A DNA stretch of 64,000 nucleotides from assembly GCA_951406725.2 (NCBI GenBank), contig OX597821.1, positions 186,001-250,000 of the forward strand, given 5' to 3'. Source of the DNA: Octopus vulgaris. Taxonomy: Eukaryota. Numbering within the stretch: the stretch's first letter is position 1; each line of letters begins with the position of its first letter. Shown piece after piece: positions 1 to 64,000 of the stretch. The notes under the pieces are model-generated. The model did no database searches. It was not told the DNA's origin and worked only from the letters and a program-made list of their open reading frames with translations. Position numbers and translations under genes: made by a program.

Positions 1-313
1 TGAAGACTTTAACCAAAATTGTTGCAGACAACATCGTCTTCATTATTCCGCGGCCATCTTTAACCCGTTCTGTTTTTAGCGGCTGAACATTGTAACCTTA
101 CAAGAGATTAACTTTCAGCCTTGCGCGCCCAGAACCAAGGATATCAGATATACCACTGATTTCTCACCAGTATAAACAATAAAGTATATCGATTTTTTAC
201 GTCTGCGTTTTGTGTTTCTTTGACTGGTAGAATCTGGATTATTAAAGCAACGGAAAGTGATTGCTTCTCGCACCCCCAAAAGGTCCAGAGAAGATATTCA
301 CATTTTCATTACA
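1..313 (+). repeat. 5' LTR (partial)
   Basis: Matches 5143-5453 with about 4 substitutions and one 2-bp indel. Ends ...TCATTACA and contains TATAAA (171-176) and AATAAA (178-183). Confidence 0.95.
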
Positions 314-314
314 G

Positions 315-324
315 TGGTGACCCC
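315..324 (+). promoter_or_regulatory. Primer-binding site complementary to the tRNA-Trp 3' end
   Basis: TGGTGACCCC lies 1 nt after the LTR and is the reverse complement of GGGGUCACCA. Confidence 0.85.
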
Positions 325-769
325 TGAAGTTCCAGAGAACACTCAACAAAAAAGAAAAAAATCCAGTTTTTTCTGCCAAGTCTGAAACACGACCAACCTG
401 TTTTCCAGTCACTTTCAACAGTTTGTTTCTTCATCTGCACTCACGCACGGAAAGAAGAAAAAAAAAAAAGAAGAGAGGAAATTTTTTTTCTCGATTAAAA
501 CGCGACAAAGGTTGGTAAAACAAAAAAGAAAAGAATTTTTTCTATTCTCTGTGCACACAGTACAAACAAAAAAAAAACAAAAGAAAAAACATTTTTTTTT
601 GTAAATTGCACATTCAAAATTTATTGGTTCAATTGTTGGTTTTTCTTTCTTTCTTTCTTCCTTTTCTTTTTCCCTTTGTTTTTCCTTGTTGCGTCTGTTC
701 AGCGTTGATTCGTTGTCAGTTTTCTTTTTTCCATTTGACAGAGTCATCTAGTGAATAAAAGGCTACAAA

Positions 770-1485
770 ATGTTTATGGGTTCATTACCTACTTTTACAG
801 GTGATGCCACACTGTGGTTTTCACAGTTAGAGGCACAATTTCGTGCACAAAGTATTACTCCCGAGCAGCAGTTGCAAATCCTTTATGGTTGCATGCCGCC
901 TCAACTGGCATCTACAGCAAGAGACCTTATCACAGACCCTAGTCCAGGCGCTACTTATGCGTCTGTTAAATTAGAGGTAGAGAAAAGAAATACACGAAGC
1001 GAGGAAAGTCGTTTCAACGAATTAATGGCAGATGAGGAACTCGGAGACAGGACTCCGTCAGAATTTTTACAAAGACTGAGGGAGTTAAGTGGTAATGCAT
1101 CAGACGGAAGATTTTTTTTTCGAGGTTGCCCGCCTATATACAGACCGTTTTGGCAACCGGCTTAGAGACAAATACAGTGGACCAAATAGCAACGATGGCT
1201 GATAAGATGGTTGAATTTGCCATTCAACCATCGTCACGCTCTGCTTGTGCCTGTTCACAAACTTCTTCAGCCTCAATTGAGGGGCTTTCTAAACTAATAG
1301 AAACCCTCACTAAAAGGATGGACGCGATGTGTCGCGATGGTAAGCGATCTTCAAAATCGCGGAGTCGCAGTCGTTCATCCTCGAGATCAACACAGTCTAA
1401 GTCTGGACTGTGTTGGTACCACTCCAAGTATGGAGAGAATGCACATAGGTGCACACAGCCATGCACTTATAAGTCTTTAAACTAG
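770..1485 (+). pseudogene. gag: gag, split by a frameshifting deletion near 1100-1125
   Basis: ORFs 770-1165 and 1126-1485 give a continuous Gag (WFSQLEAQF, LGDRTPSEFL, C-terminal CWYH-x9-C-x3-C). Confidence 0.9.
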
Positions 1486-4400
1486 ATTCGGAGAATTTGA
1501 GCACGTCAACTTCCTCCACAGCATTTTCTAGTTATCGTGCATTCTTTGTTAAGGATCTAGTGTCGAAGAAAAACTTCATGGTGGACACTGGTTCTTGTTG
1601 CAGTATTTGGCCACTGCGTTGCACAACCGACAGGCCAAAACGATCTAACGTCATCTTGCACGCTATTGACTCGTCACCAATAGCCACATTCGGTCAGATC
1701 TCGTTACGCCTTGATATTAATCTTCGACGAGACTTTCAATGGGTTTTTGTCATTGCCGACATTCCGCATCCTATTTTAGGTGCGGATTTTCTGGATAAAT
1801 TTGATTTGTTGGTAGATGTCAGACGTCGGAGGTTGGTCGATAGTTCGACTACACTCTCCACGCCGACCGGAGAATCTACCAATTTAGCTCTTAGCCCGAC
1901 ATTTTTTGTCGGTACATCTGGAGATGTTTTTCACTCTCTTTTAGCTTCTTTTCCAGAGCTATATGATGTTACCTTTAGGGTGGCTAAGCCATTGCATTCG
2001 ACACGACACTTTATAACAACAACTGGACCGCCTGTTTTCTCGCGTCCAAGGCGTCTTGCACCTGATCGACTTAAAACTGCTAGGGCTGGGTTTGAGCATA
2101 TGCTCCAGCTCGGTCTGATACGCCCCTCCACCAGTCCATGGGCATCTCCCCTTCATTTAGTAAGAAAAGGGGATACAGATTTTCGCCCGGTGGGAGATTA
2201 TCAGCGTCTAAATTCGGTGACGATTCCGGACAAATATCCCATAAGGATTTTAAACGATTTTTCGGCAAATTTACATGGCTGTACTATTTTTTCTAAGGTT
2301 GACCTGATACGGGCCTACCATCAAATACCGGTCAACTCAGACGATATTCCTAAAACAGCAATTACTACTCCTTTTGGCTGTTTCGAATTTTTATTCATGA
2401 GTTTTGGTTTGAGGAATGCCACTAGTACTTTCCAACGGTTTATAGATGAAGTTGTTCGCGGACTTGATTTTGTGTTCGCGTATGTTGATGATATTCTAAT
2501 CGCAAGTGATACGCATGAAAATCATCTCCTGCACTTGTCTCAGCTTTTTCGGCGTCTTCGCGACTATGGTGTTCGCATTAATCCAGACAAGTGTGTTTTT
2601 GGGCAACCATCTCTTAATTTTCTCGGTCATTATATTGACTCGAGAGGAATCAAACCACTCTCATCCAAAGTCGATGCTATTCAGCGCATCGCACCACCTT
2701 CTTCTTTGCGTCAACTTCGCCATTTTTTAGGCATAGTAAATTTCTATAGACGTTTCATAGATCGGTGTGCGGACAAGTTGTTACCTTTAACACAGATGCT
2801 AAAGGGCAATTCCAAGAAGGACGCCCGTCTTGCTCTTTCGGCTGAAGCACTGTCTGCCTTTGAGTTGGTTAAAAAGGAACTAGCTTCAGTCCCTATTTTG
2901 GCACATCCGGCTCCTGATGCTCCACTTACTTTATCTGTGGACACATCAGAGTTTGCAATTGGTGCTGTTTTGCAGCACACCGTAGAGGGTGAAGTTAAAC
3001 CTTTAGCTTTCTTTTCTTGTCAGCTAAAGCCAGCTGAACGCAGATATAGTACCTTTGATCGAGAGTTACTAGCGATCTATCTGTCAGTTCGGCATTTTCA
3101 ACACCAGCTCGAGGGACGAGAGTTTGTGATTTATACTGATCACAAGCCCCTTACTTTTGCACTATTTTCTAAAACGGATAAACTCTCTCCTCGTGCTTTC
3201 CGTCACCTGGACTATATTTCCCAATTTACAAGTGACATTAGGCATGTGCCAGGCAGTGAGAACGTCCCTGCAGATGCTCTCTCTAGACTTCCTGTCAATT
3301 CCATTTCCTCTCCTGCAGCAATTGATTTAACTGCTATTTCGCAGGACCAACCACCTTTAGAGGAGTTGGATTTAACTTCGCCTAAGTTTATTAACTGTAA
3401 GTTTGTCTACCTTCCGCTCCCTACAGCGGAAGGCTCTATTCTTTATGACGTTTCTACCGGTTCACCTAGACCATTAGTACCTGAGAAACATCAACGTTCT
3501 GTGTTTGATGCTCTTCATTCACTGTCACATCCAGGTATCTCTGCCACAGTAAAGCTTGTTACTGCTCGGTTCTTCTGGCCCAATATGCGACGATCAATTA
3601 CCTCTTGGGCACGCTCTTGTTTGAGGTGCCAGAGTGCTAAAGTCCATAGACACGTTCGTGCTCCACTTGGACAATTTTCCTCTCCTGAAGCCCGTTTTCG
3701 CCATATCCACCTTGATTTGGTTGGACCATGGCCTGTGAGTCGCGGGTTCTCATACATTTTAACTTGTATTGATCGCTTTTCACGCTGGCCGGAAGCTATT
3801 CCTATAGCAGACATTTCAGCTGAAACTGTTGCGAGGGCTTTCGTATCTAATTGGATTTCGAGGTATGGTGTACCGTACAGTTTAACCACAGATCGTGGTC
3901 GACAATTCGAGTCTGCATTGTTTTGTGAGTTATCACGAATCCTGGGGATGCATCATATACGCACCACAAGTTACCACCCCGCTTCTAATGGGATGGTGGA
4001 GCGTTTCCATAGGCAACTTAAGGCCGCTTTGCGTGCCTCGCCGGACTGAATTTCATGGACTGAATTTCTACCGATCGTCCTGCTTGGATGTCGGACTGCG
4101 ATTAAAGCAGACCTTGGTTTTTCGTCTGCCGAGCTCTTGTATGGTACCACACTGGCATTGCCTGGTACGATGTTGGTGCCAGACAAGTCACAGTCTCTTA
4201 ATTTAGAGTCTTATGTTGCTCGATTACGCAGATATTTTTCTGCCCTTCCTCCTATGGACCCTCGACACCAAAATCCTCCTTCTAGTGTGCCATCAGACCT
4301 AAATTCTTGGACGCATGTTTTTATTCGTGATGATTCTGTCAAAGGACCTCTTGTTTCTCCTTATAAAGGACCTTTTCGTGTGATTTCTCGCACGCCGAAG

Positions 4401-4688
4401 GTATTCAAACTTGAAATTAACGGTCGTTCGGAGACCGTCTCCGTAGATCGTCTTAAAAGGGCATATTTTGAGGTGTCCACATCTTTTAATGACCCCACTG
4501 CCACAACCATCGTTGAACCTTCACATGCACCCTTGACAACACCACTATTTACACATGCACCATTATCAACACCAACATCGACAACACCACCTTCGTCGTC
4601 GCAGCCTGCCTCGAACAGACCTTATGTTACGAGGTCAGGCAGAACTGTTCACTGGCCGGAAAAACTTTCCAAAACTATTTATATTTGA
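1476..4688 (+). pseudogene. pol: pol (protease, RT, RNase H, integrase) with one in-frame TGA at 4047-4049
   Basis: Motifs VDTGS, YVDD, RNase H (DTS...YTDHKPL), HHCC, DDE integrase and GPF. ORF 4137-4688 is in the same frame after the stop. Confidence 0.95.
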
Positions 4689-4888
4689 CATTTTCAATTG
4701 TCTTCCCAGTGACAGTTCAATACTCATTGAACTTTGCTCATTTTGAGTATTTTTTCTCTTTTTACCTTTTAGGTGAATTTTTTTTTTTTTTGTTTTAATG
4801 TATTATATTGTGTGCTATTTTGGTTGTCTGGTATCCACCTTGAGTTTTGCAGTCACTACAAGAAGTTTCCTTCGTGCATACGCACTTG

Positions 4889-4900
4889 TGGGGGAGCCTT
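4889..4900 (+). promoter_or_regulatory. Polypurine tract
   Basis: GGGGGAG lies just before the TG start of the 3' LTR. Confidence 0.75.
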
Positions 4901-5453
4901 TGTAGTGACGCTATACAACAGCGCGCGCGCGCAACGCCCTTTTCTGATTCGCGCGTGTTTTCATCACCAAGAGGGAATATTGCTATCGTGGAATTAGCTG
5001 ATTGGCTAGGAAAAGCGACCCTTAGAAAAGAGGCAAGGGAACGCAAAAACCTTGACCATCAGCGTCCAGCAGAGAGACAGCAGAAGGCCTTTGATACCAG
5101 CAGACGTATATTTCCCTCTGTCCGAATTTGATAGCAGTCGGCTGCAGACATTAACCAAAATTGTTGCAGACAACATCGTCTTCATTATTCCGCGGCCATC
5201 TTTAACCCGTTCTGTTTTTAGCGGCTGAACATTGTAACCTTACAAGAGATTAACTTTCAGCCTTGCGCGCCCAGAACCAAGGATATCAGATATACCAGAT
5301 TTCTCACCGGTATAAACAATAAAGTATATCTATTTTTTACGTCTGCGTTTTGTGTTTCTTTGACTGGTAGAATCTGGATTATTAAAGCAACGGAAAGTGA
5401 TTGCTTCTCGCACCCCCAAAAGGTCCAGAGAAGATATTCACATTTTCATTACA
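4901..5453 (+). repeat. 3' LTR (553 bp)
   Basis: Termini TGTAGTGA...TCATTACA; the distal 311 bp match the 5' LTR. Confidence 0.95.
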
Positions 5454-6114
5454 CTCTTTTTCATTAAGGTTCTGTTACTAAAATTATTTAAAAATTGTTT
5501 TAGAAAATGTAACAAACACTTTAAATAACCTTAACTATAGAACAAAATTTAAAAAATAATGCATAATATTCTGTTGTGTTGTATGTTTACCATTATACCT
5601 TCTACTTCGTTCCATAGTTATAGTCTTTCGTACACAGATGGCAGCAGGTTAAATATATAGACTAGCAGTACTTGTTGAAATTCCATTGTTATTTTGAAAA
5701 CTGTTAGATAGTTTAGAAGTTTAGAGAAAATGGTGAAATACTGTTTTTTCTCTCTTTGGAAACAACTGATTCTTCAAATAGTGTGAAAGTCCACATAGGT
5801 TGTATTGAATATGAAATCTTGAGGAGACAGCATTTCTTAAAGCTATATTCCTCTTCTGCCTTGAACGTTGTTATCTATATTTTTTCCTTTATGTCAAGAA
5901 GTAGCCTTAACTTTGCAAATCAAAGATGACATCATCACCATTTAACTTCCATTTTCTATGCTGGCATGAGTTGGACCAGCTGAAGGGTTGTTTAGACATG
6001 GTTTCTATGGCTGGATGCCCTTCTTAATGCTATCATCTATGCTAATATTCTGCTACTGTATGACTATGTTGATAAACTTTTAACAAATCTTAGTACACTG
6101 TATTACATCCTTAA

Positions 6115-6460
6115 TGTGTCGTTAAGAAGCTTGCTTTGCAACTGTGTGGTTTTAGGTTCAGTCCCACTGCACAGCAAGTGTTTTCTATTGTATCCTTGGG
6201 CCAACCAATGTCGTGACAGTGAAGTTGGCAGATGGAAACTGTTTGAAACCTGTCATATGTGTGTATTTGTATATCTTCGTCTTGTATCATCTCTGCTTAA
6301 TGACTGATGTTGGTTTGTTTATGTCCCTGTAGCTTAGCTGTTCAGCAAAAGGAGACTGAGAGTATAAGTACCAGACTTAAAAGTAAGTATTGTGGTCGAT
6401 TTGTTTGGCTATGCTCATCAAGGCAGTGCCCCAGAATGGCCGTAATCCAGTGACTGAAAA
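6115..6460 (+). mobile_element. SINE family A, degenerate copy
   Basis: GGTTCAGTCCCACTGC B-box-like head and tail matching the better-preserved copies. Confidence 0.7.
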
Positions 6461-6747
6461 TATGGCTCCTAGCATAAAATTCATATAGCTGGATTTGAAC
6501 CCACAATCCTAATGAATGAAGAATAGCAGCTACTCCACTGAGCTATGAATTCTAAAACAAAATATTAATACTGGTGCAGGTATGGCTGCATTGCTAGAAG
6601 GTCCACTTTGTTATCTTAAGGTTAAGTGTTTGGTCCCACAGTGTAGCATCTAGGGCAAGTATCTTCTGCTATAAACTCCAGGTAATTAACGCCTTGAGTG
6701 GATTTTGGTTGACAGAAACAATATGGAAACCCAACATATGTATGTGT

Positions 6748-7420
6748 AGGTGCAGGTGTGGCTGTGTGGTAAGTAACCTGCTTACCAACCACATGGTTTT
6801 GGGTTCAGTCCCACTGCATGGCACCTTGGGCAAGTGTCTTCTACTATAGCCTCGGGCCGACCAAAGCCTTGTGAGTAGATGTGGTAGACGGAAACTGAAA
6901 GAAGCCCGTCATATATATATATATATATAGTTTGTTTTTCAATGAAAAATAAAGTATTGCAATACAAATGTATTACCTTCCAGTAAAATAAAGCACCGTA
7001 AAGATAGAAGTATAAATATAGAGTAGTGGTACCACAAAGCACCAATGTTTACTGGAAATAGCAGTCGATACATTTACGACACTATAGTAAAGCTTCATTG
7101 TGTTCATACTGGTTAAGCAGTGTGAGGGCAGCAAACATTAAAAATTTCGTCTTACCTCTCGGAAGAACGTTATATAAATGGACAACCCAGATAATCCAGT
7201 ACCTAGGCTTCGGACTCTTCAAATACGTTTGTCATCGTAAATTTGATTAATCTTCATCAGCTGGATTTACTGCTATTTCCAGTAACTTAGCGGTTTGGCA
7301 GAAGAGACTGGTAGAATAAGTACTAGGCTTACAAAGAATAAGTCCTGGGGTTGATTTGTTCGACTAAAGGTGGTGCATGGCTACAGTTAAATGACTGAAA
7401 CAAAAAAAAAAAATAAAAGA
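6748..7420 (+). mobile_element. SINE family A interrupted by an insert at about 6930-7283
   Basis: Head at 6748-6930, ending in (TA)n. The body resumes at GTAACTTAGCGG (about 7282). Confidence 0.8.
7193..7267 (-). ncRNA. Type I hammerhead ribozyme motif (GAAG variant)
   Basis: Minus strand reads AATCCAG-CTGATGA-long stem II region-GAAG-CCTAGG-TA-CTGGATT, with a 7-bp stem I. Confidence 0.65.
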
Positions 7421-7589
7421 ATGCGTGTTTATATTTCTGCCTCTTGAAACCAGTGATGTTGATGTATCATAACTATAGTAGTTTGACAAATACACATTGA
7501 TAAAATATTTACCAAACTTTAAAATTACTTGTGTTGATATGCTTGCCTAAACCTTTGAAGGTGGTACCCAAGCATGACTGCAATCTGAT

Positions 7590-7930
7590 CTGAGAGACCC
7601 CTTCGGTCACGATACAGACCATGGGATTGCACCTAGAAAGTTACCCTCCCAGGCACATGTCCAGGCAAGGTTGTTTATGGAAGACCAGTTGTCACCCATG
7701 CATACCGGCCTCCCCTCTCCATACCACCAGTGTTATCCAAGGGAAAGGTAAAGGGGCCGATACAGCTTGGCACCTGTGATGTCGCAGCTCATTTCTACAG
7801 CTGTGTGAACTGGAGCAATGTGAAATAAAGTGCCTTGCTCAAGAACACAACACGCAGCCCAGTCCTGGATTCGAGCTCACAACCTCACGATCATAAGCTT
7901 GACGCTCTAACCACTGAGCCATGTGCCTTC
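7590..7930 (-). mobile_element. tRNA-derived SINE family B
   Basis: Reverse-complement match to 38253-38580. Confidence 0.85.
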
Positions 7931-8539
7931 ACATCTGATAACCTGTAAAAAATTAAGTGAATAAAGGAATATACAAATACTACTCTTATATGGCATGAGT
8001 TGAACAGCCTGACAGAAACTGGCAATGCTGGGAGCTGCACCAGGTTCCATAGCCTGTTTTTGCAGGGTTTCTACAACCACATGCCCTTCCTAATGCCGAC
8101 CACTCCACAGAGTGCACTAGGTAATTTTTATGTGGCACCATCACCAGTGCTTTTTATGTGGCACCAGCCTCAACAGGATCACCAGCGGATGAAATGTGGG
8201 TGGAGGGAGAATCCTTCATGGGCGGGACAGAGCCCCTCATGGGTAAGCATTATCAAGGTGTTCTTTTTTTTTTTATATACACAAAAAGGGTAGAACACAT
8301 GAATGGCTTAAGTAATTTTCATAAATGAAATTAAAATGAGCTAAGATAAATAATTCTGAGAAGCTAGTGGCATGTATTTGAACAATAAAGATAACTAAGG
8401 GTAGATTAATATACAAGATACATCCATGATTTATTAAAAAATTATCTTTGCTTCAAATGAGGGTAGACTAATTGTTTGGTGACAATTCTTCCATGTTATT
8501 TCTCTTATCTCCCTTTCAGTTCCTTTCTTGGCACAAATG

Positions 8540-9893
8540 TGATTGTGTCCTAAAGTGTTTGTTTCCCAATCACATTGTTTCAGGTTCATTCAGTCCCACT
8601 GCATGGCACTTTGGGCGAGTGTCTTCTTTTATAGCTCTAGACTGACCAAAGCCTTGTCAGTTGATGGAAACTGTAAGAAGCCTGTGGCTGTGTGGTGAGA
8701 AGCTTGCTTCCCAATCACATGGTTCTGAGTTCAGTCCCACTGCGTGGCACCTTGAACAAGTATCTTTTATGATATCCTTGGGTTGACTAAAGCCTTGTGA
8801 GTGGATTTGGTAGATGGAAACTGAAAGAAGCCTGTCATATATGTATATATGCATATCTATGTGTGTGTGTCTGTGTTTGTTTACGTTGGTGTGTTTACGT
8901 CCTCATAACTTAGCAGTTTGGCAAAAGAATTAGTACTAGGCTGAAAAAAAAAAAAGCAAGTGCTAAGTTTATTTGTTCAACAAAAACTCTGCAATATGGT
9001 GCCCCAGCATGGCTGAGTTTAATAACTGAAACACGTGAAAGTTAACAAAATAAAAGATCAGCAATTTGTGTACAGCCCATGGCACTGTGGAAAGGTAGTT
9101 GTTACAAATGACTATGATCATTTTATATTTTTTATTCTTTTATTTGTTTCAGTCATTTGACTGTGACCATGCTGAGGCACCATATCTAGTTGAGCAAATA
9201 GACCCCAGAACTTATTCTTTTTTGCCGGACTGCTAAATGATGGGGACGCAAACACACTTGCATTGGTTGTCAAGCAATGTTGGGGGGACAAACACACACA
9301 CACATACATACATATATACGATGGGCTTCTTTCAGTTTCCATCTACCAAATCCACTCACAAGACTTTGCTTGGCTTGAAGCTGTAGTAGAAGACACTTGC
9401 CCAAGGTGCCATGCAGTGGGACTGAACCCAGAACCATGTGGTTGGTAAGCAAGCTACTTACCACAAACCCACTCCAACGCCATATGGCACCTTGGGCAAG
9501 TGTCATCCACTTGGGCCGACCAAAGACTTGTAAGTTGATTTGGTAGATGGAAACTGGAAGAAGCCCGTTGTGTATATATACATATGTATGTTTGTCCACC
9601 ACCATCGCTTGACAACCACGTGTTGGTGTGTTTATGTCCCTGTAACATTTGTGACTTGGCAAAAAGAGACTGATAGAATAAGTAGCAGCAATGGCCACAG
9701 TCAAATGACTGAGCAAGTAAAAGAAAGAATATATATGTGCAGGAGTGGCTGTGCGGTAGGTAGCTTGCTTCCCAACCGCATGGTTCCGACTTCAGTCCCT
9801 TTGTGTGGCCCCTTAGTCAAGTGTCTTCTTCTGTAGCCTCAGGCTGACCAAAGCCTTGAGTAGATTTGCTATACGGAAACTAAAAGAAGCCTG

Positions 9894-9900
<7 letters not shown>
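8540..9900. mobile_element. Cluster of SINE family A copies (about 8540-9040 +, 9130-9455 -, 9460-9730 +, 9735-9900 +)
   Basis: Repeated CACCTTGGGCAAGTGTCTTC, GGAAACTGAAAGAAGCCC and CAGTCAAATGACTGA motifs. Confidence 0.8.
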
Positions 9901-9935
<35 letters not shown>

Positions 9936-10164
9936 CTGCATGTGTACTTGAACACATGCATGGCACACAGACGCATATATATGCATCTGTCTACATATAT
10001 TGTTTGGCATTAGGAAGTGCATTCAGCTGCAGAAACCATGCCAAACCAGACACTGAAGTACAGTAAGTCCTTGAGCTCATCAGATCCTGTCAAATTGTCC
10101 AGCGTGGTACATTGACATTAAACTGTGATGATGATACATACAATATAGATGTAAATATAAAGGG

Positions 10165-10460
10165 TAAAGAACCCTTCCTTTCGATCATGAATGATCATGG
10201 GATTGCACCTAGAGGCACAAGTTTGGGCAAGGTTGTTTATGAAAGACTGGCAGTCACCCATGCATATCAGCCTTCCCTCTCCATGCCACTGATGTTATCC
10301 AAGGGAAAGGCAAAAGCTAGATACTGCTTGGCACCAGCTGAGTGAACTGGAGCGACATGAAATAAAGTGTCTTGCTCAAGAACACAACGCACAGCCTAGT
10401 CCAGGAATCAAACTCACTACCTCATGATTGTGAGCCCAACACTTTAACCACTGAGCCATG
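10165..10460 (-). mobile_element. SINE family B, internally deleted
   Basis: Homologous to 7590-7930 and 38253-38580. Confidence 0.8.
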
Positions 10461-10472
10461 GGAAACTGCTTA

Positions 10473-10815
10473 TCTATTGAATAAAATCCGTTCTGTCTGT
10501 CTGTGTGTGTGTCTTCTAGGATCTCGGGCATCATCCATCCGATTGCACTCAAATTTGATACCAATGGTATCAGGGCGTGTATAAGTCTTGAAAAAATTAC
10601 AAAAATTGATTCCAGGTGAGAATACGATCGATAAAGCTGTGGGAACGTGCATTTGTAAAATCGTTTTTCTTGGAATAGAAAAAAAGTCTTATTTCTTCTT
10701 TTGCTGGTGTCTCAAATTTAGATTAAATCAGTGTTTCTCAAAGTCGTTTTGACAAAATTTGGTTTAAATGTTTGACAACTCAGCACCACCCACTGGACGG
10801 GGGGCGTTTTGCTTG
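10473..10815 (+). mobile_element. Non-autonomous Helitron-like element
   Basis: A|TC 5' end followed by (CTGT)n/(GT)n, a GC-rich subterminal hairpin-like segment and a CTTG|T 3' end. Confidence 0.55.
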
Positions 10816-11998
10816 TTATATATAATTAGGAATAATATTATAATGATTAATGGGTAGCAGATACGTTCAGGGTATTGAGGTGTCCTCTACATGCTATAAG
10901 CTGCTTATTGTTATTAAAAAATCGATCTCATTGCATGCTTTCCATTATATGTATGTGAACACACACATGTACATATATGTATAAATTACGAGGGGAGCTT
11001 CAGATCAGGATGTTCACATAAGTTCGATTTCTGCCATTTTGATGGGGATTTTTCCTATTTATTTTTTCACCATGGTCTTGGAAATGAAGGGTGGCATCTT
11101 TGTATGAAAAAAATTTTTTTAATTTGATTTTCTTTTTCATACCGATTATGGCTAATTTTGTTTTGCATTACGCACTTAAAAACCATTTGAGAAGCCTTTT
11201 TGGTAAAAGGGGGAAAAAAATTGAAAACAAACATTTTCAGATGAAAAAATGTGATTTAAAGGACATTTGGCTGGGATTTCTTGCACTACCCTCGACCACC
11301 TTCTTTCTTTGTCACTCTCACATGTCTTTTTTTCAATAATTTTCTCTCTGTAAATATATTTTATGGTTTGATGATGCAGAGGTAACACACGGGTAGGCCA
11401 TTGCTGGGATTTAAGCAACAAAAAATAAAAAATTTGAATTTGAATTTTTAACCCCCACCACGAACCAAGCGAAGTCGTGTGTGTGTGTAAGAAAAATATA
11501 CATTTTTAAAAAATCACTGTGGATAAATCCCAGTCCTGACCTCAGGATCTCCAATATTTAAAAATTATAAACAGAAACAATGGGGGGGGAGGGGAGTGGG
11601 GTTGAAAAAAAATCATAAATTTTCAAAAATTCTTTTTTCATGGAAAAGGCTTCTCCCATGGATTTTAAGTGAAACAGAAATCCAAAGTGCGGGGTGGGGG
11701 ATAAGGAATAAAAATCTTCAAAAGGTCCTTTCATCATTTCGAAGGCCGTGGTGAAAAACAAAATTGGGAAAAACCCCGACATAACGGAGAAAATGAAACT
11801 TTTGTGGGCGTTCTGATGGGAAAGTCGGCTAATTGCATTCCGTAATGAGTTCTTTTAATTTTCTTAACTATATAATACACGCGCACGTTGAGTGTCTCTC
11901 TCTCTATGTATGTGTGTGTGTATATATATATCTCTCCTTCTCTTTAGGGGACAATACAGCATGATATGGGGGTCAGTATGTGTGTATATATATTTAAA

Positions 11999-12041
<43 letters not shown>

Positions 12042-12629
12042 CACATCCATACATATAATACACGCGCACGTTGTGTGTGTGTATATAACAAATAATATAT
12101 TATTACCCACAATTCCTTTCAAATAAGACATCCGGTTCCGGTGGTCTATTCCTGTTCTTGTATTTTTTCCGTTTATATAATTCTAACCAGAAATTAGCGC
12201 TCCACCCCTGGCTATCCCTCTCAACGAAGGTAGGAACACCATTACGTTTCCTTTATGCCCCTAAATATACACAATGGAATGTTTCGCCTTCCTCGGCCAA
12301 CTCGGCCCACATTCCGTCAACTTTCCTTTTGTCCATTTCTACATCTTAATTAATCTTTTCTCTCTCGGGTTTTATTGAAAAATGCAGGAACACTTCAACA
12401 TATAGTTCTGTCAGACTTTGCCCTTAACAGTTTTTCCTCCATGTCTTGACTAGTTTTCACGTTGATCCGGTGTTTCTCTGGTGATATCCTATTTCCATGT
12501 CGGAGAAAACAAACTAAAACGAAAGTATACAGCGGATATAATTGTTTCACTATTGAATACTTTTGTTTATAACAACGTTTATTTTTATGGACGCATTTTG
12601 GTTATAGAAACATTCTATTATACACGATC

Positions 12630-12745
12630 GAAGGCAGCGAGCTGGCAGAATCGTTAGCGCGTCGCACAAAATGCTAATTGATTCAGGCTCTATATGTTCT
12701 GAGTTCAAATCCTACCGAGGCCGATAAAATAAAGGACCAGTCAAG
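12630..12745 (+). mobile_element. tRNA-derived SINE family C, head fragment
   Basis: GGCAGCGAGCTGGCAGAATCGTTAGC...GAGTTCAAATCC resembles A and B boxes. Degenerate relatives lie near 35380-35520, 51150-51545 and 55070-55200. Confidence 0.6.
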
Positions 12746-13826
12746 GATCTTTTCCTTTTGAACGGTACATGTCGACACAATTTCTAGTTAACTAAACACT
12801 TTAAAACTTCATATTCTGGTAGAATGTGTCAAAATAAAACATTTTTGGCGATCTTTCGTTACATTTTTTTCTCTTGGCTTTCTTGAGAAAATTGTAATTC
12901 GTTTGTTTAATTTTTCGAATTTAACCAATCAATTGATAAAAAAATAAAAAAGTGGACATAAAGATAAAGTAAGGTAAGAATAAGGAGATACAGAAAAATA
13001 CGTGGTGGTTAGTGATGAAGGTTTAGGATGTTTTTGGTGAGTGTCATAAATTAAAACTTGATTATCTGGGGAACTGTATGGTAGTGGGCAGATGGTCAAT
13101 TTAAGTTGTATGTTCTAAGTATGGTGTGTGTCTATAAACTTATCTACTTACTCATAAAAAACTGGGAATCAATCAACATATATATACACATACACGCACA
13201 CACATATAAGTATGTATATGTGTGTGTATATATATGTATATATATATATGTGTGCATGCTTGTGCACATATGTGTGTGTATGTGTATGTATACATGTATA
13301 TACATTTCTAGTACCTCTTTGTCCGAGTGCATAAGGATACATATGCACGTGTGTAGAAATGTGAATGGGTGTACTTGTTTCTGTGCATGTGGGGGTATGT
13401 ATACATATGTCTATGATTTTGAATCTGGGTGTGTTTGTATATACATGTATTTATGTGCACGCATGTGGACGGGTGTATGTATGCATATATAAACAGCTGT
13501 GAGCATGCATGAACTTCAGTGAACCTGTATGGACGCATACATGTCGATGTATGCGTGTGTTTGTTTGTGTATGGGTCTCATTGAATATCTGTACACATGT
13601 ACTTATACATATGTATATGTATACATATATACATATATATATGTGTGTAAGGATAGATATATATCCATATATATACATATACGTATATATATACACACAC
13701 ATACACATACACACATGTTCTCTCTCTCACTTTCTCCTCATCCACCTCACCCTCTTGTACTGTCATAGTCCTCCCCACAACTACGAAACTCTATAAAATG
13801 ATTAAAATTCCCCACAAAGGAACTTA

Positions 13827-13960
13827 TTTTGATTTGAAAACCCCACTAGAATGGAAGAAAGCGCTAATGATCTAAGTGATATGATATATATATAAAAAAT
13901 GTAATATATAAATAAATATCTGTAAATATAAACCATCCGATCTTCTGATTACCTCATTTC

Positions 13961-14013
<53 letters not shown>

Positions 14014-14146
14014 TTTGATTTGAAAACCCCACTAGAATGGGAGAAAGCGCTAATGATCTAAATGATATGATATATATGTAAAAAATGTAATATATAAATA
14101 AAGATCTGTAAATATAAACCATCCGATCTTCTGATTACCTCATTTC

Positions 14147-14195
<49 letters not shown>
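13827..14195 (+). repeat. Tandem duplication (period 186 bp), each unit with a hammerhead-like motif and a (TA)n tail
   Basis: Near-identical units start at about 13827 and 14013. Each reads TTGAAAA-CCCCA..TGG(G/A)A-GAAA-GCGC-TA. Confidence 0.8.
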
Positions 14196-14208
<13 letters not shown>

Positions 14209-15462
14209 TGTGTACTTTATCTTTATGTCCACTTTTTAATTTTTTTATCCTTTTCTATTTTTATTTTTCGGCTTCATTTTTTCGCTTCTTTATCTTTATT
14301 TGTATTTCCTTGCTATTTTTCACTTCTACACTACCACAATACAGCTCCAGAACTTTAGACCCCCCCCACACACACACACGCGTACACGTAGGACATCCTT
14401 TGTATCTTTATATACTTTTTTTTACATCTTTACCCTTTTATTACATTTTGCACTTACTATTATCCTGTATAATCAGGTTTAGATTTATACATATACTTCT
14501 TCCTCTTTGTGATCCCAACTTCATTAAAGATTCACCCCCTTCCACTTCTTCCCTCTTTACCTCAACATCCAACCTCCTCATTCTTTATCAAGTGAAAAAA
14601 CGGTATGGACGTTTTGGTGTCTCGCTATGCCATATACAGCTGTGAAGATTTGCATTCCCAACGAAACTCTTTTTCCCAAACTTCTTCTCAAACCTGCTAT
14701 AATGTAATACATGTCTTTGGTGTGGTAATTGTACACGGCTGAAGAAGGCTATTGACATACATGTTACATCAATTATGCATTGATATAAATTGTCCAATAA
14801 AGCCAGAAACATATGTACTGCTAAATCCTTTGCATCCTGTTTTTCTTTTGATAAATATATATATATATATATACATATATGTAGTTCTTTTTGGCGCTGT
14901 TTACTACCCTAATTAACATCACCCATTTCAACCACATGTCCATGTGACTGTCTTTCCTCTTTCTATCTCCATTTATTACCCATGTCTGTTTTGCTGTCTT
15001 TTCAATGCCTGTGACTTATACACTCTTCACTAATGACCTCTGCTGTTATTTATTTCAGGGTATCTGGTGAGACGACAGACTGAAGACTAAAGAATGACAT
15101 GATCAAGGATATAAGGATCTTGTTTATGTAACTTCACTTCTATCAATATGAATTATTTCTTGTTAATTGCAGTTTACTCCATTATGACTGACTCTGTATA
15201 ACTTTTTACACTCTTCCTGTGATGGTGTCACAGCAAAGTTTACTGAGACGTTCCTCTTTCTTACATTTATCTATTTATGGCTTGGCCGTAACGGAATTAT
15301 TTCTGAATTCAAGACTGAATTACAAGAAAAATATTTTTGTCTTTCAGCTGAGACATAATCAAGTTTTGAAGAAAATAGCATTTTTGAAAATTTTTAGTAG
15401 AAATATATCTCTTGAAAATTACAGAGGAAACGTAGTTTTCTATTTTATGAAGATTCAACAGT

Positions 15463-17235
15463 ATGGAAGAGAAACTTAGTGAAAGTCAGATACATAAGGA
15501 AAAAACACCTGATAGTAATGATGTCTCTCATCAAACAGGAAAGATATACAGGTGTGATGTCTGTGGAAAGTCATTTAAAATAAGAAAATATTTCACTCAA
15601 CATAAATTGATGCATACAGATTCAAAATTGTTTGGCTGTGATATATGTGGTAAAAAATTCTCTTCGAATGAATATTTATCTAACCATAAACATCTTCATA
15701 CAGGTCTGAAACCATACAACTGTAGTATTTGTGGCAAAGTATTCTCACGAAATAGGGATTTATTGACACACAAACGTATTCACACAGGTGAGAAGCCATT
15801 CCATTGTGATATTTGTGGTAAAACCTTCACTGTAAATGGTTCTTTATCTGTACACAAACGTATTCACACAGGAGAAAAACCATACCACTGTGATATCTGT
15901 GGTAAAAGCTTCTCTGCAAGTAGTTCGGTAACAACACACAAGCTTATTCACACGGGTGAGAAACCCTATCACTGTGATCTTTGTGGGAAAGCATTCTCTG
16001 TAAATAGTAGCTTATCTAAACACAAGCGCTTTCACACAGGAGAGAAGCCATATCACTGTGATATCTGTGGTATGACGTTCTCTCAGAGTTCTAATTTAAT
16101 GGCCCATAAACGTATTCATACAGGAGAAAAACCGTATCACTGTGATATTTGTGGTAAAAAGTTCTCTACTAATGAATATCTATCAAACCACAAATATATT
16201 CACACAGGGGAAAAACGATACCATTGCGATATTTGTGGTAAAGCATTCTCCCAAAGAGGTAATTTGCTTTCCCATAAACCTCTTCATTCAGGAGAGAAAC
16301 CCTACCAGTGTGATATATGTGGTAAACATTTCTCTACAAATCAGTATTTATCTAACCACAAGCGTATCCATACAGGATTGAAGCCGTGCCCCTGCGACAT
16401 TTGTGGTAAAGCTTTCTCTCGAAACAGTCATTTGAATGAACACAAACGCATTCACACAGGTGAGAAACCATTCCATTGTGATGTTTGTGGTAAATCGTTC
16501 ACTATAAATGGTCATTTAACTAAACACAAACGTATTCACACAGGAGAGAAACCATATCAATGTGGCGTCTGTGGCCGGATGTTCACCGATAGTTCTACTT
16601 TACTCACTCATAGACGAATCCACACAGGAGAAAAACCGTATCACTGTGATATTTGTGGCAAATCTTTCTCTGCCAATGATTCTTTATCCAAACACAAACG
16701 TATTCACACGGGAGAAAAACCATATCGTTGTAATATCTGTGGAAAAGCATTTTCTGAAAGTAGTTCTGTATCAACACATAAACGTATTCACACTGGTGAG
16801 AGGCCATATCACTGTGATATCTGTGGAAAAACATTCACTGCTAGTAATTCATTATCTACACACCGAAGTATTCACACAGGAGAGAAACCATATGAATGTG
16901 ATATATGTAGTAAAGCTTTCTCACGCACTTGTAACTTATTGCGACATCGGCGTCTTCACACAGGAGAGAAACCATATCACTGTGATTTCTGTGATAAAAC
17001 ATTCACTTCTAGTACTGACTTAAACACACACATACGCATTCATACAGGAGAGAAACCATACAACTGTGATATCTGTGGTAAATCATTCTCTCGAAGTGGT
17101 CATTTGTTGAACCATAAACGCATTCACACAGGTGACAAACCTTATCACTGTGATGTATGTGGTAAGGCATTCTCTCAACAAGGTCATCTTCTAGCCCACA
17201 AATGTTTACACAAAAGAGTAACTACTCCTCTATGA
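15463..17235 (+). CDS. Tandem C2H2 zinc-finger protein (20 fingers, 590 aa, no effector domain in this exon)
   Basis: Intact ORF of 20 Cx2Cx12Hx3H repeats with TGEKP-type linkers. A splice acceptor TTTCAG lies at 15053-15058 and AATAAA at 17729-17734. Confidence 0.95.
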
Positions 17236-17330
17236 CATTTGTTAATGTTAATCAGTTAACTTGGTATAAACAAATATGTTTGTAGACTCTCTTACCACCC
17301 TCCTCCTCCTCCTTTCTTAACTGGGCTTGG

Positions 17331-18240
17331 GACCAGCTAGGGCAGAGTTCCTTCAAAAGTTATTCTTAAGATAACCATCTTCGACCCCATCATCAACACA
17401 CTTCAACCCCTCCCCCCCACACAATTTGTCTTGTCTTTCTGTCTTTCCTACACTCACCTCTGCTCTTAAGATTTGGCTGGTTTCAGTTGAACTCCACTCA
17501 GGCCCAGGCCTTCCTCACTCACACGCCTCTCCTCTCATCACTCATATTGTTTAGCCATCCTCAACGGCCACACTCAACACTTCATCCCTAGAATGACAAG
17601 AGACTTCATTAAAACTTATGAAATATCATCACTGGATATTATTTACATAGTAGTTTTTTTTTTATATCACTGTTGTTTAATGTTGTTGAAATTGTTTTGA
17701 ATATTTTAGTTTTGTTATGTGAAATGAAAATAAAAACCTGGCTATAATTGCTACCTCTATAAAGTTGTTGTTGTGTTGCCCCAAGTCAGCACTTAAAAAA
17801 AAAATTTTTTTGTCTCGTCTAGAGGAAAGGATTGTATTCATGGCTTCTACGGGACCCTGAGACCAACGAAGTTGACACTTAATGTTCTGCTTGAATTGTT
17901 AAAAGAATTGATAATGTGGGGAGGTAACTCAAGACAGACAACATTCTGAAAAGGAAGGAGTTTGCATAATGTTTAGTGTGTTGTCCGGTGTGCAAAGTGG
18001 TTGCGTTATGAGAATCAAGAGTATGAGTGAGTTGGGAGGTTTGGAGTGTAGATGGCATCAGACAAGTCAGCTCTGAAGACCAGCTAGGGTAGCGTTCCTT
18101 TAAAAGTTATTCTCAAGATGATTAAATCATAAGATTACAGACATCTTCGACCCCATCACCAACACACTCCAACCTCTTCCTCACACATAATTTGTCTTTT
18201 TTGTCTTTCCTACACTCACCTCTGCTCTTAAGATTTGGCC
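17331..18240 (+). repeat. Dispersed direct repeat of about 150-165 bp (17331-17478 and 18078-18240)
   Basis: GACCAGCTAGGG...CTACACTCACCTCTGCTCTTAAGATTTGGC occurs twice. Confidence 0.75.
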
Positions 18241-18650
18241 GATGAGCAGAAAGCACAGTAGCAGCAGTTGAAGAGGCAGAAAGAGGAGACAGGATATCTG
18301 AAGGCCAGAAGTTGGGTGGTGTTCATGAGCAGTTGCATGCCAGTCTGTCAGGTAACTTTGGAAACTGTTGAGGATATCTATGTGTTGTGTGTGTAGTAGC
18401 AGTCCTGTCCCAGTAGTACTTCTTCATTGTGGCTGAGGCTTTGTACAACATCAGTAATTGGGGTGAGCTTCTAAAGTATTTCCTGGCTCTGAAGAGATGG
18501 ATCACTCTTAGTTATGTTGAAGATGTGTGTTCACCAGCAGAGATCCTCAATGATGATGAAGCCCATCATTAGTATTACTCATGATGGTTCTGGTTGTGTG
18601 TTGTACATGTTTGGTGAGGTGACTGTTTTCTTGATAAACACAATTTCATT
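18240..18650 (-). pseudogene. Degenerate LINE RT C-terminal fragment
   Basis: LFRARKYFRSSPQLLMLYKA resembles the post-RT region of CR1/L2/Jockey-group LINEs. Confidence 0.4.
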
Positions 18651-18939
18651 ATCATTGCTTTAATGCCTGCTTGTCATTGCTTACCAGGAACGGCTTGAAT
18701 TTATTAAAGCAAATTTTCTGTGGTCAGATGCTCTTCTTGTTGCCAACTCTCACTTGTTTCCATGCAAGATAATATTTTCCCATGGCTGGGCATATTTTTG
18801 GAGCACATTGGGAATGAATGACAGTTGCACTCATTTACAACTATCACACAATGTCAAGGCAAGTAGAAGGAGATACAAACATACACATATACATATGTAT
18901 ATGTGCTTGTATGTATGCATTTATACCCTTTCACCCTTT

Positions 18940-19130
18940 TTACTTGTTTCAGTCATTTGACTGTGGCCATGCTGGAGCATCACCTTTAGTCGAGCAAATT
19001 GACCCCAGGACTTATTCTCTGTAAGCCTAGTACTTATTCTATAGGTCTCTTTTGCCAAACCACTAAGTTATGGGGATGTAAACACACCACCATCGGTTGT
19101 CAAGCGATGTTGGGGCGGACAAACACATAA

Positions 19131-19171
<41 letters not shown>

Positions 19172-19338
19172 CACGACGGGCTTCTTTCAGTTTCCGTCTA
19201 CCACATCCACTCACAAGGCTTTGGTCAGCCCGAGGCTATAGTAGAAGACACTTGCCCAAGGTGCTACACAGTGGGAATGAACCTGAAACCATGTGGTTGG
19301 TAAGTAAGCTACTTACCACACAGCCACTCCTGTGCCTA
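18940..19338 (-). mobile_element. SINE family A, full length
   Basis: Complete head, internal (TA/CA)n and tail. Confidence 0.85.
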
Positions 19339-20654
19339 TATGCACACAATTCTTTCAGCATCTACCATATCCTCTCAAATACGTGGGTTGACCAGAACTA
19401 TAGTAGATGATACTTGCCCAAAAGTTGGTTGGCTTGGGACTGTAGTAGATGACACCTGCCCAAAACTTTGTGGTTGGTAAGTAACTTTCTTAACCACAGC
19501 CACACCTGCAGTGGTTGTATTTTCTCTCTTTTGAAGGTGACACAATCAGTTTCAAGACCTCGTTATGGTGCAAGAGCATGACATGAGGTGTCGAGGTTGC
19601 ATGTGGATTACACTTTTAGTAGAGGGTTAGGGAAGAGTTAGGGGCCATGCCGTGTGTATGTGTAGGAATGGGCATTGTTGAGTTAGTGGCATGTAGATCA
19701 TTTGATGTATAGGAGTTGATATTATGGATCAGAGAGTGTTTTATTTGTCAATACAGTGTAGTATGACCTGACCTGAAACTACTGATATGTAAAATGGTCG
19801 AAGCCCATAAACAAGCAGAGATTTGTGTGCCAGACATAGTCAAAATTTTTACTAATGTCAGTCTATTCATTGCTACTTCCAAAACTTCAAGGGTGAGTGA
19901 TGTAGGTGGTGGTGGGAGAGAGTAGGCCTCTAGTAGATTGGCCTTTTATTTTGAAAGCCATACTGATAGACATTAAAGACAGTGAGAGAGAGAGAGTCAA
20001 GGTGTTGGAGAAAATTGTTAATGGTTGAAATATAAGAAGGATAGTAAGGCCAGAGGAGTTAACTTTTTGGAAATGAGACACTGAAGCATGTTTCCAAAGA
20101 TTGAAATATATTTCTGTGATTGAAGAGTGGTGAGGATAAGAGCCAACTCTGGGATGTATTTGTTTGATGCTAATATCTCTTAACCCTTTCAATTTGTATA
20201 ACAGAACTCTCTATTACAAAGATGTTGATTGTAGAAAGGCAAACAAATGCCATAGGAACTACAAAAAATACAATGAGTGAACAATGATTGGTAATTATGA
20301 TTCTGAACAAAAAGTTTATGCTTATAATTTGAAAGTTTAAGAGTAAAATCTTTTTTACTGTTAGCTTAAGTTGCTGGTTGTCATTTTTTGTGCTGCCAAT
20401 AAATAAGTAAATAGCATTATTTTTTCCCCTTTTATGTATTAAAGCATCAGTATTATATATCCATCTATAATATATAGAATATAGATTGTATAGTCTATAT
20501 GTGTTATTTTACATATATATTTGTTTTGACAGGGTTAACAAAATATAAATGAAAAAAAAAAAGTTTACTAAAGTAAGGATTTTATTTACTTTCACTTTTT
20601 TGTTTTCACCTACATTGTAATATCAACAGAAAGGGTAAGATATTTTTTTCCAAA

Positions 20655-20792
20655 AGGATTGCTTACCAACCACATGGTTCTGGGTTCATTCCCACTGCGT
20701 GACACCTTGGGCAAGTGTCTTCTACTATAGCCCCGGGCCGACCAAAGCCTTGTGAGTGGATTTGGTAGACGGAAGCTCAAAGAAGCCTGTCG

Positions 20793-20824
<32 letters not shown>

Positions 20825-21020
20825 TGTGTGTCTGTGTTTGTCCCCCCAACATCGCTTGACAACCGATGGTGGTTTGTTTACGTCCCTGTAACTTAGCGGT
20901 TCGGCAAAAGAGACTGATAAAATAAGTACTAGGCTGCCAAAGAATAAGTACTGTGGTTGAGTTGCTCGACTAAAGGTGGTGCTCCTGCATGGCCACAGTT
21001 AAATGACTGAAACAAAAGAG
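20655..21020 (+). mobile_element. SINE family A
   Basis: High similarity to the other copies; absent from the paralogous segment at about 23590. Confidence 0.85.
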
Positions 21021-21466
21021 AAAAAACCCTATTTAATACGTTATTGATATTCTGATTTGGATACTGGCAACAAATTGATTAGAGGCTACTTTAAACCCCA
21101 CTCCTCTGTTTCCATATTTTCTTGTCTTCAACTGTCCAATACAATCATGAATCCCTGTCAATCTCACTTGTCACGGTGTGGTGTCTACAAAAGATAAAAA
21201 AATAGTCCCTTTGTTAAGGCCAAATGTTAAACAGCCACACACAAAACAAATGATTGGGGCAGTTTGGAATAGCTGTCATTATAGGAATGAAAAGGGCAAG
21301 GAATTGTGTAGTATTTCTCTGCTTAATTGTTAGTACTTTTGTGAATTATGAATCTGAAAAAAAAAAAAATCCTCCTGAAATCTAATTTTTTTATTTTACA
21401 TTTCTGTTCATCCTTTCCCTTTTCGCAATATTCCAAAATTCTACTAGGATTAATTTAACCTAACAG

Positions 21467-21810
21467 CCAACCACATGGTTCCAGGTTCAGTCCCACTGCG
21501 TGGTACCTTGGGCAAGTGTCTTCTACTATAGCCTCGGGCCGACCAAAGCCTTGTGAGTGGATTTGGTTGACGGAAACAGAAAGAAGCCCGACGTATATAT
21601 GTATATATAAATGTATGTGTGTGTATATGTTTATGTGTCTGTCCCCCCAACATCGCTTGACAACCGATGCTGGTGTGTTTACGTCCCCGTAACTTAGCGG
21701 TTCGACAAAAGAGACCACTTACAAAGAACAAGTCCTGGATTTGACTTGCTCGACTAAAAGGCGGTGCTGCAGCATGGCCACAGTCAGAATGACAAACAAG
21801 TAAAAGAGTC
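21467..21810 (+). mobile_element. SINE family A
   Basis: High similarity to the other copies. Confidence 0.85.
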
Positions 21811-22814
21811 ATTAGTTTATATATTAAATTTTAAGGGAAAGAACTAGGTAAAGAATTATTAAAGCGACATAACTCTTGGAGATATCCGCTGAAATTATAA
21901 TTCTTGATGTTATATCAATTCGAGCTGGCTTTGGCAGAACAGATTGAAGTGTCGAAATACCGCCTCTCCCAAATTTCCCTTATGCTGTTAAAAGAAGTGC
22001 GTCATCAACACACATTCGTCTGGAAGTAGTTGTTCTCCATTAGCATATTTACGTTCTTCTTTGCTGGACCGTATTAAGGATAAATTTACCGTTTCAGATA
22101 AGTTTTAAGTTCCTATAAATTTTCAAACCATTTTCACTGTTTTAGATCTCTTTTTCATATTTTGTTTTACTTTTAAGGACTTTAAATTCAGTCACTCCCT
22201 GCACTTGGGACTTTTTCAATTGTATTTCAGATGTTTTATTAAATGCAGTTGCTATCGTAACAGCGGGCAGTAAATGACACGCTGCAAAAAATAACAAAAT
22301 TGGTCCGTAACTCAATACAAATGAAGAAATAACGTAAAACTAGAACCTTGTTGGTTAACATAAGACCACGTCTGGTTCAGTAGACTTACGTTTATGCTTT
22401 TAAGCCACGAAACAATCCGTCTTCAGTCACTACATAATTTAAGATGTCAAGATTGATTTGAGGAAGAATTTGATGCTAATTTTAGTCGGTGGAACGGCCG
22501 CTCAAAACTTTTCTGCATTTTAGAGCAGTATCAAACGTCCCACAGACATTGTTTGGCTTTCGGGTCAAGATGTACCATCACTGAAGATAAGATGCTGGGT
22601 AGTATCACTGAATGTAAAACTACGTGATAAAGAAGCGAACTTTTTGTTATTAGCTTTATTTTTAGTAGTATTGTTTGTATTCTTGATTAATTTTTTAATA
22701 AATGATTTGAAGTAATTTTTAGTATTAATTTTTGTTTTATACGTATCTTTACTCAAATAGATGGTTGTAGAATACAGATCCTATACTTGTAATTTTAACT
22801 GTATATATTCGTTT

Positions 22815-23430
22815 TGATGTAAAACTTAGATATGTTTCGACCAAAGATTGGTCCAGGCCATGTCTAACTTAATAGCACCACCTGACAGGATTATCTAAAT
22901 CCTTTTTAAGTCAAGTTTTGTTTATGGACCATTCAAGTAGTGAGTTCTTGTTGAGTAAGTTATATCCAGGTATGGGTGGCTTATCTGGTATTCCTTGAAG
23001 AAATCTGTTTAAAGGTGATGGGATCCTTTTCCTCTTTGATCAGCTTTGGGACAATGTTAAACAAGGCAGGGCCTGTTGAGGAAAAGAAATTATGTCGTAG
23101 TGTACCTATATGTTGTCATCCTGAATTGAGCAGGGGACGTACGGCCCGTGGTCCCAGCTTTGGATGAACCTTGAAACTAATGTTCAGGTCGTTTGGGCAA
23201 TGCTGGCGGTATATTCCCCACATCGTACAAATCATGTACCGCTCGCAGCGGCGCTCAAGAGAGTAGAGTTTCAAAGCTTTAAGGCAGACACAGTAATCGA
23301 GATCAGTCATGCCTTCAATTCATTTATTGAGTGCCCTCTGGGGTGATTCAATCATCGAAATGTTTTGTTTTGTATGTGAAGACCATAAGGGGCAGCAGTA
23401 TTCGAAGTGTGGCCGTAAAAAGGAGGAGAA
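22815..23430 (-). pseudogene. CR1/L2-group LINE 3' fragment
   Basis: Minus strand encodes RPHFEYCCPLW...LKALKLYSLERRCERY...GPALFNIVP, related to 62277-63249, and ends in a 3' stem-loop tail. Confidence 0.75.
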
Positions 23431-24421
23431 AAGTGGAATGATGTGGTCAGTAAAATAAAAGAAAGAGAATAAAGTTCACTAAAATAAAGATTTTATGTAC
23501 AATAACTTTTTCGTTTCCTTCAAAACTCCATTCCAATTTTTGTTTTCACCCACATCATAATATCAGAAGAAAGGTAAAGATTTTTTATTTATTTCATAAG
23601 GCCAGTTCCTATTTAATAACCTATTGACATTCTTACTTGCGTATTGCTGAAGAATCAATTAAACATTCCTCTTCTGTTTCCATTATTCCGATTGCTATCA
23701 ATTTGCATTTGTTCAATAGAATCTTGAAATCTTATCAATCTCTCCATTGGCCTGCAAAAGATGCGAAAGTTGTCCCTTCCTTCAGGCCAAACCCTAAACA
23801 CATGCATACGCGCGTATGCACACAGAACATTTGGAATAGCTATCACTGCTCTTGGGGAATGAGAAAAGCAAGGAAATGGTGGTATTTCTTCTTCCATTGT
23901 TAGTAGTTTTTGTCTTTCATGCAACGGGAATTACATTCCAGTAAAAAAAAAAAAAAAACGATTCTGGTTTAAGTGCGGCATAACTTTTTTTTTTTTTTGA
24001 AATTATTGAAATTATCAGAAAACTTTTGCGCATTTGTGTTCTACACACAGGAATTCATATGGTTCTTTAATTCTTTTACTTGTTTCAGTCATTTGACTGC
24101 GGCCATGCTGGAGCACCACCTGTTTGGTTGTCAGCGGCTTCCAGCGTGAATTTTCTCTTCGAATTGATTTCATATTCAGTGTAATGATACTTTTATAGGC
24201 TAATTAATGACGTGAAAGTAATTTTCGCTAGAAATCAATAAATAAAGAGTTATTAGTAATTAAATTTTGAAAATTTTGGTAATTTTAACCAATCATAAGT
24301 CACAGACACATTCATGTCTGTTTCGATAATAATGAACTGGAACATGAGAACTCTGTTGCCTGTTGCCATAGTAACAGTCTCTGAAATTCTGCGAGGAAGC
24401 ACGTGTTGACAGTAGTCTTGT

Positions 24422-24923
24422 TTACAACCTTCGAACAGGGGAGGTCAGCCGCTTCACCTTGCTGGTCAGACATCTGCAGACATGTTTGGCGATAACTATT
24501 AATATCCAGTAACGCTGCCGTAATCTCCTTTAGAGAGACATAGTAATTTTAATATTTCTATTATTGAAAACAAGTGGATGTATTCCACTGAAACTAGGTA
24601 AATAAAATCTTCGAACAGACGGTCGGTAGCAACACCTGCTGGGTCTGACTACGCAGCATTGATAAAGGGCAACAACCTTGAAACATGCCTGCAGATGTCT
24701 GACCAGCAAGGTGAAGCGGCTGACCTCCCCTGTTCGAAGGTTGTAATGGACGCAGGTTCGTGTGTCATATAGCTAGCTAGAGGCGATGGTCTCTTGGAGC
24801 TAATCAACGACAGCTTTAGTCTTATATTTATGGACTGCCATATTAGTTTGGCGATAACTATTAATATCCAGTAACGCTGCCGTAATCTCCTTTAGAGAGA
24901 CTTAGTAATTTTAATATTTCTAT
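24422..24923 (+). mobile_element. Non-coding retrozyme-like or Penelope-terminus element
   Basis: Direct repeats at 24484-24561 and 24846-24923 (period 362), inverted repeats at 24422-24487 and 24681-24746, and a hammerhead-like motif at 24656-24692. Confidence 0.65.
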
Positions 24924-25008
24924 ATATATGTGTATATATATGTATATATATATGTATATATATGTGTATATATATGTATATATATATATGTGTGTGTGTG
25001 TATGTATA

Positions 25009-26175
25009 TATCAGGTCATCCCATAAGTTATGTCCGAATTTTGAATAAAGAAAACAAATGATCAAATGTTATATTTAACCATCAATGTACTTTCCCTGAT
25101 TATCTACGACTTTCTTCCATCTATTTACAAGGTTTTTAATCCCATCAATGTAAAACTCTTTTGGTTTCAAAGCGAACTCCGAAATGTCAGTTTCGACCTC
25201 CTCCTGGCTTGCGAAAGTTATGTCTTCCAAATGATTCTGTAAACTACAAAACAGATGGTAATCTGAAGGAGCAAGGTCTGGAGATGTAAGGTGGATGAAG
25301 AATTTTTTCCCAACTAAGCTCTTGCTATTCGATCTTCAAAGCTTAGTTCAAATGCTTTAATTGTTATCAGTAGACTTGAGCATTGATTGTTGCATTAGGT
25401 GGTAACAATTCAAAGTGAATTACTCCTTTGCAATCCCACCAGATAGAGAGAAGAAACCTTTTCCCATGAAGTTCCCTTCTCGGTTGTGGTTGAGCCTTTT
25501 CCCTTTTACCAAGCCACTGTTTACGACGTTTAACATTTCGATAGAAGATCCATTTTTCGTCACCAGTCACAAGTCTATCGAAAAAGAGTGAAATGAGTTC
25601 GCGAGAATGGAGAGAAGAGCAGATGTCAACTCGGGATTTGCGGTTGCTTTCGGACAATTCATGAGGCACCCATTTTCGAAGTTTAGGAACCTTTCCAAGT
25701 TGTTGAAGATGACGATGAACAGTTGTATGGTTTGAACTAAGCTTTAGTACCATTCTTCAACTGATAATGCAGGATTTTCTTCAAATAATACCTCAAGGAG
25801 CTTATAATCAAACTAAACTGGACGTTGTGTTCGATCTTCATCCTCAAGGCTGAAATCTCCACTTCTGAATTTTGCAAACCATCTTCTGCAAGTTCTTTCA
25901 TTCAAGCATTTCGCCCCCTAAACTGAGTGTATGTTTCGAGTCGCTTCGGCTGCAGAGTTTCCTTTTTTGTACTCATAAAGCATTATGTATCTTAAATGCT
26001 CTTTGGATACTTCCATGCTAGAAAGGGTTTTAATCAAAGAAATTTTAAATTAATTTAAATGTGCACAAATGCATAAAAATAATTTTAAATTCCATTAGAC
26101 ATTCTAAAATACTATTAAATTTCATTCAATTTTAGAAAAGATAAAATAGGACAGAACTTATGGGATGACTTGATA
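25009..26175 (-). mobile_element. Mariner DNA transposon with a decayed transposase
   Basis: TIRs of about 30 bp (TATCAGGTCATCCCATAAGTT...) in a TA context. Transposase remnants run from the ATG at 26016 and include WVPHEL, TGDEKW and SPDLAPSDYHLF, with stops and an internal deletion. Confidence 0.92.
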
Positions 26176-26254
26176 TATATAGCACTCTACTCGTTTTCAG
26201 CGTAACGTAAACTCTAACCCTAAACACCGGGTGTGCGTATTCTTTACCTTCGCT

Positions 26255-26285
<31 letters not shown>

Positions 26286-26313
26286 TACATACATACATAC
26301 ATACATACATACA

Positions 26314-26389
<76 letters not shown>

Positions 26390-26397
26390 CATGCATA

Positions 26398-26646
26398 TAT
26401 GGGTACAGGACGTAAAAAAACGTAGACAAAATGAGAAACGAGAACATAAAAAGCAAAAACTTAGAAAACGAACTTTTCTTTCCGAACAACAAAAGAAACA
26501 GGGAAACGAACCAGGAACATAAAAACATTCCCTTCAACAGTTGTCCCTTGTTTTATCTACTCCGCGTTCCGAAGGTCTATGTTTTTGTGTTTTATGTTCT
26601 CGTTTCTCATTTTGTCTACGTTTTTTTGATGTCCTGTACTCATATA
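26398..26646. repeat. Imperfect inverted repeat of about 70 bp flanked by microsatellites
   Basis: 26398-26465 is the reverse complement of about 26576-26646. Confidence 0.7.
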
Positions 26647-26754
26647 TACATGTATATGTAGGTATGTACATATATGTATGTATATATGCATATATTTATA
26701 TATTATTTATATTATCATATGATCGAACGCCACGCATCCATTTCCAAGTAAGTT

Positions 26755-26840
<86 letters not shown>
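26755..26840. repeat. (ATCT)n microsatellite
   Basis: Perfect tetranucleotide run. Confidence 0.95.
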
Positions 26841-26879
26841 CGTTTGATAGTATTCATTAACAGATCAGCTCCTAGGTTA

Positions 26880-29800
26880 ACTGCTTATTTTATTGTGTTT
26901 TTGACAAAGTTTCGTTTTAATTTTTGCACACGGAGTGTGTAAGACACCCAGCTTTCGTCTGGGTGTGTTTTCCGGAGGGGATTTTGCCCCTAGGGGCATT
27001 TTCAGCCTCGAATATATATCAAAATTTTTGCTGCAATAACTTGTTTTTTCACACAATGTCGGCGAAGCGTTTCTCATAACATACAAACGCTGTTCTCTCT
27101 CTCTCTCTCGTTTGCATCTATTCTTTACGTTCTACATTGTCGGAGTTTTTCAACTTTTCAAACACCCAACTTTCGTTTGAGTCTTTTTTAGATAAAGAAT
27201 TCGCCCATAGGGGCATTTTCATCAATTTATTTTTCTTTTTCTTGGAAAAAAAAATAACGTCGAGAAATCTTATCGCAGAAAAATATTCTACGAAGATTTC
27301 CCTGTTTTGGAAAATACAGTCAACAAGGACGCTGAAAGAAAGAAAGATAAAACTGAAATCAACACCACCACCAACATAAATGATAGAACTAAAACTGACA
27401 CAAAGACCATTAACAACAACAAGAATAACAACAACAAAAATGAAATAAATATTATCACACCCAATAGTGAAGATAATATTAACATAACAGAAGAAACAGT
27501 ACATGAAAAAGCTAAAACCAAGAATAATTCTGATACAACAACAACAAAAACACACAACGACAACAACTGCCAGAATAGAACTGTGAATTTCGCTGACACC
27601 CTGCGTCAGAAAAAGAAATTATACAGTTCACAAATGAAGAGTTGATAGAGACAAGATCACTCTTCACAACCTCAAGGCAAGATTTAATATTACATACACC
27701 ACAACATATTAAAGAAGAAATAGAAAAAAAAAACAATTATATATAGAATTATTAGAAAAAACAAAAAAACAAAACGGAAGTAGAGAAATGCGTGATAAAA
27801 ATAATGAAAATAAAAGAGTACATAAACTGGGGTCCCCAGTTTAATACTGGTGGTTCGCTTCCCTAACCAGGAAGTGGCAAAAGCTCACTCTACGGAGACT
27901 TTGCAAAATGATGAAATCATCATGATACCATATTACAAAGGACAAAGAGTGAGCAAAATTAGAATAAAAAATGTCCCGACAGAAATACCACCCAAATGGA
28001 TAACATCGGCGATATGTTATCATTTGAAATCGATAAACATTTTGGAAATCGCCGTGTTCAAAAATGATAATTGGGGTGGTAAATCAATAGAGGTAACCAT
28101 TCAGATCGATGGGTCCTCTATCGAGAACCTACCAAATATTCATTTGGAAAATGGGCAAAGCTTATATGTGGTAGCAGAAGGGGAAAAAAACAAGATGCTG
28201 TGGCGGTCCAGAACACTTAATTGCGAAGTGCGTTCTGGGACAGAAAAAACAAATCAGAAAACAAATAAAAAAACCTTTGCTACCAACACCACCACACCCA
28301 ATTATGGAACAATGCCAAGAAAAACAACAAACCAGCAAACAAACCCCAACATCATCACGAAAAGAAACAGCACCAACACAATTACCGTTGACGTCGCAAC
28401 CAATTAAAGATGCGAAACCAAAACCAACACCAAAAGACAGACCAACACCAGCACCAAGGACGACAACTAAGAAAACAGAAAACAGTGACGAGAAGACAAA
28501 TTCTACCCCTAACACCACAACAACACAAACACCGCACAAAACAGCAACAATTTCTACAAACATACATATTAACGCAAATGCTTTGCCTTTACCCCCTTCT
28601 GATTCGTCAGACTCTTCGTCCAACGACGAAAGTTCGATGGAATGGCCACAGGGGGTAAAAGGAAAAGATAAAAAAAGCCCACCAAACAAGTAAGTAAAGC
28701 AGGAAGATATTTAACTCCGGACAGCACCCCCTTAGACAATCAAAACATCAATGACCCCGCAAAACCACACACACAACTAACAGCAATAGACACGGACAAT
28801 AAAAAACTAATGGAATACATTGCTTTCAACACGAACATCTGTGAAGATGACTTTAAAATAAATAATCATCCGCGCACTACACCACCGAAACACATAAGAA
28901 TTGTACACATAACACAAACACAACACCACACAGTGAAAACCATATTTCCAAATGCGGTAGGGGGGGGGGGTTCAAAAATATTTATTAAAGAAACTATACA
29001 AACACCTCCTCAAAGACATTTCAAAAGAAGAAAAAAACTGAAACTTTCGAAATGAGTAAGTGACCTTCCCTCTTGCCTCTTGTCTCTCTCAATGTAGTGT
29101 GTGAAACACAAATTTCTTAAACATCAGTTATGCTTAAATTAGGTTGTGTGAATGCGCGTGGCTTGGCGTCGGCTTGGAAGCAAGGTTACCTTCTAAAAGA
29201 CATCAAGTCACTGAACGTGGATATAGTAGCTCTCAGTGAAACCAAACTCAGCAAGCCGCGGGCCCTCGCGTCCATGTTTGGCGATCAATTCGACATTTAT
29301 TTTTCTCCCTGTCTGCCGAACATGGGTGGTGAAGGTACCGTTGTGCTTTTTCAAAAGAGTCTAAATGTAAAAGTAAGAACAATATTCCTAGACCCGGATG
29401 TTAGGCTGGTTGTCTTGGACGTGGATGACAGAAATGGGTGTGCATTCCGTCTGATGGCAGTTTATGCACCGTCCTTAACGGGTCGGGCGGATTTCTTCAG
29501 ACGTCTTGAGGTTTTCCTGGGTACGTCTAGACCTTTACTGTTAGTAGGGGATTGGAACGCTACCTTGGACACGCATCTAGACTATGTGGGAAAGGATAGG
29601 AATAGAAGGGGGTGTAAGTGCCTCAAAGACCTACTCAGACGTTTCCATTTGTCTGACAGGTTCCGACTTGACCGTCCGAACGTGCCAACGTGGACTTGGA
29701 CAAACTGCGTCGGATCGTCGAGATCTTATCTAGATAGAATTCTATGCAGGACAGCGGATAGGGATAGTGTAGGATGTCCACAATTTAAAATAGTCAGCTA

Positions 29801-32305
29801 CACAGATCACAAATTTGTGACATGTACGCTCGACTTAGATAAGACACATAGACAGGGTCCCGGTTACTGGAAACTGAACACGTCGCTCTTAGCGCGACAG
29901 GTTTACAGGAACCGGATTAGCGAGTTAATTAAGAGGGCGTTGGCAGGAGCCGTCGTTAACAACCGCTGGTGGTTCGCCCTGAAAATGGCAATAAAATCGG
30001 AATCAATTAGGTTTAGCAAGGAATTAGCGATAGATCGAAATAGAGTAGAGGGAGACCTGGTTAAAAAACTAGAAGAGACACTTTCTATTGGCAACGCAAC
30101 CAACGTGCTGGCTGCGAGGATGGCCCTCGACCAACACCTCAACGCCAAACACGAAGGTTGCGTCGTCAGAGCTAAAATGCGTGCCTTAAGGAACGAAGGG
30201 ATTGAAGCTGCGCGAGAGGCCCGGGTAGCGGAGGCGCAACGTAGCAACAGAGCCACCATTCGGTCTCTAATAGATCAACAGGGATGCAGTTTACTCGAAC
30301 CCGAAAGGATGTGTGAGGCCTTTCAACAGCACTTTGCTCGACTGTTTGGTGCGAGTGGTGAGTCGGAACGCGGAATGGATTTCAGTGCCTACCTGACCGA
30401 CCTGCCGCGGCTCTCGGCAAAAGAAGCGGAGTGTTGTGAAAGTCCCATCACAGCCGCTGACGTGCGGGATGCGATGGCGGGCTGCGCGAGGGATAAGTCA
30501 CCTGGATTGAATGGTTTACCCTACGAGCTGTATTGTCAAATGCCAGACTTGTTTGGCGACCTCTTGGCATCAGTCTACTGCATCTGGCAACAAAACGGGA
30601 GAATCCCTGGTTTCGTGAGCCGAGGTGCAGTGACGTTGCTGAAGAAAGACCCAAACAAGGGGAATTTTATAGATAATTTCAGGCCCATCACTCTGCTCAA
30701 TGCAGATTTGAAAATTTTGACCAAAGTAATAGCCGAGAGGTTGGCGCTTGTCATTGGTAAACTGGTCGACACGGCGCAAACATGCGTCGTGCCGGGCAGA
30801 ACCATACATGACAACCTCCATCTGATTCGCTACATTGTGGATAGGGTAGTTAAGGATCCTGGCATGGGTGGGTCACTGACCAATTTGGATCAGTCTAAAG
30901 CCTTCGATAGGGTCGAACATCGGTACTTGGCGGCTGGCTTCGGTTCCGTCTTCCGCGGTTGGATCGCTGCCTTATATAGCGGCATCCGGTCGGTGATTCG
31001 GGTGAACGGTCACCTGTCGAAACCGTTTGACATCACGCGTTCGGTCCGTCAGGGGTGTCCCCCGTCGGCGCTTCTGTATGTATTGACTCTCGAGCCGCTA
31101 CTGCGGAAGCTGGCGACACTGAGGGGCATCCCACGGGAACTGGGTTGCGGGACGAGCGTGTTGGCATATGCGGACGATGTCACCGTCATAGTGTCGAGCG
31201 AAAAACACATCCAGATGATAGGCGAGACACTAAAAAAATACGAAACGGTGACGGGAGCGAAAATTAACCCGGAAAAGTCAGTGGGTTTGCAACTCGGCAC
31301 CTGGAGAAGCAAGCCCATGCCGTCCGACTGCGGCTCAGTAGTGGGACGCTGGACGGACGGACCGGTTAAATTGCTCGGGGTCTGGTTCAGTCCGGACCTC
31401 CAAATGGATAAGAACTGGGACGAGATCACGAGTAGAGTGGTCGCTCTCAGCCAAACATGGGCCGAGAGAAAGCTGTCTCTAAAAGGCCGGGCGGAGGTGG
31501 CGAACGCGTACATCGCATCCGTCATCGATTACCGCCTGACCGTCGTGCCTTGTCCCGACGCCACCATCACCAAACTGGAACGGATATTCTTCCGCTTCCT
31601 GTGGCGTTCCGATGGTGAAGAAGTCCATTTGCTGTCAACATCCGTTAAATGGAGGACTGGGCATGCCGTGGTTGATGATGCGCAGGCATGCGCTGAGACT
31701 TCGACATCTCTGGAACTTCATCGATGACAGTGAACAGGTGTGGGCGCCGTTTGTGAGGCGTGCCTTCCCGCAGCTCGTCTCACTGACCGAACTGCAAACG
31801 TGGATCAAGAAGAGACCGAAACTGGGCGATTGGCACCGAGAGTATCGCCAAGCTCTACAGCAGCTCTGCCGACCGGGATCAAGCTTGTGCAACTTACAAA
31901 CGACTAAAGCGTTCTATAGAGGACTAGTGGAGGGGAGCTCCGACGACACACTCGGGGAAAACCTGGGCGTCGACGAGAAATTCCTAACCCGCCTTTTCAG
32001 GACGATGTTCGGGCCGGGGCCTATGGATAACTTCCAGAGATCCCTGGCTTGGCAATGCTATCGAGACGCACTACCTGTTCGAGAGAAGAGCTGCAGGCAC
32101 GGTTCGAAAACCATCACTGGATCGACCTGCCCGAGATGCAGTCAGAGCGACGAAACCGTTCTGCACGCACTCGTGCAGTGTCCAGATATTTCAGAGCTGT
32201 GGACCTTCGTCGAACAGCTGTTGTCGCGTGTAGGACGGGCCCGCTTATCGGCCGAGTCTATCGTGAATATTGTTCCACCACCTTCCTTTAAACGGGAAGG
32301 GAAAA
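26880..32305 (+). mobile_element. Tx1/L1-clade non-LTR retrotransposon (ORF1 fragmented, 3' end truncated)
   Basis: Broken ORF1-like frames at about 27300-29055, followed by an APE-RT-zinc knuckle ORF2. Confidence 0.85.
29130..32305 (+). pseudogene. ORF2: AP endonuclease, RT and CCHC knuckle, with a frameshift near 31610
   Basis: Motifs NARGL, LSET, GDWN, SYLDRI, YTDH, KSPG, FRPITLLN, AFDRV, RQGCP, YADD and CPRC...H...C. Confidence 0.92.
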
Positions 32306-32419
32306 CGGAAGTACCACTTGAAAAGGAGGATGAGAATAGAGAGGAAGGCTTTGTCGAACGAATCACACGAACTCACATAAAGAATCTTGCAAACCAAATC
32401 CAAAAATGAAAGCATCAAT

Positions 32420-32795
32420 ATTTACTTGAAATAGCAGTCGATACATTTACGACGCTATAGTAAAGCTTCAATGTGTTGTAACTGGCAAAGACGTGTCAGG
32501 GCAGCAAACATAAACATTTTTGTCTTACCTCTAGGAATAACATTATATAAATGGACAACCCAGAATCGGATAACCCATACCTAAATTTCGAACTCTTCAA
32601 ATACATTTGTCATCGTAAATTTGATTAGTCTTCATCAGCTGGATTTACCTGGACAATATTTCAAATGTTGCTACATCAATGCCAGTTTACTCGCGAGAAT
32701 AGTGAAAAAATTTTCAATGAAAAATAGAAAATAAAATATTGCAATACAAATGTATTACTTTCCAGTAAAATAAAGCATCGTAAAGGTAGAAGTAT
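32420..32795 (-). mobile_element. Second copy of the hammerhead-bearing repeat found at 6930-7283
   Basis: Shares the same sequence blocks in permuted order. Degenerate hammerhead at 32572-32645. Confidence 0.75.
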
Positions 32796-32799
32796 ATAT

Positions 32800-32935
32800 A
32801 TATACACGACGGACTTTCAGTTTGTCTACCAAATCCACTCACAAGGCTTTGATCGGTCCGAGGGTATAGTAGAAGACGCTTGCTCAAAGTGCCACACAGT
32901 GGGACTGAACCTGGAACCATGTGCTTGGTAAGCAA
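32800..32935 (-). mobile_element. SINE family A head
   Basis: Matches the 5' part of family A. Confidence 0.8.
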
Positions 32936-33462
32936 AAAAAAAAGAAGAAAAAAAAGAATTGTATGTGATTTAAGGGCTATTTAGGTGTTATTTTTAGCAT
33001 ATATCTTACAACAACTTTATTGTCTCCTCGTTTTTTTGCCATTCTGATATATCGATGTTTTTCGATAACTTTTTCCTCATAAACACATTTAAAAGCCTAT
33101 TGGTGGTATTTAAACAAAAAAACATAAAAGAAAAAAAAGAAACCGCAAAGAAAAAAAAAATGATTCAAAAAATTATTGTAGAAATTTTTTTGATAGTCGT
33201 ACGAATCCTCGTGTGCAGAACACAAATACACAAAAAATTTTTTGAAAATTCCCCAAAGCATAAAAGTTGTATGGTGTGCTTAAAGCAGAATTCCGCCAAA
33301 AATTTTTTCAAAATTTCAGTTTCTTTTACATTTTTGTCCTTCAATTCCTTTCCCCTTTCCCTATGTGGTAGCGGTGATAGCTATTCCAAAACACTACCAG
33401 GATTAATTTAACCTAACGGCGTCCAATTAAAAAATATAAACAATCTTTGGTTTATTAATTAA

Positions 33463-33762
33463 CTAGCAGTATCGCCCGGCGTTGCTCGGGTTTGTAAGGG
33501 AAATAACTATATAAGCATTTTTAGAGAGTTACCTCCCTTATATAATAGCAAAAAAAGTGCATTAAAAATGGGAAAAAATGATGGTAAATTTTTTTTTTAA
33601 TCGTAGGCTCATCGTAGACGCGTGCTAATACCCAGAAGGGCTCCATATGAATCACGACTATAAGATACCCGCTTTTGGTTAAACTGCATCGCAAAATGTG
33701 GGAGTAGTTAGGAATCTAAATTGTAGGAGACAGACACACAACTTCACTTTTATATATAAAGA
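33463..33762 (-). mobile_element. Non-autonomous Helitron (300 bp)
   Basis: Minus strand reads A|TC... then a CCCG..CGGG hairpin and CTAG|T, at an AT insertion site. The element is absent from the paralogous segment near 21460-21830. Confidence 0.75.
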
Positions 33763-34194
33763 TAAATTACTAAGGGAGATAACTAAATAAAGAATTACTT
33801 AAGGGACGTAACTCTCATAGATATCTGCTGAACAACAAATTTTTGTAAGTTTTATTAGTCCGCTTTGCTATGAAGACATATTTGTCTGGAAGTAGAAGTT
33901 GTTTTTCATTGTCGACATACCACACCGTATTGACATTCGACTCTGTTGGACCGTATCAAGAACGAATAAGTTATCGCCTCACAGATAAGTTTGTCTTTTT
34001 TTGTTTAATTTTTAGACTTCACTAATTTAGACTTTATTTTTATATTTTCTCTTTCATTTAAACACTTCAATTAAAACATTCTCAGCAATTCCACTGCACT
34101 TGGGACGTTTTACTAAATGCAGTTACTGTAAGAGTGGGCGGTAAATGTGTTTTTCTACCATGAACAACCCGTCTTCATATATATCTGTGACTAT

Positions 34195-34963
34195 CAGGGA
34201 CATATATTTCAGGTGTGCTGCACACCCACCGAAAATGGCAAATTCATTATAAATATTAACCTTACTTATTAATTTAATCACAAATCTTAATGGAAAACTT
34301 TTGTTATATGTCTGCTTGAAATTTGGTGGCATTTTATTATACACCTGCTTGAAAATTGGTGGTGTTATATGTCTGCTTGAAATTTGGTGGCATTTTGTTA
34401 TACTCCTACTTTGAATTTGGTGGCATTTTGGGCAAGACTTCTGCCCGTCCCCACCAAACCATTCTTTTTTAAAACTTTTTTCGACACAATCCCCACCCCT
34501 TTCGGCTACGGAGAATACGAATCTGCAAAAAAATTGGCAAAAATCGACATTTCTAAATTACCACTCCACTCCCATTTCCTTCATTTTAAACTTTTTTTCA
34601 CATAATTTTTTCAAAATATACTGAAAAATACAGACATCATGATTCAGACAAAAATTTCAAAACATTTCTGTACTTAGGGTTAGGGTTGCAGAAAAAAAGT
34701 CAACATTGAAGAAGTTGCGGGTTAGGGTTAGGTTCACAATGCCGATATTTGGCAATTTTCCGGAACCTCCATATCTGAAAATGGAGATTTTTGTCAAAAA
34801 AATTTTTTTAAATATACAAATTTGGGAGAAAATGGTGGGGGATGGGCAGAAGTGTTTCTGCATTTTGTTTTACCCCTGCTTGAAATTTGGTGGTGTCATA
34901 CCCCTGCTAGAAATTTTGTTTTGGTTGCAGCAGCACACCCAATGCAACTACTATACACCACTG
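34195..34963. mobile_element. hAT-like non-autonomous element with a nested TIR element at 34431-34859
   Basis: CAG...CTG ends with an 8-bp TSD GTGACTAT/GTGACTAC. The nested element has TIRs ACTTCTGCCC(G/A)TCCCC and flanking GCATTTTG repeats. Confidence 0.6.
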
Positions 34964-34971
34964 GTGACTAC

Positions 34972-35106
34972 CAGTTGTGTAGCCAGAGGGTTTGCTGCTT
35001 AGAGCAGCCCTTGAGTTTTCCACCCATCTAGGCTTATACAAGCTTATACAGCATACCCAAACGTTTTGCTCAGGGTGGACTGCTACACTGCCTAGCTATG
35101 CTACTG
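34972..35106. mobile_element. Small hAT-like MITE
   Basis: Imperfect TIRs CAGTTGTGTAGC / GCTATGCTACTG, flanked by GTGACTAC and GTGTCTAT. Confidence 0.5.
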
Positions 35107-36374
35107 GTGTCTATAGTATCTTAGACATTAGGGTGTGATTTGTAGAAGATTTGGGTAGTATATTTTGTAGGAAGAATGGTCACCAAGAATTTTTCTGGAT
35201 GGATTTGGTTTTAGAGCAGCTTCAAAGATCTTTTGAACATTATTTTTAGTTACAAATAGTTTTACATATTCTAAGTTATTGGGGTTTAGGATTGAATATG
35301 TATGATAGTTGTTGAGTGATGTAGAACAATTATTATAGTTTCTAGGTGAGGTGCAAGGCCTAAAATATTTTGTAGGGAGTTAATCAGTGCCATTGACTCC
35401 AGTATATGACTGGTACTTTATTTTCTCAACACTGAAAGGTAAAGTTGACCTCAATGGGATTTTAACTTGGAATGTAATGAGACAGTACAGATAAACCAAT
35501 GTTTTCTGTCTGCTGTTAACAATTCTGTTAATCCTCCATCCTCTGGAACAATTTTAATAAATATAATTTGTTTCCAAACTGAGACTTTTGGTGATTTGTT
35601 GCATTTGGGAAGACACATCAAACTATGTAAAATTGTAGTCATGGCCAGTGCAGGTGACACACAAAAGGCACCTCTGTGTGTCACACATAAAAAGGTACCC
35701 ATGCTGGTGACATGTAAAAGGCACCTGTGATGATGACACTCAAGACACTGAGTACACTTGATGGAATGATTGGTATTAGGGAGGGTATCCAGCTGTAGAA
35801 ATGAAACCAAAACACATTGGAGCCTGCTGCACTTCTGTGGCTAAACCAGTTCCAGTCAAACCATCTAATCTGTCAGAAAAAAAACATATACATAATTATG
35901 CATATATAAACACACATATATAAACGTACTTCTGTACACATAAACACACATAAATATCTGCCCGCTTATATAAACGCATATGCACATATAAAACCATAGG
36001 TGCATATTAACATACATATGCATCCATACACATATAAATACATATATGCACACATGCATGCATACCTGTATACATAAATGCATACATGCATATACATACA
36101 TACACACATATACATACATGCATGCACATACATATACGTACACGTACATACATATACATATCTACACACATACGCAAACCCATACAAAAATCTACGAGTC
36201 CATATATATACATACATATATATACACACATACATATATATACACATATACACATACACCCATACAAAAATCTACAAGTCCATATATATATACATACATA
36301 CATATACATATATACACATATATACATACATACACATACGTACTTACACCCATACACAAATATATATATACATA

Positions 36375-36620
36375 TGATTGATTGATTGATTGATTCTAGT
36401 TTCAGCTTATGAGCTGTGGCCATGCTGGGGCACCGCCATTTGGTGTTGCTACTTGGTTTCACTTCATGGAGGCTTTCTAGCAACTGCTATTTGGTGCATG
36501 AGAGAGTTCGATGCAGCTGCCCTCATCTGCCCCTCCTGCCGTGAAGTTGGTTCATCTGGGACACCTGACAGGAAGAGATCCAGCTCCATTTTAAAGACAT
36601 CTGTATCCACCCCATGCATA
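36375..36620 (-). mobile_element. 3' end of the CR1/L2-like LINE family seen at 62277-63340
   Basis: Close reverse-complement match to 63095-63340, including the (TCAA)n tail. Confidence 0.85.
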
Positions 36621-36800
36621 TACATATACATACATAAATAAGTATATGCATATATAAATACACATACGCATATCTACACACATACACACACACTCACTCA
36701 CACACACGCACACACACACACCTATATATACACATATAAAAGTCTACAAGTCCATACACTTACACACATACATATATATATATTTTATTTTATAGAAGGA

Positions 36801-36849
36801 GCTTCTACAGGACTAGAACTGTTTCATTCAAAAGAAATCATCAGGAAGC
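36801..36849 (-). ncRNA. Type I hammerhead ribozyme
   Basis: GCTTC-CTGATGA-TTTCTTTTGAAT-GAAA-CAG(TTCTAGTC)CTG-TA-GAAGC. Confidence 0.8.
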
Positions 36850-37776
36850 AATTAGACAAGAGTTGTTTTGGTATTTATACATTTAGGCAGGTTTAAATGG
36901 GTGGTGGTGGGGGACTTTTTTGGGGGTAGGCATGGCGCAAAACTGTCATTATTAGGGGAGTGGTCAAAGGAATCGGTGGTAAAGTAGATAAAAGAATAAA
37001 AAATAAAAATAAAAATAAAAATAAAAATTAAAATTAAAAAAATATAAATAGAAAAGTTTTAGGTAAGTGGGGAGACTCTCACTTGTGCATCTACATATAT
37101 ATATATATACATACACATATACACACCCGCCTATTCACATATATCTATACATATACATACATACCCACATATACATACATATATATATATACATACATAC
37201 GTACACATACATATATATATATACATATATCTACACATACTCATGTACGTACACACAGATACACAAACACATACACATACATACACATATGTATACCCAC
37301 TCGCACATATATATACAAATGCATATACATGCACGCACATACACACACATTTTTATTCTCTTATTTTAATTTTATTAACTACTTTAGTTTATATCTTTAT
37401 TTTTATCTTGACCGGTCAAACTTGTCCCAAGGGATCTCTAAAGATACTGTTTTTCTATCAACTTACGCAAGCACTTACTCACGCCCACACATTCACACGT
37501 ACACTCACGCACAAGTTATATTCATACACGCCTACATCTACATACATTCACGTATATTCACATACACGCATACACATACATACCTCAACACACCCACAGA
37601 AGACTAGTCCATACATATACACTAATTAATATATATACACATATACATGTACACATACATACACATACATACATATACATACACATATACACATATATAT
37701 ACATATATATACACATATACATTCATATACATATACATACATATATACACTCATACATATATACACATGCACACAT

Positions 37777-37825
<49 letters not shown>

Positions 37826-38025
37826 TATATATATATATATATATCACGGGAAGCTTTATGAAAATATATATATATATATATATATATACACCTAAGTACA
37901 TACATGCATAAATGTATACATATGTCTAACACATGCATACACATCCGCACACACACGCGCCTCCTTATGTTCATAAATACATACATGCATACTGGCATAT
38001 ACATATATACATACATGCATACTCA

Positions 38026-38069
<44 letters not shown>

Positions 38070-38252
38070 TAATATATACGTGCAGTTACCCATTATTCAA
38101 ACGGATACCTACATATACACATACCCATATATACCTATTTACACATATGTATATATAAATATTCATACATACACATATAACTACATACCTACATATACAT
38201 AAACACACAAGCGTACACATATCTATCTATCTATATATATATATATATATAT

Positions 38253-38580
38253 GCGCATGGCTCAGTGGTTAGAGCGTCGAGCTTACGATCGTGAGGTTGT
38301 GAGCTCGAATCCCGGACCGGGCTGCGTGTTGTGTTCTTGAGCAAGGCACTTTATTTCACGTTGCTCCAGTTCACTCAACTGTAGAAATGAGTTGCGACGT
38401 CACTGGTGCCAAGCTGTATCGGCCTTTGTCTTTCCCTTGGATAACACTGGTGGTGTGGAGAGGGGAGGCCGGTATGCATGGGCGACTGCTGGCCTTCCAT
38501 AAACAACCTTGCCCGGACTTGTGTCTAGGAGGGTAACTTTCTAGGTGCAATCCCATGGTCATTCATGACCGAAGGAGGTC
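38253..38580 (+). mobile_element. tRNA-derived SINE family B, full length
   Basis: A box TGGCTCAGTGGTTAGAGC and B-box-like GAGCTCGAATCCC, with several copies in the window. Confidence 0.88.
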
Positions 38581-38713
38581 AAAAAAAATATATATATATA
38601 CATATATACATATACACATACATATCTATACACATATATATACGCATATACATACACATACACATATATACACATCCACATACACATACACACATACACA
38701 TATACACACACAT

Positions 38714-38770
<57 letters not shown>

Positions 38771-38823
38771 CACACGCATTTTTACACATATATATATATA
38801 CACACATACACATACACACACAT

Positions 38824-38855
<32 letters not shown>

Positions 38856-39216
38856 ATATATATACATATATACATATGTGCACATATACACATACATATA
38901 TATACATATATACACATACATACACACAAGCACCTACATGCATAAATGTATACATATGCTTATACAAATGCATACACATACACACACTCACGCGCCTCCT
39001 TATATACATAAATACATACATGCATACAAACGCATACTCGTGTAATAAATAATGAATAATAAATAATAGATATATATACACATGCAATTACACTCTGCAC
39101 AGACGGAAACATACATAGAGGCATACACGTATATACCCATCTACACATATGTATATATACATACATACACATACACACAACTCTACATACTTACATATAC
39201 ATAAACACACGAGCAT

Positions 39217-39267
<51 letters not shown>

Positions 39268-39424
39268 CATACACATACACATACATACATATATACACAC
39301 ATACACACATACATACACACATACATACACATATATACATACACATACATACATACACACACATACACATACATACACATATACATACATATACATATAT
39401 ACATACATACATACATACATATAC

Positions 39425-39463
<39 letters not shown>

Positions 39464-40117
39464 AACATATAAAATATAAAAAACCACACACATACGCACA
39501 TACCCATGTACATACATATACACATACATTAACATATACACGCACTCACATACATGCGTATATTCCTACTAACACCTATTCATTTCTATACATATATACA
39601 TTACATATATACAGGTGTACATATACAATCTGTGAGTAGTCTTAGGAGGAAAGTTAATCGGGAGTGCTGGGGGAACGGTGGGGTTGGGCGGTTTTTGTGG
39701 GTGGGGTGTCGTCAATCGGGTTGCCGGGTGGGTCTATAGTTCTTGTAGTTTGCATAAATTTTATGCATGCAATTTAGGGAGTGTTCTGAGATCTTGTTGA
39801 GGAGATGGCCTTTGGCGAACGAGATCTCGAGGCTCTCAGAAATGCAAAGGTCACAGCAGGTATGACCTCCTGTGTACGAACGCGCCTTCTGTAGTTGTCT
39901 CCACTTGGTCTTGAAGGGGATGGAGTTCCTTTTAAGGTACCAGATGTGGGCGGCGAGGGTAGTTTGGTTGGATTTATCCGGTCGCCGGAACGAGTGTGTG
40001 TGGGCGTACCAGCGGGTCTTGAAGCTGTTTGACGTCATTCCGATGTACGATTTATATATATATATATATACACATACACACATACATACATACATACACC
40101 TATACACAAGTATACAA

Positions 40118-40186
<69 letters not shown>

Positions 40187-40278
40187 TTAATCCAAACGGG
40201 AAAACAGAAAAAACAACAACACGTGGAACAATTACAGTATTATTATTATTAGGCGCTCAGGAAAATGGAAGAAGGAGG

Positions 40279-40313
40279 GTATGACGTTTCGAGCGGAGCT
40301 CTTCATCGGAAAC
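40279..40313 (-). ncRNA. Minimal hammerhead-like motif (CCGATGA core) in a short repeat at 40185-40390
   Basis: GTTT-CCGATGA-A-GAGC(TCC)GCTC-GAAA-CG-TC-ATAC. Confidence 0.5.
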
Positions 40314-40384
40314 ATAGGAGAAAGAAAGATCCCGAGACGGGAGGACAGAGGAAAAAAAATTGCAGGTAGTCTTCACGAGGTCAC

Positions 40385-40460
<76 letters not shown>

Positions 40461-40488
40461 AAGGGTGAAAAGGAACACACGAGTTGAT

Positions 40489-43046
40489 ATATATGAAAAA
40501 ACAAGTAAAAAATAGAAAATGCTAAAATAATTTTATAGTGAACATTTCAGTACCGGTTTCGGTCATTTTGAGACCTTTTCAACTGTAACGATTAAATAAT
40601 TAAATTTAGAAAAATTAGAAGAAAAGTTTTTTTAAAAGAATATTTCTATAGTAGTGTTCAGATTTAAGTGGCATTCTGCCTTTCTCTGACTCCCTTGTTT
40701 GCACTTGTGTGTTCGAGGTAGTTGTGAGTTCTTGGTAGGGTAGTAGAGGGAAGGCTGGTGAGGAAAGGGGGTGGGAGAATCTGGGAGTGCCCTGATGGTC
40801 GTATTTTGAATGGTCAGTGGCGGCTGGCAGTCTCAGTTCAATTCAGGATTGTTTATAGAATTAGCGTAGGTGTTATACTAAAAAACATTAGTGACAAACT
40901 TAAGGGGTAGGGGGTGGAGAAGAAGAAGAAGAAGAAGAAGAAGAAGAAGAAGGAGAAGGAGAAGATGATGGTGATGGTGGTGATGATTATGACGACGATG
41001 ATGATGATAACGATGATGATGAAGAAGAAGAAGAAGAAGAAGAAGAAGAAGGAGGAGAAGGAGAAGATGGTGGTGATGATGGTGGTGATGATGATGACGC
41101 CGATGATGATGATAACGATGATGATGAAGAAGAAGAAGAAGAAGAAGAAGAAGAAGAAGAAGAAGAAGAAGGAGGAGAAGGAGAAGATGGTGGTGATGAT
41201 GGTGGTGATGATGATGACGCCGATGATGATGATAACGATGATGATGAAGAAGAAGAAGAAGAAAAAAACAGAGAAGGGAGAATATGAATGGGTGTAAATA
41301 TAGCTATGAAGGGGCTGATTAGTAATGGATTCTATGGAGTGTAGTATTTGTGTGTGTATATATATTTTTTTCTTTTATTCGGAACTATCCACCTTCACTT
41401 ATTGACAAGTGCATTCAACGTGCCCTTCAACTTAACATCAAGGAACTGAGACATCCCAAATCAAAGAAAAACTTACAACCAAAAGCCTTACCATACATCT
41501 CCACACACAACCCTCTCAATAACGAAGCCTTCGACACCATCCTCCACAACATACCCCTCCTAAAAAAAGACCACAGAATGAACACAATCCTCCAAACACA
41601 CACGATCATAAAAAGCAAAAGACAGCCTAGATCCATGAAAAGTCTCCTTACACAAGCCCGAATTCACTCTTCAACACAGAAGCCGACAGTAAAAAAATGT
41701 GGAAGACCCAATTGCGGGATATGCGACTATCTAATCGAGGGTTCTGAGTTCTCCTTCAAACAGGGACAACGGTTTACAGTGAAAAGCAACTTCACATGTG
41801 CTTCGGAGAACCTAATATACTCACTAACCTGCTCCGGGTGTCAAGAGCAGTACATAGGCCAAACAAAAAATGGTTTGCGTAAACGAATGGCCCTGCACAG
41901 ATCCCAGATAAAAATTCCCCAAAACAGAAAAATAGCTTTTAGCCAACACATAGATACTTGCGCCAACAAAAAAACACCAAACTTCAGAATTTCCCCCTCT
42001 ACCAATTTAGGGACGATACAACCTCGAGACAAAGAATAAGTAAAGAAAATCTCTTTATTACAAAATACAAGCCACTTCTTAACGGGTCTACGACAAACAA
42101 TTAATATACCTCAACTTTAGAATAAAAGAAAAAAATATATATACACACACAAATACTACACTCCATAGAATCCATTACTAATCAGCCCCTTCATAGCTAT
42201 ATTTACACCCATTCATATTCTCCCTTCTCTGTTTTTTTTCTTCTTCTTCTTCATCATCATCGTTATCATCATCATCGGTGTCATCATCATCACCACCATC
42301 ATCACCACCATCTTCTCCTTCTCCTCCTTCTTCTTCTTCTTCTTCTTCTTCTTCTTCTTCTTCTTCTTCTTCTTCTTCTTCTTCTTCTTCTTCTTCTTCT
42401 TCATCATCATCATTATCATCATCATCGGCGTCATCATCATCACCACCATCATCACCACCATCTTCTCCTTCTCCTCCTTCTTCTTCTTCTTCTTCTTCTT
42501 CTTCTTCTTCTTCTTCATCATCATCGTTATCATCATCATCGTCGTCATAATCATCACCACCATCACCATCATCTTCTCCTTCTCCTTCTTCTTCTTCTTC
42601 TTCTTCTTCTTCTTCTTCTTCTCCACCCCCTACCCCTTAAGTTTGTCACTAATGTTTTTTAGTATAACACCTACGCTAATTCTATAAACAATCCTGAATT
42701 GAACTGAGACTGCCAGCCGCCACTGACCATTCAAAATACGACCATCAGGGCACTCCCAGATTCTCCCACCCCCTTTCCTCACCAGCCTTCCCTCTACTAC
42801 CCTACCAAGAACTCACAACTACCTCGAACACACAAGTGCAAACAAGGGAGTCAGAGAAAGGCAGAATGCCACTTAAATCTGAACACTACTATAGAAATAT
42901 TCTTTTAAAAAAACTTTTCTTCTAATTTTTCTAAATTTAATTATTTAATCGTTACAGTTGAAAAGGTCTCAAAATGACCGAAACCGGTACTGAAATGTTC
43001 ACTATAAAATTATTTTAGCATTTTCTATTTTTTACTTGTTTTTTCA

Positions 43047-43050
<4 letters not shown>
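40489..43050 (+). mobile_element. 5'-truncated Penelope-like element with an inverted terminal copy of about 900 bp
   Basis: Arms at 40489-41380 and 42120-43050 are reverse complements. The spacer encodes a GIY-YIG endonuclease region (CGRPNCGIC, NLIYSLTC, YIGQT). Confidence 0.9.
42952..42995 (+). ncRNA. Minimal hammerhead, U3-A8 core (mirror copy at 40545-40588 on the minus strand)
   Basis: CAG-TTGAAAA-GGTC(TCAAAAT)GACC-GAAA-CCGG-TA-CTG. Confidence 0.75.
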
Positions 43051-43114
<64 letters not shown>

Positions 43115-43252
43115 CAATCAATATATACATAAATACACATACGCATACATATAAATACATACAAGCATACGTATATATACGCATACATACATACATACAT
43201 ACATACATACATAAACTTATACATGCATATACTCATACTTACACGTACACAT

Positions 43253-43299
<47 letters not shown>

Positions 43300-43634
43300 A
43301 ATACACACATGCGTACATATATATACATATACACCTATACATACATACATACACATAGATACACGCACATAAGCACATACATATAAATATTTATATACAC
43401 ATATATATACATATACACATACATAAACATATACATATGCATACACATACACATAAATATATACTCGTGTACACACACACATACATTAATACGTACACAC
43501 ACATATACAAACATATGCACATATACACACATACATATACACACATATATACATACACACATATATATATACACACATATATATATATACATACACACAT
43601 ATATATATATATACACACACATATATACACATAC

Positions 43635-43665
<31 letters not shown>

Positions 43666-43922
43666 CATATACATACATATATATATATACACACACACAA
43701 ACATGCACACATATACACATACACACATATACACGCCTACACATACACATGTACATACACAAATGCACACACACATACCAATACATATATGCACTCGTAT
43801 ACATATATGTGCACATATACACATGCCCACATCCATATATATGTATATAGTCTTAGGAGAGAAGGTAATTGGGGGTGATGAAGGAACGGCGGGGGAGGGG
43901 AGTTTTTGTGGGTGGGGTGTCG

Positions 43923-45086
43923 TCAATCGGGTTGCCGGGTGGGTCTGTAATGTTTGTAGTTTGCATAAATTTTGTGCATACAGTTTGGAGAGTGTTCCGA
44001 GATCTTGTTGAGGAGAGGGCCTTTGGCGAACAAGATCTCCAGGCTCTCAGAAATGCAAAGGTCACAGCAGGTATGGCCTCCTGTGTACGAACGCGCCCTC
44101 TGTAGTAGTCTCCACTTGATCTTGAAGGGGATGGAGTTCCTTTTTAGGTGCCAGATATGGGCGGCGAGAGTAGTCTGGTTAGATTTGTCAGGTCGCCGGA
44201 ACGAATGTGTGTGGGCGTACCAGCGAGTCTTAAAACTATTTGACGTCATTCCAATGTACGATTTTCTTTTATCATCGGGGCCTGATCGTACATCGCATAT
44301 GTAGACGAGATCCTTCTGTAGGCAGTTGTTGTTGAGGGGGCAAGTAGTCTTATCAGGGCAGTTGCAATTGCTGTCGGATGCTGGATGGGCTTCGGAAAAA
44401 GTAAATTTATTAAGTTTTTTGACGTTATTGTTGGCTTGGTTCCTGGCTAGATTGGGTGTGGTGGAGTAGGAGAGTCTAATGGTGTTCTTATTAAGGATTA
44501 TATAGTACTTAGGTTGTGTGGGGAAATGTTTTTGTAGGAGAGTGAAGAAAATTTTAGCTACAGGTGTTGAGACTTCACGGTTGAAGGGGGGGGGGTTGTA
44601 CCAGCTAATATGTCTTCGCCTATTTTTCCTGGGTTGGCGTGGGGCTATGCTAATGTAGGTGATTTTATCTTTAAAGCCACTGCGGGCCAGGGCCTCGTTG
44701 TAATAGGGGGCTGCGGCATTAAAGATATCTTCGGTGGAAGAAAGGCTAGATATCCTAATGGAGACACTTTTCACTAGGTTGTCTAATATATTTTTGGGGT
44801 GGTTAGAATTAATGTCTATGTATCTAAGGGATTCATTTGGTTTATGGTACGGGTAATAAAGGGAGGTTTTTAAATCGAGGGTAACGTCAAGGAAGTTAGC
44901 TTTTAAGTTCGAATCTAAGGTAATCCTAAGGCCTAAGTTTTTAAAAAAAGTGTGGAGGTTTTTCCAGAACCCATCTGTGGTCCTGGGGTTTATTTTGTGG
45001 AGAGCAAAAAGGCCATCATCGGGGTAGAGACCACCGGAGAGGCCTGTGAATAGGGTCTTCAACCTATAGAGGATGAAAAGGCCCAC
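43923..45086 (-). pseudogene. Penelope-like RT C-terminal half plus GIY-YIG endonuclease (5'-truncated)
   Basis: Motifs LYPDDG, NFLDVTLDL, YHKP, SNHP, CNC..CPL..C, LVYIC..YIGMT. Confidence 0.9.
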
Positions 45087-45409
45087 AAGGTCACTTATTT
45101 CAGCCGGATATTCGCATGTGTATGTATGTGCGTTTGCATGTATATTTACTTTATATGTTTTTTCATTTATCTACTTCTTCCCTCAACTTAATAACAACAA
45201 CAACAAACTGACTAAAAGCAATAGTCTTCTAATTTACCTAAAACTCTATTCAATTATTCTATTTATTCATTTATTTACTTTATCACTGATTCTTTTGACC
45301 ACTCCCCTAAGAACGACAGTTTGTGCCCTGCATACCCCAAAAACGTCCCCCACCACCACCCCATTAAATCTGCCTAAATGTATACATACCAGACCTTATT
45401 TTGACAGCC

Positions 45410-45460
45410 AGCTTCCTGATGATTTCATTTGAATGAAACAGTACTAGTCCTGTAGAAGCT
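45410..45460 (+). ncRNA. Type I hammerhead ribozyme in the inverted terminus of the Penelope-like element
   Basis: AGCTTC-CTGATGA-TTTCATTTGAAT-GAAA-CAG(TACTAGTC)CTG-TA-GAAGCT, with predicted cleavage after GUA at 45454. Confidence 0.82.
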
Positions 45461-45476
45461 CCTTCTATAAAATAAA

Positions 45477-46155
<679 letters not shown>

Positions 46156-49100
46156 CATCATCATCATCATCATCATCGTCGTTTAGCGTCCGTTTTCCAT
46201 GCTAGCATGGGTTGGACGGTTCTACTGGGGTCTGTGAAGCCAGAAGGCTTCATCAGGCCCAGTCAAATCTGGCAGTGTTTCTACGGCTGGATGCCTTTCC
46301 TAACGCCAACCACTCCGTGAGTGTAGTGGGTGCTTTTTACGTGCCACCCGCACTGGTGCCAGACAGAGCTGGCAAACGGCCACGAACGGATGGTGCTTTT
46401 TTATGTGCCAGGCGAGGCTGGCAATGGACACGAAACGGGGCGGTGCTGGCAACGGTCGCGAAACGGAAAGTTCTCTTACATGCCACCGGCACTGGTAACA
46501 CATCTGCAATTTCCATTGATCGATTTCCATTGATCGATTTCGGTTCTGATCCTCACTTGCCTCAACGGGTCTTCACAAGTAGAGTTTCGACATGCCACAG
46601 GCACTGGTAACACATCCGCAAATTCCATTGATCGATTTCGATTCTGATCCTCACTTGCCTCAACACGTCTTCACAAGTAGAGTTTTGTGTCCCAAGAAGG
46701 GAAGGTATGCATACGTAGGCTGGCTCCATCCCATGTAGAAGGCCAAGGGTTATGGACTCACTTGTCCTGCCGGGTCTTCTCGCGCACAGCACACTTCCAG
46801 AGGTCTCGGTCTCTAGTCATTTCCTCAGTGAGACCTAAAGTTCGAAGGTCGTGCTTCACCACCTCGTCCCAGGTTTTCCTGGGTCTGCCTCTTCCACAGG
46901 TTCCCTCAACCGCTAGGGTGTGGCACTTTTTCACACAACTATCTTCATCCATTCTCGCCACATGACCATACCAGCGCAAACGTCTCTCTTGCACACCACA
47001 ACTGATGCTCCTTAGGTCCAGCTTTTCTCTCAAGGTACTTACACTCTGCCGAGTGTGAGTACCGGCATTACACATCCATCGGAGCATACTGGCTTCATTT
47101 CTAGCGAGCTTACGCATATCCTCAGCAGTCATGGCCCATGTTTCACTGCCATGTAGCATGGCTGTTCGTACACACGCATCATACAGTCTGCCTTTCACTC
47201 TGTGCAAGAGGCCTTTTGCCACCAGCAGAGGTAAGAGCTCTCTGAACTTTGCCCAAGCTATTCTTACTCTAGCAGTTACACTTTCAGCACACCCACCCCC
47301 GCTGCTGACTTGGTCACCTAGGTAACGGAAACTATCAACTATTTCTAGTTTTTCTCCCTGGAAAGTGACGGAAGTTGGTCTCAGAGCATTTTCAGTGTTT
47401 ATTGTTCCTGAGCATCTGCCACATACAAAAACCATCTTCCTAGTTAGCCTTCCTTTGACATTGCTGCACCTCTTATGTGTCCATAGCTTACACTTGGTGC
47501 ATCTTATAGAGTTTCTACCTACACCTTTTCTACAGATCGAGCAGGGCCATCTACCTGAAGGTGTTTGTGATTTGTCTACCTTCCTACTGATTACGACTTT
47601 GGTTTTAGCTAGATTGACTCTGAGGCCCTTCGATTCTAATCCTTGTTTCCACACCTGAAACTTCTCCTCCAGTTCTGATAGCGACTCAGCAATTAGAGCA
47701 AGGTCATCAGCATAGAGGAGCTCCCAAGGGCATCCTGTCTTGAATTCCTCCGTTATTGCCTGGAGGACTATGATAAATAGGAGGGGGCTGAGTACTGAGC
47801 CTTGGTGGACCCCTACCTCTACCCGGAATTCTTCACTGTACTCATTTCCAACCCTCACCCTACTAGCAGCGTCCCTATACATGGCCCGCACAGCTCTCAC
47901 TAACCATTCATCTATCCCTAGTTTCCTCATTGACCACCAGATAAGGGATCGGGGGACCCTGTCGAAGGCTTTCTCCATGTCAACAAAAGCCAGGTACAGG
48001 GGCTTATCTTTGGCTAGGTATTTCTCCTGCAGCTGCCTTACCAGGAATATAGCATCAGTAGTACTTTTCCCTGGCACAAACCCAAACTGCATCTCATCTA
48101 AACTAACTCTCTCTCTAATTAGTTGGGCTATGACCCTCTCCGTAACCTTCATTACCTGATCCAACAGCTTGATACCTCTGTAGTTATTTGTATCTAGGGC
48201 ATCACCTTTACCTTTGTAGCAGTTGACTATTATGCTGCTACACCAGTCATTGGGTATGACTCCTTCGTGTATCACCTGGTTGACTATACGGGTGACTAGG
48301 TTATAGCCGACACTACCAGACATTTTGAGCATCTCTGCAGTGATTCCTGATGGGCCTGGGGCTTTCCCTGTCTTCATGCTTCTAATTGCCTTAGCTACCA
48401 CGGAACTATCAACTCGGATAGCTGGTCCCTCTGTTGGGTCAACATTCAGCAGACTCTCTTTATCCCATTCATTTTCTTCATTCAGCAACCTTTCATAGTG
48501 GCATCTCCAAACCTCTCTCTTTGCATCCTCATTTAGCGCAAGTGAACCATCTTCCTTGCGAACACACTTCTCTCCTACCACATCACGATTCTCTCTCACA
48601 CACTGTCTTGCAACGCGAAACACCTCCAGTCTTTGGTCCTCACGGCGCAGAACATTGGCAAATTTTTTCTTATCTGCTTCCCCTCTGGCTAAATAAACCT
48701 GTCTCCTAGCTTCTCTTTTGGCAGTCTGATACAATTCCCTGCTACCCCCATTTTTCCAGACCTTCCAAGCCTGTCTCTTTTCTCTAATAGCCCTGTTTAC
48801 AATATTGTTCCACCACCACGTTATTCTAGGTCGAGAGGGGACTTTGCACCAGCCACAGATCTGGTCAGTGGCTCTCAGCAGGTTGTCCCTTAGAAACGTC
48901 CAGCTGTCTTCTACCCCCTGTGATGCTCTATCCCCTTCTACTTCGTCAGAGGCTTCAAGTAATATGTCCCTAAATCTCTGTCCATTTGCAGGATCTTTAA
49001 GCTTCCAGATCCTTCTTCTCCATATTTGTCGTCTTCTGGTTGTCCTCCTAGTCCTGATCCTAAAGTCACTAACTACCAGTCTATGTTGTGGGGTACATTC

Positions 49101-49185
49101 TTCACCTGGGAAGGTTTTGGCATTTATAAGCAGCCATCTCTCCCTTTGCCTTGCAAGGATGTAGTCAATTAGTCAATGTAGTCAT
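46156..49185 (-). mobile_element. RTE-clade LINE, 5'-truncated, with a (GAT)n tail
   Basis: An ORF with the end of the APE domain and the RT, a 3' UTR of about 600 bp and a trinucleotide tail at 46156-46176. Confidence 0.92.
46758..49169 (-). CDS. RTE ORF remnant, open for about 804 codons without a start (EN end, RT, PHD-like finger, C-terminus)
   Basis: The frame is open upstream of the listed ORF as far as IDYIL...QHRLV. Motifs KAPG, YRGIKLL, AFDRV, HQGSVLSP, YADD, RGRPRKTW. Confidence 0.85.
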   Translation of the reverse strand: MDYILARQRERWLLINAKTFPGEECTPQHRLVVSDFRIRTRRTTRRRQIWRRRIWKLKDPANGQRFRDILLEASDEVEGDRASQGVEDSWTFLRDNLLRATDQICGWCKVPSRPRITWWWNNIVNRAIREKRQAWKVWKNGGSRELYQTAKREARRQVYLARGEADKKKFANVLRREDQRLEVFRVARQCVRENRDVVGEKCVRKEDGSLALNEDAKREVWRCHYERLLNEENEWDKESLLNVDPTEGPAIRVDSSVVAKAIRSMKTGKAPGPSGITAEMLKMSGSVGYNLVTRIVNQVIHEGVIPNDWCSSIIVNCYKGKGDALDTNNYRGIKLLDQVMKVTERVIAQLIRERVSLDEMQFGFVPGKSTTDAIFLVRQLQEKYLAKDKPLYLAFVDMEKAFDRVPRSLIWWSMRKLGIDEWLVRAVRAMYRDAASRVRVGNEYSEEFRVEVGVHQGSVLSPLLFIIVLQAITEEFKTGCPWELLYADDLALIAESLSELEEKFQVWKQGLESKGLRVNLAKTKVVISRKVDKSQTPSGRWPCSICRKGVGRNSIRCTKCKLWTHKRCSNVKGRLTRKMVFVCGRCSGTINTENALRPTSVTFQGEKLEIVDSFRYLGDQVSSGGGCAESVTARVRIAWAKFRELLPLLVAKGLLHRVKGRLYDACVRTAMLHGSETWAMTAEDMRKLARNEASMLRWMCNAGTHTRQSVSTLREKLDLRSISCGVQERRLRWYGHVARMDEDSCVKKCHTLAVEGTCGRGRPRKTWDEVVKHDLRTLGLTEEMTRDRDLWKCAVREKTRQDK

Positions 49186-49732
49186 ACATATATATAAATA
49201 CATACATATATACAACCTTCTGTTACCTTATATTTGTTTCAGTCATTGGACTGTGGCCATGCTGGGGTATTGCCATTGCAAGCATAATTAAAGGGATAGA
49301 AATTACTCACTACTAAAAACACAGTATGAATGATTTATTTCAGCAAGTTGAAAACCATTGTAAATAAAACTTTTTGATAGACTCATGAAGAAACTGAGTT
49401 TTCAGTTCATAATGAGTCCAGCTTTCTTAATAAAATTATGTTTTGCTTTAACAATAATAATTTCTTTGTAAGGCAGAAGAAGACTATTGTGTGTAGACAG
49501 AAAAGAGAAGGAAGTCTTGCGAAATTGACACTCTTAGAGTATATTGCTTGTACTTTTCATCCTCTGATCCATGTGAGATGAAATGAAGGCGGAGCTTCAA
49601 TGAGAATAACAATAACATAGTGTAGTTATCATTTCAAGCCTTCTAGATAGAAAGGTAAGAATATATTGAGAATATATGTAGACATATGTACAGTCAGATA
49701 TACATATATCTGTATATGCATACATGTATGTG

Positions 49733-49774
<42 letters not shown>

Positions 49775-49794
49775 ATGTATACATGTATATATAC

Positions 49795-50050
49795 ATTTTG
49801 AGCAAGACATTTTATTTCATGTTGCTGCAGTTCACTCATCTATAGAAATAAATTGTGACATCACTGGTGCCAAGCTGTATCAGCCCCTTTGCCTTTCCCT
49901 TGGACAACATCAGTAGCGTGGAGAGGGGAGGCCGGTATGCATGGGTGATTGCTGGTCTTCCATAAACAACCTTGCGCAGACTTGTGGCTTGGAGGTGAAC
50001 TTTCTAGGTGCAATCCCGTCATCATTCATGTCCGAAAGGGGTCTTTACCC
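49795..50050 (+). mobile_element. SINE family B, 5'-truncated
   Basis: Matches 38335-38580. Confidence 0.8.
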
Positions 50051-50115
50051 TTTTATATATACACATACCTACTTGTAAATATACACACATACATGCATGT
50101 AAATATATACACGTG

Positions 50116-50153
<38 letters not shown>

Positions 50154-50352
50154 TTGTAAAATATATTAAAATATATTTTATATTGTGCATACATTATCTG
50201 CCATAGAACTCAATATGTTCGTTGGAGTGAATAGTTACGCTTATTATGTCAAACGTTGACCACCTAGTCTGAGTTTGCACCCCAGGGCTGGGCTGTTCAC
50301 AATGGTTTGAAGTTAATATTAAAACTGGGTTGATATTAAATAGGTCTCTGTT

Positions 50353-50396
<44 letters not shown>

Positions 50397-50650
50397 AAAT
50401 TAGAAAATGGAGAAACATACTTAAATCAATCAAACATCAACCAACAGATGATACCCAATCATGTTTCTCCATTTTCTAATTTTGTAGAATTAATTTACGG
50501 TAATATTTTTACCTTTGCCCATGTAATACAGTAGATGGACTAATTGCTTGGCAATTTTTAACATTTATGTATTAGTCTTGTTGGGTACCTCTCTAGCAGT
50601 ATATTGGATATATGTTATCCCATGGTGGGTTGAATTTTCAACCCCTATCT

Positions 50651-50761
<111 letters not shown>

Positions 50762-51198
50762 TAAGATGTACTGTTCTGTTATTGTAAGATCAAAAATAAG
50801 TACTCCATCTGGTGAGAGATAAATGTTACTTAATAGGCACAATACATATTTTTATGTGTTACTAATATTTCATTATATGTGGTTTGTGTCTGATGAATAT
50901 GTTTGAAACATTTCTCAACATATGAAACTATTAGCACATAAAAACATGTATTTTGCCTATTAAATTGTATACTGGCAATGTACACAGACACCGCCTTGCC
51001 TTGGATCACCAACTTCTTGTTGAAGTAGTAGCAGCATGTCAGACAAATGAAACTCATCCTTTTCAATGTCTGATCATTTCTAAAAGAAAGGAAGATAGAC
51101 AAACAAAGACAGTAAGAGAAAGGGAAGAATTGATCCCTTCCTGTACTGGATAAATACTGCTATCTATCCACTCTGAAAGGATGAAAAGTAAAGTTGGT

Positions 51199-51455
51199 TC
51201 AGTTCTATATTTAAGAGATGAGGAATTATGTACATTATTTACATTCGACAGATATTTCTCCTCATCTTGTTTGTTGTTAACACAACATTTCGGCTGATAT
51301 ACCCTCCAGCCTTCTTCAGGTGTCTTGGGGAAATTTCGAACTGAATGAGAACCCAGGTTCGAAATTTCCCCAAGACACCTGATGAAGGCTTGAGGGTATA
51401 TCAGCCGAAATGTGGTAACAACAAACAAGATGATAAATATCCGTCGAATGTAAAT
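51199..51455. mobile_element. Palindromic hammerhead-bearing insertion with a 14-bp TSD, inside a SINE C remnant
   Basis: TSD AAAGTAAAGTTGGT at 51185-51198 and 51456-51469. Inverted arms at about 51235-51341 and 51357-51457, each with CTGA(T/A)GA...GAAA. Confidence 0.78.
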
Positions 51456-51569
51456 AAAGTAAAGTTGGTGTTGCTTGGATTTGAACTCAGTGTGCAGAAT
51501 GATTGCTGCAAAGCAATCCATCTAGTGCTCTACTGACTCTGCCACTTGAACACATACACACATATATAT

Positions 51570-52245
51570 ATAGTTTGTTTCCCAACTACATGCTTCCAGG
51601 TTCAGTCCCACTGTAACTTGGATGTATTCTACTATAGCTGACCAAAACCTAATGAATGAATTTGGTAGGTAGAAACTGAAAGAAGCCTGTTACTCGTGTG
51701 TGTGTTTTGTTGTTTTGATATCATGTGATGATTGTAACTGAGTGTCACAGTCACTTGTTTCTATTGTTCTGTAGAAATATGTCTGGTTATGAGGAAATAT
51801 AAGCTTGCTTGGTAATTGATGATGGTTGGTGATAGGAAAGGCATCCAGCTGTAGAAAATCTACCTCAAACTTTGGCTGACCCGTGTAAGCATGGAATAGT
51901 TGGTGTTAAAACATTGATGGTGATATGCTCATACACATACATGTGTGTGTGTGTGAATGTGCATGTAAACTATGTGTATATATGAGAATTGGGCCTCACA
52001 GAGGTAGTGACATGGGACTGAGACCTTTGGTGATATACAGTGCTTGTGCAGACCTGTCAAACCAGGTGAAATCATAGTTGTGGCTGATGCTGGTGTCACG
52101 TCAATGGCACCCATGCCAGTGGCACGTAAAAAAGCACCCACTACACTCTTGGAGTGGTTGGTGTTAGGAAGGGTGTCCAGCTGTAGGAATCTTGCCAAAT
52201 CAGATTGGAACTTGGTGCAGCTCCCTGGCTTATCAGTTTTCAGTC
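51570..52245 (+). mobile_element. SINE A-type head followed by RTE-like 3' UTR fragments
   Basis: GGCATCCAGCTGTAGAAA and GTGGCACGTAAAAAAGCACCCACTACACTC motifs are shared with the RTE 3' UTR. Confidence 0.6.
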
Positions 52246-52345
52246 NNNNNNNNNNNNNNNNNNNNNNNNNNNNNNNNNNNNNNNNNNNNNNNNNNNNNNN
52301 NNNNNNNNNNNNNNNNNNNNNNNNNNNNNNNNNNNNNNNNNNNNN
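52246..52345. other. Assembly gap (100 N)
   Basis: Run of N. Confidence 1.
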
Positions 52346-53078
52346 ATTACATCATATATATATATATTATATATATATGTATTCATGTATGCATATTTGC
52401 ATGTATGTCTATATATTTATAAAATGTGAAGTCAGCTTTGATATGCTTTGCCTACATTATATATACATGTGCCTATGTGTGTATCTATGTATGTATGAAG
52501 TGAAAATGTTTGCATTGTTTCTATGTCAGCCTTTGGAACAGTTCTAGTTCTCTGTTCGTTAATTCCTTTTAATTGTTCCAACAGAATTTATTTCATTCAG
52601 AAATCTCAGAACTTATTTTTCTTTTCTAAAGAATACTGTATTTACCATCTTTTCTTCAAATATGGCATTGTGCAAGAGTGTGCATACGTGTTTTCCATGT
52701 GTTTGTGTGTCTATGTGCATTTTATACATTAACATGTGCGTGCATTTGCATGTGTGTGCATGTGTATAAATTTTGCCTTTGTTATATTTTTCACATTAAA
52801 AAAATCATTAGGAAATAATTTAAATTGTGTGCAATAAAAACCATTCATACTGGCAAATGTGTTATGTACACACACATACTTACATACACACACACACACA
52901 TGTGCATATACATGTACATATAGACACATTTATATATACATAGTGATGCATATATTCAAGTATTTATATATACACCCACATATGAATGTGTGTATATATA
53001 TATATATATCTATATACATGGATGTATTCTTACATACGCGCACTTACTCAGACTTATGCACACATATATATATACATA

Positions 53079-53134
<56 letters not shown>

Positions 53135-53602
53135 CTTTGTGGTTTTAATTGCTTATTAATTATCATTCAGTTATATTCTTTGCCACCCACCCAGTCTATA
53201 TACATAAGAGTGGTTTTTTTTCTCTCTTTTGTGTATGTACTAAAATATGCACAACCCATGCATTTCTCTACCAGCCTGTTATTCCATCTATTTCATAGAA
53301 GCGGCTAAAATGGTAGACCGAAGCAATGTTTATACAAATGAAGGTGATAATTGTGCATTGCAAGCACCTGTAATCCTCCTGTGTTCTTTGGAATGTCTTC
53401 AGCAAATTTACACACTTCACTCATTCATTTTTGAATCTTTGAAATGATAAGCATCGGAAAAAATGACAACAATTTCTAAAATAATCTCTATTATTCGCCA
53501 CGAAAAAGCTCTAAAATTCATTACACAGTACTACAAGTGCAGTGGAAGCTAAAGTACTAACGCAGTTGGTCACCCTAAAATTTAATGACCGTTTCTGAGA
53601 GG

Positions 53603-53637
<35 letters not shown>

Positions 53638-55500
53638 GATAGATATATATACATATATATATGTTTATAAATAAATGACACAAAAAAGGGGGAAAAATAT
53701 TTGGAAAAAATATATAAATTAAATAAATAAAATAACTTTGAACACGTGTTCGATATGTATACAGCATTTTTCTTCTCTTCAATGTGACCTCGGTAGGCTT
53801 TTAACATTCTTTTGTTCAGTTCTTTTTATTATCATTATTTTTTTTTGGTTTTATTATTATTATTATAATTATTATTATTGTTTTTTGTTTTGTTTTCCTT
53901 TTTGGCCTTGGTGAGAAAGCATTCAGCGTTTGAATAGGAAGTAAACATCCTAAAAGATATCTTTAAAAATCTGCTTAGTAATTCTTGGTGAGCCGTATTT
54001 GTTGGCCTCCTGAAAAAGAATCAAATATTGAAAGCAATTAGTGACTGGAGAAATTGTTTAGTTTTTTTTTCTTTTCATTCATGCATATATATATATTTTT
54101 TTACATATATAGGTACTACATATTATAATTTGAATATTTATATATATATTTATTACACAACATACTATAGCATGCATTCTTTTTAAACATTGCAATACAA
54201 TAGTATCATAGATATTTATCTATTTTTATTTCATTTTTTTTAGTACATAATACAACAAATTTTACAATTTTTTTTAGGATATAAACATAATTTCTACAAG
54301 ATTTATTACATAAATGTGTTTTTTCTTATATATCGAAAGCTCATCAGATTATTAATAATTCCACCACCATCATCATCACCACCACCACTACTATTTTCCT
54401 CATTTTTTTTGTGTGGGTACAAGATTGTTTTCTTGCTCCACTGAAAGTCTATAAATATGTATATGATCAGAATAGTACATTAAATTTTACGAGTAAATGT
54501 TAATTTGTGACATTCATCTCTTTATAAATGAAAATGGGAATCTGTCTTTGATCATTATAGGACATAAAAGCCTGATCAATGTTGATCGAGATTTAGTGTC
54601 CTATTTCTGAGTTCACCTAAATGGCTGTAGTTCAGTATTTCAATTCATATTAATCATATCCCTATTAAAAAAAAAATTACAGTGTTTATTGATGCTCAAT
54701 TTTGGTTAAGCTTATTTAAAAGCAACCAACCTGAAACTGCTTCTGATTCTATGATCCAAAGTGATTTTGATTTTAAAAAATCTTCTGTTAAAATGTTAAA
54801 CTAATCTATGTTTCAAAAGTCAGCTTAACAATAACAAAATTATTTTAATAAATATTTTATTAATTTCAAAATTAATTGAAATTAATTGAAATATATAATT
54901 GTATATATTTTGACAGAAATCTAATAAGTTAGCCAGCCATGGCAAATGAGCCAATCTACTGTAAGATAACTGGGACTAAGGAACCTTGAGAGCTGGAAGT
55001 GGCCTGTAAACAGCATTAATATCTCTTCTTTTCGTAGTAAGCTGTCAATATCGTTAGTGTTGGGATGTGCCTTGCAATATTTGTTCTGGTTGTTCTGGTT
55101 CTTTGCATCTCAAGTTCAGATCTTGGTAGGTTCAATTTCCCCTTTCATTCTTCTGGGGTCAAGAAAATAAATTGTCTTTCAAATACTTGTGATGGGTTGG
55201 GTGTCAATACTTCTTTCTGTCTTTCTTTTAGAATTGGTTGCTCTTAATGAAGGGTCGTGAGGAACTTCTTATAGAATCTCTTTCTTCAGAAAAGAGAGAA
55301 AGGGTTGAGTGAGGGATTAGGAACCTCATAGAAAAGCTGATACACTACTGGAATTGTCCAAAGACTGAACAATGACATAGTGGATGGAATAAAAACAGGT
55401 AGAGGAAACAAAAGTTGTTTTCCACTGAAAACTTTGAATATTTCTTTTGAAAGAAAACTATTCAAAAATTTAAATATCACTTGTTCCACTGTCTTTTGTT

Positions 55501-55551
<51 letters not shown>

Positions 55552-55703
55552 TAGAGAGATAGAGAGAGATAAATAAATAAATAAATTGTTTAGTTATTCT
55601 TAAAGATTTTGTTGTTGGACCTTAGTGAAATGTTACCAGCACTTTTGAAACATTTCTCTAAAGTTTTCTGTGAAGCATTATTTTCTTTGAAACCAGATGC
55701 TTA

Positions 55704-55741
<38 letters not shown>

Positions 55742-57055
55742 GCACACACACACACAACTGGAAAATAGCTCATTCACAAAACAAATTGTTGGCTCAACTG
55801 CAAAACCAAGTGGCTCAACCATGAAACTGACGAGCAGCTCAATTACAAAACCAAGAAATGACTCAACTACAAAAAATCTTAAGTGACTCAGTCACAAAAC
55901 CCATAGACAATTTATTGACAGTTGTGTTGCAGAAGATAACAGCAAAGAAAAGTGCATGCAATACCTGGGAGAAGGTGCCAAGCAGCATTAACTAGGAGGT
56001 ATTTTCTCACCACCACAAGTAAAAACAATTTTTAATGCATTGCACCACCTGCAAGTACTTCCACCACAAAAAAGGACATCTGTCCCTTTCATCAACTTCA
56101 AATAGTGCACTTTAGAACTAGCTTCTTTCCTCACCAAAATTCATTAATCCTTCTTTCTCATTACAGTGACCTATTTCAAACTATAGAAACACACAATGGA
56201 GAGGTAATATTGCTGTAAATTTTCTCAGACTTTTGCTGGTGTGGTTTCATATCTTGTATATTTTATTCTTTTTCTTCTAAGTTAACATTTAAATTTCAGT
56301 CTTACTTGTATTAACGTTGTTTTCATTTTATTCACAAAATAAATTTACATAACTAGCAAATGTTGTCCTGCAATGGTTTATTAACAGCATCAATCAGCAC
56401 AATTATTCCACTAAATTCTTCATTATTTTCAAAATTATTTGCTGAAAGAAAACGGCAGTGTATTTCAACTGCAAAATGATAAATAGAAACAGGGTAACAA
56501 ATTTTTGTTATCATATTTCTGTTAAAATATGCTTATTCTGTTTAATTCAATTTTAAAAATAAAGAATTTAATTAAAAGAAAAAAAAAACTTTGCTAAGCT
56601 GCTGTTTGAAATTAACATGAAATTTTGATGAAAGACCAAAACAGGCTGTTTATATTCTGAGTCTGGAATCTTTCAGCTTTGACAAATTCACTGAAAGTAA
56701 TGTCATTGTCCTTTACAGCAACTGTCAACTGTGTTGGACAGGACAATCTTAATAACTTACAGCACTGTAGAGATTATTCAAAGAGATTTGGAAAATGTTA
56801 TTTCTCTCTAAATTGAGCCAGTAATTTTTTGGTTAAGAAAGCTGTTTTCTTTTTGTCATATGTATGTTTTGTCATGTTTCAACAAGGTATAATTACCTGT
56901 TTCTTTTTTTTTAAAAACATTTTTAGAAGATACCATGAACACATTTGATTTTCTTTATAGACGACTATTACAAGTTAAACACAGTTCTGCATACACACAA
57001 ATCTACATAAATATATACACAGATACAAGTACACGCATATAAACTCATACATATA

Positions 57056-57219
57056 CACTGTGTGTCAAATTATTAGGCAGCTCTGTTGTATCGAAATAAG
57101 TTCAAATTATTTTTTCACTGAATGATGTCAACAAGCAGTGGAAAAATATCTGGATTCGAATGAATAAATACTCTGTTATTGCAAAAAAACTGAGCTGCCT
57201 AATAATTTGACACTCAGTG
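57056..57219. mobile_element. Tc1/mariner-type MITE (164 bp)
   Basis: 28-bp TIRs CACTG(T/A)GTGTCAAATTATTAGGCAGCTC, with TA on the left flank. Confidence 0.8.
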
Positions 57220-57303
57220 TGTATAGATCCATACACATCATATACTATATATATATCATACATACATATACTATGTGTATATAAAACATACACACACACA
57301 TTT

Positions 57304-57337
<34 letters not shown>

Positions 57338-57339
57338 AT

Positions 57340-57730
57340 ACTCTTTTACTTGTTTCAGTCATTTGACTGTGGCCATGCTAGAGCACCGCCTTTAGTCAAG
57401 CAAATCGACCCGAGACTTATTCTTTGTAAGCCTAGTACTTATTTTATCAGTCTCTTTTGCCAAACCACTATTATGGGGGACATAAACACACCAGCATCGG
57501 TTGTCAAGCGATATTGGTGGGGGGGGACAAACACAGACACACAAACACACACATATACATATATACGATGGGCTTCTTTCAGTTTCCATCTACCAAATCC
57601 ACTCACAAGGCTTTAGTTAGCCCAAGACTATAGTAGAAGACACTTGCCCAAGGTGCCATGCAGTGAGACTTAACCCTGAACCATGTGGTTGGTAAGCAAG
57701 CCACTTACCACACAGCCACTCCTGCACCTA
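57340..57730 (-). mobile_element. SINE family A, full length
   Basis: Matches 18940-19338. Confidence 0.85.
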
Positions 57731-59169
57731 TATAGAATAAGTGTTTTACAAATCAATACCATCTTCTACATCTCACTGCAATCCATTCAATAGACTAGAT
57801 AACTTAGGTCATGAAACATAGTTTATCTTACTTTTATCAAAGATATTAGGGAATAAACAAACATAGTTGATTTTTGCTTCATGTACATTTTCATAAACTT
57901 AAGTCAGAGATGTCTCCTTAATATATTTATAAAAATGACCAGGAAATCAAAACTACCTACAGAGATTTTAAAACCAAGGATTAAACTCTTTTGGTTATTC
58001 TTAAGCCTGAAGGTATGTCTAATGAAGTTATGTACCTTTGTGCTGATTAAATTTTTGCAGGTGATATAACATGCTAATCATATGTAAATCACTTCTCACA
58101 GCCTCTTTTTATTAGCCAATGAAAATAAAATGTGCCTATGACATCATATGAAATTTGAAGAATTCCAGAAAGTACCTCCAATACAAAATAGGTTCCCCTG
58201 TCTCAGGTGCACATGCACAGAACTTAGTTCCTATTCAGTAAGGGTTAACAGAAGATGAAGATCACTTTACATTGATATTGGTGGGATAGATGCAAGAACA
58301 TGAAAGTCGTAGACCAACTAATGCGAATAGATGACCAAAATTTCTAGTGAAGGACTATGAAATAAATGCATCTTGGTTGCAGCTGCCTCATGAAGAGAAT
58401 TTAAAACTGTGTGTATGTGTTTATCCCTTCACCACTTAGCGTGCACTGTTGATTTATTTGTCTCCATAACTTAAGGAGTTTGGCAAAAGGGACTGATATC
58501 ATAAGAACCAGACTTTGAAATAAGTACTAATAATTATGATAATACCCCCCCCCTTCTCAATATAAGTACCCTTCAAGGTAGTGCCTGAGAATGGCTGCAG
58601 TCCAATGACTGATGAACAGTTTGTAGAATGCAACAACAGCTCAATCAGTAGCAAGCTCAAGATGCTGACAGTGGGGTTTCAAATCCAGATAACTACAAAA
58701 TGAACATCAGAGCCAATAATTTGCAAATAACCAATATCTATTATTGAAAATATAAGGTACATTTGGTTAACACTCCCCACCCCAAACTTTAACCCTCTTG
58801 ACTACTCACTCCCAGGGACATTTTAATTGGGGTCTAACAAAGTTGGTGAGAGTTTATGGTGATGGTGGTGAGAAACTGCAACTGTAGTGAAATGTCTGTA
58901 TTATTTCAGAATGAACTTAATAAAATATATTTCTTTTTTTGAGCTGAGGGTTGGGGTGGGAATATTGGCGAAAAAAACGGTTGGAAAGACAATCAAACAA
59001 GCCTTTTAAACACTGCACACAATAGAGAAAAAAACAAAACAGAAAATCACAGAAAAATATAAAGAAATGTGTGGGAAAAAATCACAAAAGTGTATCACAG
59101 AAACACAACATTTGAGATTGAAAAGAGAAAAGAAGTTGAAGATACCAACAGCAACAACAACATTTACAA

Positions 59170-59850
59170 CAACAAACAAGGACTCTACAACACTTGCATC
59201 CCATATACACAATTTAAAGAAAAATAATAAGAATTATTATCTAGAATGGTCCATTATCTCTAAAACCCCAAATTTCAAGGGAAATATTTACAGGTGTAAG
59301 CTGTGCATAAGGGAATCCCTTACCATCCTTAGGGGTTATGGACCGCACACTTTGAATAAATTTACTGATGTGATTCCCTTTTGCATCCATAAATTTTCTT
59401 CTACATTTTTAAAAGTATATAGAAATAAAATAAGTTGTAGAAAAGAAATAGTTTAGCTCTTACAGGGTTTGAAACCACGGAGGTTCAATTTAATTTAATT
59501 TAATACACCCATTTTTTTTTTTACTGCTTTATTTTTCTACTGCTTTATATATAATAATTTTTTTACTGTTTTGATTCTTTCTTCTGGGCTCGTCTGAGCA
59601 TGACTGCTTCAATAAGAAAACACACAATATTGTGTTCAGCCTGCTACGCGATGGTGTCTGTCTCTCTATTTTTCCCCTGATGAAGGAGTTATTAGCGTGA
59701 TGCACCCTAGTGCTTTAAACACAATAATATACCCCTGAAATGGCCATAGGGAATTTAGTAAACATGGTTTCCTCTTTTTAACTATAAGGCCTCTCTTATT
59801 CGATAAGTAATTTTATAAGATTTTCTAAACGATGAACCTTTATTTTATTT
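59170..59850 (+). mobile_element. Penelope-like 3' fragment (GIY-YIG C-terminus and terminus)
   Basis: STTLASHIHNLK...W...CKLCIRESLTIL...LNK...CIHK parallels the C-terminus of 43923-45086. Confidence 0.8.
59672..59753 (+). ncRNA. Type I hammerhead with a long stem II
   Basis: TTCCC-CTGATGA-AGG...CCT-GAAA-TGGCCA-TA-GGGAA. Confidence 0.8.
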
Positions 59851-60289
59851 TACATTGTATATTATATATTTTTATATGCTTCCTATATTTATATATTTTT
59901 CTATATATTTTTATATACCTATATATATATTACTTTATACTATATTTTTACGTTTTACCTTCTAGGTGTTGTAATGGTTTTTAAAAAAAAAAAAAAATAT
60001 TTTTCTTAATCGCTAAAGTATTAACTTTTAACCGTGATGAACTGTATTCACATATATTCACACATTTTTTCTCGCACTTTCTTGTACAGATGAATTATAT
60101 TCCATCTTCCGTGATGTTTAAATGTATATTCTATGATTAAATGTTCGAGTTATGAAATGTTATGTGGATGACCTTGCATTTGTTTGTCCTATAACTTTAG
60201 TTTGATATATATATATATATATTAAAATGCATATATATACACACATGTATACAAACATATATATATACATGCATATATAGATGCATGCA

Positions 60290-60595
60290 TTGCACAGCTC
60301 TCATGACTTTACAAAACATTTTTTCACGCTGAGAGTTGCTGAAGCATGGAACAAACTGCCGGCATCAGTTGTTAGTTGTCGGAGCACTGCATCCTACAAA
60401 ACTTCCATGCTTTCTGAAATTCGCCAACACTACACCTGATTTTCTCCCCTCCATACACACACAAGCATGCATCTAACTCATACATTGTTCGCTTTCCAGA
60501 CATTTGTACATTACTGCATATACTTTATACGCACTTTCTGACAAGTTGTGGTGCACCTGAGCACTGTATACAATAATTTCATTATTATTATTATT
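60290..60595 (+). mobile_element. CR1/L2-like LINE 3' end
   Basis: Encodes HFFTLRVAEAWNKLPASVV and ends in an (ATT)n tail. Confidence 0.7.
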
Positions 60596-60854
60596 ATATA
60601 TATATACACACGCACATATATATTTGCATATATATATATTCACATATATATACATGCGTATATATCCACACACATATATACATACACACATGCAAACACA
60701 TATATATGTATGTATATATTCTTGAATGTGGAGATACATATATTCACACCCATGCGTATTTGTATATGCATGTATATACATCTATATATATGGATATATG
60801 GATTTATATATGCTTGCATAGATATGCATCACACTAACATAAATAAACTTTCTG

Positions 60855-61025
60855 CTACCAACCGATGCTGGAGTGTTTATGTCTCTGTCACTTAGCGGTT
60901 TGGCAAAAGAGAATAAGTACTGGGCTTAAAAAGAATAAGTCCCTGGGTTGAGTTGCTCGATTAAAGGCAGTGCTCCAGCATGGCTGCAGTCAAATGACTG
61001 AAACAAGTAAAAGGGTAAAAGAGTA
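60855..61025 (+). mobile_element. SINE family A 3' part
   Basis: Matches the family A tail. Confidence 0.8.
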
Positions 61026-61247
61026 TTGTTTATGTTTTCATATATGTATGTATATATATATGTGTATGTATATATATGTATATATATATATGTATTAATA
61101 TGTATGTATATATATGTATATATGTATATGTATATATATGTATATATTTACTTGTGAGATTTTTGCTGCCCTGGTAACTATTTATTTATTTTTTCCGTGT
61201 TAATTGTTAACAAGGTAAAAATACACTCATCTATTTATATATATATG

Positions 61248-61278
<31 letters not shown>

Positions 61279-61456
61279 ATATATGTATATATATATGTAT
61301 ATATATATGTATATTTATTTGTATATATATAATGTATATATATATGTATATATATATTTATATATATATGTATATATATATTTATATATATATGTATATA
61401 TATATATGTAATTATATATATATGTATATATATGTATATATATATATATGTATATG

Positions 61457-61497
<41 letters not shown>

Positions 61498-61504
<7 letters not shown>

Positions 61505-61757
61505 TAAATGAAAGAATGGTGTCGAACGACGATTAAACAAAATTCCTTTATTCTCGACATATGTTTCGAAGACTGCATATTCTTAATCCCGAAGGAATAA
61601 AGGGTGCATTATGCCGTCTTCTCATCAGGAAAGACAAGACGGCATAATGCACCCTTTATTCCTTCGGAATTAAGAATATGCAGTCTTCGAAACATATGTC
61701 GAGAATAAAGGAATTTTGTTTAATCGTCGTTCGACACCATTCTTTCATTTATCTATA
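61498..61757. repeat. Near-perfect inverted repeat of about 120 bp with a 15-bp spacer
   Basis: 61498-61620 is the reverse complement of 61636-61757. Confidence 0.92.
61552..61632 (-). ncRNA. Type I hammerhead ribozyme
   Basis: TTTC-CTGATGA-GAAGAC...GTCTTC-GAAA-CATATG-TC-GAGA, with a GUC cleavage triplet. Confidence 0.8.
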
Positions 61758-61902
61758 GTAAAAAAACACACAAATTTCCACACAAAGCACGTGATTTCTG
61801 CCCTTGGCATGTAGCTTCAACCGTGTTTTTCTGACATGAATTTACTACCCAGGTATCGGTTAACCGAATTATCCATACTAGGATAATTCATTCAACTACT
61901 TA

Positions 61903-62001
<99 letters not shown>

Positions 62002-62081
62002 ATATTTTACTATAAAATTGGATTTAATCCTAAATCTGATTTTTCCCTGTAAATTTGGATTTATTCCCTAATATTTATTAT

Positions 62082-62151
<70 letters not shown>

Positions 62152-62152
62152 G

Positions 62153-62183
<31 letters not shown>

Positions 62184-62194
62184 GTATATATATG

Positions 62195-62232
<38 letters not shown>

Positions 62233-62276
62233 TGTATGTATATATATATATGTATATATATGTATGTATATATATA

Positions 62277-63340
62277 TATGTTCATAATGGCCCTCTCAGA
62301 CATGCCCTCAGCCACGCAGAGAGCCACGATCACAAGTTATGCAGATGATACAAAAGTTTCACAGGCAATACAGAACCCTGAGGACACTAAACGCCTGCAA
62401 TGTGAGCTGGACAAAATATACAAGTGGGCTGAAAAGAATAGCATGCAGTTCAATGCTGAAAAGTTTCAAGCTTTATACTATCAGCATGCAAAACTAAATG
62501 CAATACCCAATGAATACACTGGACCCGGAGGAATTGCAATCCCAGAGGCACAATCAGTGCATGACCTGGGTATTTACATGAGTGATGACGCAACCTTTCG
62601 TGTACATGTTGCTAAATTGGCAATGAAATGTAGACGACTGGCCGGATGGATTCTCAAAACCTTTAGAACAAGAGAACAAGAAACCATGATGGTCCTCTGG
62701 AGGACACTTGTCCTAAGCCACTTTGACTATTGCTTTCAGCTATGGTCACCATCCAGTGTCAAGTTGATCACAGAACTTGATGCGATCCAACGTAGCTACA
62801 CGAAGAAGATAGCCTCTGTGCAGAATATAAGCTACTGGAAAAGACTCAAGAGATTAAAACTCTATTCCTTGGAGCATAGGCGAGAAAGATATGCCATAAT
62901 ATACATCTGGAAGATCCTGGAGGGACTTATCCCAAACTTTGGCATCGAGAGTTACACAAATGCCAGAACTGGGCGCCACTGCGTGGTGCCTAGGACTCCA
63001 AATTTGCCATCAAGATGTAGGACAAGATACTATGATAGTTTGGGCTTCCGAGGCCCACAGCTCTTCAATATCCTCCCGAAGAACCTAAGAGACCTGCATG
63101 GGGTGGATGCAGATGTCTTTAAAATGAAACTGGATCTCTTCTTGTCAGGTGTCCCAGATGAACCAACTTCACGGCAGGAGGTGCAGATGAGGGCAGCTGC
63201 ATCGAACTCTCTCATGCACCAAATAGCAGTTGCTAAAAAGCATTCGTGAAGTAAAACCATGTAGCAACACCAAATGGCGGTGCCCCAGCATGGCCACAGC
63301 TCGTGAGCTGAAACTAGAATCAATCAATCAATCAATCAAT
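62277..63340 (+). mobile_element. CR1/L2-group LINE, 5'-truncated, ORF open to 63249, (TCAA)n tail
   Basis: Motifs YADDTK, W...[30 protein letters not shown]. The N-terminus of the listed ORF is microsatellite artefact. Confidence 0.9.
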
Positions 63341-63516
63341 CAATATATATATGTATATATATATGTATATATGTATATATATGTATATATATGTATATAT
63401 GTATATATATATGTTTTTATGTATATATGTATGTATATATATTTGTATATATATATGTATATATATATATGTATATGATTGATTGATTCTAGTTTCAGCT
63501 CATGAGTGGTGCGACG

Positions 63517-63548
<32 letters not shown>

Positions 63549-63797
63549 GTATATATATATATGTATATATATATATATGTGTATATGTATATATATGTGT
63601 GTATGTAGTATATATATATGTGTATATATACATATATATATGTGTAAATATACATATAGATATGTATATGTTATATATATATGTATATATATATATATGT
63701 ATATTTATATATATATGTATATATGTATATATATATATGTATATTTATATATATATGCATATATGTATATATATATGTATATATGTATGTATATATG

Positions 63798-63829
<32 letters not shown>

Positions 63830-64000
63830 CATGTATATATATGTATATATGTGTATATATGTATATATATGTATATATATGTATATATATACATGTATAT
63901 ATATGTATATATGTGTATATATGTATATATATGTATATATATGTATTAACATGTATATATGTATATATATGTATAATATATATATGTATATATATATATA

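Follow-up and report, generated by a model that had tools for sequence, protein, structure and literature searches.

Hammerhead motifs in the window

The window (the whole 64,000-nt stretch of Octopus vulgaris contig OX597821.1 analysed here) contains five UUGANAA cores: TTGAAAA at 13834, 14020, and 42958 on the plus strand and at 40582 on the minus strand, and TTGATAA at 24659. Read from the window sequence, each is followed by a stem II region, GAAA, and a palindrome (GCGC, CCGG, or CATG), as the preliminary description had reported. Judged by sequence, all five are minimal type I hammerhead motifs, and they belong to three repeat families, here called A, B, and C. They reflect three insertion events: the 13834 and 14020 sites share one tandem insertion, the 40582 and 42958 sites share one inverted insertion, and 24659 is the third. 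A descriptor requiring a 4-bp stem II found four of the sites, against none in 200 locally shuffled windows; the one missed is at 13834. An Rfam scan of the whole window gave only low-complexity microRNA-type matches among the 150 of 371 matches listed.

The family A insertion (13693..14191, plus strand) consists of the 3′ end of a Penelope-like element (PLE) terminal repeat with a tandem second unit of 186 bp, and ends at (AT)n (TRF period 186; blastn matches to loci L141, L148, and L035). Its first hammerhead copy (13832..13868, plus strand; core 13834-13840, GAAA 13857-13860, then GCGC, with predicted cleavage after 13866) has GGAA where the family matches have GGGA, breaking stem II. The second (14018..14054, plus strand; core 14020-14026, GAAA 14043-14046, then GCGC, with predicted cleavage after 14052) is of the family type, with the 2-bp stem I and C.A mismatch at the base of stem II found in nearly all copies.

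The family B insertion (24422..24923, plus strand), delimited by blastn of the monomer on the window, has an inverted 5′ piece (24422-24478) and about 1.2 monomers of a 359-363-nt unit, and also ends at (AT)n. Its hammerhead (24654..24694, plus strand; core 24659-24665, stem II 24666-24679, GAAA, CATG) has a C at U16.1 (24688), giving GCC, which is not an NUH cleavage site, where the family has GUC; stem I and stem II have one further change each. We regard the copies at 13834 and 24659, from these substitutions, as decayed.

The family C insertion begins with an inverted terminal repeat (40487..41259, minus strand; 773 nt, 90% identity), a 5′ inversion of the PLE insertion, which includes the mirror-copy hammerhead (40548..40585, minus strand; core 40582-40576). 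Between the repeats lies the 3′ part of an RT/GIY-YIG frame (41380..42101, plus strand), 5′-truncated and frameshifted, with a CX4CXXC linker; its Pfam GIY-YIG match is weak, and it is 95-97% identical to residues 544-784 of a 784-aa frame at locus L097. The 3′ terminal repeat (42102..43053, plus strand), delimited by inverted-repeat and blastn comparison, ends at (AT)n and includes a hammerhead (42955..42992, plus strand) with stem I CAG/CUG, core 42958-42964, stem II GGUC/GACC, GAAA 42980-42983, and CCGG. Cleavage is predicted at 42989/42990, where other copies of the family have junctions.

Penelope-like elements carrying families A and C

The 784-aa frame of L097 has RVT_1 and GIY-YIG domains and lies between family C motifs. 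In L034, L036, L141, L148, and L150, a GIY-YIG frame precedes the family A motif by 0.9-1.6 kb, and tblastn found family A frames in L098, L139, L140, and L148, 38-52% identical to that of family C. Both families thus have the single RT frame with C-terminal GIY-YIG of EN+ PLEs, as well as their terminal repeats, tandem or inverted, with a tail. The L097 linker CGRPNCGIC fits the Neptune CX2-5CXXC motif preceding GIY-YIG, and insertion ends at (AT)n fit the (TA)n target bias. By these sequence features, A and C are Neptune-type PLEs with a hammerhead motif in their terminal repeats. The Neptune label is our presumption from the linker motif, the RT trees having been built from sequences other than named Neptune references. 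The CX2-5CXXC linker is found in Nematis as well (PMC8557442).

Conservation of the U3-A8 core

Genome copies were counted by sequence-pattern searches, for which reversed-pattern controls gave no matches. The consensuses of all three families are fixed for U3-A8 and are not decayed forms of CUGANGA: U3 is found in 838 of 842 copies of A, 253 of 255 of B, and 1947 of 1953 of C, and A8 in 99 of the first 100 matches listed for each family. A canonical C3-G8 subfamily of C was considered and rejected, one such copy in 1,953 matches being too few. Stems and palindromes vary between families while pairing persists. The hammerhead core U4 G5 A6 N7 N8 A9 / G12 A13 A14 is present in all three, with U-A as its Watson-Crick 3-8 pair, as are the A15.1-U16.1 pair and an NUH cleavage site (GUA in C, CUA in A, GUC in B as a family). 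Stems I and II are 3 and 4 bp long in C and 5 and 4 bp in B. For family A, an alternative register pairing GAT with a downstream ATC was rejected, since the AGCGCU palindrome would be lost and position 17 would be G in some subfamilies.

Two copies are predicted to join through the palindrome when co-folded, in A, B, and C alike; z-scores for the monomer folds are unremarkable (-1.2 to +0.2). Two sister families have further variants of the core: J has A3-U8 (189 copies), and I has U3-A8 with A13C (1,804 copies; A13C in 96 of 100 among the matches listed). In C, A, and I, U3 could pair with A17, and the predicted fold of C includes this pair, analogous to the inhibitory C3-G17 pair (PMC3884650).

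The expectation that standard searches would miss these cores was borne out. All three families fall below the gathering threshold of the Rfam hammerhead families (CL00010): the one hammerhead match of C is to HH9, scoring 19.7 bits where the cut-off is 52, and for A and B there is no Rfam hammerhead match. In this genome, at least 5,000 motifs (pattern counts for A, B, C, I, and J summed) escape descriptors fixed for CUGANGA, so that reports of PLEs lacking a hammerhead should be checked again with the 3-8 pair left free.

Junctions at the predicted cleavage site

Insertions joined to other sequence at the predicted cut were sought in the first 100 of the 178 family C copies without the normal upstream base. 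Exactly at the predicted GUA cut there are 11 truncation, inversion, or foreign-junction events, compared with 5 at -1/-2 and 9 over the nine positions from -3 to -11. Event classes were assigned by script for 50 loci and by eye for the remaining listed rows, and the test is blind to junctions downstream of the cut. Seven of the 11 have recognisable RNAs as partners (U6, the 5′ products of other hammerheads, and a tRNA-like SINE), and all seven recognisable partners among these 100 copies sit at the cut. The U6 partner was confirmed by Rfam (67.1 bits). In an unconstrained search with the U6 3′ end, 5 of the 100 matches listed continue into family C-type sequence, with one and the same junction nucleotide in all five; three of the four loci from this search (L386, L460, and L461) have a diverged family C-like tail (81-88%) in which the core itself was not seen.

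Because foreign and inverted junctions peak exactly at the predicted cut, the family C U3-A8 motif, as read from these genomic copies, likely cuts its RNA at GUA in vivo. The peak could instead have no bearing on self-cleavage: transcription might start at this nucleotide, a host nuclease might cut there, or reverse transcriptase might stall at the stem, the partners then being acquired by template switching rather than ligation. Template switching is recognised as one way in which chimeras form (PMC11838501), and the fold-back and (AT)n junctions of family C also cluster near the palindrome, at -7. We nevertheless consider such an origin improbable: the peak falls on the single nucleotide that hammerhead chemistry predicts, the sequences joined there stop at GUC hammerhead sites of their own or at the 3′ end of U6, and template switching would still require an RNA end at that base.

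In the corresponding boundary tests, neither a foreign-RNA junction nor a clear peak was seen for family B (24 matches) or family A (44 matches, at a site that is itself AT-like). Nor was there recognisable foreign RNA or a clear peak for family I (30 of 303 loci, diluted by a long-tail subfamily and A-run indels), or, at the cut, for family J (3 matches only). It is a real possibility, if not the one we would expect, that the motif in A, B, or I has lost its cleavage activity, or retains too little of it to matter, and persists as a structural signal (for dimerisation or template jumping) or hitch-hikes in a master copy. The silence at the A, B, and I sites, the 2-bp stem I and basal stem II mismatch of A, and the A13C change of I all fit this, and the PLE minimal hammerheads that have been tested cleaved weakly in vitro (PMC4209133). 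The family A hammerhead may indeed be weakened. Against loss of activity, core, stem II, and palindrome are constant across diverged family A subfamilies (in copies chosen by the motif itself), basal stem II mismatches occur in C3-G8 relatives too, and B has a 5-bp stem I, a 4-bp stem II, and a GUC site. A and B also have far fewer copies than C, so that few junction events would be expected in them. The earlier proposal that the double change reflects selection for activity rather than decay is therefore upheld in part: the consensuses are fixed, pairing is kept, and family C has its junctions at the cut, while A and B show no foreign-RNA junction.

Family B as a probable retrozyme

Family B was found as 10 tandem units of 359-363 nt with no frame longer than 57 aa, and its circular folds have z-scores of -3.8 to -7.6. 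It matches the description of a non-LTR retrozyme, whose non-coding unit, repeated in tandem, is about 170-400 nt long and has a single type I hammerhead. Of 30 insertions, 20 end at monomer position 176 or 235, and nearly all adjoin an AT-rich repeat. No sequence link to an identified PLE terminal repeat was found; UUGAUAA and CAUG are shared with another family, F. B behaves as a passenger of A/C-type PLEs, and the most likely reading is of a retrozyme that a Neptune-type enzyme mobilises. A PLE origin has been proposed for metazoan non-LTR retrozymes generally (PMC7229834; Li et al. 2026, 10.64898/2026.07.22.740005).

Covariation and origin of the 3-8 pair

Of the seven Neptune-type families whose core could be assigned, five (A, C, F, I, and K) have U3-A8 as the rule; G is C3-G8. 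Family F, found through its endonuclease, has UUGAUAA in 22 of 22 aligned copies at 21 loci, with flanks that split into subfamilies. In 124 PLE loci from other hosts, 34 hammerhead-like matches comprise 28 C-G, 2 U-A, 1 A-U, 1 G-C, and 2 non-pairing antisense matches, compared with 1 match in the reversed control.

The preliminary description called the repeats unrelated. This does not hold for A and C, both Neptune-type PLEs with 47% protein identity, or for B, apparently their passenger; its view that the double change arose separately is the one favoured here. Conceivably, U3-A8 arose once, in a Neptune-type ancestor in the host lineage, and passed to A, C, F, I, and K (and B), with a return to C-G in G and a flip to A-U in J; the three families would then not be independent evidence. 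Five families with the same pair, the UUGAUAA and CAUG that B and F have in common, and a host-only tree needing two changes are consistent with this, and the AU test does not reject a single clade for the seven host families taken together (p-AU 0.054). However, hammerheads were found in eight close relatives from other hosts, and all eight are C3-G8; seven of these group with the C/F/I/J clade, leaving A outside (support 92/92). A clade made up of just the non-C-G host families is rejected (p-AU 0.031, for a group named after the tree had been seen; the tested tree left out L190, L236, L237, and L246, other-host loci without a detected hammerhead). U-A also occurs in the distant PLEs L248 and L303 and in schistosomes. 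A single origin consequently seems to us possible and somewhat doubtful; separate origins in A and C are favoured, not proven.

AT-biased mutation passing through a U3.G8 wobble, with the pair itself unselected, might also produce U3-A8. In its favour, each of the two changes is a transition from GC to AT, the terminal repeats are rich in AT, and single U3-G8 copies exist (1 of 100 in C and 1 of 100 in B, among the matches listed). Yet the 120 nt upstream of U-A/A-U motifs (G+C 0.23-0.41) differ little in composition from those upstream of C-G motifs (0.25-0.42), for which reason local AT content was rejected as the cause; A3-U8 and G3-C8 require transversions; and no well-formed family among those examined is fixed for a 3-8 mismatch. 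Mutational bias of this kind is very unlikely to be the explanation. Selection would instead act on pairing and not on base identity, and the pair would have switched more than once among PLEs (C-G, U-A, A-U, and, in one locus, G-C).

Proposed mechanism

Taken together, it is quite probable that minimal type I U3-A8 hammerheads are fixed in PLE families A and C and in the 360-nt tandem family B, with that of C likely cutting at GUA in vivo, as a predicted dimer formed through the palindrome. Two motifs would pair through ACCGGU, AGCGCU, or ACAUGU, building stem III, and cleavage would leave a 2′,3′-cyclic phosphate and a 5′-OH. RtcB is reported to join U6 to 5′-OH RNA (PMC6789731) and to circularise retrozyme monomers (PMC7229834). 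An RtcB-type ligase might normally rejoin or circularise the element RNA, which would be why ordinary copies span the cut, and might occasionally join the 5′-OH end to U6, to another hammerhead's 5′ product, or to SINE RNA; the PLE enzyme would then copy the ligated product into (AT)n targets. The family C junctions point to ligation as a step in PLE retrotransposition, and junctions at a predicted cut allow cleavage to be read from genome sequence alone, one family at a time.

A broader proposal can be made only tentatively: one animal PLE clade may amount to a natural mutagenesis series on the core (C3-G8, U3-A8, A3-U8, and U3-A8 with A13C), all active in vivo as dimers, with ends sealed by an RtcB-type ligase and PLEs retrotransposing from religated or circular RNA. 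Mis-ligations to U6, SINE RNA, and the products of other ribozymes would then be a nucleotide-exact genomic record of cleavage.

Comparison with known systems

The variant core by itself is already known. That U3-A8 is tolerated, as stated at the outset, agrees with published natural and PLE hammerheads (PMC3088659, PMC4209133). The change from C3-G8 is described for several natural hammerheads, such pairs being cited as active in vitro (Perreault et al. 2011, PMC3088659); the covariation section of that paper names neither A3-U8 nor A13C, both present here, and gives no high-copy animal retroelement context. A literature search on hammerheads with A3-U8 found nothing.

Family B resembles the metazoan non-LTR retrozymes (PMC7229834; 10.64898/2026.07.22.740005) in its non-coding, structured tandem unit of 360 nt with one type I hammerhead per unit. 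It differs in its U3-A8 core, a string absent from the main text of PMC7229834, and in the dispersed insertions, 5′ inversions, and two fixed 3′ ends at (AT)n by which it is known, here from genome sequence.

The family C chimeras resemble the U6/LINE-1 chimeras attributed to RtcB (PMC6789731), in which a U6 3′ end with its U tract is joined to retroelement RNA and retrotransposed. Unlike these, in which the junction is variable, the family C junction is fixed at the predicted ribozyme cut, the partners include 5′ products of other hammerheads, and the element is a PLE. Titles and the beginnings of abstracts on U6 snRNA/RTCB chimeras with hammerheads or retrotransposons gave no PLE case.

Also among the closest known systems is the Cercyon PLE of Schistosoma mansoni, with U3-A8 minimal hammerheads and UUGAAAA/UUGAUAA cores (Cervera and de la Pena 2014, PMC4209133). 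That study gives about 1,300 U3-A8 matches, lists UUGAUAAA and UUGAAAAA motifs, and, besides weak in vitro activity, states that in vivo evidence was absent; PLE hammerhead function has been called unclear (PMC8557442). Terminal-repeat position, short stem I, palindromic stem III, and core words are the same. What differs here is that U3-A8 is the rule in five of seven families, the palindrome is of 4 nt, and sister families have A3-U8 or A13C; new, too, are foreign-RNA and inverted junctions located exactly at the predicted cut of a U3-A8 PLE hammerhead.

Element identity and window context

The family C motif belongs to a Penelope-like element (PLE) and occupies its terminal repeat. In the window the element is represented by a 5′-truncated GIY-YIG remnant flanked by inverted repeats; elsewhere, locus L097 retains a 784-aa family C frame with RT, GIY-YIG and a CX4CXXC linker. 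The family A motif is downstream of a second RT/GIY-YIG frame, 47% identical to the C frame over shared columns. We call both Neptune-type, a label that rests on the linker and on (AT)n targets, used as Neptune criteria (PMC8557442).

Family B is a non-coding unit of 359-363 nt that occurs in tandem. Treated as a circle it is strongly structured (z -3.8 to -7.6; six monomers, both strands), and its insertions include 5′ inversions. Of 30 insertions, 20 have their end at position 176 or 235 of the monomer, and an AT-rich repeat adjoins nearly all ends. Because of these features, it fits a non-LTR retrozyme, presumably carried by a Neptune-type enzyme.

The five heptamers of the preliminary description are all present (family A, 13834 and 14020; B, 24659; C, 42958 and its minus-strand mirror copy at 40582), and after each come a stem II region, GAAA and a palindrome of 4 nt. 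Two of the five copies have decayed, since stem II is broken at 13834 and U16.1 is lost at 24659. A hammerhead descriptor requiring a 4-bp stem II found four sites in the window vs. none in 200 locally shuffled windows; the source is a 2.8-Gb animal genome rich in AT microsatellites.

Also in the window is a type I hammerhead (45410-45465, plus strand; core 45416-45422) that has the canonical C3-G8 core and a real stem III; it lies in an inverted piece adjoining another PLE frame (43926-45170, minus strand). A further repeat (51291-51420) has canonical cores as an inverted pair (51319, minus; 51379, plus), with the sequence after GAAA altered in both. Other coding features are an LTR-type pol (RT, RNase H, integrase; 1473-4688), an endonuclease-RT LINE (29121-32409), an RT frame with a PHD-like finger (46761-49172), an RT fragment (62053-63249) and a C2H2 zinc-finger array exon of about 20 fingers (15451-17235, plus strand).

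Fixation of the U3-A8 core

Genome searches leaving positions 3, 7, and 8 unconstrained gave 1,953 (C), 842 (A), and 255 (B) matches, while reversed-pattern controls gave none genome-wide. Among copies matching each pattern's fixed part, to which these counts are limited, U3 is missing from 6, 4, and 2, respectively, and in each family 99 of the first 100 listed matches have A8; the check suggested earlier, whether the family consensuses are fixed for U3-A8, therefore comes out positive. One family C copy has C3-G8.

Junctions at the predicted cleavage site

The junction test for family C used copies that depart from the family at the base 12 nt 5′ of the predicted cut (178 matches, 100 listed, 50 loci fetched), mostly point mutants or internal deletions. 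Of the truncations, inversions or foreign junctions among those listed, counted one-sidedly with each inverted pair as one event, 11 fall exactly on the predicted cut; another 5 are at -1/-2, and the stretch from -3 to -11 has 9. An RNA partner is recognizable in 7 of the 11, and in none of the upstream events (-1 to -11). Two are U6 3′ ends (L342 and L350, the latter scoring 67.1 bits against Rfam U6); three are 5′ segments of other hammerheads, each terminating at that hammerhead's own GUC (L346, L353, and an unfetched pair assigned by the same 12 bases as L346); and two (L355, L359) are what we take, from appearance, to be a tRNA-like SINE.

An independent search for U6 3′ ends (215 matches, 100 listed, 50 loci fetched) found at least five listed rows in which U6 adjoins family C-type sequence, and in every one the join falls on the identical nucleotide, that of the predicted cut; fetched partners showed no joins elsewhere in the element. 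The tail is C-like but diverged at three of four such loci. RtcB-type joining is a likely route, by analogy, since RtcB joins cyclic-phosphate U6 to 5′-OH RNA (PMC6789731) and circularizes retrozyme monomers (PMC7229834).

Other U6 copies differ in context. Four (L451, L456, L457, L459) have short AT-rich tails, some as inverted pairs ending in (AT)n, and the tails are probably the post-cut parts of further PLE families. Most listed dispersed copies (e.g., L363, L365-L370) have SINE-like repeats starting no more than a few bases beyond them, a chimera route separate from the PLE cut. Seven (L371-L377; G000:C1:139.42 Mb) form a tandem array spaced at about 1.1-1.4 kb, probably a U6 gene cluster.

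In the same one-sided test, family B gave one unexplained junction at the cut from just 24 matches; family A gave several within 2 nt of its site, which is itself AT-like, with no foreign RNA at the cut among 44 matches. Family I, with C at core position 13 (A13C), gave no junction sign of cutting in 30 loci viewed, and family J, with 3 matches, showed no recognizable foreign RNA at its site.

Sister families and the origin of the double change

A GIY-YIG search yielded sister PLE families. U3-A8 is constant in family F (22 aligned copies, 21 loci) and found in 5 of 5 family K copies; family I combines it with C13 (96 of 100 listed copies; 1,804 genomic matches; e.g., L178:4496). Family J has A3-U8 in 99 of 100 listed (189 genomic matches; e.g., L176:5267), and family G has C3-G8. 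The J motif has a 2-3-bp stem II, a GUC site, and a predicted competing hairpin.

A hammerhead scan of 124 PLE loci outside this host gave 34 matches, which comprise 28 C-G, 2 U-A, 1 A-U, 1 G-C, and 2 non-pairing antisense; all eight close relatives with a hammerhead are C3-G8. Single metagenome-contig loci (L286:117, L279:1969, L248:2216, L303:2650) carry G3-C8, A3-U8, and U3-A8, so that every Watson-Crick combination at 3-8 is represented near PLE frames. One foreign C3-G8 PLE (L235:169) has GCAA for GAAA in one terminal-repeat copy and GAAA in its partner. Animal-type PLEs in bacterial assemblies (L189-L232; symbiont and MAG contigs) are probably host contamination.

The double change had been proposed to have arisen independently. 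In the host-family tree, G is sister to A, with C, I, F, J, and H in another clade; in an 18-row tree, seven of the eight C3-G8 relatives join the C clade, apart from A (92/92), and five changes of 3-8 state are needed. A clade of only non-C-G host families, a group defined once the tree had been seen, is rejected (p-AU 0.031), but uniting every host family in a single clade is not (p-AU 0.054). On these grounds, separate acquisition of the change by A and by C is modestly favored, although unproven. Local G+C does not separate core types.

Mechanism and relation to known hammerheads

Anatomy, fixation, PLE linkage, and the family C junction peak are direct observations. Behind them, the RNA would dimerize through the palindrome, as folding predicts, and be cleaved at the predicted cut; the product would be religated or circularized, and copied by the PLE enzyme into (AT)n. 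In family C folds U3 can pair with A17, and because this resembles the C3-G17 pair discussed as inhibitory (PMC3884650), these U3-A8 motifs may be tuned down. The motifs are real and fixed, and in family C probably functional.

No published account was found of A3-U8 hammerheads, A13C PLE families, or U6 at PLE ribozyme cuts, in a search excluding Lunse 2017, the most relevant source. The U3-A8 variant itself is already published, and the weight here falls instead on the family C junctions and the natural core series. Natural U3-A8 appears in Perreault 2011 (PMC3088659), and Cervera and de la Pena 2014 (PMC4209133) describe it for PLE minimal hammerheads, counting about 1,300 hits in schistosomes; their supplement has schistosome core words identical to those described here.
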